Of a DNA stretch of 55,212 bases, positions 1-55,212 are shown one piece after another. Both the position numbers and the translations under genes were made by a program. Each line of letters opens with the position of its first letter. Position 1 is the stretch's first letter. The DNA lies in the IMG/VR virus record IMGVR_UViG_3300030376_003857, positions 1 through 55,212 of that record; one strand, given 5' to 3'. The notes beneath the pieces are model-generated. The model saw only the letters and a list, made by a program, of their open reading frames with translations, had not been told where the DNA came from and made no database searches. This stretch comes from a virus. Taxonomy: Duplodnaviria; Caudoviricetes.

Positions 1-152
1 ACAATTTGCGCCAGTTCTAAGGACGTGTTGAACCTTTTTTCTGTTGCGCTTTGAACCGTAGCTTTCAATTTGTCTAGCTTAGTTAACTTCAACGCTCTCT
101 TTACGCTTGCATCATTCAAGAATGCTTGTTCTACTGTTTCTGTGTTACTCAT
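1..152 (-). CDS. 5' part of the first early gene (allele of 54452..55111), truncated by the window edge
   Basis: ATG at 152-150; same amino-acid sequence MSNTETVEQAFLND... as 54452..55111. Confidence 0.85.
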   Translation of the reverse strand, partial: MSNTETVEQAFLNDASVKRALKLTKLDKLKATVQSATEKRFNTSLELAQI

Positions 153-167
153 AATTACTTGTTTTAT

Positions 168-183
168 GTGTCTTCGAAGACAC
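168..183. repeat. 16-bp palindrome GTGTCTTCGAAGACAC (same locus as 55127)
   Basis: exact palindrome, 15 nt upstream of the early-gene ATG at 152. Confidence 0.97.
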
Positions 184-184
184 G

Positions 185-388
185 TTATCTGTTTTTAATA
201 TCTATGTATTCGCTTTGCTCCCTTAGGTACAAATCAATCATTTCTTTTAGCTTGCTCAGTTCGTTGTTAAACGTTACTTGAGGTGGAGAAGGATAAGCAG
301 AATTCTTATGCGCTTTCCATTCTCTTACAGCCATGTATTCGCCGTTTACGTACTCTATGTTATAAGTCTTGTAACGTGTAGTATTCAT
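185..388 (-). CDS. Small early hypothetical protein (67 aa, MNTTRYKTYNIEY...), present only in the left-end allele
   Basis: ATG 388-386 after an A-rich leader; the ORF almost exactly fills the 204-nt allele-specific segment. Confidence 0.7.
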   Translation of the reverse strand: MNTTRYKTYNIEYVNGEYMAVREWKAHKNSAYPSPPQVTFNNELSKLKEMIDLYLREQSEYIDIKNR

Positions 389-507
389 AGTGTATGTTTT
401 AATTGTGAATCCTTTAACGGGATTCAATCGGTTTTGTTACCTGTATTTCGTTTGCATCCTTAAGGTTGATGCCTTTCCTAGCTAAATTTGACTGCTAAAT
501 GACTGAA

Positions 508-520
508 AATCAGCACTTTA
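508..520 (+). promoter_or_regulatory. IHF-consensus-like site AATCAGCACTTTA
   Basis: matches WATCARNNNNTTR; lies in the long non-coding control region. Confidence 0.35.
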
Positions 521-798
521 GGTCTTACATTTGGGCTCTCATTCCGTTGAATGATGGTGCAATATGCGTACAATTCTTCGTTCTCGCAAGTTTTAGAGAG
601 TTTTTTTCATGTTTTTTTTATGGGGACAGGTTTTAAGCCTAGCTTGAATCCTTGTGGCGCAGTCTTTACGGAAGTTTTTAAGACCAAAACGAATGTACTA
701 GGCATGACCAACACCCCCTTTGCAGTAATTGAACCGCGCGTGCGGGATACTATATAGGGGAGCGACATGGTTCTACCGTATGCACGCATACCTTTCCT

Positions 799-876
799 AG
801 GTAACACAATCGAATGCCGAACGTGTAAATAGATGCCATCGCAATATTACGATGGTAAACAGGTAACACAATCGAA
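799..876 (+). repeat. 16-bp direct repeat AGGTAACACAATCGAA (799-814, 861-876)
   Basis: two identical copies; a 13/15 inverted copy at 428-442. Confidence 0.85.
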
Positions 877-996
877 CGACGGAACGACGGACGAATTGAT
901 ACACGACGAACGACGAACGACGGACGACGAACGACGGACGGTGAACAGATGAGAGGTGGTGACGGTGACGGTGACGGACGGACGGACGGACGGACG
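872..996 (+). repeat. Low-complexity tandem tract of ACGACGR / GTGACG / GACG units
   Basis: directly visible, e.g. acgacgaacgacgaacgacggacgacgaacgacggacg and gacggacggacggacggacggacg. Confidence 0.9.
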
Positions 997-1133
997 ATAG
1001 CCCCAAAAAAAAGCCAAAAAAATGCGACGGGGGTTTCAAATTGTTACCCCCCCTCCCCCAAAAAAAAATGGTTTCCATTCTTGGCGGTATTGCGCTAGGC
1101 TGCAATATAACCCAAACAGTCAAAAAAACTAAC

Positions 1134-1141
1134 TATCTTTG
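1134..1141 (+). promoter_or_regulatory. Bacteroidetes sigma70 -7 box TATCTTTG (start of late block)
   Basis: TAnnTTTG consensus, intergenic, upstream of ATG 1169. Confidence 0.7.
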
Positions 1142-1168
1142 AATACAACAACAACAAAACAAAAGGTT

Positions 1169-1267
1169 ATGAAAAAGAAGAAGATGAATAAGTATGCCTG
1201 TGGAACTAGCGGGAAAAAAACTGAGAACAAAAGCTGTAAAGGCAACTTAAAAAAGTGTAAGTATTAA
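1169..1267 (+). CDS. Small Lys/Cys-rich peptide (32 aa)
   Basis: ATG after an A-rich leader and promoter; MKKKKMNKYACGTSGKK... Confidence 0.45.
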   Translation: MKKKKMNKYACGTSGKKTENKSCKGNLKKCKY

Positions 1268-1272
1268 TAGGG

Positions 1273-1557
1273 ATGGCATCAAAGAAAGATTTCAGATTAG
1301 CTAAAGCTGGTGTATCAGGTTATAACAAGCCAAAGAAGACCCCTAACCATGCAACTAAGTCACATGTAGTTGTAGCGAAAAAGGGTGACAAGGTGAAGTT
1401 AATTAGATTTGGTCAGCAGGGTGTAAGTGGTGCGGGAAAGAATCCTAAGTCTGCTAAAGATAAAGCTAGGAAGAAATCCTTTAAGGCTAGACACAAAGAG
1501 AACATCGATAAGGGGATGCTGTATCCTGCTTATTGGGCTGACAAAATTAAATGGTAG
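1273..1557 (+). CDS. Small basic conserved phage protein
   Basis: K-rich; motifs KLIRFGQQG, FKARH and AYWADKIKW resemble a widespread small viral protein family. Confidence 0.75.
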   Translation: MASKKDFRLAKAGVSGYNKPKKTPNHATKSHVVVAKKGDKVKLIRFGQQGVSGAGKNPKSAKDKARKKSFKARHKENIDKGMLYPAYWADKIKW

Positions 1558-1590
1558 CGTGATATGATGTTTTAGTGATTAAAAAAAATT

Positions 1591-1620
1591 GGGGAGGTCT
1601 TATTAAGTCTCCCCTTTTTT
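1591..1620 (+). terminator. Rho-independent terminator (possibly bidirectional)
   Basis: GGGGAG...CTCCCC stem followed by a T-run and preceded by an A-run. Confidence 0.75.
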
Positions 1621-1940
1621 ATGTCGGTTCTATGTCAACCTCTGTCGACTTTGTGTCGATATTCTATTTTTAACTTATTGATATTCAATAGGATGTCGAT
1701 AATGTCGAAAAAAAGAGTCAAAAGTTCTATAAGGAAAAAATAAAAGAAGAAAATATATAGAGAGAGTAATATAGCCACTATAATCTTGACATCCCGACAT
1801 AAATCAATATAGGCAGTGCTATGATAATGCATGAAAGCACTACTATCAGTGACATAAAGAACAACGCCACATCATTTCCTCTCCTCATAAAGTCGACACT
1901 ACCGACAATCATTTCCGACATTCTTTCAAAACTCGACATG
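1620..1940. other. Iteron-containing origin-like element A
   Basis: clustered TGTCGA/TGTCGG, IHF-like TATCAATAAGTTA (1671-1683, minus), A-rich core, then inverted YCGACA repeats; shares a 17-mer with 45976-45992. Confidence 0.55.
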
Positions 1941-2194
1941 CAGTGTCCTTTTCCGTCAAGCGGGTAGAATGTTGTGTCCACGACCCACATGATGGCGTTC
2001 GTCCATTTCATGTTTCGTGTCTTCTTAATGTATCCGAGTCGAGCTGACAGTGTAATGAGGTCGTGTCCTCCCGTGAGTGCGTTTCCTAATCTGTCTAGTG
2101 CCATGAAAACTCTTCCGAGAAAAGTTCGGTTAGTTTTCTGTGTTGTGATTGTTTTAGGCTGTCGAGTAATTTCTTCGTCTGGCATGAGTTGCAT
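1778..2194 (-). CDS. Conserved hypothetical membrane-associated phage protein
   Basis: ALDRLGNALTGG...TLSAR...W...D..F...GHC motif, C-terminal hydrophobic helix; own promoter box at 2240-2247. Confidence 0.7.
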   Translation of the reverse strand: MQLMPDEEITRQPKTITTQKTNRTFLGRVFMALDRLGNALTGGHDLITLSARLGYIKKTRNMKWTNAIMWVVDTTFYPLDGKGHCMSSFERMSEMIVGSVDFMRRGNDVALFFMSLIVVLSCIIIALPILIYVGMSRL

Positions 2195-2227
2195 AGCTTT
2201 TTTAGTTGTTTGTTGTGTAAAAAGTTG

Positions 2228-2247
2228 TATATTTGACCCCAAATATA
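2228..2247. promoter_or_regulatory. Face-to-face pair of -7 boxes TATATTTG-accc-CAAATATA (groEL / 1778..2194 gene)
   Basis: perfect inverted repeat of the TAnnTTTG consensus between divergent genes. Confidence 0.65.
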
Positions 2248-2255
2248 ACTAAATC

Positions 2256-3836
2256 ATGACAGAAATCGGGTATTCACCTAAGAAACTTGAGTTTGATATC
2301 GAGGCTCAAAACAAGCTTGTAGACGGGGTAAGTAAAATTGGTCAAGCTGTGGGGAGCACACTTGGCTGGGCTGGTCAGACAGTTCTTATTGAGAGTCCTC
2401 AGCACACACATGGGATTACGGTAACCAAGGACGGCGTCACTGTAGCTAAGGCTATTGAGCTTTTAGACCCTACTGAGAACCTTGCGGTTAAAATGATGCG
2501 GGAGGCTGCTGAGCGAACTGCCACCAACGCTGGTGACGGTACGACAACGAGCATTGTACTAGCCGAGGCTTTCGTCAAGGCTGGTGTTAATCACATCGGT
2601 TCGGGTTCAAAGACTCCTGTCTTCAGGGAGCTTGTTGAGAAGACGACTGAGGTTGTAAACTCTTTAAAGAATAAATCAAAGACCGTAACCAAGGGTAAGC
2701 TTAAAGATGTTGCTACCATATCAGCGAACAATGACAAGGAGCTGGGTAAGATTATCTCTAACGTTTACAAGGCTGTCGGCAAGAACGGTGTTGTTACCGT
2801 GGGGAAGTCACAGACTCATGAGACTTACTATGAGACAACAAGGGGCATTAAGATTGACCGAGGCTACTACAGTGAGCAGTTCATCAACGACCATCGCCGA
2901 GACGAGTGTGTCTTCGAAGACACTCACATCTTAGTATGCGACACTGAGATTTCAAGTGTTCTACAGATTGAGAAGGCTTTGAAGCCAATCATCTCTGAGG
3001 GGAAGCGTCTACTCATCATTGCTCCCTGTTCTAAGAATGTTATCAACACGTTCGCTGCGAATGTCATAAAGAACGGTGTAAAGATTTGTGTTATCCAGCC
3101 TCCATCATTTGGTTACAAGCAGCATGAGTTGATGCAAGATATTGCCTTGAGTGTTGGTGCGAAGTACTTTTCTGAGAAGACGGGTGACAATTTGAGCTTA
3201 ATTGAGTTCAGCGACTTGGGTCATGCATCTAAGGTTTCTATAGGTCGTGACTCATCCATCATAATCAAGGATGACAAGGGTGGCATCACTGACGAGGCTA
3301 TCAACGAGCGTGTTGTACAGCTTCGTGATGCTCGTGACGCAGCCAAAGAGAAGAGAGACCGAGACTTCATCTCACAGCGTATTGCTTCATTAACGGGTGG
3401 TGTTGGTGTCATCTATGCTGGGGGTAACACTGACCTTGAGCAGAAGGAGCTTTTTGACAGGATTGACGATGCGGTTTGTGCTGTACGTTCAGCCCTTGAG
3501 GAGGGTATTGTTGCTGGAGGTGGTATGGCGTTATACCGAGAGTCCTTGAAATTTATTGACGACAGCTCTGAGGCTGGTAAGATTATGCTAGAGGCTTTGA
3601 GAGCACCAGCTGAGCGTATATGGAGCAACGCTGAAGTGACGCCATCTTTTGACTCTGTAGATGATGATGAGTTTGGATATGACGTGAAAAGCAGGGAGTA
3701 TGTTAATATGTTTGATAGCGGTATCATTGACCCAGCGAAGGTGACGAGAAGCGCACTACAGAATGCTGTCAGTGTAGCCATCAGCATTTTATCAACTAAC
3801 GCTGTAATCACGATGGCAAGAACGTATGAGCAATGA
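2256..3836 (+). CDS. groEL: Chaperonin GroEL (Cpn60)
   Basis: TKDGVTVAK, AGDGTTT, ATISANND and RIDDAVCAVRSALEEGIVAGGG motifs; 526 aa; no GGM tail. Confidence 0.97.
   Translation: MTEIGYSPKKLEFDIEAQNKLVDGVSKIGQAVGSTLGWAGQTVLIESPQHTHGITVTKDGVTVAKAIELLDPTENLAVKMMREAAERTATNAGDGTTTSIVLAEAFVKAGVNHIGSGSKTPVFRELVEKTTEVVNSLKNKSKTVTKGKLKDVATISANNDKELGKIISNVYKAVGKNGVVTVGKSQTHETYYETTRGIKIDRGYYSEQFINDHRRDECVFEDTHILVCDTEISSVLQIEKALKPIISEGKRLLIIAPCSKNVINTFAANVIKNGVKICVIQPPSFGYKQHELMQDIALSVGAKYFSEKTGDNLSLIEFSDLGHASKVSIGRDSSIIIKDDKGGITDEAINERVVQLRDARDAAKEKRDRDFISQRIASLTGGVGVIYAGGNTDLEQKELFDRIDDAVCAVRSALEEGIVAGGGMALYRESLKFIDDSSEAGKIMLEALRAPAERIWSNAEVTPSFDSVDDDEFGYDVKSREYVNMFDSGIIDPAKVTRSALQNAVSVAISILSTNAVITMARTYEQ
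2908..2923. repeat. 16-bp palindrome GTGTCTTCGAAGACAC inside groEL
   Basis: exact; encodes C-V-F-E-D-T. Confidence 0.97.
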
Positions 3837-4459
3837 TGAGTTCAGATGACCAAGACCAAACAAGAGCACTCATTGGTATATCGCTGGCGATAGGTCTAAT
3901 TATCTCTATGGTTTTATCATGCAACGGTCAATGCCCCACATTCTCTTTTGAAGGAACGTTTACTGACACTCAGTGTTATGATGACAGCTTAAGCGTATCT
4001 GACACGTTAGTATACGACTGTCCGTCATTCTATCACGGAGGAGGATTTATATACGAGTTTACGACAACGGGGTATTTCCCAGTATCAATTATTGTGGACT
4101 CTGACCTTTCGTACACATCATGCCCCGACTGTGATGTGTGGTGTCATGCGTTTATAATTGACGAGTGTGGGGGCAATACTTTGTGGAGTTCGGGGAGTAA
4201 CTACTGTTTTGGAGATTATGTATCGACCACAGCCCCGTCACAAGATTGGATTTTAGACATACAGCTAGAAGCTGGAACGTACTACCTAGTAATCGGCAAT
4301 GTTGGCACATATCAGACTAATCACGAGATAAATGGATGCTTCACATTGTATATAGGGGAATATCTTTTTTTAACAAACATCTTAGAGAATTCACCAAATG
4401 GATTAGTGGTTAGAAATAAATTAGGTACATTTGACCTCTTAGGAAGAAGAATAAAATAA
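3833..4459 (+). CDS. Putative exported/lipo-protein, Cys-rich, T9SS-CTD-like tail
   Basis: hydrophobic N-terminus ending VLSC-NG-QC; C-terminal FDLLGRRIK. Confidence 0.6.
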   Translation: MMSSDDQDQTRALIGISLAIGLIISMVLSCNGQCPTFSFEGTFTDTQCYDDSLSVSDTLVYDCPSFYHGGGFIYEFTTTGYFPVSIIVDSDLSYTSCPDCDVWCHAFIIDECGGNTLWSSGSNYCFGDYVSTTAPSQDWILDIQLEAGTYYLVIGNVGTYQTNHEINGCFTLYIGEYLFLTNILENSPNGLVVRNKLGTFDLLGRRIK

Positions 4460-4462
4460 ACC

Positions 4463-4684
4463 TTGGGCTGCAATCAGCTCAGGCACGTTCACGAAAGATT
4501 AGATGGTCTTGTGACAAAAAAGAAGTGGATTGATTTCAGTAAGTCTCAACCTCCTCTAAATCAAGTAGTTGAGATTGTTGATGTAGATAGGTGCAGACAT
4601 GAGATGCAGTTTACTAGAGACGGATGGATTGACACAAAGTTTGGGAATAGATATAATTTTAATTTTGTAAAATACTGGAGATGA
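4463..4684 (+). CDS. Hypothetical protein
   Basis: fills the gap before groES, ATGA overlap; WIDFSKSQPP...YWR pattern. Confidence 0.5.
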   Translation: MGCNQLRHVHERLDGLVTKKKWIDFSKSQPPLNQVVEIVDVDRCRHEMQFTRDGWIDTKFGNRYNFNFVKYWR

Positions 4685-4938
4685 AACCGATTGGAAAATA
4701 TATAGTAATCAACGAGGTAAACGAGGAAGTAAAATCAGCCTCTGGTTTAATTCTATCACCAGAGGACATGAAGTCCGTTCGTTATCGAAAAGGAGTTGTG
4801 GTAAGTTCTGGTACTGAAGTAGAGAATATCCACTCGGAGGACACAATCTATTACGATAAAGTGGCTGGATTTACGATGATGATAAACGAAACTCAGTACA
4901 CAATTATTTCTGAGCGTGACGTTGTCGTAGTTCTTTAG
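4681..4938 (+). CDS. groES: Co-chaperonin GroES (Cpn10)
   Basis: MKPIGKYIVI..KSASGLIL mobile loop, GVVVSSG, IISERDVV; 85 aa. Confidence 0.9.
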   Translation: MKPIGKYIVINEVNEEVKSASGLILSPEDMKSVRYRKGVVVSSGTEVENIHSEDTIYYDKVAGFTMMINETQYTIISERDVVVVL

Positions 4939-5365
4939 TTTCTTTGTTAATCTTCTTCATGTAGTTTCTGTACACCTTGTGCATGTATGGGACGTTATTC
5001 TTAAACATCGGGTTCACTGATGGGTGTTCTGGAAATGGTTTACCGTTGAGCTTGTCATAAACAGAAACTATCATCCGTCTCGCTTTGTAGCTAAGTGTGT
5101 ATCTAGCTCCATGCTTTTTACCTCTTTCCCTAAAGACCTCAATCCAGCCTTTATCTTTCATCTTGTTGAACCTGCTTTCATCCCAAGCGAACATCTCCTC
5201 AAACTCCCTAAAGTCCTGTCTGCTAAAATATCCTTCAGAATTTAAGAACAATAGTATATCTAGGTCTGTTTCTGTAATTTCGTACTTGGCTTTTACGAAA
5301 GCCTTTACTACCTTCCAGTATTTTAGTATATCCTCCTTTGGTTCTCTTCTCCAAGGTAGTGTCAT
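4904..5365 (-). CDS. Putative winged-helix (MarR-like) DNA-binding protein
   Basis: ITETDLDILLFL...KMKDKGWIEV...RYTLSYKARR pattern; own promoter box at 5385-5392. Confidence 0.6.
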   Translation of the reverse strand: MTLPWRREPKEDILKYWKVVKAFVKAKYEITETDLDILLFLNSEGYFSRQDFREFEEMFAWDESRFNKMKDKGWIEVFRERGKKHGARYTLSYKARRMIVSVYDKLNGKPFPEHPSVNPMFKNNVPYMHKVYRNYMKKINKETKELRQRHAQK

Positions 5366-5373
5366 GATTTCAT

Positions 5374-5392
5374 TAACTTTGTTCCAAATATA
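5374..5392. promoter_or_regulatory. Face-to-face pair of -7 boxes TAACTTTG-ttc-CAAATATA
   Basis: two TAnnTTTG boxes on opposite strands between divergent ATGs 5365 and 5399. Confidence 0.6.
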
Positions 5393-5398
5393 CGAAAA

Positions 5399-5596
5399 AT
5401 GGGTTCAAAAAAGCAAGGTTATAAAAAAGGTGATGTACAAGCTGGTTCTCCACCAGACTTAAACGACATCAATTTTAAGAATAAGGATGTCGTGAAGTGG
5501 TCTGATAAGTCGTCAAGAAGAAAGCGCAACCAACGGAGGGGCAGCGGCTTAATAGGTCTTAAGGGCTGGGGAGTAACAAAAGTTCCTAGAATTTAA
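5399..5596 (+). CDS. Small basic hypothetical protein
   Basis: ORF downstream of a promoter box. Confidence 0.55.
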   Translation: MGSKKQGYKKGDVQAGSPPDLNDINFKNKDVVKWSDKSSRRKRNQRRGSGLIGLKGWGVTKVPRI

Positions 5597-5615
5597 AATA
5601 TTGTAACTTTGTATT

Positions 5616-5780
5616 ATGAAAGGATTGGGTGATTTAGTGGATAAGGTTACCACAAAAACGGGCGTAAAATCAGTCGTTAAAATGATTAGCGATGATTGTG
5701 GCTGTGGGAAAAGAAAGGAAAAACTAAACGAGCTAGTGCCGTTTAAAAACAAAGAAGAGGCACATAAGAAAAAGCAATGA
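5616..5780 (+). CDS. Small conserved phage protein with DCGC motif (54 aa; not in ORF track)
   Basis: MKGLGDLVDKVTTKTGVK...DDCGCGKRKEKLN; TAACTTTG box at 5604-5611; ATGA overlap with 5777. Confidence 0.75.
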   Translation: MKGLGDLVDKVTTKTGVKSVVKMISDDCGCGKRKEKLNELVPFKNKEEAHKKKQ

Positions 5781-7087
5781 AGGATTCTCTATTTGTATTT
5801 CAAAAAGGTGCAATAGACTCCAGCTCTGTTACAGAGAATAATTTAGGTACAAACCTAGATTTCTTTGCAGTACCAACAAGCAGTCTTACTAGCATTTCAG
5901 CTCTTGAGGGTAAGATTGTGCTATACTTCAAATCCTCTAATGTATTCGAAAACTCTAAAGCTAATCAAGCTAAAGTTACTCTTAATACAACACAGGGATT
6001 AGAGCCAAGAGCTGCCATTGCTACATGGAATTTTACATTAGAAGAAGGTCAGGTTTACATATTTGATGATGTAGGGTCTATCTATCCTAGCAGTTACAGT
6101 GATTCTATATCAGGTATAGATTCTATAATAAGACCTACTACAGAAAGGTTTACTGGAGGCGGTGGAGGCGGTGCTACTACAATAGATGTGTTGAGTAGTA
6201 CAGACGTGGTTTTAGGGACAGTAGATTCAAGTGTTCCTGACACAGTCAAATTAATGGATGCCGTACTATCTTATGCTAAAGTTGGTAGTCAAGGACAGAT
6301 AACAACTACTTCGGTAACACCTTCTGGAATAGCCTATCAGGAATTAATTCCTTGTTTTAATGAAAGCTTTGTAACAGGTGACAGTTGGGACAACTTTATT
6401 AACGGTAATTACATCCGCATTAATCCAGTGTATCCAGTCGGTTATGCTAGGGTAGAATATAATTCTACACAAGCAGACGTAAGAGTAACACCAGCATCAG
6501 GTACAAGTGCAACAGATGCTGTAGCACCAACTATTCTGGAAAAAAATAACGCTTTCGGTAATAAGTTTAGATATACCGATGATGCGGGAAATGCAAGCGA
6601 TGCCTCAGTAGGTTCTAACATTTGGGCGCACGTAGACTGGAACAATCACTCTTGGACTGGGGCAACACAGTACTATGTTATAGACCATCTAACAGGCTTT
6701 GGATTCACCGTAAAGTACGAAGATGATGCTGGAAAAGTAAACCTAAATACAACGGGTAATAGCTGGAGTGAGTGGTTAACCTATATAGACGCAACTCATC
6801 ATGGTATGACTGGATGGATGCCTTTAGACTTAGGAGAGCTTAACAACGCACACGGGGCTAGAGTACAACCTAACATGGTTTGGGCGGATGAGTTCTTTGA
6901 GTTTGACCCTTCCGTATCTGGTAGTACAAGAGGTGGGTTCATGACGGGTGAAAGTTATGATACCAGCAATTTGTACATATTATATGACAGTGGGAACGCA
7001 GACTTGGCTGTGGACTTAACTAAAGCTAAAAACAGTGGATTCCATTCAAGATTGACGAACTGCTTCATGAAAAGAAAACACTACTAA
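5777..7087 (+). CDS. Putative tail fibre/adhesin with Lcl/DUF1566-like C-terminal domain
   Basis: Gly linker; VIDHLTG...SWSEWLTY...GMTGWMPLDLGEL resembles the DUF1566 C-type-lectin-fold motif. Confidence 0.55.
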   Translation: MKDSLFVFQKGAIDSSSVTENNLGTNLDFFAVPTSSLTSISALEGKIVLYFKSSNVFENSKANQAKVTLNTTQGLEPRAAIATWNFTLEEGQVYIFDDVGSIYPSSYSDSISGIDSIIRPTTERFTGGGGGGATTIDVLSSTDVVLGTVDSSVPDTVKLMDAVLSYAKVGSQGQITTTSVTPSGIAYQELIPCFNESFVTGDSWDNFINGNYIRINPVYPVGYARVEYNSTQADVRVTPASGTSATDAVAPTILEKNNAFGNKFRYTDDAGNASDASVGSNIWAHVDWNNHSWTGATQYYVIDHLTGFGFTVKYEDDAGKVNLNTTGNSWSEWLTYIDATHHGMTGWMPLDLGELNNAHGARVQPNMVWADEFFEFDPSVSGSTRGGFMTGESYDTSNLYILYDSGNADLAVDLTKAKNSGFHSRLTNCFMKRKHY

Positions 7088-7088
7088 G

Positions 7089-7262
7089 ATGAAAATCTAC
7101 AGAAGAGAAACTACTGTTACATACGTAATTTCTGATATAGTAGAGGCTAACAGCTACGAAGAAGCGGAGTCTTTACCTATTACTCAGGAAGTACCAGAAG
7201 GTGCTATAGTTGAAAAGCCTATAGCTATTACTTATGAAGTATTAGACGGAGGGGAAGCATAA
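7089..7262 (+). CDS. Small acidic hypothetical protein (57 aa; not in ORF track)
   Basis: ATG 7089 to TAA 7262, tightly packed between neighbours. Confidence 0.6.
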   Translation: MKIYRRETTVTYVISDIVEANSYEEAESLPITQEVPEGAIVEKPIAITYEVLDGGEA

Positions 7263-7568
7263 ATGGAAGAGATTATATCGGGAGCAATAGTAGCTCTATC
7301 AACTGGTTTTATAGGGTGGTTTTTTGGCAGAAAAAAACAGAGGGCAGAAACGACTGGTGTTGAGATACAGAACATAGGTCAAGCCCTTCTTATATTTCAG
7401 AACGACATTGTAGAGCCACTTAGGGAGGAGCTTCAAAATACAAGAAACGACCTACAGACTACTCGTGATGAACTAGGCTTAGCTAGGCAAGAGATTGACA
7501 TTCTAAGACAAGACATAGAGGTTCTTCATAAAGAAAACGAGCAACTTAAAAAAAGATATAAAAAATAG
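7263..7568 (+). CDS. Holin-like membrane protein with coiled-coil
   Basis: N-terminal TM helix plus coiled-coil, directly upstream of the endolysin. Confidence 0.55.
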   Translation: MEEIISGAIVALSTGFIGWFFGRKKQRAETTGVEIQNIGQALLIFQNDIVEPLREELQNTRNDLQTTRDELGLARQEIDILRQDIEVLHKENEQLKKRYKK

Positions 7569-7569
7569 T

Positions 7570-7947
7570 ATGGAACAATTAAATTGGGATAAATACTCGC
7601 CATTGTACCCTCATGAGTTTGATTCGCCAGATGAAGTTGGAAGTCACAAAAATATGAAGCCATCGTTCATGCAAAAGCTCAAAGAAGCAAGGGACATTTC
7701 CAGCACGCCTTTCATTATCAACTCAGGTCACAGGACTAGGGAGCACAACCGTAGGGTAGGTGGTAAAGCTGATAGTTCTCATCTGGACGGGTTCGCTTGT
7801 GACATCGCATGCTCAAATAGCCGTCAAAGGGCAATCATTTTGTCATCGGTTATTAGAGCTGGATTCAACAGGATTGGAATAGGTGATACGTTTATACATG
7901 TTGATAACGACCCATCAAAACCGAAGAATGTGTTTTGGATGTACTAA
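7570..7947 (+). CDS. Endolysin, peptidase M15 family
   Basis: INSGHR..HN..VGG...SSHL.G.ACDI...FIHVD zinc-peptidase motifs. Confidence 0.9.
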   Translation: MEQLNWDKYSPLYPHEFDSPDEVGSHKNMKPSFMQKLKEARDISSTPFIINSGHRTREHNRRVGGKADSSHLDGFACDIACSNSRQRAIILSSVIRAGFNRIGIGDTFIHVDNDPSKPKNVFWMY

Positions 7948-7957
7948 GATAAGAACA

Positions 7958-8464
7958 ATGAAAAGATTTATAGCTGTCATTGCATTATTGGTATCTCTCC
8001 AGTCGTTCAGTCAAACTTTTTGTGACTGCAACAACAACATGACTGTATATAGACATGTATGGGAGGAGTCTGGGTTAGTTGTTTTTGATTCCTTTTATTT
8101 AAACACTCAAGACCTTTTATCTTTTACAGCAGCTTGGGGGACTAAGTCTCCACACGTATGGGATTTTGACGGCGATGGTTTTGTTTCAACAAGCGACAAG
8201 CTTTTATTTTTTTCAGGTTATGGTCAAACCTATCAAGGGGATTTTAATTTGTGTGACGTAACTGTGTTATTTTGGAACAGTCATGGTCTGCCATCAACAT
8301 ATCCTGAAGCGTATTTTGCTATAATTCATACGTCGTTATTTGACGAGGATTTAACGAGTGGAGATGGATGGGGTGCATGTCCGTTAAATACAGTTTATGT
8401 TGAAATTATATATAACAATCATCCCGAAATAATTGACCATGTAGAAAAATTCTATATGAGATGA
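7958..8464 (+). CDS. Secreted protein with dockerin/EF-hand-like motif
   Basis: signal peptide MKRFIAVIALLVSLQSFS|Q; DFDGDGFVSTSDKLLFFSGYG. Confidence 0.6.
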   Translation: MKRFIAVIALLVSLQSFSQTFCDCNNNMTVYRHVWEESGLVVFDSFYLNTQDLLSFTAAWGTKSPHVWDFDGDGFVSTSDKLLFFSGYGQTYQGDFNLCDVTVLFWNSHGLPSTYPEAYFAIIHTSLFDEDLTSGDGWGACPLNTVYVEIIYNNHPEIIDHVEKFYMR

Positions 8465-8886
8465 GAGTAAAATATTTGTTGATACTACCTTTGGTTGTTG
8501 TACTTTATGGGTGTTCAGCTGACTGGCATTTAAGAAAAGCTATTTCAAAGAAGCCTTCTATACTTACTGAGGGTGTGACCGTTATAGAAGAAAGAGACAC
8601 TGTTCAGATTTTAACTGAGAGGCTGGTTCATGACACTATTTTTGACTTTACGACAGACACAGTTATAGTTGAGAAGGGAAAGGGTAAAGCCACTGTTGCT
8701 GTTGACACAGTAATGAAAAAAATCTATGTAGAGGTTCAATGTGACTCTGATACTGTTTACGTTGAGACAATGGTTAGAAAAACAACTATTCAGCCTAAAG
8801 TCAAAGATAAGGGTTTTGACTGGGAGCTTATAGGGTTTATTGTTTTAGGACTGTCGTTTATATTTATTATATTTAGGACTGGATAA
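8461..8886 (+). CDS. Putative unimolecular spanin-like lipoprotein
   Basis: lipobox LYGC, beta-rich middle, C-terminal TM helix, in the lysis cluster. Confidence 0.55.
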   Translation: MRVKYLLILPLVVVLYGCSADWHLRKAISKKPSILTEGVTVIEERDTVQILTERLVHDTIFDFTTDTVIVEKGKGKATVAVDTVMKKIYVEVQCDSDTVYVETMVRKTTIQPKVKDKGFDWELIGFIVLGLSFIFIIFRTG

Positions 8887-8918
8887 ATAGGCTTATATTT
8901 GTATCTAAATAAATAGAA

Positions 8919-9155
8919 ATGAAGAAACTTGAACAGGAAGAACTTGAGAAGATTAAATCGTTTATGAACGACTTCCAAAACCTAAAGGCTAAACTTGGTG
9001 ATATTGCTATTGCTCAAAACGATACAATAAAGGATATTGATGCATTAAGGAAATCACATTCATCTTATGAGCAAAAGCTTGTAGATAAATACGGCAAGGA
9101 CACCGTAATTGACATCTCCACTGGGGAGATTAAAACAAAAAAAGAAAATGGCTAA
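8919..9155 (+). CDS. Coiled-coil hypothetical protein
   Basis: TATATTTG box at 8894-8901; ends KYGKDTVIDISTGEI. Confidence 0.75.
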   Translation: MKKLEQEELEKIKSFMNDFQNLKAKLGDIAIAQNDTIKDIDALRKSHSSYEQKLVDKYGKDTVIDISTGEIKTKKENG

Positions 9156-9909
9156 AATATCAACATACGACTTTTCTTCTCCAACATCAGAAGATTATGT
9201 AATCGGAACAAAGTCGGATAACTTATCGAGCACTAAGAACTTTAAGGTTGGTCAAATAATGACGCTTTTGACCCTCGATATAGTTTTACAGAATGGTAAT
9301 CAGTCAGACCGAGCTGTAACGCTAGGTGGAAATTTAACGCTAGATGGAAATCTAACTGATGGCGGTGGCTCAGTTGGGTCTAATGGTCAATTACTTTCCT
9401 CAACAGGAACAGGTGTGCAATGGATAGACCAGCCTAGTAGCGGTGGTTCATTAACTGATGTATTGACTGGAACATCAGCTGATTCTCTTCAAGTTCCATC
9501 TGGTCTAGATACGCCACTTCAAGTTACTTTCGGGGCAGCGCAAGGGACAATCGTTAATGATGTTATGATTGATGCTGCTGGAACAGTAACATTTAACCAA
9601 GCGGGACAGTATCATGTGTTTGTTGAATTGTCTACGGCAAAACAATCAGCTGGGGCAATAACTTACATAGTAGTTAGAGGGTTGCTTTCATCAACAGAGA
9701 TTGATTACCCAGATGTAATTGGCTTAACTACAGAAGAATTTTTTCCATACAAGAAAAAGTTTATTGTCGACGCTACGGCTTCTCAAACTTTTCAGATTCA
9801 ATTAATGAGAGACAGCAACGGTTCTAATGATGGGTACTTGTCAAGATTTGCTGGAAGCGGAGGGTTCGGAATTACTCCGTCTGCATTCATTAAAATTTGG
9901 AAAGCATAA
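9148..9909 (+). CDS. Putative virion fibre/structural protein
   Basis: MAKISTY..., GSNGQLLSSTGTGVQW fibre motif, beta-rich C-terminal domain. Confidence 0.6.
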   Translation: MAKISTYDFSSPTSEDYVIGTKSDNLSSTKNFKVGQIMTLLTLDIVLQNGNQSDRAVTLGGNLTLDGNLTDGGGSVGSNGQLLSSTGTGVQWIDQPSSGGSLTDVLTGTSADSLQVPSGLDTPLQVTFGAAQGTIVNDVMIDAAGTVTFNQAGQYHVFVELSTAKQSAGAITYIVVRGLLSSTEIDYPDVIGLTTEEFFPYKKKFIVDATASQTFQIQLMRDSNGSNDGYLSRFAGSGGFGITPSAFIKIWKA

Positions 9910-10127
9910 TGGAAATAAGAAAAATTTCAATAGGGGCTGACTATAAGTCAGCCATGCATTACATCAAAGGACAGAAAGTCCTTGGTGGCTCATATGAAAT
10001 TCACCTTATTAGTATTCAGGAGGACAATGATATCGATATTTGGATTGAGAGTGGTGACGAGGTTATAATGTGGAAAACGTTTAACTCAAAAATGCCAGTG
10101 TCAATCGAGTACAATATAAATTTTTAG
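9909..10127 (+). CDS. Conserved hypothetical protein
   Basis: MEIRKISIGADYK...MPVSIEYNINF, packed in operon. Confidence 0.7.
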   Translation: MEIRKISIGADYKSAMHYIKGQKVLGGSYEIHLISIQEDNDIDIWIESGDEVIMWKTFNSKMPVSIEYNINF

Positions 10128-10128
10128 A

Positions 10129-10311
10129 ATGGAAGAACTTGAAGAAAGAATGTCTTCTTTAGTTGATAAGTACGAATCGATAAAAGACAATAGTTCGTAC
10201 AGCTTCATGGATAAGCTAGATTTACTAGACGAAATCCATAATGTAAAAATGAAATTAAACGGAGTTAAGCCAATGGATACTCACATTGATTGTGTAGGCT
10301 GTGGCTCTTAA
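10129..10311 (+). CDS. Small protein with C-terminal CxxCGS
   Basis: ends CVGCGS. Confidence 0.65.
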   Translation: MEELEERMSSLVDKYESIKDNSSYSFMDKLDLLDEIHNVKMKLNGVKPMDTHIDCVGCGS

Positions 10312-10320
10312 AAACGAAAT

Positions 10321-10890
10321 ATGCGTTCGCCAAATCAATTTATTGTCCGACCGATTAACGGTGAGAGATACAATTCCTCAACCGAAATAGGAGGAAAGGA
10401 TTTTATAACAAGCACATCCGAAGAAGACCATACTGCCTCAAACAGACTTGCTGAGGTGGTGTCATTGCCATTAGACCACGAAGGGGATATAAAAGTTGGC
10501 GACACTTTACTCGTACATCATAACGTATTCAAGTTCTACAACGACATGAAGGGTCAAAGGAGAAGCGGGAAAAGCTTCTTTAAGGACGACTTGTTCTTTG
10601 TCGATACAGAGCAGTTCTTTATGTGGCATGATGGGGAAGAGTGGAACGCTTATGATAGACATTGCTTTGTAGAGCCTATAGACAAGACTGAATCATATCT
10701 GTACAAGCCATTCCTTAAAGAGCCACTTGTAGGAGTTATGAGATATCCGTCAAAAGCATTGAAGATGTTGTCCGTCGATAAAGGAACACTTGTATCTTTT
10801 ACTCCAGACTCTGAGTACATATTTGATGTAGATGGCGTGACGATGTACCGAATACATGACCATCAAATAACAATGACGCATGAAAAATAA
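10321..10890 (+). CDS. Tandem GroES-like protein
   Basis: two repeats resembling Cpn10 (FIVRP...AEVV...IKVGDTLLV; CFVEP...GVM...KGTLVSF...VDGVTMYRI). Confidence 0.6.
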   Translation: MRSPNQFIVRPINGERYNSSTEIGGKDFITSTSEEDHTASNRLAEVVSLPLDHEGDIKVGDTLLVHHNVFKFYNDMKGQRRSGKSFFKDDLFFVDTEQFFMWHDGEEWNAYDRHCFVEPIDKTESYLYKPFLKEPLVGVMRYPSKALKMLSVDKGTLVSFTPDSEYIFDVDGVTMYRIHDHQITMTHEK

Positions 10891-10961
10891 TAATCACACT
10901 TTTTGGGAGGATAGCTGGAACGAGATAGGGGTCACCATAAGAAAGTCTAAAAGAATTAAGA

Positions 10962-11285
10962 ATGAGCACAAGAGAGACAAGAATAAAAATAATAGAAGCT
11001 GGGAAGACCGCAGTTGATGAACTAATCAAGGTCGCTAAAGAAAAGATTATTAAGGCTGGAAAAAAAGAAGAGGGTGACGAAAAAGACTTATCGGCTGACA
11101 GATTAAAAAATGCAGCAGCCACAAAGAAGTTAGCTGTGTTTGATGCCTTCGAGATACTAAGCAGAATAGAGTCTGAGCAAAAGGCATTGGATGAAGATTT
11201 AAAGTCGGATGATACAGAACAACCTATTGAAGAAAAAGAGAAGACGAAACTAAAACAAGGGTTTGCAGAAAGAAGAGCAGAATAG
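10962..11285 (+). CDS. Probable terminase small subunit
   Basis: helical 107-aa protein immediately upstream of and overlapping TerL. Confidence 0.55.
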   Translation: MSTRETRIKIIEAGKTAVDELIKVAKEKIIKAGKKEEGDEKDLSADRLKNAAATKKLAVFDAFEILSRIESEQKALDEDLKSDDTEQPIEEKEKTKLKQGFAERRAE

Positions 11286-13515
11286 TATTGAGCTTTACAA
11301 AGTTCTTGATGACTACATCCCTAAGAGTGTATTGACATCTAAAAACAAAGCAAGAACTTGGGAGTATGGCTATGACAAAAAATATGATGTTGTAGTAATA
11401 TCAAAAGATGGTACTATTGGTGAGGTGTATGATATTCAGGGTCTCATTGTAGCTCTTCCAAAATACAGCAAGGAGTGTCTTCGAAGACACGCAAAAAAAG
11501 AGGAGCAGTATTGGGAGAGAGGGGAACTTCCAAAAGAGCTTAGCAGGATACATTCAATATTCCAATGGAACGAAAAAAGTGATGAGTTCAAAGCTAAGTA
11601 TGTCGACTATATAGAACGTGAGTTTGACCGAAGAGAAAATGGTGTGTGGTTCAAGAACAATGGCATTAACACATACATTACTGGGTCACACTATATGTAT
11701 ATCCAATGGTCTTCTATCGATGTCGGATATCCTGATTTCCGAGAGGCTAACAGAATCTTGTACCTTCATTGGGAAGGGTGTAAGGCTGATGACAGGAGCT
11801 ACGGAGATTGTTATCTAAAGATTCGTCGTTCAGGATTCTCTTTCATGTCCTCGTCTGAGGTTGTCAACGTTGGTACGTTGGCTAGAAACTCTAGGGTTGG
11901 CATCTTATCAAAAACTGGTGCTGACGCAAAGAAGATGTTTACCGACAAGGTAGTTCCAATAAATAGTAAGTTACCTTTCTTTTTCAAGCCTATAATGGAC
12001 GGTATGGATAAGCCAAAGACAGAGCTTGCATACAGAGTTCCAGCTTCTAAAATTACAAGAAGAAACATGTCTCTATCAGAGGCTGAGGAGTTTGATGGGT
12101 TAGACACAACAATCGACTGGAAGAACACCGATGACAACTCTTACGATAGTGAGAAGTTGATTCTATTAGCTCATGACGAGAGTGGGAAGTGGTTAAAACC
12201 AAACAGCATTATAAACAACTGGCGTGTTACTAAAACATGTCTTCGACTTGGTAAAAAGGTTGTGGGTAAATGCATGATGGGAAGCACATCTAATGCCCTT
12301 AACAAAGGAGGTAACAACTTTAAAAAGCTTTACTATGATTCAAAGATTGACACTAGGAATAAGAATGGTCAAACAAAAAGCGGTCTATATGGTATATTCA
12401 TTCCGATGGAATGGAACATGGAGGGTTTCATTGACAGATATGGTATGCCTGTATTTAAAACTCCAGAGTCTCCAGTACTCGGTATTGACGGTGAGCTTAT
12501 ACATGAGGGGGCTATTGACTATTGGGAGGCAGAGGTTGAGTCAAAGAAAAACGACCCTGATGCGTTAAACGAGCACTACAGACAGTTTCCAAGGACTGAG
12601 TCGCATGCGTTTAGAGATGAGAGCAAACAATCAATATTCAACCTCACGAAAATATATCAGCAGGTAGACTATAATGATTCGTTAATTATTGAACGCCATA
12701 TTACTAGAGGCGGTTTTCACTGGAAGAATGGAGTAATAGATTCGACAGTTGTGTTTAGCCCAGATGAAAGAGGTAGGTTTCTTGTTAGTTGGATTCCGAA
12801 CGCAAAACTACAGAATCGTCAAATAAATAGGGGTGGAAATAAAGTACCAGCAAATGACCATCTTGGTGCTTTCGGTTGCGATTCTTACGATATCTCAGGT
12901 GTTGTTGGAGGTGGAGGTTCTAATGGTGCTCTTCACGGGTTGACGATGTACAACATGGATGATGCCCCAAGTAACGAATTCTTTTTAGAGTACATAGCAA
13001 GACCTCAGACGGCAGAAATATTCTACGAGGATGTTCTTATGGCTTGCGTTTTTTACGGGATGCCAATACTAGCGGAGAACAATAAACCAAGGCTTCTTTA
13101 TCACTTCAAGAATAGAGGTTATAGGGGGTACTCAATGAACCGACCAGATAAGTCATTTAATAAACTATCCAAGACTGAAAAGGAAATAGGTGGAATACCT
13201 AACACATCTGAAGACATTAAACAGGCTCACGCATCCGCAATCGAGTCTTATGTCGAGAAGTACGTTGGTTTTGATACGACTGGGACATATAGAAATCCAG
13301 ACGATATGGGTAGTATGATTTTTAATAAAACCCTTCAAGATTGGGCTAAGTTTGATATATCTAACAGAACTAAGTATGATGCGTCAATTAGTTCTGGATT
13401 AGCTATAATGGCTTGTCAAAAGCATATCTACAAGCCAATAACAAAGGCTAACAAAATAAACATTAACTTTGCTAGGTATAATAATAAAGGGGCAACAAGC
13501 GAGATTATTCGATGA
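11263..13515 (+). CDS. Terminase large subunit
   Basis: KIRRSGFS Walker-A-like, LAHDESGK Walker B, MGST, FGCDSYD nuclease motif, AENNKP; upstream of portal. Confidence 0.9.
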   Translation: MQKEEQNSIELYKVLDDYIPKSVLTSKNKARTWEYGYDKKYDVVVISKDGTIGEVYDIQGLIVALPKYSKECLRRHAKKEEQYWERGELPKELSRIHSIFQWNEKSDEFKAKYVDYIEREFDRRENGVWFKNNGINTYITGSHYMYIQWSSIDVGYPDFREANRILYLHWEGCKADDRSYGDCYLKIRRSGFSFMSSSEVVNVGTLARNSRVGILSKTGADAKKMFTDKVVPINSKLPFFFKPIMDGMDKPKTELAYRVPASKITRRNMSLSEAEEFDGLDTTIDWKNTDDNSYDSEKLILLAHDESGKWLKPNSIINNWRVTKTCLRLGKKVVGKCMMGSTSNALNKGGNNFKKLYYDSKIDTRNKNGQTKSGLYGIFIPMEWNMEGFIDRYGMPVFKTPESPVLGIDGELIHEGAIDYWEAEVESKKNDPDALNEHYRQFPRTESHAFRDESKQSIFNLTKIYQQVDYNDSLIIERHITRGGFHWKNGVIDSTVVFSPDERGRFLVSWIPNAKLQNRQINRGGNKVPANDHLGAFGCDSYDISGVVGGGGSNGALHGLTMYNMDDAPSNEFFLEYIARPQTAEIFYEDVLMACVFYGMPILAENNKPRLLYHFKNRGYRGYSMNRPDKSFNKLSKTEKEIGGIPNTSEDIKQAHASAIESYVEKYVGFDTTGTYRNPDDMGSMIFNKTLQDWAKFDISNRTKYDASISSGLAIMACQKHIYKPITKANKININFARYNNKGATSEIIR
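11475..11490. repeat. 16-bp palindrome GTGTCTTCGAAGACAC inside terminase gene
   Basis: exact; encodes C-L-R-R-H. Confidence 0.97.
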
Positions 13516-15947
13516 AGGAGACTACGATTAATGTTTCACAAGTAAGCTTCCCGAATCAGTTTGTGTCTGATTCTGAGAAGAAAACTGAAGAATTCGGTTT
13601 AAGGATTGGTCAGGCTATTCAGTATGAATGGTTCAAAAGAGATGGTGGGAGGTGTAGGTTTTATGACCAAGTGAGAAGTTTTCATAACTTAAGGTTATAC
13701 GCAAGAGGAGAGCAGTCAAGTCAGAAGTATAAGAGCGAGATGGCTGTTGATGGTGACCTATCATACCTCAACCTAGACTGGACTCCAATCCCTATCATAC
13801 CTAAGTTTGTTGATATTATTGTTAATGGAATGTCTGATAGGTTGTTTAAGCCGAAGGCATACTCTCAAGATGCTTTATCTCAATCAAAAAGAAGCAGATA
13901 TCAAGACCTTGTTGAGGGGCAGATGGTCGCAAAGCCTATACTCAAAAAGATACAGGAGAAGACTGGAGCTGACCCGTTCATAATAAATCCAGATGAACTA
14001 CCTAACAATGACGAGGAGCTTTCTTTGTACATGCAACTTAAGTACAAGCCAGCTATTGAGATTGCTGAAGAGACTGCTATCAGTACTATTCTTGAAGAGA
14101 ATGATTGGAATAGTATAAGAAAAAGACTTGATTACGACCAGACAGTATTAGGGATATCAATAGGTAAACACGAGTTCAATTTAGGAGGGGGGTTAAAGGT
14201 ATCGTATGTAGACCCAGCCAACGTGATTTACAGTTACACAGAAGACCCGCACTTCAAAGATTGTTTTTATTGGGGAGAGGTTAAGACCGTAAATATAAAT
14301 GAGGTTCGAAAGATAAATCCTAATCTCGACAATGAAGATTTAAAAAATATTTCAAAAGGTGGGAACAATTGGACTGATGAATACAATGTATCTCAGTTTT
14401 ATGACGATGATATCTTCAGTAACGACACTGTTACGCTCTTGTATTTCACATACAAGACAACGAACACCTTTACATACAAGAAGAAGGTCTCAGATAATGG
14501 GAACGTAAAGATGATTGAGAAGGATGACGAGTTCAACCCTCCTCAAGAAATGATGGATGATGGCAATTTTGAGAAGGTGTCCAAGACTATCGACGTGTGG
14601 TATGAGGGTGTTATGGTGATGGGTACTAACTACCTCATTAAGTGGGATATGGCTAAGAACATGTGCCGACCTAAGTCAGCTTCTCAGCACTCAATACCTA
14701 ATTATTTCGCAGCAGCACCTAGAATGTATAAAGGTGTAATAGAGTCTACGGTTAGACGTATGATGTCATTTGCTGACCTCATTCAGATGACACACCTCAA
14801 GCTTCAACAGGTAATGGTTAAGACAGTTCCAGATGGTGTTTTTATAGATGCTGACGGGCTGAATGAGATTGACCTAGGTCAGGGGGCTTCGTATAACCCA
14901 GAGGACGCATTAAGGCTTTACTTCCAAACAGGGTCTGTTATTGGTCGTAGTTACACTCAAGATGGGGAGTTCAACAACGGTAGAGTTCCTATTCAGCAAC
15001 TAACATCGAATTCAGGTTCATCTAAGATGTCGATGCTTATAGGTTCGTTTAACCATTACCTAAACCAAATGAGGTCTGTCATTGGTCTAAACGCTGCCAG
15101 TGACGCAAGTACGCCAGATTCAAATTCTTTAGTTGGTCTTCAGAAACTTGCTGCATTAAATTCAAACACGGCAACAAGGCATATTTTGGATGCTGGTCTA
15201 TACATGTATAAGTCAGTATCAGAGGCTGTTTCATACAGGGTTTCCGACATTCTTGAGTATGCAGACTTTAAGGATGACTTCATCAACAAGATTGGTAAGT
15301 ATAACGTAAGTATCCTGAATGAGATTAAGGACTTGTATTTATACGACTTCGGTATATTTATTGAGGTGTCTCCAGATGAAGAGCAGAAGGCTCTACTTGA
15401 ACAGAACGTTCAAGTTGCGTTATCGAGAGAAAACATTGATATTGAGGATGCTATTGACATCCGAGAAATAAAAAACATTAAGCTTGCTAATCAGCTTCTT
15501 AAGTTGAAGAGGAAGGCTAAGCAGGATAGACAGTCTCAGATGGCTGCTCAACAACAAGCAATGCAAGGTCAGATTAACATGCAGTCTCAACAAGCGTCAG
15601 CTCAAATTGCAATGCAGAAGATTGAGATGGAGACCCAGAGTAAGATGCAGATTAAGCAAGCTGAGATTGCGTTTGAAATTGAAAAGATGAACAACGAAGC
15701 TGCCCTCAAATCTAAACTTATGGAAGAAGAGTTCCAGATGAACATGAAGTTGAGGGGTATGGAAACAGAGATGATTTCAAAGCGTGACAAACAAAAAGAA
15801 GACGCTAAAGACAAAAGGGTTAGTCAGCAGAGCACACAGCAGAGTAAGCTAATTAATCAAAGAAAGAACAACCTTCCTCCGATAAACTTTGAATCTAATG
15901 AGGATAGCTTGGATGGTTTTGACCTAGCTGAGTTTAACCCTAGGTAA
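13512..15947 (+). CDS. Portal protein
   Basis: 811 aa after TerL; PIIPKFVDIIVNG motif, Q-rich coiled-coil C-terminus. Confidence 0.85.
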   Translation: MKETTINVSQVSFPNQFVSDSEKKTEEFGLRIGQAIQYEWFKRDGGRCRFYDQVRSFHNLRLYARGEQSSQKYKSEMAVDGDLSYLNLDWTPIPIIPKFVDIIVNGMSDRLFKPKAYSQDALSQSKRSRYQDLVEGQMVAKPILKKIQEKTGADPFIINPDELPNNDEELSLYMQLKYKPAIEIAEETAISTILEENDWNSIRKRLDYDQTVLGISIGKHEFNLGGGLKVSYVDPANVIYSYTEDPHFKDCFYWGEVKTVNINEVRKINPNLDNEDLKNISKGGNNWTDEYNVSQFYDDDIFSNDTVTLLYFTYKTTNTFTYKKKVSDNGNVKMIEKDDEFNPPQEMMDDGNFEKVSKTIDVWYEGVMVMGTNYLIKWDMAKNMCRPKSASQHSIPNYFAAAPRMYKGVIESTVRRMMSFADLIQMTHLKLQQVMVKTVPDGVFIDADGLNEIDLGQGASYNPEDALRLYFQTGSVIGRSYTQDGEFNNGRVPIQQLTSNSGSSKMSMLIGSFNHYLNQMRSVIGLNAASDASTPDSNSLVGLQKLAALNSNTATRHILDAGLYMYKSVSEAVSYRVSDILEYADFKDDFINKIGKYNVSILNEIKDLYLYDFGIFIEVSPDEEQKALLEQNVQVALSRENIDIEDAIDIREIKNIKLANQLLKLKRKAKQDRQSQMAAQQQAMQGQINMQSQQASAQIAMQKIEMETQSKMQIKQAEIAFEIEKMNNEAALKSKLMEEEFQMNMKLRGMETEMISKRDKQKEDAKDKRVSQQSTQQSKLINQRKNNLPPINFESNEDSLDGFDLAEFNPR

Positions 15948-15989
15948 GCATAAGAAAAATAGTTTTAAATTTGTAAAAAAATATAATCG

Positions 15990-17093
15990 ATGGAAATTAA
16001 GGTAAAAGAAGTTTCTAGTGTTAATGAAAAATCAGCTCAAGAGGTAGAGGAAGGTCTTTTAGAAAAGCAAGAATCTGAAAGGTTAGAAAGAGAAGAGAGC
16101 AACGAAGTAGAGAGCAACGAAGTAGAGAGCAACGAAGTAGAGGGTAACGAAGTAGAAGATGAGCTAGGTGATGACCAAGTTTTATCATATCTGAAAGAAA
16201 AATACGGCAAGGAAGTAGATTCTATTGAGAGTCTATTTCAAGAGCCAGAAGAAAGAGATGAACTGCCAGAAGACGTGGCAACATACATGAAGTTCAAAAA
16301 GGAGACGGGACGAGGATGGAACGACTTTGCTAAATTGAACAGAGATATTGAAGGGCTTGACGACGATTCGGTACTCAAAGAGTACTTGTTAGAAACGGAA
16401 GAAGGTCTTGACGACGACGACGTAAACACACTTATGAGTGATTACGAATACGACGAGGAGCTTGATGAAGAAAGCGACATCAAGAAGATTAAGATTAAGA
16501 AGAAGAAAATTGTTGCGAAGGCTAGAAAGCATTTCGAGAATCAGAAGGAGAAATACAAAGCCCCGCTTGAGTCAAGCGGTACTAGTGTTTCTGAAGAGGT
16601 TTCTGAAAAACTGAAAGCCTACGATGAATATATAGATGGTGCTAAATCTTTCGAGGAAAAAGCAAATCGAAGAAAAGAAGTTTTCTTAGAACAAACCGAC
16701 AAGGTTTTCGGAAAAGAGTTCAAAGGTTTTGAGTTCAAAGTTGACGATAACAAGACGGTTACTTTTTCAGTTGGAGACGCAGCAGAAATGAAGAAGAACC
16801 AATTAGACGCACAGAATTTCCTAGGAAAGTTTGTTGATGATAATGGTCTAATGAATGACGCTGAGGGATACCATAAAGCACTGTCTGTAGCCATGAATCC
16901 AGAGAAGTTTGCTCGGTTCTTTTATGAACAAGGGCAATCAGCTCAAGCCGATAGTTCAATGCGAAAGCTCAAGAATGTTGACATGTCTGAGCAAAGAGCA
17001 CCTGAGGTACGGAAGTCTGGAGGAACAACAATTAAGTCCGTAAGCAATGGCTCTAGCCGAGGACTTGTTATTAAGAGCCGAAACAAGAAATAA
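15990..17093 (+). CDS. Capsid scaffolding protein
   Basis: very acidic, between portal and MCP; TAAATTTG box at 15966-15973. Confidence 0.7.
   Translation: MEIKVKEVSSVNEKSAQEVEEGLLEKQESERLEREESNEVESNEVESNEVEGNEVEDELGDDQVLSYLKEKYGKEVDSIESLFQEPEERDELPEDVATYMKFKKETGRGWNDFAKLNRDIEGLDDDSVLKEYLLETEEGLDDDDVNTLMSDYEYDEELDEESDIKKIKIKKKKIVAKARKHFENQKEKYKAPLESSGTSVSEEVSEKLKAYDEYIDGAKSFEEKANRRKEVFLEQTDKVFGKEFKGFEFKVDDNKTVTFSVGDAAEMKKNQLDAQNFLGKFVDDNGLMNDAEGYHKALSVAMNPEKFARFFYEQGQSAQADSSMRKLKNVDMSEQRAPEVRKSGGTTIKSVSNGSSRGLVIKSRNKK
16095..16154 (+). repeat. 15-bp tandem repeat x4 (ESNEV)
   Basis: GAGAGCAACGAAGTA x3 plus one variant. Confidence 0.9.
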
Positions 17094-17114
17094 CGAACAT
17101 AAAAAGATAAAACA

Positions 17115-18569
17115 ATGGCAGTAGAAGCCACACCAACGTACGACTTGCAGCCAAGTGCTCAACAAGTACCAACAGCTACTAACTATATCACAAACTTTGA
17201 CTTCTTGAATCAGTATCTTCCAGATACTTACGAGAAGGAGTTTGAGCGATATGGAAATCGTAGCGTATCATCCTTCCTAAGAATGGTAGGAGCGGAGTTA
17301 CCATCAACCTCAGACCTTATCAAATGGGCTGAGCAAGGTCGACTCCATACAAAATATATCTCAGTAGGAACAGATGCTGATGCGGCAGACGACACAGCTA
17401 CGTTCCAAGTTAACGACACTGGTAACCCAGCGTTTACAGCAAACAACGGTATTGCCGTTCGTGCTGGTCAAACGGTTATGGTTAGTCAGAACGATGGCTC
17501 TGGTTCTAACAAGGCTATTGTGACGTCTGTTGATGTTGCTAACGACCAGTTTACCGTAGCGTTCTACGAGGCAGGTGGTTTAGTAACAGCAGGAACAGGT
17601 GTTGCAAATGCCGACGTGAGTGTATTCATTTACGGTTCTGAATTCAAGAAGGGTACAAACGGAATGCAAGGGTCGCTAGAAGCGGATGACTTTATTTTCG
17701 AGAACTCTCCAATCATCCTTAAGGACAAGTACTCAGTCAATGGCTCAGACATGGCTCAGATGGGATGGGTTGAAGTAACAACAGAGAACGGAGCATCAGG
17801 ATACCTATGGTACTTGAAGTCTGAATCAGAGACCCGCCTTCGATTTGATGACTACTTAGAGACGTCAATGACGGAAGCAGTTCCAGCTGAGGCAGCGTCT
17901 GGTGTGGCAACACAAGCAGCGAACGACCAAGTTGGAGACAAAGGTTCTGAGGGTGTATTCTACACTGTAGAAAACCGAGGGAACGTTTGGGGCGGTGGTC
18001 ACCCTGACACACTTGTTGAGTGGGATACTATTGTTTCTCGACTTGATAAGCAGGGTGCTATTGAGGAGAACGCAATTTTCCTTGACCGAGCATTTAGCTT
18101 TGATGTAGACAACATGTTGGCTACTCTTAACGGTTATGTTTCAGGTGGTTCGTCTAACTCAGCTTCATTCGGATTGTTTGACAATGATGTAGAGATGGCA
18201 CTCACACTTGGTTTCTCAGGATTCCGAAGAGGGTATGACTTCTACAAGACTGATTGGAAGTACTTGAACGACCCGACTATGCGTGGAGACATGGATACAA
18301 CAGCTGGGTCTGGCAAGATTGACGGATTGCTAGTACCAGCAGGGTCTACGACTGTATACGACCAAGTTCTTGGGAAGAACGCTAAGCGTCCATTCCTACA
18401 CGTCCGCTACCGAGCATCTCAGACTGAGAACCGCCGTTACAAGACGTGGATTACTGGTTCTGCTGGAGGAGCAAATAACAGTGACCTTGATGCAATGGAA
18501 GTTAACTTCCTTTCTGAAAGAGCTGTTTGTACTCTTGGAGCGAATAACTTCTTCATCTTCGAAGCATAA
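17115..18569 (+). CDS. Major capsid protein
   Basis: 484 aa after scaffold, followed by a strong hairpin; GFSGFRRGYDFYKTDWKYLND and FLSER..C..GANNF. Confidence 0.85.
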   Translation: MAVEATPTYDLQPSAQQVPTATNYITNFDFLNQYLPDTYEKEFERYGNRSVSSFLRMVGAELPSTSDLIKWAEQGRLHTKYISVGTDADAADDTATFQVNDTGNPAFTANNGIAVRAGQTVMVSQNDGSGSNKAIVTSVDVANDQFTVAFYEAGGLVTAGTGVANADVSVFIYGSEFKKGTNGMQGSLEADDFIFENSPIILKDKYSVNGSDMAQMGWVEVTTENGASGYLWYLKSESETRLRFDDYLETSMTEAVPAEAASGVATQAANDQVGDKGSEGVFYTVENRGNVWGGGHPDTLVEWDTIVSRLDKQGAIEENAIFLDRAFSFDVDNMLATLNGYVSGGSSNSASFGLFDNDVEMALTLGFSGFRRGYDFYKTDWKYLNDPTMRGDMDTTAGSGKIDGLLVPAGSTTVYDQVLGKNAKRPFLHVRYRASQTENRRYKTWITGSAGGANNSDLDAMEVNFLSERAVCTLGANNFFIFEA

Positions 18570-18584
18570 GATAGATGTAACAAT

Positions 18585-18619
18585 AAAAGGGAGTGTCTTC
18601 GAGGACACTCCCTTATTTT
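18585..18619 (+). terminator. Terminator hairpin built around palindrome variant GTGTCTTCGAGGACAC (18593-18608)
   Basis: AAGGGAGTGTC-TTCGAG-GACACTCCCTT followed by ATTTT. Confidence 0.75.
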
Positions 18620-18643
18620 AAATCGTAATAAAATCAAAATAAA

Positions 18644-19396
18644 ATGTCAGGAAAAAAAATTTTTGTAGATAAGTCCTACAAGTTAAAAAGAGATGTTTCT
18701 CCTCTTTCGTACACACTACCAACAAAAAACAAGGCGAGTCATCCATTAATGCATTGGGACTCTGATAAGGGTGAGAATAGAGTTCTTCGTTATGCTAGAA
18801 ACCAGAAGTCTCCTTTTGAAGATGAGCAGGACGGAAACGTAGTCCTTGAGCCAGTTATTTTCATTGATGGATTTCTTCGAGTTCAAAAAGAAAATCAGGT
18901 TCTTCAAGAGTTTCTTCATTACCACCCATATAACGGAGTTAAATTCGTTGAGGTTGACAAGCAGAAGGATGCATCTGAGGAGCTAGAGGCTTTAGACTTA
19001 GAAATCGAGGCTACTAGCAAGGCAAGAAGTCTTGATGTGACACAGCTAGAGAGGGTAGGTCGTGTGTTGTTTGGCAAGAGCGTTAAAGGATTGAGTAGTA
19101 AGGAGCTAAGACGAGATGTAATTATCTTTGCTAAAAAGAACCCGAAGGGACTCTTAGAGGCGTTACAAGACCCAGAGCTTACATACAACGCTAAGGTTCA
19201 GCAGTTCTTCGATGAGGGGTATCTATCATTCAGAAAAAACAATACTGAAATCTGGTTCTACACACCAAACAATAAAAAGAAGATGATGTCATTACCATTT
19301 AATGCTGACCCTAACGTAGAGGTTGCGAAGTATTTAAAGAGTGACGATGGGATTGATGAGCTTAAAATGCTTGAAGGTCTTCTAGAAAGTAAATAA
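18644..19396 (+). CDS. Conserved virion-module protein
   Basis: 250 aa directly after MCP; function not recognised. Confidence 0.75.
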   Translation: MSGKKIFVDKSYKLKRDVSPLSYTLPTKNKASHPLMHWDSDKGENRVLRYARNQKSPFEDEQDGNVVLEPVIFIDGFLRVQKENQVLQEFLHYHPYNGVKFVEVDKQKDASEELEALDLEIEATSKARSLDVTQLERVGRVLFGKSVKGLSSKELRRDVIIFAKKNPKGLLEALQDPELTYNAKVQQFFDEGYLSFRKNNTEIWFYTPNNKKKMMSLPFNADPNVEVAKYLKSDDGIDELKMLEGLLESK

Positions 19397-19415
19397 CTTA
19401 ATTATCACCACAGAG

Positions 19416-19445
19416 AAGAGGGGGGCAATAGCCCCTCTTTTTTTT
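19416..19445 (+). terminator. Rho-independent terminator
   Basis: GAGGGG..GC-AATA-GCCCCTC plus T-run; followed by TATCTTTG box at 19449-19456. Confidence 0.8.
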
Positions 19446-19470
19446 GCTTATCTTTGTTTAAAATATCTCG

Positions 19471-20442
19471 ATGATTAACACAGTAAGGAATACGGTTCTA
19501 TCTGTGCTGAATAAGAATAACTACGGTTACCTTTCTCCGTCAGACTTCAATCTTTTTGCGAAGCAAGCTCAGATGGAGATTTTTGATAGCTATTTTTATG
19601 AGTACAATAATGAGGTGAACAAACAGAACTCTAGGCTTCTACAACCAAGTAGAGGTTCTGGAACTGGTATTGCTAACATACTGAAGGGTATCGAGGAGGC
19701 TGTTGACTTGTTTTCTGTAACGAATGGTTTAAATAACAGCACTAGGAACAAGTACTTCCTACCTTCACCAACAACTACTGGTAGCGATTATTACCTAATC
19801 AACAAAGTTTTAGTATACCAAGACCTTCTTCTAGAAGGAGAGACAACCGCCTTTGACGTTAACGGCAACTTAATCATAGACACTACTCAAGACTTCATCG
19901 CTAGTGGGGTTTCCGTTGGTGACATAGTTGCAGTCGAGAACGGGGGTGTGCAATATGTAGAGGTGGTATCAGTAGACTCAGCAACACAGGTAGAGGTCAC
20001 AGGAGCTTTCTTTAATGCCTCTGGGTTATCTTACTCAATATTCAATACAGAGTCTCTAAAGGAGGCTGAGAGGGTTTCTAATGGAAAGATAACAATGCTA
20101 GTGAATTCTAATCTCACAGCACCAGTCATTTCATACCCCGCATACACAGAAGAGGAGCTTCTACTTACGGCATACCCTTCAGGCATTAACAGTGTAGGAA
20201 GAGTTTTAGCTCAGTACTACAGATATCCAAAAGACCCTAAATGGACATTTGTTTCGTTAACAAACGGAGAGCCAGTATTTGACCAGTCACAAGCAGACTA
20301 CCAAGATTTTGAGATACCTCTTGACGAAGAGGTGAACCTAATAATAAAGATTTGTGGGTACGCTGGCGTAATGATACGTGAGGCTGACGTGTATAAGTTT
20401 TCGACTATAGAGGAAAATAATGATAATCAACAGACATCATAA
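19471..20442 (+). CDS. Tail ring/adaptor (tubular) protein
   Basis: LNKNNYGYLSPSDFNLFAKQAQ and YYRYPKDPKW resemble ring proteins of crAss-like podoviruses. Confidence 0.6.
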   Translation: MINTVRNTVLSVLNKNNYGYLSPSDFNLFAKQAQMEIFDSYFYEYNNEVNKQNSRLLQPSRGSGTGIANILKGIEEAVDLFSVTNGLNNSTRNKYFLPSPTTTGSDYYLINKVLVYQDLLLEGETTAFDVNGNLIIDTTQDFIASGVSVGDIVAVENGGVQYVEVVSVDSATQVEVTGAFFNASGLSYSIFNTESLKEAERVSNGKITMLVNSNLTAPVISYPAYTEEELLLTAYPSGINSVGRVLAQYYRYPKDPKWTFVSLTNGEPVFDQSQADYQDFEIPLDEEVNLIIKICGYAGVMIREADVYKFSTIEENNDNQQTS

Positions 20443-21353
20443 TGGCGTATCTAACTCAGTATAACTATTACGAAAATAACGGTCAGAACCCTGAGAGTGA
20501 AAATTGGGGGTCTTATCAGTATGTGCCGTTGGACGATATCGTAAACAACTTCATGTTGATGAACATGGGTAACAACAATCTCATCAACAACGAGGAGAGG
20601 TATCGAGTTAGATTTCATGCAAAGAGAGCTATACAAGAGCTAAACTATGACGCATTCAAAGAAACGAAAGTTCTTCAGCTTACTTTGGATGACACCATAA
20701 GGTTTGTTCTTCCATCGGACTACGTGAACTGGATTAGAATTTCTGAGTACAGGAACGGTATTTTGTATCCGTTATCTGAGAATATTCAAACAAACTACGC
20801 AAACGCTTACCTTCAGGACAATAATGCTAGGATACTATTTGATGAGAATGGTGAGGCACTCAGTCCAGAGTTCTCAAACATAGACCTTGATAGGATTGAT
20901 GGTAGCGCAAAGAGTTTGTATCTTAATGACGGTCATCAGTTTGATGGGATGTACGGGTACTTAATTGATAACACTTGGTACTTTGACACACCGTTCGGTC
21001 TAAACACAGAGACAGCAAACGCCAACCCTACGTTTAAGATAGATAAAAAGTCAGGTGTTATAAACTTCAGCTCAGCTAGGAGTGGTAGCTCTATGGTAGT
21101 TGAGTATGTTTCAGACGGAATGGAAAACGGTGACGACTCAAAGGTGTCCGTAAATAAGATGTTCGAGGACTATGTTTACGCAAGTATTGAGTACGAGATT
21201 CTAGACAGAATGGCTGGTGTTCAAGAGTATGTCGTTAGACGAGCCCAAAAGAAACGCAGAGCACTATTGATGAATGCTAAAATAAGAATTTCAAACATAC
21301 ACGCTGGCAGGTTGCTTATGAACATGCGAGGGCAAGACAAGTGGATTAAGTAA
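20442..21353 (+). CDS. Tail ring/tubular protein
   Basis: LPSDYVNWIRI motif; position before the large tail protein. Confidence 0.6.
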   Translation: MAYLTQYNYYENNGQNPESENWGSYQYVPLDDIVNNFMLMNMGNNNLINNEERYRVRFHAKRAIQELNYDAFKETKVLQLTLDDTIRFVLPSDYVNWIRISEYRNGILYPLSENIQTNYANAYLQDNNARILFDENGEALSPEFSNIDLDRIDGSAKSLYLNDGHQFDGMYGYLIDNTWYFDTPFGLNTETANANPTFKIDKKSGVINFSSARSGSSMVVEYVSDGMENGDDSKVSVNKMFEDYVYASIEYEILDRMAGVQEYVVRRAQKKRRALLMNAKIRISNIHAGRLLMNMRGQDKWIK

Positions 21354-21354
21354 T

Positions 21355-24300
21355 ATGGCAAAGATTACACGTAATTTCACAAAAGGAAAAATGAACAAGG
21401 AGCTTGACGAGCGAATTGTTCCTAATGGTGAGTACATTGATGCTTTGAATATACGGATGGGCTCTACGGAGGATGATGACGCTGGCGTAGTCGAGAACGC
21501 TAAGGGTAACGTTCAGCTTACATCCATTCAGTATGAAGGAAATCAACTAAGCGACGACGCATTATGCATAGGTGCATTTGAGGACGGTGCTAGAGAGACA
21601 ATATATTGGATGATTCACGACCCATCATTTAATTCTTCTCCAACAGGCAAGATAGACCTTATTGTGTCGTACAATACGGTTAGTTCAACAATAATATATC
21701 ACATAATAAGTGTTGATGATGGCGGTGGGGTTGACACCACGTTAAACTTTAATCCGCAGTACCTAGTCAATGGCATCAACATGGTAGAGAATCTACTGTT
21801 TTTTACAGATGCATTTAATCAACCTAGACGAATTGATGTAGAACACACTTACGGAGCACCATTGGCTTCGGGTGATGGGTTTACAGCAGAGGAAATTTTA
21901 GTCATTAGGAAGCCACCTAACACATCCCCGACGGTTGAGCTGTCTCAAACAGGACAAGACCAAGACTTTATATCTGAAAGATTTATCTGCTTTGGGTATA
22001 GATGGAAATACGCAAACAACGAATACTCGGCTACATCTCAGTTCTCAACACCTGCCTTCATACCGTCGACATTTAATTTCAGTAATGAGAACTTCTTAAA
22101 CGAAGGGATGGTTAACCTATTCAACACGGCTGAAGTAACCGTAAATACTGGCAGCAGTCTAGTCGTTGGCATAGACCTGTTGTTTAAAGAGGCTAACAAC
22201 TCTATAATCAGAATAATAGAGAGACTGGACAAGGATGTTTTAGGTATTCCAGATAACTCAGATTACACGTTCTCATTTACAAACAGTAAGATAGCTACAA
22301 TCCTTCCAGACTCTGAGATATTAAGACTTTATGACAACGTGCCAAGAACAGCCGTTGCTCAGACATTAATGGGGAATAGGATACATTATAGCAATTACAC
22401 AGAAGGGTACAACTTGACAGATGCAAGCGGGAACGAAACACGCATAACATATATTGCTAGTTTGGTATCATCTGAGATTCAAGCATTATCAATACCTAGT
22501 TCAACCTCTACTGGAGACTACACTTTCGGAGGGGCTGTGTCTGTTTTTAATTCGGTATCTACATTTGATTTAGACGGTGCTGAATTAAAGGAGGGTAGTA
22601 TAATTTCTTTTCAGTTTACATTTTCAAACACAACTGCTTTTACACTAGACCCTGCACTGACTCCTAATCCATCACCAGCAGTAGTTAGTAGTTTCGTTAG
22701 AACCTTTACTTTCACTCTCCCCCAAGACTATAGTTCTGTTTATGACTTATCAATAAGCCAACAGTTTTTAGACGCTGTAGGAACGAGCTCAAACATACTG
22801 CCAGTTTATGACGCAATAAATCCAACGTCTTGCGAAGGTAACACATTCACAGACACTTTTAATTGTGCGTTTCAGGAAAATCTAGGTGTTTATACAAAGT
22901 ATGAGTCAGGTATAGATTCAGGTCAAGAACCTATAAAGATAGTGTCAAGCATTGGAGACACAGAGATTAGCTTTCAGTTCCCTGCGATGAGATGGGTTGA
23001 TGATGTTGCTTCACCTGCGTTTAATGTCTATTCATACATGTCGGTAACAGATGTAGACTGTATTTTTACGACCCCTTCATCAGTACGAAGCCTTCACAGT
23101 AACAGGGGGTACGAGTTAAGCATAGTGTATATGGATGAGTTTAAAAGAGCCAGCACTGATTTAGTGAGCCCTTCGAACACGATATACGTACCATGCGAGA
23201 ATAGCAACCTAAAAAACCAAGCTAGAATAACAATACCCTCTACTCAAAGAGCCCCTTCTTGGGCTAAAACATATAGGTTTGGAATAAAACCAGACAGGGA
23301 AGGGTATCAGACAATAATGTCTAATACGTTCGTTAAAAGCGTTGACGGTAATGATGTGTACTTCCTTCTTCAAGGTGAGAACGCTGCTAAGGTTGAAGTC
23401 GGAGATAGGCTTATAGTAAAGAGGGATAGTGATGGAAGAATAGGTTCTTGCGTAACAGTTACAGTGCTAGAGAAGGAAGCACAGGAGGCTGGGTTCTTAT
23501 CTAGTGAAGTTCCTGAAGGTGTTTACATGAAGGTTAAAACTGAATCACTAAACCTAATTGATTTTGAGCAAGGAGTGGTTGACTACTCTTTATACTACAA
23601 TGTTAGTACTCCAACCACTTCTAATACTATCCCGTATATTAACTACCCTCAAATTGTTCAACCGATGAATTACACGGCTGGTTTAGGGACTGATTATACA
23701 GTGCCAGCTGGGGCAAAAATTGATTTTGAAATAAGATTTAAGAGAGGTGGATACCCTGAGGGAAGCCCTTACAACATTGACTACTTGATAAAAAAGTCTC
23801 TCACGTCTACATCCGATTATGACAATATGTATGATTGGTTTATTGGTGATAACGTAGAAATCCAAATGGGACAGGGTGTTGACCTGACTAACGGTTTAGG
23901 AACTACACCTAATATTGTTTTTGACCCAGTCTTAACTTCAGACTATGCTACAGGGCCGATATTAAACGAAGTACCGATGGATTGGGCAATGATGCAGTTT
24001 ACTAGAATTGGTGATGGTGACGGTAAATTATATTTGTTGATAAGAGGGGTTAAGGGATACGATTATCCAAATAAATCTACCGTATCATCCAAGTTCACTA
24101 TAACTAGATACGATAGCACTGTTGTTTTTGAAACAGAACCACAGGACTCAGTACCTGACTTGTTCTATGAATCAGACGAATGTTTTGAAATTGATTCTAA
24201 CGGTCAGCACATGGGAAATGTTCAAGACCAGAACATCGGTCTTGGTCAGTCAGCGATAATTGACACCAGCTTCTTTAACTGCTTTGCTTTCGGTAACGGA

Positions 24301-25758
24301 GTTGAAAGCTACAAGGTTCGTGACTCTGTAGCTGGTAAGATGTTTAATTTAGGAAACAGGGCAACTCAAACTACTAGCAAGGAATATAGAGAAATCCACA
24401 GGTTTGCTGACATAACTTACAGTGGTGTGTACAACCAAGAGTCGAACGTAAACAAGCTAAATGAGTTCAACCTTGGTCTCCTAAACTTCAAGCCACTTGA
24501 GCAGTCATTTGGTGCTACTCAAGTTCTTGAGGGAAGAAAGACCGATATACTAGTTCTTCAAGAGGACAAGATATCGTATGTGTTAGCTGGAAAGAATCTA
24601 CTTTCGGATTCTTCTGGAGGCGGAACTCTTACGTCAGTGCCTGAGGTTCTTGGTCAGCAGATTTCAAGAGAGGAGGAGTACGGGATTTCGGAGAACCCTG
24701 AAAGCTTTGTTAAGTGGGGTGAGTTTTACTTCTTCACAGACATGAAGAGAGGGGCGGTGATTAAACTAACTGGTGACGGTAGAGGTCAATCATTAGATTT
24801 AATTTCAGACACTGGCATGAAGACGTGGTTTAGAAACCTAGCCATAGACTCATTCAACACTCAGAAACTTGGTGGTTATGACCCATACACAAACGAGTAC
24901 GTCCTGTCATCAAACGATAATGAACTGCCAGTTAATCAGGTTAATCTTGACTGCGGGTCTGTTCAGACATACTTCATAGAGGCTGGCTCTACTTTTACGT
25001 ACACCGTAAACATCGGGGATGCTACAGGCGACGTTGATATTGACTACAACTTTATTGTAGGCGACTCTGTTCAGATAACAGCGGTATGGGATGGTAATAC
25101 GTATCAGACTGGTATAGCTACAGAGTCTGGAACTCTTTCATTTATTAAGAACTCAGTTAAACCTAATACTGTTGAGGTGAGCATATTTGCTCAAGAGGAC
25201 ACAACGATTGAGGTTATTGTTGGATGTCCTTTAGGGTTACCGCTTAGTGTCATTGAGGTTTGTTTGACAAACTTAGATGATGCTGGAAAGCTAATACATA
25301 ACGAGTTCATGTTTACTGATGGTGGTATCAACTCGCCTACACAATCTAATCAAATACAATTTGATGATGAACCACTGAATCCTATTGTTTCTCAGTACCA
25401 AGTAACAAATGGATTTATGGGTGAGGGTGTTATACCTACATATGGGGCTACCGTTAGGGTTTTCTCGAACAAGATAGCAAACGACAACTACGACTTCCAT
25501 CCATCAGATAACTTGAGGTGGCATTGGAATAACACTCTTTACGAGAACAACCAAGCCGACATTAGTGCTTTGTTAGCTGCTTCTACCGACATAACGCCTA
25601 TCGTGAATGACGGGGACGCAAATTATGGAGACTTCACTGTACCAAACACAAGTGCTTCGTATCTTTACATTATATACGACTACAGGAGAAAGAACACAGT
25701 TACTAACCTTTGCTATAACGCAACAGATGCTGATGATGCATGTTGCAGATGCCTTTAA
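21355..25758 (+). CDS. Tail stabilisation/muzzle protein, N-terminal part
   Basis: MNKELDERIVPNGEYIDALNI N-terminus; YGISENPESF...FFTDMKRGAVIKL; GGYDPYTNEYVLS. Confidence 0.75.
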   Translation: MAKITRNFTKGKMNKELDERIVPNGEYIDALNIRMGSTEDDDAGVVENAKGNVQLTSIQYEGNQLSDDALCIGAFEDGARETIYWMIHDPSFNSSPTGKIDLIVSYNTVSSTIIYHIISVDDGGGVDTTLNFNPQYLVNGINMVENLLFFTDAFNQPRRIDVEHTYGAPLASGDGFTAEEILVIRKPPNTSPTVELSQTGQDQDFISERFICFGYRWKYANNEYSATSQFSTPAFIPSTFNFSNENFLNEGMVNLFNTAEVTVNTGSSLVVGIDLLFKEANNSIIRIIERLDKDVLGIPDNSDYTFSFTNSKIATILPDSEILRLYDNVPRTAVAQTLMGNRIHYSNYTEGYNLTDASGNETRITYIASLVSSEIQALSIPSSTSTGDYTFGGAVSVFNSVSTFDLDGAELKEGSIISFQFTFSNTTAFTLDPALTPNPSPAVVSSFVRTFTFTLPQDYSSVYDLSISQQFLDAVGTSSNILPVYDAINPTSCEGNTFTDTFNCAFQENLGVYTKYESGIDSGQEPIKIVSSIGDTEISFQFPAMRWVDDVASPAFNVYSYMSVTDVDCIFTTPSSVRSLHSNRGYELSIVYMDEFKRASTDLVSPSNTIYVPCENSNLKNQARITIPSTQRAPSWAKTYRFGIKPDREGYQTIMSNTFVKSVDGNDVYFLLQGENAAKVEVGDRLIVKRDSDGRIGSCVTVTVLEKEAQEAGFLSSEVPEGVYMKVKTESLNLIDFEQGVVDYSLYYNVSTPTTSNTIPYINYPQIVQPMNYTAGLGTDYTVPAGAKIDFEIRFKRGGYPEGSPYNIDYLIKKSLTSTSDYDNMYDWFIGDNVEIQMGQGVDLTNGLGTTPNIVFDPVLTSDYATGPILNEVPMDWAMMQFTRIGDGDGKLYLLIRGVKGYDYPNKSTVSSKFTITRYDSTVVFETEPQDSVPDLFYESDECFEIDSNGQHMGNVQDQNIGLGQSAIIDTSFFNCFAFGNGVESYKVRDSVAGKMFNLGNRATQTTSKEYREIHRFADITYSGVYNQESNVNKLNEFNLGLLNFKPLEQSFGATQVLEGRKTDILVLQEDKISYVLAGKNLLSDSSGGGTLTSVPEVLGQQISREEEYGISENPESFVKWGEFYFFTDMKRGAVIKLTGDGRGQSLDLISDTGMKTWFRNLAIDSFNTQKLGGYDPYTNEYVLSSNDNELPVNQVNLDCGSVQTYFIEAGSTFTYTVNIGDATGDVDIDYNFIVGDSVQITAVWDGNTYQTGIATESGTLSFIKNSVKPNTVEVSIFAQEDTTIEVIVGCPLGLPLSVIEVCLTNLDDAGKLIHNEFMFTDGGINSPTQSNQIQFDDEPLNPIVSQYQVTNGFMGEGVIPTYGATVRVFSNKIANDNYDFHPSDNLRWHWNNTLYENNQADISALLAASTDITPIVNDGDANYGDFTVPNTSASYLYIIYDYRRKNTVTNLCYNATDADDACCRCL

Positions 25759-25768
25759 AATAAAATAG

Positions 25769-26677
25769 ATGCCTACATTTTTCTTAAACGGCTCATCATT
25801 AGCTACGTCAACAGCCGTATTTGACGACTCAGACTTGACTACCTGTTCAGCGGACGGTTGGTATGCTGCTGATGGAATAGTTCGTCAGCAGGTGGGATGC
25901 GTATTGATGCCATCTTCAGCCTGCCCGATATGTATTAACGTATGTCCAGTGCCTAGGTTTTCATTTTCAGACAAGGGTAGAGGGTATTACGAGATTGAAG
26001 TTAACGCTGGAACTGCAATTGGAGCTATAACAATAGAGCTAAACCCTGAAAACATTCCTAAAGGTATGCGGGTTCTGTATGATGGCGTGTACTACAATAA
26101 GTTTTCATCATCCGCATATGGTCTTCTTGAGAGCGGAACGGCAGGAAACTTCACTATAATGGGTAAAACAGCGTCAACATGCTCTAACATGGCAGAGCCA
26201 ACTGGTCACATGCTCGACAAGTACCTATTTAGCGGTAGTTCTTTTGTTGACTCAGGCGTCAACCAGAGTGTAATATTAGACCCAAGTGATGTTCAAACAA
26301 CTGTTGACAATCCGTCTACATGTCATATCGTAATACCTAAAACGTCTGCGTCGCCATCAAACATCGTTATACAAATAGCAGTACCTTGCAACGAGGATAA
26401 ACAAGATTTTTCTTTTTTAGCAGGGTGTCCAACTAAGCTAACAGGATTCTCAGGGACGAAACCACAGTCAACAGCTTTGATTGCTTGCGCTGATTCACAA
26501 ACAGAAACCTACTACATCGTGAAGGTTAATGGGGTCAGTTCACTTCCTGAAGTACACGATTTAATATTTACGGACGAAGATGGGTTGAATTATGTTTCAG
26601 ACGGATATATAAACTTTGGCGTCAATAGGGTTTCTCAAATACAGGACGGTGTAATTATATCAGAGGGTAGTTGTTAA
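25769..26677 (+). CDS. Cys-rich putative tail appendage protein
   Basis: beta-rich, several Cys, ADGWY/SDGY motifs; between the two stabilisation-protein parts. Confidence 0.6.
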   Translation: MPTFFLNGSSLATSTAVFDDSDLTTCSADGWYAADGIVRQQVGCVLMPSSACPICINVCPVPRFSFSDKGRGYYEIEVNAGTAIGAITIELNPENIPKGMRVLYDGVYYNKFSSSAYGLLESGTAGNFTIMGKTASTCSNMAEPTGHMLDKYLFSGSSFVDSGVNQSVILDPSDVQTTVDNPSTCHIVIPKTSASPSNIVIQIAVPCNEDKQDFSFLAGCPTKLTGFSGTKPQSTALIACADSQTETYYIVKVNGVSSLPEVHDLIFTDEDGLNYVSDGYINFGVNRVSQIQDGVIISEGSC

Positions 26678-26686
26678 AAAAAGGAA

Positions 26687-27472
26687 ATGGCTGAATACAC
26701 ACTTACATACGAAGATAAAAAAGTAAAGGGATGGACTAGCTTTTATTCCTTCACCCCTGACTTTATGATTGGCATGAATAACTACTTCTACACTTTTAAG
26801 GGTGGGGATTTATTTAGGCATAACGTCAATGATTTAAGAAATAATTTCTACGGTGTTCAGTACGGTAGCAATTTGACAAGCGTGTTCAACGACAACCCAA
26901 TTGACAATAAGTTGTTTAAAACAATAGCAATACAGGGAACTGATGCTTGGTCACTCACAATGACGTCTGATGTTCAAACATCAGGAACTATTGATGAGTC
27001 TTGGTTTGAGAAGAAAGAGCAGGTTTGGTTTGCGTTTATGAGGAATAGCGGAGAAACTCCAGCTGGGGATGATGAGTATGTTCTTAGGTCTGTGAATGGT
27101 ATATCAACAAGCAGCACTGTAGATACAACAGACCCCGCATCTGTTCTGATAAACTTTAATACATCTGTTCAGGTTGGTGGTATAATTAGCGTTGGTGACA
27201 ATCTATACTTCGGATTCCCAACACCTACCTACTGCGGTCAGGTGACAGCCATTAACATCAACCTTCCAAATGATTTAAATCAACTAGTTGTTGATACCAC
27301 CGCTGGAAATTTACCTACGTCTGGAACTGAGTACTTCTTCTACATAAAGAGCGCAATCGCTGAGTCACATGGTATACTTGGTCACTACGGAAGGTTTGTT
27401 ATAACCAACTCAAGCACAGAGCAGGTTGAGTTATTCGCTGTTCAGTCAGATGTGATGAAGTCCTTCCCTTGA
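26687..27472 (+). CDS. Tail stabilisation/muzzle protein, C-terminal part as a separate gene
   Basis: TLTY...KGWTSFYSFTP...NNYFYTFKGG.LFRHN, KLFKTI and EKKE motifs. Confidence 0.6.
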   Translation: MAEYTLTYEDKKVKGWTSFYSFTPDFMIGMNNYFYTFKGGDLFRHNVNDLRNNFYGVQYGSNLTSVFNDNPIDNKLFKTIAIQGTDAWSLTMTSDVQTSGTIDESWFEKKEQVWFAFMRNSGETPAGDDEYVLRSVNGISTSSTVDTTDPASVLINFNTSVQVGGIISVGDNLYFGFPTPTYCGQVTAININLPNDLNQLVVDTTAGNLPTSGTEYFFYIKSAIAESHGILGHYGRFVITNSSTEQVELFAVQSDVMKSFP

Positions 27473-27493
27473 TTTTAGTATCTTTGTACACGT

Positions 27494-27904
27494 ATGGAAT
27501 TAAACATAAGACCTCTTAATAGTTGTGATTATAGTGAAACATTAGTTGGTTGGTGGAAGGATTGGTCTTGGGAAGCTCCTAAGAGGGACTTCCTTCCAGA
27601 TGACGGGACTGGTGGGTTTATTGTTTACGACGGTGACACTCCAGTTTGTGCGGGTTTTATATACGTAACAAACTCAAAGGTTGCTTGGGCTGATTGGATT
27701 ATATCAAACAAGTCATACACCGACAAGAAGGGGAGAGAGCATTCTCTTAAACTATTGTTGCTATCATTGACTAATGCTTGTAAGTTGAGTGGGTGCAAAT
27801 TTGTTTATGCCTTGATTAAAAATGATAGCTTGATTTCAAAATATGAAGACCTAGGGTACGTTAAGGGTGACTCGTATCAAACCGAAATGATTAAAAAACT
27901 ATAA
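27494..27904 (+). CDS. GNAT-fold acetyltransferase-like protein
   Basis: PVCAGFIY...KYEDLGY; TATCTTTG box at 27479-27486; precedes internal virion genes. Confidence 0.6.
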   Translation: MELNIRPLNSCDYSETLVGWWKDWSWEAPKRDFLPDDGTGGFIVYDGDTPVCAGFIYVTNSKVAWADWIISNKSYTDKKGREHSLKLLLLSLTNACKLSGCKFVYALIKNDSLISKYEDLGYVKGDSYQTEMIKKL

Positions 27905-27905
27905 A

Positions 27906-28751
27906 ATGGCAGCATTTACAACTATAGCAGCATCAGTAGGATTGGCAACAACAGCTGCTACAACAACAATGTCGTTTGTTCAGGCTAAAGAGCAGAAAAA
28001 AGCGATGCAGGACGCTGAGGAAAAAGCTGCTCAACGCATGAATGATGCTAGAAAAAAGCTAGGAGTGAATTTTCTTGAGGAGCTAACACTCCCTCTAGGG
28101 GCTTACGATGCTGAAAGAGAAGCGATGCTTAATGCTAGCGCACAAGCTATTGACGCTGCAGTTCAAGGTGAAACCAGAGGTGCTGGGGCTGTTGCTGGAA
28201 GAGTTCTAGATGCCAATCAAAAGGGACAGAGACAGATAGCAAACCAGATGGCTGAAGATATGTACAACATAAAGGCTGCACAAGTTGAGGAGGAGTCAAG
28301 ATTAAGAGACCTAAGAGCACAACTTGACCTTGGAGAGGCTGAAGGGGCTCAGATTGCCGCTGCTGATGCTGCTGTAGCCAAAAGCAAATCTGAATCCGAT
28401 GCTATGAAAGGAATAGTAAGTATGGTTGGTCAAGCAATAGAGTTTGTCCCGCTATACCAACAAGACTTGGCTGCTCAAAAAGCTGCCGTTGGTAGTATGC
28501 AGTTTGACCAAGAGCAATATGAAAAGTTTGGAAATGTAACGGGGAGAAAAGGTCGTGTGTCTAAAAGTATGGGTGCAGCAGGAGATGTTACCAACGGATT
28601 TACTAACTTAGATTTTGATGCCATTGGTGATATGAAGAAACGACAGTTCCGTCAGTTCAAAAGGGAATTAAGTCCCGACCAAAGAAATATGCTATTCATG
28701 TCGGAAGAATACACCGACGCATACCAAAACCCTTTTTACCTTAATCGTTAA
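27906..28751 (+). CDS. Internal virion (ejected) protein
   Basis: A/T-rich hydrophobic N-terminus, A/Q-rich helices. Confidence 0.6.
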   Translation: MAAFTTIAASVGLATTAATTTMSFVQAKEQKKAMQDAEEKAAQRMNDARKKLGVNFLEELTLPLGAYDAEREAMLNASAQAIDAAVQGETRGAGAVAGRVLDANQKGQRQIANQMAEDMYNIKAAQVEEESRLRDLRAQLDLGEAEGAQIAAADAAVAKSKSESDAMKGIVSMVGQAIEFVPLYQQDLAAQKAAVGSMQFDQEQYEKFGNVTGRKGRVSKSMGAAGDVTNGFTNLDFDAIGDMKKRQFRQFKRELSPDQRNMLFMSEEYTDAYQNPFYLNR

Positions 28752-28753
28752 TA

Positions 28754-30616
28754 ATGGCTGAGACTACTTATTACAAATATCAAGAGCGAGACCAACAGGC
28801 ACAAATAAACTGGGCTGAGGTTGGGAAGAACTTTAGCGACACACTCAAGAACGAGGCTGAGCTTAGAGAGAAGAAGAAGGCTGCTATTGATGAAGCTACA
28901 AGAGAGTTTCAAAAGAATCTAAACGAAACCCCTCAAGGGGAGTCAACGTCAATAAACGAATGGGCTTTGAAGTATGGAGAGCAAGCTCAACAGCAAATGC
29001 TCATGCAAGAGAAGCTACTAAAGTCTGGTATGCTTAAGCCGTCCGACTACACCCTGATGAGGCAAAATCTTGTTGATGGCACTGATGAAGCGTTTGACTT
29101 GGTTCAGTCATATCAAGACGAGTACTCACGCAAGATGGAGAGATATATGTCTGAAGACCCGTCAAAGGCGTCTCAAGGGCTTGAGGAGTGGCTTATGGAG
29201 CAGGTAGAAGGATTCGGTGACTTCAATAAGTCTGAGCTGGTAGTCAACCCTGAAACTGGAAAAGTGTCTGTTGCGTTCAAGAGAATGAATGCAAACGGAG
29301 TTATGGAGTTAGACACAAACCCGAACAACCTTCGCTCAGTGTCTTCACTTAAGAATAACATTAGAAGTGATTTTGATAAGTATCAATTAGAGAAATCAAC
29401 GGCTTCATTCGTAGAGACTCAAGGGAACTGGCAGACGGTGATTAGAAGTGTTGGTAGCTCTCAGAGAAAAGGGCTTATTAAGGTTCTTTCAAACCCTATG
29501 GCTAAAAACATGACAAAAGACGAGCTAATGGAACAGGGTCTATCCTCTGAATTAGCAGAGACAGCCAATTATTACTTTGATTCAGAGCAGGATTGGATTA
29601 CAGCTCAGATGTCAAATATTTACAACGTGACGTCAATGCTTACTGATTACGTTGGAAAAGATGAGAAAGGTAATGAATACACGTTCACATACGACCCTAA
29701 TGAATTCAACGCAAATAATCCTAATTTAATACTACTTGAGAACGATGCACAAGGCAGACCTGTACCCAAATTCACAGAAGAACAAGAAGAGGTTGTAAGA
29801 GAGAAGATTACTACTGCAATCCGAAGCAAGCTAGACAAGAGCGTCACGACTCAAGTTGTGCCTGATTACAATCCTCCTAGTGTATCCTCTTTAAAAATGT
29901 CCGAAGCAAAAAAACAACAAGAGACGGTAGTTGGTTTTTGGTCTAAACTGTACGACGCAGAAAATACTGCTCAAACCCAATCAGCAATTGAAGGTATTCT
30001 TGGAAGTGATTTAGCTAAAGACCAAGGGATGCTTGGTATAGAGTTCTCAGATAACGGAGATGAAGTTTCGTTTACGTATACTAACTCTGCAAAAAACAGA
30101 ACAGTCAGCATCGGTGAAGACCCATCTACAGAAGATTGGATTAAACTTGGTACTGAGATTTACGGAGATTACGACATACGTAAAGCTACATCGGCAGCTG
30201 GTAATTTCGGAGAGGATGCTACTTACAATCCTGAATATGTTAAGAATATATATGCTACTAGACAAGGGAAGACTGAAAAAGCAGAGCCCCTATCTCAGGC
30301 TATAAATATAATAACAAGTGCAATACCTTCTGATTTGTTTTTCGATAAGGATGATGAGTATGTTCAATCGGATATAGAGAGTCAATTATCCTTAATGGGT
30401 CTAAGTGTGGAGAACAAAGAAATTCTTTCTAATTCATTAACAATAACTAACCCAGTAAATAATGCTAGTATTAAAATCTTAACAAACGAAGACAAAGCAG
30501 GCTCTAAGGTACAGAAGAAAAGACTAGATGACTTCATAAGAGGACAAATGACCGAAGCTAATGCTGAAAGAATATTGAAATTAGGAACTGGTAGCGGAGC
30601 TGCTGACAACCTATAA
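28754..30616 (+). CDS. Internal virion (ejected) protein
   Basis: 620 aa helical protein between ejection-type genes. Confidence 0.55.
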   Translation: MAETTYYKYQERDQQAQINWAEVGKNFSDTLKNEAELREKKKAAIDEATREFQKNLNETPQGESTSINEWALKYGEQAQQQMLMQEKLLKSGMLKPSDYTLMRQNLVDGTDEAFDLVQSYQDEYSRKMERYMSEDPSKASQGLEEWLMEQVEGFGDFNKSELVVNPETGKVSVAFKRMNANGVMELDTNPNNLRSVSSLKNNIRSDFDKYQLEKSTASFVETQGNWQTVIRSVGSSQRKGLIKVLSNPMAKNMTKDELMEQGLSSELAETANYYFDSEQDWITAQMSNIYNVTSMLTDYVGKDEKGNEYTFTYDPNEFNANNPNLILLENDAQGRPVPKFTEEQEEVVREKITTAIRSKLDKSVTTQVVPDYNPPSVSSLKMSEAKKQQETVVGFWSKLYDAENTAQTQSAIEGILGSDLAKDQGMLGIEFSDNGDEVSFTYTNSAKNRTVSIGEDPSTEDWIKLGTEIYGDYDIRKATSAAGNFGEDATYNPEYVKNIYATRQGKTEKAEPLSQAINIITSAIPSDLFFDKDDEYVQSDIESQLSLMGLSVENKEILSNSLTITNPVNNASIKILTNEDKAGSKVQKKRLDDFIRGQMTEANAERILKLGTGSGAADNL

Positions 30617-30626
30617 AAGGTAAAGA

Positions 30627-33600
30627 ATGAACGATAGCAAAGAAAAACTTCACAAACTACTTGTAGAGCAGGGTCTGTACACTAAAAGTTACGACGAATT
30701 CAACGAGCAGTTTTCATTACCAGAGAAGCAACAGAAGCTGTACTCTTTGATGCAAACCAAAGGTTTATACACCAAGTCTCAAGATGATTTTAGTTCTCAA
30801 TTCTTTGCTGACTCTCCTGTTGTTGAGGAGGTAGTTGATTTAAAAAAAAAAGGTACTACGGAATCTCTATCGGAAGGTGGTGGTTTGGGGGAGTCAGATA
30901 TTGATAGAGAGACACTACCTCCAGTGTCTATGGATTCCACAGAGTTAGCACTTCCGAGTACTCCAGAATCAGAATCTTTATCGAAAGATGGTACTCCAAT
31001 AGTTAAAAAGAATCCTGACAACTGGAATAGCTTTTACGGAGAGGGCATTAATAGTGAGCCACAGGAGGTAAACAAGTACTTGATACCATCGCTATTCCCT
31101 AAAGACGAGAATAATATTACCGATAATCCAGATGACTATGAAAGGCTGTCTGGTGATGAGGCATTTGACAGAGCTGCGAGCATGGGTCTTTACGAGTTTA
31201 AGGGGAACGAAAAGAAGACCCTTTTTGACGAAAGAGATTTATTCGAGAAGAGTTTATCAAATATTGATAATGACCTAATGAGCTATGAAGAAGAATTCAT
31301 AGTTCCTAAACTAAACAATCAACTTTCATCTTACGGATTTACATTTGAGGAGGATGGAGCTCTAGGTGACGCAATAAAGGTTACAGCGGACAACGATGAA
31401 ACCGAAGTATTCCAAGCCGACAACTTCTTTGACTCAAATAACTCAAAGGAAGCTGAAGCACTTAAAGATTTTCTAAGGAAAAACAAATCTGAAAAATATA
31501 GTGTCTTCGAGGACACTCAGAAGGCTATCGATAGCAAGCGTGTATTCTTGGACGAGGAAGAAATAAAGAACACCGTAAGACAATTCAATACAGAAACGAA
31601 GGATTTTATAAGCGAGCGAAACACCTTCGTTAAGCAGTATGAAGATTTCAAAAAAGAAGCTGATAGGTTTGAAGGCTATAGTCAAACTGAAATAGCTAGA
31701 GACCCTAAACTAAAAAAGGAGTACGACGGATTTCTTTCATTACAGAAGAACATTCAATCTCAATTCTCGGACATCTCAAAGATGGAGGAGGACATTAAAT
31801 CTAAAGGGGCTGTTATTGATAGGGCTGCTGGTGAGTTTTATGACATGCAAAGGTCTCAAGGTAGTTGGGCTGGAGGTATATACAACAAGCTCATCAAAGG
31901 AGCAATATCAAATGTCCCTAAAACAGCAATGAGATTAGCTCAGAGCTTTAACTATGAGATGGAGTCATCACTTCAACTAACAGACGAAGACAAGGCTAAG
32001 CAGTTAAAGATGAGAGCTAAAGCCGAGGGCATAGAGATACCACAAGACTTAGACTACGAGCAGACCGTAAAATGGCTCAAGGACTATGATACGAAAGTGG
32101 AAATAAACACAGATTGGTGGATGCCGATTGGACTAACAAGAACAACATCATTCCCGACTTACGAATCACTATCTTCAGCAGATAAAAATGAGTTTTTGGT
32201 TGACATACTTTATGGTGGCAAAAGGTTTAGAAATCCATTCTCAGAAACAGCAGCTGGAGTGGATACGGATATGGGTCTTATTGATGCAGTCGATGAGGGG
32301 GCTAGAAAACTATGGATGAGCGATAGCACTACGGAGAAGTGGGAAGAGATGAAGAGTGAGGGTTTTTGGGGAGGAGCTGTTCTAGGTCTAGCTGAATCAC
32401 TACCAGCTATGGTTGGAGGAAGCACAGGTTACGGATGGGCTCAAAGAACAGCCCAAATGTATTCCATGACTTCAGAGCATGTTTATGAAGAAATGGAGGA
32501 GAGTCCTGAATTTGATAATATAACTGAATCTGAAAAAGCTATGGTAGCTGTACCAATAGGTATTGCTGTTGGTGCTTTAGAAACCATTGGTCTGAGAAAC
32601 GTAATTGCTCAAAAAGGTCTACTTAACGGTGTTTTATCTAGAGCTTTCGCAAAATCCACTTCCGAGACAACGGCAAAAACGTTTGCTCAGTTCGTGAGAG
32701 ACGATGTAAAATCAATGGTTGCTAAGGGTGCTCTGACTATAACAGGGGCTGGTCTGGCTGAGTTTGAGACTGGTGCAGCTCAAGAGGTAGCCGACATTGG
32801 AATCAAGGCGGTGTACAATAACGTAAAAGAAAAGGAGATGTTTAGAACTCCTGATACTCTTAACGAATACGTGATGCAGGTTCTTAGAGCTGGTGCTCAA
32901 GAGATGGTAGGTGGATTTATACTTGGAGCACCGTCAGCTGTGTCTGTAGCTATGACAAAGAAAGATGGTCTTCAAGAGTTACCTACTGATATTTTTGAGG
33001 TGATTGACCTAATTTCAAAAGATGAGAGTTACAAATCAATGTACGTGTCAAAGCTCAAGCAGAGAATCGCATCTGGAGATATAACGAAAGAAGAGGGTGA
33101 TGCTGAACTGGCTCGTGTAAATAAGATGCTTGGTGTAGCACCAAGCCTTCCAAGTGGTCTTAGTTCTGAGCAGAAGAAAGAAGCGTTCATACTTATAGAA
33201 GAAAAGAACACATTAGAGTCAGAGATTAAAAAAGAAGATGAGTCTTTAACAAAATCAAAGCAGGAGCGAGTATCAAAAATTAAAGAGCGTCTTGAGGAGA
33301 TGTCGTTAGAGGTTGAAGATAGTCAGGCTGCTACCGAATATGTAGCCGAATTAAAAGATACTAAAGAAGCAGACCCTGACACGTACTGGTCTGTCTCCGC
33401 TGTAACTCCAGAGGATGCTCAAAACGGAACTGTAATAGATGTTGATGGAGGAAAAGGTCTTGTTACTCAAGATGGCGACATTATTGGTGTCTTTAAGAAT
33501 ATTGGAAGCAAGGTCAAAGGTGTTGCCGATAATATTATTCAAGAAGCTATCAAGGTAGGTGGTGTCAAGTTAGATAACTTTGATGGATACCTTACTAAAA

Positions 33601-36600
33601 TATACGAGCGAAATGGATTCAGAGTAACATCTAGAGTTCCTTTTAACGAGGAGTATGCTCCTGAGGGATGGAGCGAGGAGAAGAATGGAAGACCTGATGT
33701 GGTCTCAATGGTTTACGACCCTAACAACGAACTTGATATTGAGGTTAAAACGTTTGACAACCCTGAAGAAGCTAACGCATACAGAAACTCATTTATTTCA
33801 AAAGAGAAGGCTGAGAGTCAAGAAACTGAGATGCTCGGCACTGAGGAGGAGTTGGAGTCATTAACGTCAGTATTAGAAGAGTCAGAAGACCTAGAAGCGT
33901 CAGATGATGTAGTAGACAAACTAAATGTAGATGCGGATTTTGTATTGTCTTCTTTGTCTAAAATAATTCCTAACACAAAAATAGTAGTTCACAAGTATAG
34001 TAGGGATTACAAGGAAGCCACTGGCAAAACTGGCAAGGGGTACTATAAAAACGGGGTCATCCATATTAATGCATCAAAATCTGACGGAACAACCTTAGCC
34101 CACGAAGCTTTTCACGCTTTGTTCTTATATCGAATCAAAAACAAAAAGGAGGCTTCAAGAGCGGCATTGAATCTTATGCGCTCAGTAAGAAAGAGTATCG
34201 GTAAGAATTCAAAGTTGGCAAAGGCTATTGATGAGTTTGCTAGTAACTACGATGAGTCGGTTCAGAATGAGGAGAGATTAGCTGAGCTGATTGGTATAAT
34301 GTCTGACGAGTACATCAATCTTACCAAACCTGTAAGAATTAAAATAGCTGAGTTCTTTAGAAGCATAGCCAAGAAGCTCGGAATAAACCTAGGAGATAAT
34401 TGGGGAAGTAATGACCAAGAGGTTATTGACATGATGAACAATATATCTAAAGGGTTTAGAAGCGGAGAGGAAATTGATTCATCAGTTGTAGATATTATTG
34501 AAAAATCTAAGGTAGTGTCCTCGAAGACACTTGAAGAGGTTGAGAACTCAGGAGATGTTGTTGGGGATGTTTTTGAGATTCCGTCCGTAAAAAACGAGGG
34601 GAACGAGATACAGTTAAACAGAGAGCAGAAGGAACTAGTTAACAGGGGCGGCATCGACATGTCTTCCATTAAGAAAGAAAGTATAAACAAGCTTTCTGGT
34701 GTTAAAGCCTTTGTTTTTGCGGCTGATAAAGCTACATTCGGTATGATTAAAAGTCCGTCTGGAGCAATGTACAATTTCAAAGGAGGTTATCTATATCCTT
34801 ACGGCACTGGCTTTGCTTGGGCTTTTACTACCGAGGACGCAGCTAAGAGGGTACTCAAGAAAGTTAATGAGTCTGACGGTGTTGGATTAGTTATGGCTCA
34901 AGGAGAAGAAGGGATAACAGGGAGCTTGTCTTTCTATGAATACATGATGGCTGAGGTTGATAACGCAATAGCTAAGGGGGCTAACCCAAAAGAGTTGTTG
35001 CAGTACATAAACAAGAAATTAAGACTGACAACAGTTGCAAAAGCACTCGCAAAAAAGGGTCTACCAGCTCAAATTACTAGCATAGAAGAACTTAGATTCT
35101 TGATGCCTATTGAGGGAAAGTCAAAATTTTCGTACCCAGACAGGTCTTCGTTTACGAAAAACTTCTTCTCTTCTGAGTCGCTAGAAAAGTTTGGTATACC
35201 TCCGTTGACTAAAACATCAAAGTCAGATATTGGTGTTCTTGACTACGTAAACGACCCATCACTAAAAGGTGTTGAGTATGGGGACGTGGTGTCAGCAATA
35301 CAATTTGATAAAAACTCACCTATTATTGATACTAGGGGTAAAGGTCTTGATAATGAGCACCCGTCGTATCCATTTGTTGTAGAGGGAAAGCCGTTAATGG
35401 TATTTGAAAAGGCTATTGATGTCAGACTTGTGATGCCTAATGCAAAGCCAACAACAGAAGGAGCAAACCAAACACCATTAAAGGATAGAGCTAAATCAAG
35501 GGCTGCAAAGTCAGCGATGGGTGGTCAGTTCGTTCAAGAATTAACTGAAGTAAGAGACCCATTAGAAAGAGAGCAGAAGTCGGTTGATGAAGTTATATCA
35601 GAAGGCAGAGAAAATGACTTTAGGGACGAGGTGATTCGTGATTACTTGGTTAGGGTTATGGGCATTAAGGCGTCTGATGCTGATGCTGCCTTAAAGACAG
35701 ACATATCATCAATTCCTGAGTCATTCAAGAACATATCAGGTGGTCTAAAAGCTGGCTTGGCTCTTTACAAAAAGGTTAATGACAAGAAGAATAAGCTTCT
35801 GAGAAGAAACGAGAGAAGTACAAGAATGTCAATCACCGAGCTTAACGCAAAAATAAAGGAGTTTGCTCGTGAGAAAAGAAAAGAGTACGACACCGTTGAG
35901 CAGATAAACGAGAAGGTAGCAAAGCAAAGAACTAAAATAGAAAATAATAACAAGAGGCGTAAGAAAAAGCTAAACGAAAAGGAAATCAACATTAAGGTTT
36001 CCGAGTTCAGAAACAAATTGTACGATGCTAGAGATGCAAAAAGAGCAGAGGTAAATGAGGAGATAACTAAGTTTGAAAAGTCTGAAACTAAAAAGAACAA
36101 CAGGAGAGTTCCTATCCTAACCCAGCAACAGATTATGGATGAGCTTATTCTCTTCCTTCAAAAGCAACCAGAGTACATCGAAGAGGGTGACAAGTACAAG
36201 GTTAAGGGAGAGGTGAAGTACAGGGTGTCACAGTCAACGACACAAGCGAAAATGATTAGTGACCTTCAGAAGAAGGAGGACATTAGCCCTACTCAGAACA
36301 TGTCAGAGAAGGTGCGTCAGGCACGTATGGCTATTCGCAACAGGATGAAGGGAAAGAGAGACGCTGAAAAAATAAAGAACGTCCTTAGAAACTTCATGAG
36401 ACGCTCATTACCACCAATCTTGTATAGCAAGTCTGAGGTTATGAATATGTTGAAGAAGATTGAGATTGCTGACTCTAGAAACCTTGAAAACCTAATGAAC
36501 GAGGTGGCTGAGTTTGTTATCACAAAGAACGTTGACGCTCTTCAAAAGAGCATAGGTGATGTTCTGAATGGTGATTACACAAAGACGCAGAATGGAATCA

Positions 36601-39350
36601 AGAAGGCTAAGAAAATAAGCTTGGCTATCAAGGAGAGAATTGAGAAGATAAAAACATCCATAGCAAAGGATGACATGACTGCCGAGCAGATACTTGAGGC
36701 TAACTCCGAAATGAATAAGGAGTATAATGAGTTGAGCAAAAAGGCAAAACTAACTGTTGAGGATGTCAATAGAATGGTAGACCTTCAAGTTATCATGGAG
36801 ATTAACAGCTCCATGCTCATGGATAATAATGAATCAGCCAAGGTTGACTCATTAGAACTTGTCAACGGTGTCCTTCAGGAGTTAATAAGGACTGGTAGAA
36901 CGCAGCTATCTGAGCAGATTGCTGAGAAGAAGGATATACAAGCCAAACAGTTCGAGATGGTTTACGAGGATGTTACTGGAGAGAAGATTGACTTAAACGA
37001 AGAGGGTGCTACTGAAAGGTTAGACGAAGCCAAGATAGAAAGAGGAACTAAGGAGCAGAGAGAGAAGGTGAACGAGAGAATAAAAACGTTCTTCAAGCAA
37101 ATCTTTATGGGTATCGACTCTATATTTACATCAGCTGAAGCGTTAGATGGTCTTATGGATAAGATATCATCTCTTCCAGCCGAGATGTTCGGAGGCAAGA
37201 CGCAGGAGGTCATCACTAGAAAGGTGGATGAGGCGTCAAGAGTATTCAAACAGAGAACCATGTACGTTGAGTCGTTGCTTAACGATAAGATGAAGGAGAT
37301 TTACGGTAAAGGATGGAGAAAAAAAGCTATTGAGAACTCAAGAAAAAAACATATTGTTTACAGAAATAAGGCTGAGGTAGACCAAGCTATAGCTTTCCAT
37401 AAGGCAAGCCCTAACCAAGACACCAAGAAGGCGATGGACGAGGCAATTAAAAAGAACGAGATTTACCTTACACAGAACCAGATGTACTATCTGTACAACC
37501 AATACAAAGACCCAGCTAATGCTGATTCTTTTAAGGCTAAATATGGTAATGATTACAAGACTGTTATGGAACAAATAGATAGCGGTCTGAATAAGGAGGT
37601 GAAGCAGTTTGCTGATTGGCAGGTTGACGTCCTGTTCCCTAGTCTTTACGAGTACTATAACGAGGCGTACAAGTCTGTGTTCAGAACGAATATGCCTTGG
37701 AACATGAACTATGCTGGTCGAATCTACAGAGACAATGTGGATGTTGAATCTATAAACCTACTAGCAAACAACACTGTCTACAATACCGCTGTTGGTGCTG
37801 CGTCCACAAAGAGCAGAGTTGATAGCAAACTACCTATAAAGGACATGGATGGTTCTGATGCGCTCATGACGTATCTGTACGATATGGAGTACTTCGCTGC
37901 TTATAACGAGACGATAAACGACATAAACAGACTGTTTAATAATCAGTACATCAAGGACGCAATAATCAAGATTCACGGAAAGGTAACATGGAAACTTATA
38001 GATAATTCTATTAAGACAATCGCCAATAGAGGGAACAAGGATAGCTTGTTAAACTCAATGGTGAACTCGATGAACAATGTCTTCATCATGTCTAGATTAG
38101 CATTCAGCCCTGTTGTGATGATAAAGCAGTTAACGTCAGCCTTTACGTACTACAATGATATTGGTTTACAAAACTGGCTTAAGTATTCAGCTAAGAACAT
38201 GAGCGAATTAAGGAGCGTTTACAAGGAGGTTCGTGACAATTCCGTGTACATGAGAGATAGAGGGAACGAAAGCATCATGAAGGCTATCGAGAGTTACTCA
38301 TCGGAGAGCATGAGGTCATTTGTTCCGAGCCCGACTAAGAAGTTCATAGTTGATGCATTGATGTGGACTACTAAGTTTGGTGATAAGACAGCCATCTACA
38401 TGGGTGGTTTAGCAAACTATTCATACTACAAAGACCAAGCATTAAAAGCTGGGAAGAGTGAGGAACAAGCCATAAAAGAAGCTGTGGTTAAGTTTGAGCG
38501 TGACACTAAGAGGACACAGCAGTCTGCTGACCTTCAAGACAAAGATTTTTTTCAAACGTCAAACCCGCTGTTTAGAGCAGCAAACATGTTCCTTACAACA
38601 CCAAAACAGTACTTAAGAAAAGAGATTCAAGCTGTTAGAAGTTTGTCAAGAAAGATAAAGGCTTGGGATAAAAATGCTGGAAAGGGTACTATTGGTGAAA
38701 ACGTTAGAACGTTAATCACATATCACGTAATAATGCCTGTGCTGTTCCAATATGTAGCAGCTGGATTCCCAGCACTCGCTAGACCTTTGAGAGATGATGA
38801 TGACGATGATATTTTGAGAGCTGGTATCATAGGAAACTTAAATGCTTTATTTATTTTGGGTGAGATTTTTGCTGGTCTTGGAGACTTCTTCACCGACAAG
38901 CCTTGGGCTGGTGAAAACGCAAAGAGCGTGGCTATTTTACAGGTAGCATCAAGCCTTCTTAAGAAAGCAAAACGAGCTGAAGCAGCTAAGAGCGACGAGA
39001 AAAAGGCTGAGCTTTGGAAAAAGTTTTATTTGGAGTTAGCGACCCTTTCTGGAGCACCAGCCCCTACAATTAACAAATTCATAGATAACTACTCTCGCCT
39101 TAATGAAGGTGACTTAGGGGAGGCTATACTTAGAATCTTAAACTACTCTGACTATCAGATTAAAGGAGCGAAGCCAAAGAAGACAGATACTAAAACCATC
39201 TATGAGCTAAACGAAGAGTACCATAAACAGCTTAAGCGGGAGGAGAGAGCTAAAAAGAAGAAAGAAAAGGAAATGGAAATGTCATTCAGAAATGATGGCT
39301 TTGTAGATGATGGCTTTGGAGATGATGGATTTGGAGATGATGGCTTCTAG
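30627..39350 (+). CDS. Giant internal virion polyvalent protein (GNAT-like and zincin metallopeptidase domains)
   Basis: 2907 aa; GGVKLDNFDGYLTKIYERNGF; LAHEAFH...EERLAE; long helical C-terminal region. Confidence 0.75.
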   Translation: MNDSKEKLHKLLVEQGLYTKSYDEFNEQFSLPEKQQKLYSLMQTKGLYTKSQDDFSSQFFADSPVVEEVVDLKKKGTTESLSEGGGLGESDIDRETLPPVSMDSTELALPSTPESESLSKDGTPIVKKNPDNWNSFYGEGINSEPQEVNKYLIPSLFPKDENNITDNPDDYERLSGDEAFDRAASMGLYEFKGNEKKTLFDERDLFEKSLSNIDNDLMSYEEEFIVPKLNNQLSSYGFTFEEDGALGDAIKVTADNDETEVFQADNFFDSNNSKEAEALKDFLRKNKSEKYSVFEDTQKAIDSKRVFLDEEEIKNTVRQFNTETKDFISERNTFVKQYEDFKKEADRFEGYSQTEIARDPKLKKEYDGFLSLQKNIQSQFSDISKMEEDIKSKGAVIDRAAGEFYDMQRSQGSWAGGIYNKLIKGAISNVPKTAMRLAQSFNYEMESSLQLTDEDKAKQLKMRAKAEGIEIPQDLDYEQTVKWLKDYDTKVEINTDWWMPIGLTRTTSFPTYESLSSADKNEFLVDILYGGKRFRNPFSETAAGVDTDMGLIDAVDEGARKLWMSDSTTEKWEEMKSEGFWGGAVLGLAESLPAMVGGSTGYGWAQRTAQMYSMTSEHVYEEMEESPEFDNITESEKAMVAVPIGIAVGALETIGLRNVIAQKGLLNGVLSRAFAKSTSETTAKTFAQFVRDDVKSMVAKGALTITGAGLAEFETGAAQEVADIGIKAVYNNVKEKEMFRTPDTLNEYVMQVLRAGAQEMVGGFILGAPSAVSVAMTKKDGLQELPTDIFEVIDLISKDESYKSMYVSKLKQRIASGDITKEEGDAELARVNKMLGVAPSLPSGLSSEQKKEAFILIEEKNTLESEIKKEDESLTKSKQERVSKIKERLEEMSLEVEDSQAATEYVAELKDTKEADPDTYWSVSAVTPEDAQNGTVIDVDGGKGLVTQDGDIIGVFKNIGSKVKGVADNIIQEAIKVGGVKLDNFDGYLTKIYERNGFRVTSRVPFNEEYAPEGWSEEKNGRPDVVSMVYDPNNELDIEVKTFDNPEEANAYRNSFISKEKAESQETEMLGTEEELESLTSVLEESEDLEASDDVVDKLNVDADFVLSSLSKIIPNTKIVVHKYSRDYKEATGKTGKGYYKNGVIHINASKSDGTTLAHEAFHALFLYRIKNKKEASRAALNLMRSVRKSIGKNSKLAKAIDEFASNYDESVQNEERLAELIGIMSDEYINLTKPVRIKIAEFFRSIAKKLGINLGDNWGSNDQEVIDMMNNISKGFRSGEEIDSSVVDIIEKSKVVSSKTLEEVENSGDVVGDVFEIPSVKNEGNEIQLNREQKELVNRGGIDMSSIKKESINKLSGVKAFVFAADKATFGMIKSPSGAMYNFKGGYLYPYGTGFAWAFTTEDAAKRVLKKVNESDGVGLVMAQGEEGITGSLSFYEYMMAEVDNAIAKGANPKELLQYINKKLRLTTVAKALAKKGLPAQITSIEELRFLMPIEGKSKFSYPDRSSFTKNFFSSESLEKFGIPPLTKTSKSDIGVLDYVNDPSLKGVEYGDVVSAIQFDKNSPIIDTRGKGLDNEHPSYPFVVEGKPLMVFEKAIDVRLVMPNAKPTTEGANQTPLKDRAKSRAAKSAMGGQFVQELTEVRDPLEREQKSVDEVISEGRENDFRDEVIRDYLVRVMGIKASDADAALKTDISSIPESFKNISGGLKAGLALYKKVNDKKNKLLRRNERSTRMSITELNAKIKEFAREKRKEYDTVEQINEKVAKQRTKIENNNKRRKKKLNEKEINIKVSEFRNKLYDARDAKRAEVNEEITKFEKSETKKNNRRVPILTQQQIMDELILFLQKQPEYIEEGDKYKVKGEVKYRVSQSTTQAKMISDLQKKEDISPTQNMSEKVRQARMAIRNRMKGKRDAEKIKNVLRNFMRRSLPPILYSKSEVMNMLKKIEIADSRNLENLMNEVAEFVITKNVDALQKSIGDVLNGDYTKTQNGIKKAKKISLAIKERIEKIKTSIAKDDMTAEQILEANSEMNKEYNELSKKAKLTVEDVNRMVDLQVIMEINSSMLMDNNESAKVDSLELVNGVLQELIRTGRTQLSEQIAEKKDIQAKQFEMVYEDVTGEKIDLNEEGATERLDEAKIERGTKEQREKVNERIKTFFKQIFMGIDSIFTSAEALDGLMDKISSLPAEMFGGKTQEVITRKVDEASRVFKQRTMYVESLLNDKMKEIYGKGWRKKAIENSRKKHIVYRNKAEVDQAIAFHKASPNQDTKKAMDEAIKKNEIYLTQNQMYYLYNQYKDPANADSFKAKYGNDYKTVMEQIDSGLNKEVKQFADWQVDVLFPSLYEYYNEAYKSVFRTNMPWNMNYAGRIYRDNVDVESINLLANNTVYNTAVGAASTKSRVDSKLPIKDMDGSDALMTYLYDMEYFAAYNETINDINRLFNNQYIKDAIIKIHGKVTWKLIDNSIKTIANRGNKDSLLNSMVNSMNNVFIMSRLAFSPVVMIKQLTSAFTYYNDIGLQNWLKYSAKNMSELRSVYKEVRDNSVYMRDRGNESIMKAIESYSSESMRSFVPSPTKKFIVDALMWTTKFGDKTAIYMGGLANYSYYKDQALKAGKSEEQAIKEAVVKFERDTKRTQQSADLQDKDFFQTSNPLFRAANMFLTTPKQYLRKEIQAVRSLSRKIKAWDKNAGKGTIGENVRTLITYHVIMPVLFQYVAAGFPALARPLRDDDDDDILRAGIIGNLNALFILGEIFAGLGDFFTDKPWAGENAKSVAILQVASSLLKKAKRAEAAKSDEKKAELWKKFYLELATLSGAPAPTINKFIDNYSRLNEGDLGEAILRILNYSDYQIKGAKPKKTDTKTIYELNEEYHKQLKREERAKKKKEKEMEMSFRNDGFVDDGFGDDGFGDDGF
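31501..31516 (+). repeat. Palindrome variant GTGTCTTCGAGGACAC inside giant gene
   Basis: exact variant; encodes S-V-F-E-D-T. Confidence 0.95.
34515..34530 (-). repeat. Palindrome variant (GTGTCCTCGAAGACAC on +) inside giant gene
   Basis: reverse complement of the G variant; encodes V-S-S-K-T. Confidence 0.95.
39291..39347 (+). repeat. 15-bp tandem repeat encoding C-terminal (N/D)DGF(V/G) x4
   Basis: NDGFVDDGFGDDGFGDDGF*. Confidence 0.9.
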
Positions 39351-39721
39351 TATCCTCGAAGACACTTTATACATTCCTGCCTGTCATATCTAATCATTAA
39401 CTCTTCTGAGCCATAATTATTTTTTGACACATAAACGCTTCCTTTTAGCTTCATTACCTTAGAGAAAACTATTCCATCATTAAAGCCCCATATCAGTATG
39501 GGGCTTAATCTTTTGTCTTGAAGTTTTGATACCAACGTGAGTGTAACATCTAGAGGTGTGTCTTCGAGGACACTACCGCTGTCGGGTATGACCACACCAA
39601 CGAACGCTATTGTTGCACCCTTATTATTGAAAAGAATGTAGTCAACATCTCCGTATCCAAGTTTTTTATACGATAAAGAAAATTCAGAGCAGAACCTTTT
39701 GATAGCAGCATCCTTTGACAT
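39347..39721 (-). CDS. Hypothetical protein, possibly degenerate PD-(D/E)XK-like
   Basis: GDVDYILF...AFVGV pattern; last gene of the leftward block. Confidence 0.6.
   Translation of the reverse strand: MSKDAAIKRFCSEFSLSYKKLGYGDVDYILFNNKGATIAFVGVVIPDSGSVLEDTPLDVTLTLVSKLQDKRLSPILIWGFNDGIVFSKVMKLKGSVYVSKNNYGSEELMIRYDRQECIKCLRGY
39350..39365 (-). repeat. Palindrome variant with one mismatch (GTATCCTCGAAGACAC) at the convergence of the two transcription blocks
   Basis: 15/16 match to GTGTCCTCGAAGACAC. Confidence 0.85.
39558..39573 (+). repeat. Palindrome variant GTGTCTTCGAGGACAC
   Basis: exact variant; encodes V-L-E-D-T on the minus strand. Confidence 0.95.
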
Positions 39722-39727
39722 ACCTCA

Positions 39728-40441
39728 TTATAGCTCCATAAGGCAGTTGATTGCTGTGTGACCACCTATGACAACCCCACAGCCGATTGCTGGCTTCTTA
39801 TAGTGTCGGGCATAAGCAGCGGCATATGAATCCGCATCTATTCCGCAACCAACCTGCATCCCAAATATCTTGAAATTCTTACCAACCATCCATTCAACGT
39901 AAGCTTGAGTGTGTATGTGACCTTGAACCGTTGACATCATGTCGTTCTTTGCTTTGGTACGAGCTGTTCCTCCTTCACCATGAACGTACTGGACGCCGTC
40001 ATACTCAAATCGTTCCCCCCAATTCCAATTAGTCCCAAGAACCTCGTTGTATGAGCGCACCCACTGCTTTGGTATATCCGAAGAGAAAGCCTTCCTCATA
40101 ATAATCCTGTCATGGTTTCCTATGACAACATCAGCAACAGGAAAAGCCTTCTTCCATACCTTTACTTTTTCTATAGCAAACGAGAGCTCTTGATTTCCGC
40201 TCATTCCGTTTGGGTCTGTCTCATGATACGACGAGTAGTGATTGTCTATTATATCACCGATGATTATTACTTGATTGCAGTTATACCTAGCATACATTCT
40301 TTTACAGAAATCAATATACCCATATAGCGAAAATGGCTCGTGAGGGTCTCCAATAATAAGTATCCTTCTTTCATCCGATGTTATGAAATCAAAAGCCTTC
40401 TTCTTGTTCCCCTTTATTCTTGGTCTATAGTCTGCTCCCAT
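39728..40441 (-). CDS. Calcineurin-like metallophosphoesterase
   Basis: GDPH, GDIID, GNHD, HG and GHIH motifs. Confidence 0.92.
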   Translation of the reverse strand: MGADYRPRIKGNKKKAFDFITSDERRILIIGDPHEPFSLYGYIDFCKRMYARYNCNQVIIIGDIIDNHYSSYHETDPNGMSGNQELSFAIEKVKVWKKAFPVADVVIGNHDRIIMRKAFSSDIPKQWVRSYNEVLGTNWNWGERFEYDGVQYVHGEGGTARTKAKNDMMSTVQGHIHTQAYVEWMVGKNFKIFGMQVGCGIDADSYAAAYARHYKKPAIGCGVVIGGHTAINCLMEL

Positions 40442-40604
40442 TCTCTACTGAGTTTCTCAAATCATTCAATAACTGTATCTGATTATCAATCTCTTCAATC
40501 AGCCCATTATCATCACCATCCATTAAACATTCATAAATCTCAGCTACAGAGTTGTTTAGATTACCAGTAACCAAATTAACATATTCAACCATAAACTTTT
40601 ATGT

Positions 40605-40859
40605 TTAGTGTTTCTGAATCAGAACAGCACCTTGTTCGCTGTCAATGTCGTATATAGCTTGATAGATGACCTGAGACATATCCTTAACATTGTTTCGCTC
40701 TTCCTCTGTAGAGTCAATGCCTAGGTATGCGTACATCAAGCAATCCATGTGAAGTAGTTCATCAATTTTTTTTCTCTTGTCAAAATTATTGTTATTGACT
40801 ATCGATGTAATTTCACCTTTCGTAAACTCCATTATAAAATCTTTTGATTTTTTCTTCAA
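40605..40859 (-). CDS. Hypothetical protein
   Basis: ORF in operon; start may be the later MEFTK. Confidence 0.6.
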   Translation of the reverse strand: MKKKSKDFIMEFTKGEITSIVNNNNFDKRKKIDELLHMDCLMYAYLGIDSTEEERNNVKDMSQVIYQAIYDIDSEQGAVLIQKH

Positions 40860-41367
40860 CTAAACACTCAGTACCTCTCCTTGTTCTATCGATAACGATA
40901 TCTATAATATTATTGAGTCTAGATTCCTTGTGTAGCTTTGATTCAAGCCTTAAATTTAAGACATTTATCTGACTCTTTAATTCAGCCTCTGATTCTTCAA
41001 GCTTTTTTATCTCTTCTGTGAGTTCATCTTCGTGTGGTTTTTTGTAGTTAGCACTTTGCGTACAGGATTCATATATCTTTAAAGATTCTTCGTATGTGGA
41101 CTTAAGTCGGTTGTCTGTTTTACACAACTCATCGAACTCTCTCCTGTAGTGAAGCACTGTAGCGTGGTCTTTATTCATAAACGTTCCAACGGCTGTTGAT
41201 GTGTAGTTCTTTTTGAGTAGTATGTTTGCCAATGCCATTCTCGCAATCACATTATTTCTATGTCTTGAATTAGCCATCACCAACCCATCACAGTTTTCTT
41301 CCACTATTTTCTTAACAAGTTCAAACTCTGTTACAAACCCATTGATTTTATCTTTGCTTAATTTCAT
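40813..41367 (-). CDS. DnaA C-terminal (domain IV)-like HTH protein with coiled-coil
   Basis: SRHRNNVIAR...TAVGTFMNKDHATVLH matches the DnaA domain IV DH.TV.H signature. Confidence 0.75.
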   Translation of the reverse strand: MKLSKDKINGFVTEFELVKKIVEENCDGLVMANSRHRNNVIARMALANILLKKNYTSTAVGTFMNKDHATVLHYRREFDELCKTDNRLKSTYEESLKIYESCTQSANYKKPHEDELTEEIKKLEESEAELKSQINVLNLRLESKLHKESRLNNIIDIVIDRTRRGTECLVEEKIKRFYNGVYER

Positions 41368-41397
41368 GATGTATGTTATATTTTATTTTTTATTAGA

Positions 41398-41634
41398 TTA
41401 TCCTTTATACACTTCTGTTGTTGCGTAATCTTCTAGTTCTTTTAGTCTGAATTTTTGAAGCTTTGACAGCCTTCCATTAGGTGTTTTGACTTCACTGAAT
41501 ATAACGTCTGACCCTTTTGGTATCGCTATTAGGTCTGGTATTCCATTCTTATTAGTCTTAACTAGCTTGATGACGTAGTATCCATCAGCCTCAAACTGTT
41601 TTATCCTCTTGGCTTGTATCTGTTGCTCTGTCAT
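41398..41634 (-). CDS. VRR-NUC nuclease (Holliday-junction resolvase-like)
   Basis: TEQQIQ...GIPDLI...FSEVKTPNGRLSKLQ. Confidence 0.88.
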   Translation of the reverse strand: MTEQQIQAKRIKQFEADGYYVIKLVKTNKNGIPDLIAIPKGSDVIFSEVKTPNGRLSKLQKFRLKELEDYATTEVYKG

Positions 41635-41819
41635 TTAAGTAATTCGTTTTCAAGATTATCTAAAGCAACACAGAGTGCCTTACCTGATGATTTTAATTCT
41701 TCAGACGAGAACTCTGAATCAAAGTCAAAGCTATCTCTTAGTTTTACAAATGATGTAGTGAGCTTCTTTGCTTGATACTCAATCTGATTCATTTGTTTAA
41801 TTGCTTGTTTTTCTGTCAT
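41631..41819 (-). CDS. Hypothetical protein
   Basis: overlapping start/stop with both neighbours. Confidence 0.6.
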   Translation of the reverse strand: MTEKQAIKQMNQIEYQAKKLTTSFVKLRDSFDFDSEFSSEELKSSGKALCVALDNLENELLK

Positions 41820-43300
41820 TCTATTTTATGGTCTCGTTTAAAATGTCTTGTTGTGTAGCTCTTCTTTCCGTTCACAGCTTTATAGATATCCTTCTCAATA
41901 CCTCCTCTTGAAAAGAGCCAGTAAACGTCTGACTCAAGTCTCTCCTTCGTTGTCATCCTCTCCTTAGACTGCCAATAGCTCGTAGCACTAAAGTCAATGT
42001 TGTAGTATACGATAACGTTAGCGTTCTTGAGAGATATCCCCTCCCTACCTTCAAGTATCTGAAGGGCAATTATCGGGCAGTCGGTATCATTGAAGACACT
42101 CAACTCCTTCGTTATCTTGTCATCACCAAACACCTTCTTTAACGCATTCAACTCCTCGGAAAACTTATAGAACACACCAATCTTCATCCCGCCGAAGTTG
42201 TCTTTTATGAAGTTTGCCTTGGTGTAGTCAAGCACCTTTGAGTTTCCTGACTCAAATTTAATAGTTCCAGAGTAAATCTGATGCAGTTTCATCATTAATT
42301 TTACTGGTGTATCGGCAAGAATAACCTCCTCCTTTCCTTCGATAACCAAATCTCTCTTAAGTCTGTTGGCTAGTTTATAGGTAGAGTCCTCCATGTCAAT
42401 CTCTATGACGTGCTCCTTTGTTTTTACGGTGAACCCTGCCTCCTTTTGTGTGTAGCTAATCATGTATGGATTCATAACCTCAATGATTGACTCCATACCA
42501 TCAGAGTAGTCGTTTGAAATCATCCCGTTAATCTTCCTCTGTTTAACGTTGACGTACTTATCGCAGAACCTATAGAAGTTCTTGAACTCCTTAAATGGAT
42601 TAGTCGACACCCCGTATACTTGATGGTACATTTGAGAGTATGACTCAGGTGTTGGTGTTCCTGATAGGTATATCACAAGAGCACCTGACCTAGCTAATAT
42701 CTCCTTCACGTCCTTGGCTCTTTTACTTGGCTTAGGAAATGCGCCCATACCATGTGCTTCGTCCAACACAACAAGGTCAAAACCTTCTACGTTGTCTACC
42801 TTGTGAAGGCTTTCGTAGTTGATAACAACTATATTGAAGTTCGGATTAAGCATATCGTAATCACTCTCGATACTACTTATAGCCTTCTTTTTTGTAACAA
42901 ACAAGACATTGTTTACTAGGAGCTCCTGAGCTATACCTAGGCTAGTTAGGGTCTTACCTGTCCTAACCTCCATAGCTAGGTAGACGAACCCATGCTTTCT
43001 AATAATATCTGAACCCCTATTAATTATGTCGGTCTGATAATCTCTAAATGTTACACCTCCTTTCATTTTCTCTTTGTAATACTCGACACTTCTATCGATG
43101 ATGTCTACTGTTTCTTTTGATACATTATGCTTAAGTACTTCCCTTCTCAATATGTTTTTACCTCTCCCTATTTTTTTTATCTCTGTCATCTTCACAACTG
43201 ATTGTATCGTACACATATTCTTGTACATCAGTTTGTTTGATAATGATGACTCCTTAGCATAAACAGTGCCGTTTGGAGTCTCTATTGTTTCAGGTTTCAT
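41816..43300 (-). CDS. SF2 (SNF2-like) helicase
   Basis: FRDYQ, MEVRTGKT, LDEAH, LSGTP, EGISL and QSKER motifs. Confidence 0.9.
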   Translation of the reverse strand: MKPETIETPNGTVYAKESSLSNKLMYKNMCTIQSVVKMTEIKKIGRGKNILRREVLKHNVSKETVDIIDRSVEYYKEKMKGGVTFRDYQTDIINRGSDIIRKHGFVYLAMEVRTGKTLTSLGIAQELLVNNVLFVTKKKAISSIESDYDMLNPNFNIVVINYESLHKVDNVEGFDLVVLDEAHGMGAFPKPSKRAKDVKEILARSGALVIYLSGTPTPESYSQMYHQVYGVSTNPFKEFKNFYRFCDKYVNVKQRKINGMISNDYSDGMESIIEVMNPYMISYTQKEAGFTVKTKEHVIEIDMEDSTYKLANRLKRDLVIEGKEEVILADTPVKLMMKLHQIYSGTIKFESGNSKVLDYTKANFIKDNFGGMKIGVFYKFSEELNALKKVFGDDKITKELSVFNDTDCPIIALQILEGREGISLKNANVIVYYNIDFSATSYWQSKERMTTKERLESDVYWLFSRGGIEKDIYKAVNGKKSYTTRHFKRDHKIE

Positions 43301-43516
43301 CTTTGTATTGGTTTATAAAATTGGCACTCTCGTAGCCTTCACGCTCTTTCCTATCCTTGTGTGTACATGAGTAAAAGTGAATAGACACACTTGCAGAATA
43401 GGCTTACCCCAAGTCCGAGTAGACCAGCTTACATTAACTATTCACCTGTCACTAAAGTTTTAATCAAATATCCTAATTTTTTCAGACAATTATGTGTCTT
43501 ATAGCATGTGAACTTG

Positions 43517-45931
43517 TCATAATAGTTTAGTTTGTGTTTCGAGTTCATGCTTATATCTAATTCTCATCCAACGTCCTTTTGGGTCTCTACCTTCTTCTGG
43601 TTGGACACCAGTTGTGTACACTGCATAAGCCACTAGCCACTTATAAAACCGCATCATACTGATGGTCATCTTGGCTTTAGGTGCGTAGTCAGGATACTCT
43701 TCAATAAACTCCATATACAACTCCTTCTTCATGACCTTCTTTCCTAACTCTAGGTGAGGATTATTGACAGAGCCGTCAATAAGACCACACCATTCAACAA
43801 AGTCATGACACGTCTCAGCTGAGAGCTGTCTAACTTTAAGGTTCACGAACTTAGACTTTACAAGACCCGTTGACAAGTATCCTTGAAGACACTTTATCAT
43901 ATAGTTATCAAAGAAGCACCAATCCTCATCGTTCCAATCAGCGAAGAAGTGCTTACCAAACTCATCAAGCGGTGTGAAATCCTTGTTGTAGTGCTGATGA
44001 AGCTCAACCTCCCACTTTCTCCTTGCAAATGAGCTACCAGTCCCCTTGATGGCGTAGTTTGTCGTTATGGCTATCTTAGGAGACTTCTCGAAAGGTATTT
44101 TAATAGCGTCCCTGTTCTTCTTCTCAAGCGTAAGACCCTCGGTAACAACCGAGAATAAACGCTCAAAGTCAAAAGCTTTTTTCACGTCATCAAAACACAG
44201 TACTTGAGTGTCCGCCGAAACCGTTTGGTATGGGAACGACTTCTCAAAAGCAAACGCCTTGCCGTCAATCACCACAAGCTTCTTCATCTGAGATAAAGCG
44301 TTCATAAACAATCCCTTTCCAGTACCTCCCTCAGGGTTATCACTAATAACCTCGTCGTTAAGTATCACAGCTGGGCAGTATGACAAGTTCTTATATCCAT
44401 GCATCATAAAGCCAATGGTACTCTCCATCGTCTTTGTTCGACTCTCATCATCACCACAAATCCTTGATATGAAAGTCTTATAAACGCATTCATCCGACTC
44501 CGACTGGCTAAACTTCCTATCAATAACATGGTCTTTCCATACATATCCACCCAAGTCTAGGTAGTCAATCGTCTTAATAGACGTCTTGGTTATCTTGACC
44601 GCACAGTTTCTATAGTACAAGTATGACTCGTTGGCACTATCCTCGATGAAGTAGATATCAATTGTTGATAGCAATGACAAGAACTCTTCTCTGAAGAATC
44701 GAACGCTGTCAGCGAAGTAATTATATATTGTTGAGTCGTCCATCTCAATAAGGTGGTTTAGGACGAAATCTTTTATCTCCTTGTCTGAAGTGTGGTCAAT
44801 CAAGTTGTTGGTTACTCGGACAAAAACATAGCTCTTACCTCCTTCGGGGCAGTACTTATAGAACCCGTTATCCTCCAAGAACTTCTTGAATAGGATGTGA
44901 ACAATCTTGATGACACCCTTCTCGCTCTTCTCCCAAAACGTCTGCATGGTGTTCTCGTTTTCAACCCTATCAAGTACAGCGTCAATAACTTGGTCGCTTA
45001 GAGATGTCCCTTCAAGTTGACCTCGTACCTCTCTTCTACTTACACCTCGCTTAATCTTGACTCGAACCTGATTTATTCTCTCCTCGTCCTCGTAATACTT
45101 TGTTCCGAAGTTCTGCTTCTGAGAATACGCAGAGTCAATTGTTCGTGATATCTCCGCAATGGTAAAGTCTTCAGTAGCGTATTGATTAAGTACGTATCCA
45201 GCTAGTGACTTGTTCACACCGTAGTCGTTTAAGGCAGCGGCTAGAATAAATACGTTGTGGTTTCTCTGCCCCTCAACCATCGGGTACTTCTTGTTCCACC
45301 ACTTTATAAGAATATCTACAATCTTTTTCTCGTCGCTGATAGGTATGGTTGGTGGGTCTTTATGCTTTGTAACCTCCTTGTACTCAGGCTCTTCAATCTT
45401 TTCCCATAGAGATGAGTTCTCGTTGATGTAAATCATCGGGTCAAATGACTCGTAGCAAACACGGGAAACATTTCTACTGGTCTTGTCGAAGTTAGGTGAG
45501 TCAAAGTGAGTCTTCAGAGAGTTGAAGTAGTTTACATGGTTATCAACGTCCGCTGGTATCTTTACCAAAACCTTCAGCCCCTTTCCTGACGGTGAAACGA
45601 AAACAGACATCACGAACTTATCTTTCGAGAAACGCTCCTTATCACTAAGCATGTCCTTCTTCTTCTCATATCCATCGAAATCAAGACAGATGATTCCACT
45701 GTGCTTAATTATTGACGAGTCACTACGTCTGTTGAACTCACCACTAAAACATATTGAAGGTAGACCCTTCTTTAGTTCAGACCTTGCCTCCTTATCGTTC
45801 TGCTCTCTGATTCTTAAAACCAAATCCTTAGTTGCCCCATCCTTAATTCTATTAAGGACGACCATTACGTCACGGTAGAATGGTGTCTCTGTATCGTGTA
45901 TGTCTTTAAATATTGTGACGGTTTGTGTCAT
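43517..45931 (-). CDS. Primase-helicase (VirE-N/BT4734-like N-terminus, PriCT, SF3 helicase)
   Basis: SGIICLDFD, SPSGKGLK, EGQRNH, GGTGKG Walker A, CFDD, ITTN. Confidence 0.88.
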   Translation of the reverse strand: MTQTVTIFKDIHDTETPFYRDVMVVLNRIKDGATKDLVLRIREQNDKEARSELKKGLPSICFSGEFNRRSDSSIIKHSGIICLDFDGYEKKKDMLSDKERFSKDKFVMSVFVSPSGKGLKVLVKIPADVDNHVNYFNSLKTHFDSPNFDKTSRNVSRVCYESFDPMIYINENSSLWEKIEEPEYKEVTKHKDPPTIPISDEKKIVDILIKWWNKKYPMVEGQRNHNVFILAAALNDYGVNKSLAGYVLNQYATEDFTIAEISRTIDSAYSQKQNFGTKYYEDEERINQVRVKIKRGVSRREVRGQLEGTSLSDQVIDAVLDRVENENTMQTFWEKSEKGVIKIVHILFKKFLEDNGFYKYCPEGGKSYVFVRVTNNLIDHTSDKEIKDFVLNHLIEMDDSTIYNYFADSVRFFREEFLSLLSTIDIYFIEDSANESYLYYRNCAVKITKTSIKTIDYLDLGGYVWKDHVIDRKFSQSESDECVYKTFISRICGDDESRTKTMESTIGFMMHGYKNLSYCPAVILNDEVISDNPEGGTGKGLFMNALSQMKKLVVIDGKAFAFEKSFPYQTVSADTQVLCFDDVKKAFDFERLFSVVTEGLTLEKKNRDAIKIPFEKSPKIAITTNYAIKGTGSSFARRKWEVELHQHYNKDFTPLDEFGKHFFADWNDEDWCFFDNYMIKCLQGYLSTGLVKSKFVNLKVRQLSAETCHDFVEWCGLIDGSVNNPHLELGKKVMKKELYMEFIEEYPDYAPKAKMTISMMRFYKWLVAYAVYTTGVQPEEGRDPKGRWMRIRYKHELETQTKLL

Positions 45932-46080
45932 GTTTATGTCGGTTTTGTGTCGATTAAATTACTGGTAATCAGTTAGATGTCGATAATGTCGATTTAATAT
46001 CCTCGTATAGAGAAGAAAAAAAATAAATAAAATAATACTATATCTCTATATCTTGAATAAATATCGACACTCGGCACAAA
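45920..46080. other. Iteron-containing origin-like element B, directly upstream of the primase
   Basis: TGTCGG/TGTCGA repeats, A-rich core, inverted TCGACAC/TCGGCAC; GATGTCGATAATGTCGA identical to 1692-1708. Confidence 0.6.
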
Positions 46081-46115
46081 TATTTAATTCAAAGTTTTGT
46101 TTGATTGACTTCTTT

Positions 46116-46298
46116 TTAATATGGTTTAGATATCAAGTGAACTTCTTTTGTATCTACACATATAACTGCTTGAAAGTTTTCGCATTTTATGTTCTTGCAT
46201 AAAACGTAATCACCACAAAGTTCACCACTTGAAACCAAGTCTTCTTCTATTGGGCAATAAGTAAAATACTCTTCGTTAATTAATTGAATTATCTCCAT
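46116..46298 (-). CDS. Small Cys-containing hypothetical protein
   Basis: 60-aa ORF with A-rich leader. Confidence 0.5.
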   Translation of the reverse strand: MEIIQLINEEYFTYCPIEEDLVSSGELCGDYVLCKNIKCENFQAVICVDTKEVHLISKPY

Positions 46299-46364
46299 TT
46301 TAATGTTGCTTATTTTGTGAGGGTTAGTGTTAAACGCACCATACCCAAAACGTTTTATTAAATT

Positions 46365-46397
46365 AAAAAAAAAGGGAGTGTCTTCGAGGACACTCCC
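46365..46397 (-). terminator. Terminator hairpin built around palindrome variant (46378-46393)
   Basis: GGGAGTGTC...GACACTCCC followed by T9 on the minus strand, just after the SSB stop. Confidence 0.85.
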
Positions 46398-46412
46398 CCT
46401 TGTTGTGTTTAA

Positions 46413-46715
46413 TTAGAATGGCAACTCTTCCTCCTCTTCGGTGTCTACCTGTGGCTTAGGTGCTGCCTTCTTAGGCGAAGCCTTCTTTGATGATGCATCA
46501 CCATCAGGCTTCCATGTATCAAGCTCACAATAGAACCCTCCACTCTTTGAGCGTTTCAACTCTAGGTTAACCCATCCGTTGGACTCTTTTTCATTGAGAA
46601 AACTAACAGCTTCCTCAACCTTAATTGATAATCTTCCGACAACGAAATCTGGAGCGTTGTCGTTTCTTTTTAGGATGAACCCATCCGCAAATACAATGTC
46701 TTTCTTTTCTGACAT
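46413..46715 (-). CDS. Single-stranded DNA-binding protein-like
   Basis: OB-like beta core with acidic tail ending EEEELPF; next to recombination genes. Confidence 0.7.
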   Translation of the reverse strand: MSEKKDIVFADGFILKRNDNAPDFVVGRLSIKVEEAVSFLNEKESNGWVNLELKRSKSGGFYCELDTWKPDGDASSKKASPKKAAPKPQVDTEEEEELPF

Positions 46716-46727
46716 ATCTGTTGTTTG

Positions 46728-47459
46728 TTAAATTGTTTCGTAAATATAAAATGAATCAATGTCCTCAGTTTTCTTTTTACTGAAGAACTTATTATAGTTC
46801 TCGATAGCTAGTGCGACCTTAGCCTTACCGCTCTCTAAGAACTCAGTCGATGGCTCGAATATACCTAGCATACTAGTGGTCTTGTCGATGACGTAGAACA
46901 CTAAAGGACGACCAAAAAGCTGTCCGTATATCCAAGCTTGGCTGTCGTAGTTGTACTTCTTGGAGTTCCACTTGAAGGCGAATATGTCGGAGGTGGTCTT
47001 AAGGTCTATGACTACGTCAGGTAGGACAATGTCAGCCTTCCCTTTCCACTCAAACCCCATTATCTCCTTGACTGATGGCACTTCGTATTCAGCATTAGCA
47101 TGTTTGATATTCTCGTAGAACGTAATGTTACTCATCATCTCCTTTACCAACGACTGCACCTCTTCAGATTCTTTTGATAGAAGAGCCACCTCAATACCTC
47201 TTTCGGAAATAAATTCCTTGTACTTTTTGGTGTTCCTTGATGACACATCGCAGAACTCCCAAGCCTTAGCCTTTTCGGGTTCAAGTATTAACTGGTGGAA
47301 GTATCTTCCATAAGTGAAGTTTTTATTATCTGGCTTCTGTTGCTTAAATGACTTAGGGTCTTTAATCAGAGAATCTATGTCTGAGTTTGACAAGTACTTA
47401 CTGCCAAACTCACCGTAGTAGTCCTCATCAATTCTTAGTCTTTCGATTATGTCTTTCAT
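46728..47459 (-). CDS. PD-(D/E)XK exonuclease (RecE/ExoVIII C-terminal, DUF3799-like)
   Basis: LSNS, GRYFH..ILEP, KGKADI, IDLKTT, YDSQAWIY. Confidence 0.85.
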   Translation of the reverse strand: MKDIIERLRIDEDYYGEFGSKYLSNSDIDSLIKDPKSFKQQKPDNKNFTYGRYFHQLILEPEKAKAWEFCDVSSRNTKKYKEFISERGIEVALLSKESEEVQSLVKEMMSNITFYENIKHANAEYEVPSVKEIMGFEWKGKADIVLPDVVIDLKTTSDIFAFKWNSKKYNYDSQAWIYGQLFGRPLVFYVIDKTTSMLGIFEPSTEFLESGKAKVALAIENYNKFFSKKKTEDIDSFYIYETI

Positions 47460-48112
47460 TTCTCTTCTATTTTAGATTTTATTTCCTTCTTTACGTTGGC
47501 GGTAAGCTTGTACTTCTTCTCAATCATAGAGACAATCCGCTCTAGACCCTTGTCCTTGTTGTCAGAAACAAACTTAAGCAGAGTGTCCCAGTTTTCATCA
47601 CCAACCTTTAGGGTCTTAGGCTTTGCTGCTTCTTCTTCGGCTAATCTAATTGCCTCAGCCTCAGCCTCAGGCATATCCTCGTCAGTGTATACATAGTGAC
47701 CTAATCCATGCATCGCTAGGTTCTTAACCAAGCACCGCATAATGGTCTTGTTGATATCAAACATCGAAGCTTGAACCACATTCTTCTCTCCGTACTTAGT
47801 TTTGTATGTGTAGGGGTTGTCCAGCATAGACTTGTTTGCACCATCCATAACTGGGAGAAACATCTCGTGTGTCTCGTCTTCGACAGTAACACTCGTCATA
47901 CAGAGATATCCTAACGTAGGGTCATAGAACCAAGGCTTGTCCGTTTGAGGGTCTCTAAGCACCTTAAATGTAGCGAGAGGGTATATCTTCTTTACCTCAG
48001 ACCATGCGTATACCCATGATAGATACTTCATGCCCTTCTTATTCTCAATCTTGTCATTGACGTTGACTGCACTAAGCGTCTCGAACACTGACTTCTTTTT
48101 AACTGTTGCCAT
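47456..48112 (-). CDS. Sak-like single-strand annealing protein (DUF1071)
   Basis: KYLSWVYAW, LPVMD..NK, DINKTIMRCLVKNLAMHGLG.YVY..ED. Confidence 0.85.
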   Translation of the reverse strand: MATVKKKSVFETLSAVNVNDKIENKKGMKYLSWVYAWSEVKKIYPLATFKVLRDPQTDKPWFYDPTLGYLCMTSVTVEDETHEMFLPVMDGANKSMLDNPYTYKTKYGEKNVVQASMFDINKTIMRCLVKNLAMHGLGHYVYTDEDMPEAEAEAIRLAEEEAAKPKTLKVGDENWDTLLKFVSDNKDKGLERIVSMIEKKYKLTANVKKEIKSKIEEK

Positions 48113-48521
48113 TTTGTTTTATTTTTTGTTCTTTTTCTAATTCTTTTTTTAATTGTGATTTCATTTTTTTGACCGCTATCGAGCGGTGATTCCCACCTTC
48201 GATAGACTTTACTAAATAGTCTATCTTTGAACGAATGTTTGACAAATATATGTCATAAACACCTTCCCTCCAACCTTTTCTGAATAAATAAATTACGTCC
48301 TCATCTCTTATTTTCTTGTAGAAATCACCTCCATTCATAACGTCATAAATAGTTACCTCTTCAGAGAACCTATCTCTAGATATCTTTACACCGTAAACCA
48401 CTCTTGCTTCGTGGAAGTACCCATCAAGAACTCCAGCGTAGCTGTCTTCTTTCGCTTCTAAAAACAATTCTTGTAGTCTTTTTTTTATATTGCTTTCAAC
48501 GATTCCTCCTGTGATTACCAT
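48099..48521 (-). CDS. Hypothetical protein
   Basis: ORF in operon; start uncertain. Confidence 0.6.
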   Translation of the reverse strand: MVITGGIVESNIKKRLQELFLEAKEDSYAGVLDGYFHEARVVYGVKISRDRFSEEVTIYDVMNGGDFYKKIRDEDVIYLFRKGWREGVYDIYLSNIRSKIDYLVKSIEGGNHRSIAVKKMKSQLKKELEKEQKIKQNGNS

Positions 48522-48548
48522 TAGCCTTGATTTGAAATTGATTATTCA

Positions 48549-48851
48549 TTATGTTATTATTTTTGATAGGCAGTGTGAGAACGCCCCTATTTTACGTTTT
48601 TTCTTTCTTGCTGATTTGATACCATGTATTATTGATGAGTGAGTAATATCGTACCCATTGTTACACATCAAGGTAACGATATCGCTTATTTTCATCTTGG
48701 ATATACATGCTAGATACAGCATATGCCTAGAGTCAACCACGAAAGGTTCTTTTGTTTTACTGAATAGCTCCTCTCTTGTGACTCCATTAACGTCAACAAC
48801 TCTTTCGACTCTAACGTCGAACATGTTTTCTTTAACTTTGTTTACCCTCAT
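48549..48851 (-). CDS. Second DnaA domain IV-like HTH protein
   Basis: GVTREELFSKTK...VDSRHMLY...HSSIIHGIK. Confidence 0.6.
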   Translation of the reverse strand: MRVNKVKENMFDVRVERVVDVNGVTREELFSKTKEPFVVDSRHMLYLACISKMKISDIVTLMCNNGYDITHSSIIHGIKSARKKKRKIGAFSHCLSKIIT

Positions 48852-48874
48852 ATCTTAGTGTTGTTTAATTTCTA

Positions 48875-49045
48875 TCATGTGTTCTTATTGTCTTTGTATA
48901 TATTGTATGTCATTAGTATCGCTCCAACCATGGCGACTGTCGTCCATATTATGTTAGCGACTAGCTCCCCTTCAATTTCTTCTCGGTAAATATACCTACC
49001 TAAAATGAGGATTGAAAATATAATGATGTGAAAAATGTATTTCAT
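48875..49045 (-). CDS. Small two-TM membrane protein (56 aa; not in ORF track)
   Basis: MKYIFHIIIFSILILG...IIWTTVAMVGAILMTY. Confidence 0.5.
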   Translation of the reverse strand: MKYIFHIIIFSILILGRYIYREEIEGELVANIIWTTVAMVGAILMTYNIYKDNKNT

Positions 49046-49098
49046 ATTTCTTTTGTTAAAATGGTTATCTTTGTTGGTTATTCATCCCTAAAAAAATA

Positions 49099-49356
49099 AT
49101 GATGACATTTACAGCAAAACAAATTGGTATTGCATTTGCGGCTTTTGTAGGACTGACTGACGAATTCAGCGAGTTTATTAAAGCAGCAGAGACAATCTAC
49201 AAGTTGGTCGAAGTAGAAGAGGCTGACGACAAGGTTATAGTGGCGAAACTACTTAAACAGGTAGCAGGATTCACTAGTCTTGACGAAAAGAACCTCACGT
49301 ACTTTGTTGAAAAATGCGTGTACTGGGCTAAGGTCTATAACGGTATAGAGAAGTAA
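49099..49356 (+). CDS. Counter-oriented moron gene with own promoter and terminator
   Basis: TATCTTTG at 49066-49073; AACCCCC...GGGGGTT-TTTT hairpin after the stop. Confidence 0.7.
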   Translation: MMTFTAKQIGIAFAAFVGLTDEFSEFIKAAETIYKLVEVEEADDKVIVAKLLKQVAGFTSLDEKNLTYFVEKCVYWAKVYNGIEK

Positions 49357-49364
49357 CAACAATC

Positions 49365-49399
49365 AACCCCCCACCTCCCATTAAGGTCGGGGGTTTTTT
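49365..49399 (+). terminator. Terminator hairpin of the moron gene
   Basis: aaccccccacct...aggtcgggggtttttt. Confidence 0.6.
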
Positions 49400-49710
49400 A
49401 TGTTTGATTCGTTTCTTATTGCTTTCCTCACTTTGTCTAAGGCTTTCTGCATTTCATCTAACGACTTCTCTAATTCTCCAAGGGATTGTGATAGGTCTAC
49501 GGGTGAATCAAACTCACCAATTTTTGCTCTGTAATGTACACTTGACCAGTATTCATAACCCTCTTTGCTATCATGCCAGTCAAAACCTCTACTAATAGAA
49601 TATGGTAAGCTTTCTGAAAGTGTAAAGTAGTTATTGAAGTTTACTAACGCTTGACTTCTAATAGGTTCGGGTAACTGCTCGTACCATTTTGTTGTTCTCT
49701 TTCTAATCAT
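49381..49710 (-). CDS. Early hypothetical protein
   Basis: FDW...EGYEYW motif, C-terminal coiled-coil. Confidence 0.65.
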   Translation of the reverse strand: MIRKRTTKWYEQLPEPIRSQALVNFNNYFTLSESLPYSISRGFDWHDSKEGYEYWSSVHYRAKIGEFDSPVDLSQSLGELEKSLDEMQKALDKVRKAIRNESNIKNPRP

Positions 49711-49908
49711 ATCTGTTTTATTTAATTGATTCGTTTATTTTTATGTCTTTAGAATATGTACGGTGCTTTACTAGCTAGCATTATGCCAGTAGCTATACCG
49801 ATGATTGTTATTAGCGTGAGGATGCACCCCATCCACATACCTCTATGCTCTGATTTCTGTCTCAGGTGGTTTACTATATCGACTTGAGACTCTGTAAACT
49901 GTGACTTA

Positions 49909-50328
49909 TTAATCATATCTCCTCTTTAACTCATGAACATAATCAGCTCCGTATTTGCTTAACCCTTCGGTATTCCAAAAATTATTGTCATCATGAAGGG
50001 ATTGAATGTCTACCCAAAAACCAACCTCATGACCTCTCACATCCTTAATAAATGCTGAGTCAAGACTTTCAAAACCTCTAGCTTTAAGATGAACATCAAG
50101 ACCTCTAACGTCACCTAAACATTTAGCTGATTTTTTTAAGGCTTCATCCGTTAGAAACATACCAACTGCACACTTTTTATCATCGTTAGTTAGATACATA
50201 CAAGTACGGAATGGGAAACGCCTCTCAGCTCTCTTGTCAATATTGTATGACTTAGCTACAATGTCGATTATTTCATGCTTTGTTTTCTCAAGTGTCTTCG
50301 AGGACACTTTAGTATTGATTGCTTTCAT
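49909..50328 (-). CDS. Early hypothetical protein
   Basis: CMY...KCAVG...IQSLHD motif. Confidence 0.7.
   Translation of the reverse strand: MKAINTKVSSKTLEKTKHEIIDIVAKSYNIDKRAERRFPFRTCMYLTNDDKKCAVGMFLTDEALKKSAKCLGDVRGLDVHLKARGFESLDSAFIKDVRGHEVGFWVDIQSLHDDNNFWNTEGLSKYGADYVHELKRRYD
50292..50307 (+). repeat. Palindrome variant GTGTCTTCGAGGACAC near the 5' end of 49909..50328
   Basis: exact variant, extended by AA/TT; encodes V-S-S-K-T on the minus strand. Confidence 0.95.
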
Positions 50329-50639
50329 ACTAATATTACATTTGATGTTGAATGAATAAGGTTATTTAATTCTTCGTACTGGTTGTAAACCAACATGAAC
50401 TCGTCAAGTAGTTTTTGACCCGTTCCTTTGATTCCAAAGTATTTCTTTACGTCCGTTACCCTCCAATTTCGATGGGGTTTCATGTCGCACTTCACATATA
50501 GACTGATGTCTCTCTTGGAGCAGATAAGATTATATTCTGCTCTGTTCATGTTTATGCTTCCTTCCCAAAATGTATATAGGTCATTTAGAAATGGTGTATC
50601 TCTTGCTACCAAAGGGTAGTCGTTTAATTTAATTTTCAT
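50325..50639 (-). CDS. Early hypothetical protein
   Basis: ORF in early operon. Confidence 0.65.
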   Translation of the reverse strand: MKIKLNDYPLVARDTPFLNDLYTFWEGSINMNRAEYNLICSKRDISLYVKCDMKPHRNWRVTDVKKYFGIKGTGQKLLDEFMLVYNQYEELNNLIHSTSNVILV

Positions 50640-51114
50640 AGGTTTTAATTTTATCAATTGCTTTTTTTAGAAAACAATCCCCCGAAGCAGCCCTTGTAGC
50701 AGCTACAGCAGCAGCCCTTGCAGCAGATGCTGAATCATCTCTTGTAGCACACACGGCAGCAGATGCCGAATCATTCCTTGCAGTACGTACAGTAGAATCA
50801 ACATCCCAAGCAGAAACATTAACAGCCCAAGCCGCAGACCTTGCTTCCTTTCTTAGTTCTTCGATACCAGTTTTTAGATATTCAAGTGATACATCGGGAA
50901 CATCCCATAAATGTACAACCTGAATCGCACACCACCTAGCGAACTCACGTTGTTGTTTGGTGTTTATCAAACCACAAGCAACAAAAATAAGGTCTTCTTC
51001 GGGTGCTTGAAATGACAGCATCTCTGTTAATGTTCCTTCCCATTTTTCAGGCATATACCTTGTTGGGTCGTAACATGGTTGCATATCTCTTATTTGTTCA
51101 ATAGTAACTTTCAT
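50629..51114 (-). CDS. Imm5-like protein with Ala-rich repeats
   Basis: REFARWCA.QV.HLW...YLKTG..ELR..A..AAW followed by Ala-rich repeats. Confidence 0.55.
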   Translation of the reverse strand: MKVTIEQIRDMQPCYDPTRYMPEKWEGTLTEMLSFQAPEEDLIFVACGLINTKQQREFARWCAIQVVHLWDVPDVSLEYLKTGIEELRKEARSAAWAVNVSAWDVDSTVRTARNDSASAAVCATRDDSASAARAAAVAATRAASGDCFLKKAIDKIKTYEN

Positions 51115-51170
51115 TTTATTCTTATAACTTAATAATTTACACTGCAAATTAGATACGATAGCATTCACTT

Positions 51171-51392
51171 CTAACGATGCCTATCGTTCCACTTATTCCA
51201 ATAGTGTCTATGCTGTTGAAAGCCCATGACACATATAAAGAAACAGGTTATCCAAAAGTATGGTTGTCCTGTAGCTATAGCTTTCACTAGAACTAGTATA
51301 AAAATAATTGGTGTAGCTAGAACATTTGTAAGTCTAGCCCAAGGGTGCTTCTCTCCAATGAGATACTCCCAGTATGTATCAAACTTCTTCAT
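51171..51392 (-). CDS. Small membrane protein
   Basis: two hydrophobic segments; leader AAACAAAACAAAGATG. Confidence 0.6.
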   Translation of the reverse strand: MKKFDTYWEYLIGEKHPWARLTNVLATPIIFILVLVKAIATGQPYFWITCFFICVMGFQQHRHYWNKWNDRHR

Positions 51393-51732
51393 CTTTGTTT
51401 TGTTTTAGTTTAATAATAGTATAAGGTCTATCCCAACATTCTTTCACATATTTTTTTGCTTCTGTAATGCTTGAAAACTTAAACCCACCATGTTCTTTAA
51501 AAGAACCATGAAGTATTAATTTACAAGGTATCTTACTCATCTTTGTTTTGTTTAAAAAATGAATAAGGTGTGAGGACTTTCTTTATTCCAAAAAATGGGT
51601 GGTTCTCCTCAAGAGTTTGCAACCTCTTTTTACATATCATACCAACAAGTTTTTCCTTTCTCATCTTTGTTTTGTTTTAATAGTTAGTGTAATTTCTACA
51701 CTATATAGTGTTTATTCGGTTGTTATATGCAA

Positions 51733-52026
51733 TTAAGACATTCTCTTATTTTTCTGTATGCAGTCTGCTTCATGGTTTTCAGCCAAAGTATTAATTTCAT
51801 CAATAACATCATCATCTAAGTTTTCATATTCAATAAAGTCATCACTAACTTCTGTTTCATGAATATAAGTTATAGCATCAACTCCTTTATCGTAGAACCT
51901 TTCAGCTAATTGAACATTATCTTTACCCATTGAATTAATTAATGGACTTGCATCTCCTTCTAAATCTGCTATTGTAAAGCTTCCAAAAGTGTTTACTATT
52001 CTTTTAATGTTTTGTAATTTTGTCAT
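51733..52026 (-). CDS. Early acidic hypothetical protein
   Basis: ORF in early operon. Confidence 0.6.
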   Translation of the reverse strand: MTKLQNIKRIVNTFGSFTIADLEGDASPLINSMGKDNVQLAERFYDKGVDAITYIHETEVSDDFIEYENLDDDVIDEINTLAENHEADCIQKNKRMS

Positions 52027-52027
52027 T

Positions 52028-52234
52028 TCAGTTAATTTTATTTGTTAATAAAGAACAACCTGTTACTTTTTCTATTTTGGATAAGACCTCTTCGTAAGTT
52101 TCATCAACTTCACCAAAACCATTATTGCCCCATCCAATTACACCAACTTTTCCATTGGCTGTTACAAAAACACTTTGTAATAGGTTTACATTTCCAATAA
52201 ACTCTTTTCCGTTCCTTGTTAATTTAATAAACAT
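52028..52234 (-). CDS. Small FlbD-like hypothetical protein
   Basis: MFIKLTRNG...N..L...V.ETYEEVL.KI pattern. Confidence 0.5.
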   Translation of the reverse strand: MFIKLTRNGKEFIGNVNLLQSVFVTANGKVGVIGWGNNGFGEVDETYEEVLSKIEKVTGCSLLTNKIN

Positions 52235-52238
52235 AGTT

Positions 52239-52385
52239 CTATCTTCTAATCCATTTCATTAGTAATTCACCTGCTTCTTTTTTAGGGATGTCAAACTCCT
52301 GTACTATGTATGGTCTCGCACCAAACATATTGATTGCTCCCGAATTTCTTAGTCTATCTAGGTATTCAAATACTTCTTGTTCCAT
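52239..52385 (-). CDS. Small conserved phage protein (48 aa; not in ORF track)
   Basis: MEQEVFEYLDRLRNSGAINMFGARPYI...W. Confidence 0.7.
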   Translation of the reverse strand: MEQEVFEYLDRLRNSGAINMFGARPYIVQEFDIPKKEAGELLMKWIRR

Positions 52386-52402
52386 AATCTTTTTTTTATT
52401 TA

Positions 52403-52418
52403 GTGTCTTCGAAGACAC
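52403..52418. repeat. 16-bp palindrome GTGTCTTCGAAGACAC, 17 nt upstream of ATG 52385
   Basis: exact. Confidence 0.97.
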
Positions 52419-52569
52419 TCATTAATTTGTTGCTTTAATTTTTTTAAGTTGGTATTGGTGAAGGTTGGATGTGCATATGCCTTTGCTATGTACTGTCCAC
52501 TTCTCCAAGCTATATGGAAATGTTTATGGTAAATTAACCCTCTATTTCTTTTCTCTAGGTTTGTCATAT

Positions 52570-52908
52570 TTATTTTTTTGTTCCAAATATCTTTATGTGC
52601 TCAAGTGCATCACCTTTGGTTATGAAATACTGATTTTTGGATGGGTCTTTATTGAATTCAATTAGGCTAATGTCATCCCAACATGACTCAATCACCTCAC
52701 CATCTTCAATGGTATAGTAATCATCACCTTCGCTGAATGGCGCACCACTATCGTGCGTCACAAAACTTTCATCGTAACCGTAACCAGTATCATCCATCTT
52801 ATTGACCCAGTTCTCATAGTGAGAAAGACCATTGAACTCTCTTGTTACAATCCACTTCCGACCATTTGACGGAACACGTAGAACCGTTGTCACCTTGTAC
52901 TTTCTCAT
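52570..52908 (-). CDS. Early hypothetical protein
   Basis: ORF in early operon. Confidence 0.65.
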   Translation of the reverse strand: MRKYKVTTVLRVPSNGRKWIVTREFNGLSHYENWVNKMDDTGYGYDESFVTHDSGAPFSEGDDYYTIEDGEVIESCWDDISLIEFNKDPSKNQYFITKGDALEHIKIFGTKK

Positions 52909-53249
52909 ATCGTCTTGAAGTATTGACTGTTAAATTCATAGAACTCTCCTGTGTATGATGGGTGATACGCAATGTAACCCATGTATGGAGTGTTTTTATT
53001 GTTTGCTCTAAACGCTATCGCTTCTTGCTCAGTAATAACGCACATCCGCTCTATTAATAAGTAAAGGTCACTAGGTGTTAATTCTGTCTCAATGTCGACA
53101 ACTACCACTTGTTCCTCGCACCAATTAGATTCCTTAGTCGTTTGTATGTCGATGTCTGTTACCGTAACTCCTAGCTCACGTAACTTCACGCAGATGTCAA
53201 CAGAGTCCAATGGATTGTTTCCTAATCCTATGTTTAATGTGTAGTTCAT
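52905..53249 (-). CDS. Early hypothetical protein
   Basis: LNIGL...EQEAIA...F..QYF pattern. Confidence 0.7.
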   Translation of the reverse strand: MNYTLNIGLGNNPLDSVDICVKLRELGVTVTDIDIQTTKESNWCEEQVVVVDIETELTPSDLYLLIERMCVITEQEAIAFRANNKNTPYMGYIAYHPSYTGEFYEFNSQYFKTI

Positions 53250-53512
53250 ATCTTTATTAGTTTTTGCATTCTTGCTTCAACTTCCATAGTTGTATCGTCA
53301 GTTAGTTCATATATGTCACGAGTTTTGAAGAATTTTGGTAATGCTTCGTTTGCGTATGAACCAATGTAAGCTGTTCCCATACAATAAAACAATGTGTAAC
53401 TCTTGTCATCAGCTGTCAGTCTAATTGATAACATCCTATCGTGTTCAGTTGATGCAAATGTCTCTTTAGCTTTAGCTTTAGCTAATTCAAATATTTTTTT
53501 CGAAGGTTTCAT
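53246..53512 (-). CDS. Early hypothetical protein (MKPSKK N-terminus)
   Basis: ATG at 53512 shares its 5' sequence with the neighbouring gene. Confidence 0.65.
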   Translation of the reverse strand: MKPSKKIFELAKAKAKETFASTEHDRMLSIRLTADDKSYTLFYCMGTAYIGSYANEALPKFFKTRDIYELTDDTTMEVEARMQKLIKI

Positions 53513-53753
53513 AATAATCATGGTCTAGGTCATTTATATCAAATAGTGTAGTACATAATGCGTTTTGCAATCCCTTTTCAAATGCTAATGGTTCTTTATT
53601 ACATGATTGTCTATGAGCATCTGCTCTTTGTTTAGATTTCTCTATATCATCTTGAATACGAGTTATTAGCTCTTGCTTGAATTTCTCATACATATCGTAG
53701 GTAGAAATTCTTTTCGCTTTATCTAATTTTAATGCTTTTTTTGAAGGTTTCAT
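53487..53753 (-). CDS. Early hypothetical protein (MKPSKK N-terminus)
   Basis: ORF track; shared N-terminus. Confidence 0.65.
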   Translation of the reverse strand: MKPSKKALKLDKAKRISTYDMYEKFKQELITRIQDDIEKSKQRADAHRQSCNKEPLAFEKGLQNALCTTLFDINDLDHDYYETFEKNI

Positions 53754-53755
53754 AA

Positions 53756-53899
53756 TTAATGTCTATTACAAGGTTTATAACCACGTTTTGCAAGTTTTGC
53801 ATTACGCTTACTATGGGCTTTGTAGTCATACCCACGATGCTGTGTTGAACAACTACCTAAGAATAAGGTAGCTATGCTTAGTATCAATAGTTTTCTCAT
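53756..53899 (-). CDS. Small lipoprotein (47 aa; not in ORF track)
   Basis: MRKLLILSIATLFLGS-C lipobox, basic mature part. Confidence 0.7.
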   Translation of the reverse strand: MRKLLILSIATLFLGSCSTQHRGYDYKAHSKRNAKLAKRGYKPCNRH

Positions 53900-54015
53900 T
53901 ATCCAAAGTGATTCCAAATGAATATTGCGATGTAAGAAATTCCCATAAGTACAAGGAACACCATCAATGAATCTGAACCATGTTGGTCTACGTCTGTTTT
54001 TTTTCTGCGTTTCAT
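53899..54015 (-). CDS. Small single-TM membrane protein (38 aa; not in ORF track)
   Basis: MKRRKKTD...LMVFLVLMGISYIAIFIW; TAATG coupling to the lipoprotein gene. Confidence 0.6.
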   Translation of the reverse strand: MKRRKKTDVDQHGSDSLMVFLVLMGISYIAIFIWNHFG

Positions 54016-54038
54016 AATTACTTGCTTTGTTTTGTTTT

Positions 54039-54054
54039 GTGTCTTCGAAGACAC
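54039..54054. repeat. 16-bp palindrome GTGTCTTCGAAGACAC, 23 nt upstream of ATG 54015
   Basis: exact, intergenic. Confidence 0.97.
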
Positions 54055-54061
54055 TTTTTTT

Positions 54062-54109
54062 TAGTGGGTGCTTAGGACTCGAACCTAAATTGACCGTCTC
54101 GCACCCTAC
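54062..54109 (-). ncRNA. tRNA-like minihelix (acceptor-like stem plus T-arm only)
   Basis: GGGTGC-gagacggtcaat-TTAGG-TTCGAGT-CCTAA-GCACCC-A. Confidence 0.5.
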
Positions 54110-54112
54110 AAC

Positions 54113-54295
54113 CTATAGGTTGTCAATAATCTCCTCCGCTTTCAGTCTAGCGTAAGTCAATCTCTGAATATACGTACCCATCTTTTGGGGTGAAGGAAGA
54201 CCAACTGTGAAGTCTTCCGTTTTATACTCGCTTTGCTTCCTCATAATCGCTCCCGCAATCATTCCGATATGGTATCTCTTTGTTCTCTGATTCAT
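54113..54295 (-). CDS. Early hypothetical protein
   Basis: 60-aa ORF, ATGA-coupled to the upstream ORF. Confidence 0.55.
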   Translation of the reverse strand: MNQRTKRYHIGMIAGAIMRKQSEYKTEDFTVGLPSPQKMGTYIQRLTYARLKAEEIIDNL

Positions 54296-54450
54296 GTCGT
54301 TTTACTTTTTAGTTCTTCAAAATTTTGTACGATTATTTCGCATATCTCCCATAGCACTTCCTGTGAGTACCCATCTAAGTAGGTAAGGATATCTTGCTGT
54401 GTTTGTTCTTTGGTCTCGTTCATGACCTTATATAGCTCTCTCTTTGTCAT
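54292..54450 (-). CDS. Small early hypothetical protein (52 aa; not in ORF track)
   Basis: MTKRELYKVMNETKEQTQQDILTYLDG...; starts right after the 54452 stop. Confidence 0.55.
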   Translation of the reverse strand: MTKRELYKVMNETKEQTQQDILTYLDGYSQEVLWEICEIIVQNFEELKSKTT

Positions 54451-54451
54451 A

Positions 54452-55111
54452 TTACATCTGTGTTACAAGTACTTGTAGTAGCTCAATTGCCTTTAGGATA
54501 TCATCCTTATCACTTTTGGTATGGATGACAAGGTCATCTTCAATCGTTAAGTTAACCTTCTCAAGGTCTGCGTATTTATCCTCCTTCATCATCTGCGCTC
54601 CTTTGAACACAAACGAGAATATGGTCTGGGACTTATTCGAATCTTTACCTTCGCCGTCACCTTCGCCGTCGGTCTCGTCTTCAATTTTGTCAAGTATATC
54701 GGAAGACGTCATTCCATCTTCAACTTCTCCGACAGCCTTGGCAAATTTCAATAGCTCCGCAATCGATAGCTTCTCAGCGTTTGCTCGGAATGTATCTAGC
54801 ACAATCTCTTCAACAGCGTTAGCCTTTATCAATTTGTATGCGTATGACTTCTGCATACCGAATGCCTTGTTGATGAATGTCTCCTTGTTCCAATCTAGTC
54901 CACTGTCCTCTAGTCTAGCCTTCGCCGCATCACTACTGAACCATTCAACTCCTTCGCTGACAATTTGCGCTAGTTCTAAGGATGTGTTGAACCTTTTTTC
55001 TGTTGCGCTCTGAACGGTAGCTTTCAATTTGTCTAGCTTAGTTAACTTCAGTGCTCTCTTTACGCTTGCATCATTCAAGAATGCCTGTTCTACTGTTTCT
55101 GTGTTACTCAT
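54452..55111 (-). CDS. First early gene; putative HTH DNA-binding protein
   Basis: W..ETFINKAFGMQKSYAYKLIKA resembles an HTH recognition helix; acidic linker; palindrome in its leader. Confidence 0.65.
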   Translation of the reverse strand: MSNTETVEQAFLNDASVKRALKLTKLDKLKATVQSATEKRFNTSLELAQIVSEGVEWFSSDAAKARLEDSGLDWNKETFINKAFGMQKSYAYKLIKANAVEEIVLDTFRANAEKLSIAELLKFAKAVGEVEDGMTSSDILDKIEDETDGEGDGEGKDSNKSQTIFSFVFKGAQMMKEDKYADLEKVNLTIEDDLVIHTKSDKDDILKAIELLQVLVTQM

Positions 55112-55212
55112 AATTACTTGTTTTATGTGTCTTCGAAGACACGTTATATATTTATGTTTTAATTGTGAATCCTTTAACGGGATTCAATCGGTTTTGTTAC
55201 CTGTATTTCGTT
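54960..55212. repeat. Right copy of terminal overlap
   Basis: aligns with 1-188 and 393-452. Confidence 0.95.
55127..55142. repeat. 16-bp palindrome GTGTCTTCGAAGACAC, 15 nt upstream of ATG 55111
   Basis: exact. Confidence 0.97.

What the first reader, a model, noticed from the sequence alone, without database searches (positions are those of the whole stretch)
168..55142. Genome-wide 16-bp palindrome GTGTC(T/C)TCGA(A/G)GACAC: candidate undescribed phage DNA-site system
Seen: perfect GTGTCTTCGAAGACAC at 168, 2908, 11475, 52403, 54039 and 55127 (168 and 55127 are one locus). The single-asymmetry variant GTGTCTTCGAGGACAC occurs at 18593, 31501, 39558, 46378 and 50292, and reversed at 34515. A 1-mismatch copy lies at 39350. 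Chance expectation for the three exact words is about 3x55212/4^16, or ~4e-5 copies. Copies sit inside essential genes (groEL, terminase, giant virion protein) in all three frames (VFEDT, CLRRH, VSSKT), so they are not a protein motif. The asymmetric variant occurs both ways relative to transcription (U.G versus C.A in the RNA stem), which argues for a dsDNA site rather than an RNA hairpin. Perfect copies lie in the circular arc 52-55 kb/0-11.5 kb and variants in 18-50 kb; spacing tightens toward the early end. Established analogues are dispersed sites such as parS, Noc boxes, matS and mycobacteriophage L5/Bxb1 stoperators; the sequence does not match the consensus I know for parS, Noc boxes or matS. 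Inference: a dimeric protein coats, silences, organises or protects the whole genome via these sites, in a phage with no recognisable integrase or CI repressor.
Basis: partly seen in the sequence, partly recalled or inferred. Interest (0 to 1): 0.92.

Follow-up and report, generated by a model that had tools for sequence, protein, structure and literature searches.

The report
Phage operator palindrome with candidate reader
A marine phage lineage keeps one 16-base mirror-symmetric DNA word at about 10 to 19 places per genome, mostly just ahead of its early genes, and always alongside one uncharacterised paired DNA-binding-type protein that probably reads it.

Summary
There are 12 exact GTGTCYTCGARGACAC copies at the stated places, against 0 in shuffles. 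They make 11 loci, because the record's two ends are overlapping alleles. The real unit is GTGTC-N6-GACAC: the arms never vary, the centre does.

Relatives at 45-75% protein identity keep the word, partly at the same places inside groEL, terminase and helicase.

A 219-aa first early gene (54452-55111, minus strand) tracks it. All 80 loci fetched through that protein carry 2-11 sites. Twenty sister phage records sharing the capsid gene have neither protein nor site. An unrelated 36.7-kb phage has both.

The protein has no Pfam or PHROG family. Its model weakly resembles the KorB/ParB DNA-binding domain, and it passes a homodimer prediction (0.74 against 0.00 for controls).

Best reading (about 0.5): operator or roadblock sites of this dimer, controlling early genes. 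Binding is not shown. A hairpin reading survives because two copies cap terminator hairpins.

This is a new variant of a known kind (KorB operators, stoperators). The scan has noted dispersed phage palindromes of this kind on other DNA.

The parts
54452..55111 (-). p219: 219-aa first early gene, candidate reader of the palindrome. Helical N-domain with helix-turn-helix (about residues 76-98), acidic disordered linker 131-159, small beta/alpha C-domain 163-218.
   Evidence: No Pfam or PHROG family. AF2 model has mean pLDDT 82.5. Weak KorB/ParB/Noc DNA-binding-domain matches. Homodimer prediction scored 0.74 against 0.00 for the best control. Co-occurs with the site.
55127..55142 (.). Perfect site 15 nt upstream of the p219 ATG (55111). 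Same locus as 168-183, the other allele.
168..183 (.). Perfect site, allele of 55127. It lies 1 nt after the stop of a small minus-strand ORF (185-388) and 15 nt before the duplicated p219 start (152).
1..452 (.). Left end of the record, overlapping the right end (54960-55212) as a second allele: 9 mismatches and a 204-nt indel (189-392).
2908..2923 (.). Perfect site inside groEL (codons C-V-F-E-D-T). Same place in relative G005 (3535).
11475..11490 (.). Perfect site inside the 5' part of the terminase large subunit gene (E-C-L-R-R-H). Same place in G005 (12081) and G004 (34044).
18589..18612 (+). Site 18593-18608 extended by GGGA/TCCC and followed by TTATTTT. A terminator-like hairpin after the major capsid-type gene, with the site at its tip.
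   Evidence: RNA fold -20.2 kcal/mol. Sister phages have ordinary terminators at this place.
31501..31516 (.). Site inside the 2907-aa virion protein gene (V-F-E-D-T frame).
34515..34530 (.). Site inside the 2907-aa gene, with the asymmetric centre in the opposite orientation (V-S-S-K-T frame).
39350..39365 (.). Degenerate copy (GTATCC...) at the overlapping stops where the plus and minus gene blocks meet head-on.
39558..39573 (.). Site 208 nt beyond the giant gene's stop, inside minus ORF 39347-39721. G003 (23309) and G004 (6253) have a site at the same convergent junction.
42084..42099 (.). Degenerate copy (3 mismatches) inside the helicase gene, at the place where G003, G004 and G005 keep a GTGTC-N6-GACAC site (S-V-F-E-D-T).
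43877..43892 (.). Degenerate copy (3 mismatches) inside the primase-helicase gene.
46370..46401 (-). Site 46378-46393 extended by GGGGGA/TCCC and followed by a run of nine T on the minus strand. Terminator-like hairpin after ORF 46413-46715.
   Evidence: RNA fold -19.8 kcal/mol.
50292..50307 (.). Site within the first codons of ORF 49909-50328, or 14 nt upstream of an alternative ATG.
52403..52418 (.). Perfect site 17 nt upstream of a minus-strand ATG (52385).
54039..54054 (.). Perfect site 23 nt upstream of a minus-strand ATG (54015), flanked by A/T runs.

Best explanation
The 16-mers are duplex-DNA binding sites of the form GTGTC-N6-GACAC, that is, two 5-bp half-sites one helical turn apart.

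Shown:
- The site family, its conservation and its positions.
- Its strict co-occurrence with this protein.

Inferred:
- The protein binds the sites.
- It represses its own gene through the site 15 nt before its ATG.
- It gates or shuts off the early genes by sitting in the short gaps between them, 14-23 nt before each ATG, as operator and/or elongation roadblock.
- The few sites in the late half act as extra barriers or regulated terminators. These are the tip of the terminator after the capsid gene, the head-on junction of the two gene blocks, and the sites inside groEL, terminase, helicase and the giant gene.

It works like KorB with its twelve operators on plasmid RK2, but without a ParB CTPase domain. 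It also works like the mycobacteriophage stoperators, but with a symmetric site and a dimer.
For: 1. Anatomy.
- The two arms occur only at a spacing of 6: 12 copies at N6 against 0-1 at each other spacing from 0 to 12.
- In about 1.03 Mb of related phage DNA, the left arm plus centre is followed by GACAC 456 times, GATAC 4 times and 12 singletons. The arms therefore never co-vary.
- The centre does vary. TTCAAA/TTTGAA occurs 317 times, TTTAAA 42, CTTGAA 31 and TTCGAA 22.

2. Selection on the DNA.
- 5 copies were seen in ten coding sequences, against 0.06 per synonymous shuffle.
- The sites in groEL, terminase and helicase lie at the same places in relatives of 45-75% protein identity and 35-47% GC.
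- Sister phages without the word encode other residues at those places, with no length change in groEL and helicase.

3. Reader candidate.
- 80 of 80 loci fetched through p219 homologues (25-43% identity) hold 2-11 sites.
- 0 of 20 capsid-gene relatives have the site and 0 of 20 have p219. Five of these records are at least 90% complete. Three of them share terminase at 69-73% and capsid at 61-68% with the window.
- The unrelated 36.7-kb phage G001 shares only p219 and a primase-like segment with the window, and has 13 sites at up to 1 mismatch, or 14 counted as GTGTC-N6-GACAC.
- Of 17 early or clade-specific ORFs tested, only p219 is in all four motif-bearing genomes compared (including G001) and in none of the three motif-free ones.

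4. Fold.
- VIA-align gives KorB DNA-binding domain with operator 1r71 at Z 6.1 (rmsd 3.1, 93 residues), Spo0J 1vz0 at Z 5.5 and KorB 8qa8 at Z 5.5.
- The top Foldseek rows are P1 ParB-DNA, KorB and Noc, all at E 0.09-3.6.
- Atlas structure rows are ParB_N-containing and ParB/RepB/Spo0J clusters at TM 0.58-0.59.

5. Dimer.
- The homodimer score is 0.74 against a best control of 0.00. Agreement between runs is at least 72% and partner pLDDT at least 73.
- The mark was reached by 20 of 30 solved homo-pairs and 1 of 23 single chains in the tool's calibration.
- The interface uses residues 7-72 and 162-219 and leaves most of the helix-turn-helix free (only 82-84 touch).

6. Co-variation (n = 2).
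- The two phages whose sites have centre GTTAAC (MW202828, 14 of 14 sites; G026) both carry L-S-K in place of the aromatic-or-Met plus Q/K/D/T/E plus K of the other 20 sequences.
- Both also carry Q or R in place of the aromatic residue of the predicted recognition helix.
Against: - No call shows binding.
- All fold matches are middling (Z under 8, Foldseek E above 0.09), the range the tool itself calls common for helical proteins. A non-ParB chain (CHD1 C-terminal domain, 2n39) ties for first place at Z 6.1.
- The co-occurrence counts are not independent. They reduce to about two or three lineages: 95 G000-like loci, 4 G001-like and 4 unclear, of 103.
- Two ORFs (39347-39721 and 46413-46715) also separate the motif-bearing from the motif-free sister phages. 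They are excluded only because BLAST does not find them in G001.
- Two copies (18593, 46378) are the tips of -20 kcal/mol terminator-like hairpins. Sister phages have ordinary GC hairpin plus T-run terminators at the first of these places. That is what an RNA-level element would look like.
- One operator would suffice to repress an operon. Why nearly every early gene has its own site is not explained, and no host-type promoter box is enriched beside the sites (41 of 199 against 36 of 199 in the mirror control).
- G026 has p219 but only 4 sites.
Confidence: 0.5

Rival explanations
1. The element works as a hairpin in RNA (or in extruded single-stranded DNA). It would be a sequence-specific intercistronic signal in long early transcripts, read by a phage factor for termination, antitermination, processing or mRNA stability. 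p219 would be either that factor or irrelevant.
For: - Copies 18593 and 46378 form -20.2 and -19.8 kcal/mol hairpins with T-runs.
- Flanks co-vary to extend the stem after the capsid gene in three phages: GGGA/TCCC, GGA/TCC and GGGGG/CCCC.
- Motif-free sister phages have ordinary terminators at that same place.
- Stem extensions of 3 bp or more occur in 19 of 241 unique instances, above the roughly 1 in 64 expected by chance.
- Most early sites lie in very short gaps between a stop and the next ATG, with no enriched promoter box.
Against: - The bare 16-mer folds at only -5.6 kcal/mol, or -4.5 with the C.A variant.
- 137 of 241 instances have no stem extension.
- The arms never show compensatory change across more than 450 instances. 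No other arm pair is repeated more than 3 times in any of the 80 p219 loci, against 2-11 copies for GTGTC, tied only at 3 by TTTTT in two loci.
- In the window, the asymmetric centre gives U.G in 2 transcribed copies and C.A in 4, including the 46378 terminator.
- Copies lie inside genes on either strand.
- The co-occurring protein has a DNA-binding-type fold.
Confidence: 0.2
2. The word is a promoter or activator box for phage-specific transcription. It would be read either by an injected virion RNA polymerase in the giant protein (N4-like hairpin promoters), or by p219 acting as an activator that brings host RNA polymerase to each early gene (like T4 MotA boxes).
For: - One copy stands before most early ORFs at a preferred distance. 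164 of 254 oriented instances have the ATG 14-23 nt downstream.
- The 16-mer is the only strongly conserved element there; beyond it only the first and third downstream bases are weakly preferred (T 0.61, C 0.45).
- No host -7 box is enriched.
- The window encodes a 2907-aa virion protein with no family.
Against: - Giant proteins of 3368-3702 aa are present in 3 of 3 motif-free sister phages, and none of 1000 aa or more is present in motif-bearing G001. The word therefore does not track the giant protein.
- A perfect palindrome gives no direction.
- Copies occur inside late genes, at terminator tips and at a convergent junction.
- An activator that needs its own site 15 nt before its own ATG cannot start itself.
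- The N4 promoter definition (5-7 bp stem, 3-nt loop) is recalled, not tested.
Confidence: 0.15
3. The copies are a mobile or recombination-promoting mini-element (REP/MITE-like, or like the promoter-stem-loop cassettes of T4-type phages) that shuffles early gene cassettes.
For: - The early region is in flux. A 204-nt gene-sized indel begins 5 nt from the site at 168.
- Strain contigs show cassette-sized skips at 49403-49726, 53515-53892 and 54309-54451.
Against: - None of the three strain-level junctions listed lies at a site copy.
- In-gene sites arose by substitution, not insertion: groEL and helicase align without a gap at the site in motif-free relatives.
- Sites are positionally conserved across distant relatives.
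- No transposase or HUH nuclease was seen among the 43 ORFs scanned.
Confidence: 0.05

Closest known systems
KorB and its OB operators on IncP plasmid RK2
   Same: - About a dozen copies of one short palindrome lie on a ~55-60 kb replicon, conserved in sequence and position in distant relatives. [quoted passage not shown]
- The sites lie from next to promoters to far from any.
- The best structural match of p219 is the KorB DNA-binding domain on its operator (1r71, Z 6.1).
   Different: - p219 has no ParB/Srx CTPase N-domain: no ParBc hit in 20 of 20 members.
- No ParA partner or KorA-like clamp-locker was found among 43 scanned ORFs.
- The replicon is an apparently lytic phage.
- The site is 5-N6-5 with a free centre, not the 13-bp OB word (OB oligo seen in PMC11790492).
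- Sliding-clamp silencing is therefore unlikely.
Stoperators and operators of cluster A mycobacteriophages (L5 gp71, TipsytheTRex repressor)
   Same: - Many copies of one short word lie across a phage genome, in promoters and in short intergenic gaps, and are proposed to stop both initiation and elongation (PMC9283540, passages read).
- The system is specific to a phage clade.
   Different: - Those sites are asymmetric 13-mers bound by a monomer with two domains. Their orientation follows transcription and is required for function.
- Here the site is a palindrome and the protein a predicted dimer.
- Those phages are temperate and the protein is the immunity repressor. Here no integrase was seen.
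Intrinsic (rho-independent) terminators
   Same: Copies 18593 and 46378 are GC-rich extended stem-loops followed by T-runs. They lie after a capsid-type gene and after ORF 46413-46715.
   Different: - The other 9 unique exact loci lack stem extensions on the transcribed strand.
- Terminators do not share an invariant 5+5 bp sequence across phages of 45-75% protein identity.
Dispersed centromere sites of phage-plasmid N15 (SopB/sopC) and P1 ParB boxes
   Same: A ParB-type helix-turn-helix protein reads inverted repeats scattered in a phage genome. P1 ParB-DNA complexes are the top Foldseek rows (2ntz and 1zx4, E 0.09-0.7).
   Different: - The N15 comparison is recalled. My search returned only listings that mention it in passing.
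- Those systems serve plasmid partition with a ParA ATPase. None was found here, and the phage shows no plasmid or lysogeny genes among the ORFs scanned.

Membership tests
ParB/KorB (ParB-CTPase) family | N-terminal ParB/Srx CTP-binding domain (Pfam ParBc, PF02195) | tested here: not met
   No ParBc hit at E up to 1 in any of the 20 aligned family members or in the window protein. The region before the helix-turn-helix is about 70 residues of helices.
ParB/KorB (ParB-CTPase) family | ParB/KorB-type helix-turn-helix DNA-binding domain | tested here: inconclusive
   VIA-align gives 1r71 at Z 6.1, 1vz0 at Z 5.5, 8qa8 at Z 5.5, 6s6h at Z 4.6 and 3vwb at Z 4.3. Foldseek E is 0.09-3.6. Atlas TM is 0.58-0.59 to ParB-named clusters. 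The profile against PDB sequences finds nothing relevant. The hits recur but all scores are middling.
ParB/KorB (ParB-CTPase) family | Partner ParA-type ATPase encoded nearby | tested here: not met
   None among the 43 ORFs scanned with PHROGs and/or Pfam. The remaining ORFs were not scanned.
ParB/KorB (ParB-CTPase) family | Short palindromic sites, several per replicon | tested here: met
   11 unique exact loci in the window and 10-19 in relatives.
Cluster A mycobacteriophage stoperator system | Asymmetric 13-bp site read by a monomer, with orientation tied to transcription (PMC9283540) | tested here: not met
   The site is a 5-N6-5 inverted repeat and the protein passes a homodimer prediction.
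Cluster A mycobacteriophage stoperator system | Many copies in promoters and short intergenic gaps across the genome | tested here: met
   164 of 254 oriented instances lie 14-23 nt before an ATG.
Intrinsic terminators | Stable GC-rich stem-loop directly followed by a U-tract on the transcribed strand | tested here: inconclusive
   Met by 2 of 11 unique loci, 18593 and 46378. Not met by the others: the bare hairpin is -5.6 kcal/mol with A-rich downstream flanks.
N4-type virion RNA polymerase hairpin promoters | Co-occurrence with a giant virion RNA polymerase | tested here: not met
   Giant ORFs are in 3 of 3 motif-free sister phages and absent from motif-bearing G001. The giant protein has no Pfam or PDB sequence match. 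Whether it is a polymerase was not tested by fold.
REP/MITE-like mobile palindromes | Insertion polymorphism: the element present or absent with a matching length change | tested here: not met
   The groEL and helicase sites align without a gap to motif-free relatives. The three strain-level junctions listed do not fall at the sites (which shows only part of its rows).

The most novel reading that the evidence does not exclude
p219 and its sites form a portable, self-contained timing module for lytic phages of marine Bacteroidota. One small dimer without a CTPase domain, made from the first early gene, sits on 10-19 identical sites and switches the whole early programme off. It also turns DNA-encoded terminator tips into protein-controlled gates: the site at the apex of the capsid-gene terminator and the site at the head-on junction of the two gene blocks. 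The module has moved between unrelated phage backbones, and the new genome then evolved the sites by point substitution, even inside groEL, terminase and helicase.
Probability: 0.15. Interest if true: 0.75.

Novelty: new variant of a known kind. Interest (0 to 1): 0.6.

Why it matters
If p219 binds these sites, a large and so far uncultured group of marine phages has a simple, testable global switch for early genes, built from a protein family with no annotation. The group comprises hundreds of IMG/VR and metagenome records in at least 8 studies, with relatives infecting Flavobacteriia such as Maribacter.

It would give a KorB-like 'one protein, a dozen sites' regulon in a lytic virus without the ParB CTPase. 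It would also give a clean example of DNA sites imposed on essential coding sequences and held there over long divergence.

Practically, the 16-mer is a one-line marker for this phage lineage in metagenomes. The protein-site pair could serve as an orthogonal repressor/operator part for Bacteroidota.

Tried and rejected
- Literal motif in print. A full-text search for the 16-mer found 2 papers, both on mammalian cell biology and unrelated to phages; listings only. I saw nothing on this site in phages. The Panino paper (PMC11590407) was seen only as a listing. Supplements are closed and may hold repeat tables I could not see.
- Host chromosomes. 116 of the 120 fetched stretches hold a single GTGTC-N6-GACAC copy, in many phyla, about what chance gives in 596 Gb. 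Three stretches hold 2 copies. The only array is a 56,458-bp contig binned with a Cytophagales MAG, which is a phage of this family.
- RNA evidence. No RNA holder was listed. The runs laid were DNA contigs only and cannot show transcript ends. Its difference table showed 40 of 399 rows, so I could not compare SNP density inside and outside the sites.
- Known RNA families. 0 Rfam matches at gathering score and 0 tRNAs.
- Sigma-70-type promoter scan. 28 found against 32.4 expected, so uninformative.
- Bacteroidetes-type -7 box (pattern recalled). 41 of 199 against 36 of 199 in the mirror control.
- p219 homologue search in 5.8 billion proteins. 117 hits, none with a Pfam domain or an informative name.
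- Sequence searches against PDB. Nothing relevant.
- 'Each relative has its own private palindrome'. Rejected for this family. Three complete sister phages have no over-represented palindrome. The p219 clade keeps the same arms everywhere, with only a changed centre in MW202828, G025 and G026.
- A strand-asymmetry test of centre variants (DNA against RNA reading) was abandoned. The genome's strong GC and AT skew along transcription confounds it.
- G025 (a 56% fragment) has 4 sites and no p219. I treat this as uninformative, because the sites sit at the contig end.

Full report
OBSERVATION

The window is a whole IMG/VR virus record of 55,212 bp, which CheckV rates 100% complete. Three weaker copies lie at 39350, 42084 and 43877.

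The half-word GTGTCTTC occurs 13 times forward and 10 times reverse. By my count, all but two of these belong to full or degenerate sites. The two arms occur only at a spacing of 6: 12 at N6 against 0-1 at every other spacing from 0 to 12.

With the protein sequences held fixed, synonymous-codon shuffles of ten large genes gave 18 copies in 300 shuffles, against 5 observed.

The record's ends overlap as two alleles. Bases 1-194 match 54960-55153 with 9 mismatches, and 55153-55212 is identical to 393-452.

THE UNIT AND ITS SPREAD

Five records I checked in full hold 10-18 copies each at up to one mismatch, with 0 for the reversed control pattern.

G003, G004 and G005 are relatives of the window at 45-75% protein identity and 35-47% GC. 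G001 (36.7 kb) shares only two proteins with it.

Across about 1.03 Mb of these loci, the left arm plus centre is followed by GACAC 456 times, GATAC 4 times and 12 singletons. In loci chosen through the protein rather than the motif, the commonest centre is TTCAAA/TTTGAA (317), then TTTAAA (42), CTTGAA (31) and TTCGAA (22).

The element is therefore GTGTC-N6-GACAC with invariant arms, an A/T-rich variable centre, and a weak preference for a...t outside it. GenBank MW202828.1 (circular, 60,850 bp) has 14 copies, all GTGTCGTTAACGACAC.

WHERE THE SITES LIE

In the window, 6 of the 11 loci lie outside long ORFs or at their first codons:
- 15, 17, 23 and 14 nt before minus-strand ATGs (55127/168, 52403, 54039, 50292);
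- after the capsid-type gene (18593) and after ORF 46413-46715 (46378).

In G003, G004 and MW202828 most early genes have one copy in a very short gap: stop codon, 3-31 nt, site, 14-23 nt, ATG. Of 254 oriented instances, 164 have the ATG 14-23 nt downstream. No other position outside the 16-mer is strongly conserved. A Bacteroidetes-type -7 box is not enriched (41 against 36 of 199).

In-gene sites are positionally conserved:
- groEL: window 2908 = G005 3535;
- terminase: window 11475 = G005 12081 = G004 34044;
- helicase: G003 25704 = G004 10470 = G005 45556 = the decayed copy at window 42084.

In each case the synonymous flanks differ.

SISTER PHAGES WITHOUT THE WORD

Twenty records related through the capsid gene have 0 sites. 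They comprise Maribacter phage Panino and 19 IMG/VR records, five of them at least 90% complete. G013, G014 and G016 share terminase at 69-73%, portal at 60-65% and capsid at 61-68% with the window. They have no repeated palindrome of their own.

At the orthologous places they encode other residues, with no length change in groEL and helicase. groEL reads E-C-V-L-D-N-P-Y instead of E-C-V-F-E-D-T-H, and helicase reads D-K-F-D-N-E-D instead of S-V-F-E-D-T-D. The sites were therefore made by substitution and then held.

After the capsid gene these phages have ordinary GC hairpins with T-runs. In the motif clade the palindrome forms the tip of that hairpin.

THE CANDIDATE READER

The 219-aa ORF 54452-55111 (minus strand) has a site 15 nt before its ATG. 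It has homologues next to sites in 23 of the 112 motif stretches. It has no Pfam or PHROG family, and its 117 database homologues carry no Pfam domain or informative name.

Co-occurrence:
- All 80 loci fetched through an alignment of this protein hold 2-11 sites.
- None of the 20 motif-free relatives has it.
- Of 17 early or clade-specific ORFs, it alone is present in G001, G003, G004 and G005 and absent from G013, G014 and G016.
- These counts reduce to few independent lineages: 95 G000-like loci, 4 G001-like and 4 unclear.

Structure. The AF2 model (mean pLDDT 82.5) has a helical N-domain, an acidic disordered linker and a small beta/alpha C-domain. The conserved block F-G-x-Q-K-S-x-x-Y-K-L looks like a helix-turn-helix. 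Three searches point weakly to the DNA-binding domain of KorB, ParB and Noc:
- Foldseek E 0.09-3.6;
- VIA-align Z 6.1 for 1r71, 5.5 for 1vz0 and 8qa8, tied with an unrelated CHD1 domain at 6.1;
- Atlas TM 0.58-0.59 to ParB-named clusters.

Dimer. A homodimer prediction scored 0.74 against 0.00 for the best of three controls, with run agreement at least 72% and partner pLDDT at least 73. That mark was reached by 20 of 30 solved homo-pairs and 1 of 23 single chains in the tool's calibration. The interface covers residues 7-72 and 162-219 and leaves most of the helix-turn-helix free; only 82-84 touch. This supports pairing; it does not show it.

Co-variation. The two homologues from phages with the GTTAAC centre differ from all 20 others at two positions in and beside the predicted recognition helix (n = 2).

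MECHANISM

I commit to duplex-DNA operator or roadblock sites of a p219 dimer that controls the early genes and itself (0.5).

Half-sites 11 bp apart suit two helix-turn-helix units on one face of the helix; this rests on general knowledge of dimeric repressors. The few late-region sites would act as barriers or protein-controlled terminators. These are the terminator tip, the head-on junction at 39350/39558 (also seen in G003 and G004), and the sites in groEL, terminase, helicase and the giant gene. All of this is inference.

RIVALS

- Hairpin/RNA reading (0.2). It is kept alive by the two -20 kcal/mol terminator-like copies and the co-varying flanks. It is weakened by the weak bare hairpin (-5.6 kcal/mol), the lack of any stem covariation, and C.A variants in transcribed copies.
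- Promoter reading through an injected polymerase. This is disfavoured because giant proteins are present in 3 of 3 motif-free sisters and absent from G001. An activator version remains possible (0.15 together).
- Mobile or recombination element (0.05). This does not fit the substitution origin of the in-gene sites or the strain junctions listed.
- Assembly artefact. Excluded by the many independent records.

COMPARISON AND NOVELTY

The closest analogue is KorB: twelve OB palindromes on about 60 kb, conserved in sequence and position in R751 (PMC13768133, passages read; OB oligo in PMC11790492). p219 lacks the ParB CTPase domain and any ParA, so it works like KorB's static binding rather than being a member of that family.

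Cluster A stoperators share the dispersed intergenic logic, but they are asymmetric, monomer-bound and orientation-dependent (PMC9283540, passages read).

I found no paper with this 16-mer in a phage context. The scan has noted dispersed phage palindromes of this kind on other DNA.

I rate it a new variant of a known kind, with interest 0.6. Its value lies in the clean protein-site pairing, the sites forced into essential genes, and a directly testable regulator family in abundant marine phages.

Noticed in passing
window 1-452 and 54960-55212: The record's two ends are overlapping alleles of one locus. They differ by 9 mismatches over 194 nt and by a 204-nt indel (189-392, nearly a whole 67-aa minus-strand ORF) that begins 5 nt from the palindrome. 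The record is therefore circular or permuted, although IMG/VR labels it 'linear'.
   Followed up: yes
window 49403-49726, 53515-53892, 54309-54451: Contigs of related strains skip gene-sized pieces of the early region. 322 nt (ORF 49381-49710) is missing in 3 of 4 runs, with an 11-nt overlap at the joint. 376 nt is replaced by 7 letters in 4 of 4 runs. 141 nt is replaced by 12 letters in 2 of 4 runs. Short indels cluster in the A/T runs beside sites 54039 and 55127 but not inside them, in the rows shown.
   Followed up: partly
WTJX01000555.1 (loci L237, L284): A 56,458-bp contig binned in a Cytophagales MAG is a phage genome of this family (primase 68-72% and helicase 63% identical to the window's) with at least 5 site copies. 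This is a weak host hint, or a binning error.
   Followed up: partly
G001 (L117/L118): 13513-15338 plus strand and 22293-24118 minus strand: Two ORF pairs of identical sizes (148 + 464 aa, helicase-like) lie in inverted orientation in the 36.7-kb record. This may be an inverted duplication or an assembly fold-back.
   Followed up: no
G001/G002 early regions (L036 13348, L059 5958-6760): In the G001-type phages, many sites are directly preceded on the plus strand by a variable GC-rich hairpin and a T-rich run, for example a fold-back ending ...GCGTCCTT just before the site. This second layer is not seen in the window.
   Followed up: no
window 40813-41367 and 48549-48851 (minus strand): Two further small proteins give weak, sub-threshold matches to the DnaA C-terminal helix-turn-helix (E 6e-4 and 0.01). 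They are possible additional DNA binders. The first also has a homologue in motif-free G013.
   Followed up: partly
window 2256-4938: Phage groEL and groES are separated by a 208-aa ORF (3833-4459) with no Pfam or PHROG family. A second GroES-annotated PHROG hit lies at 10321-10890.
   Followed up: no
   Followed up: partly
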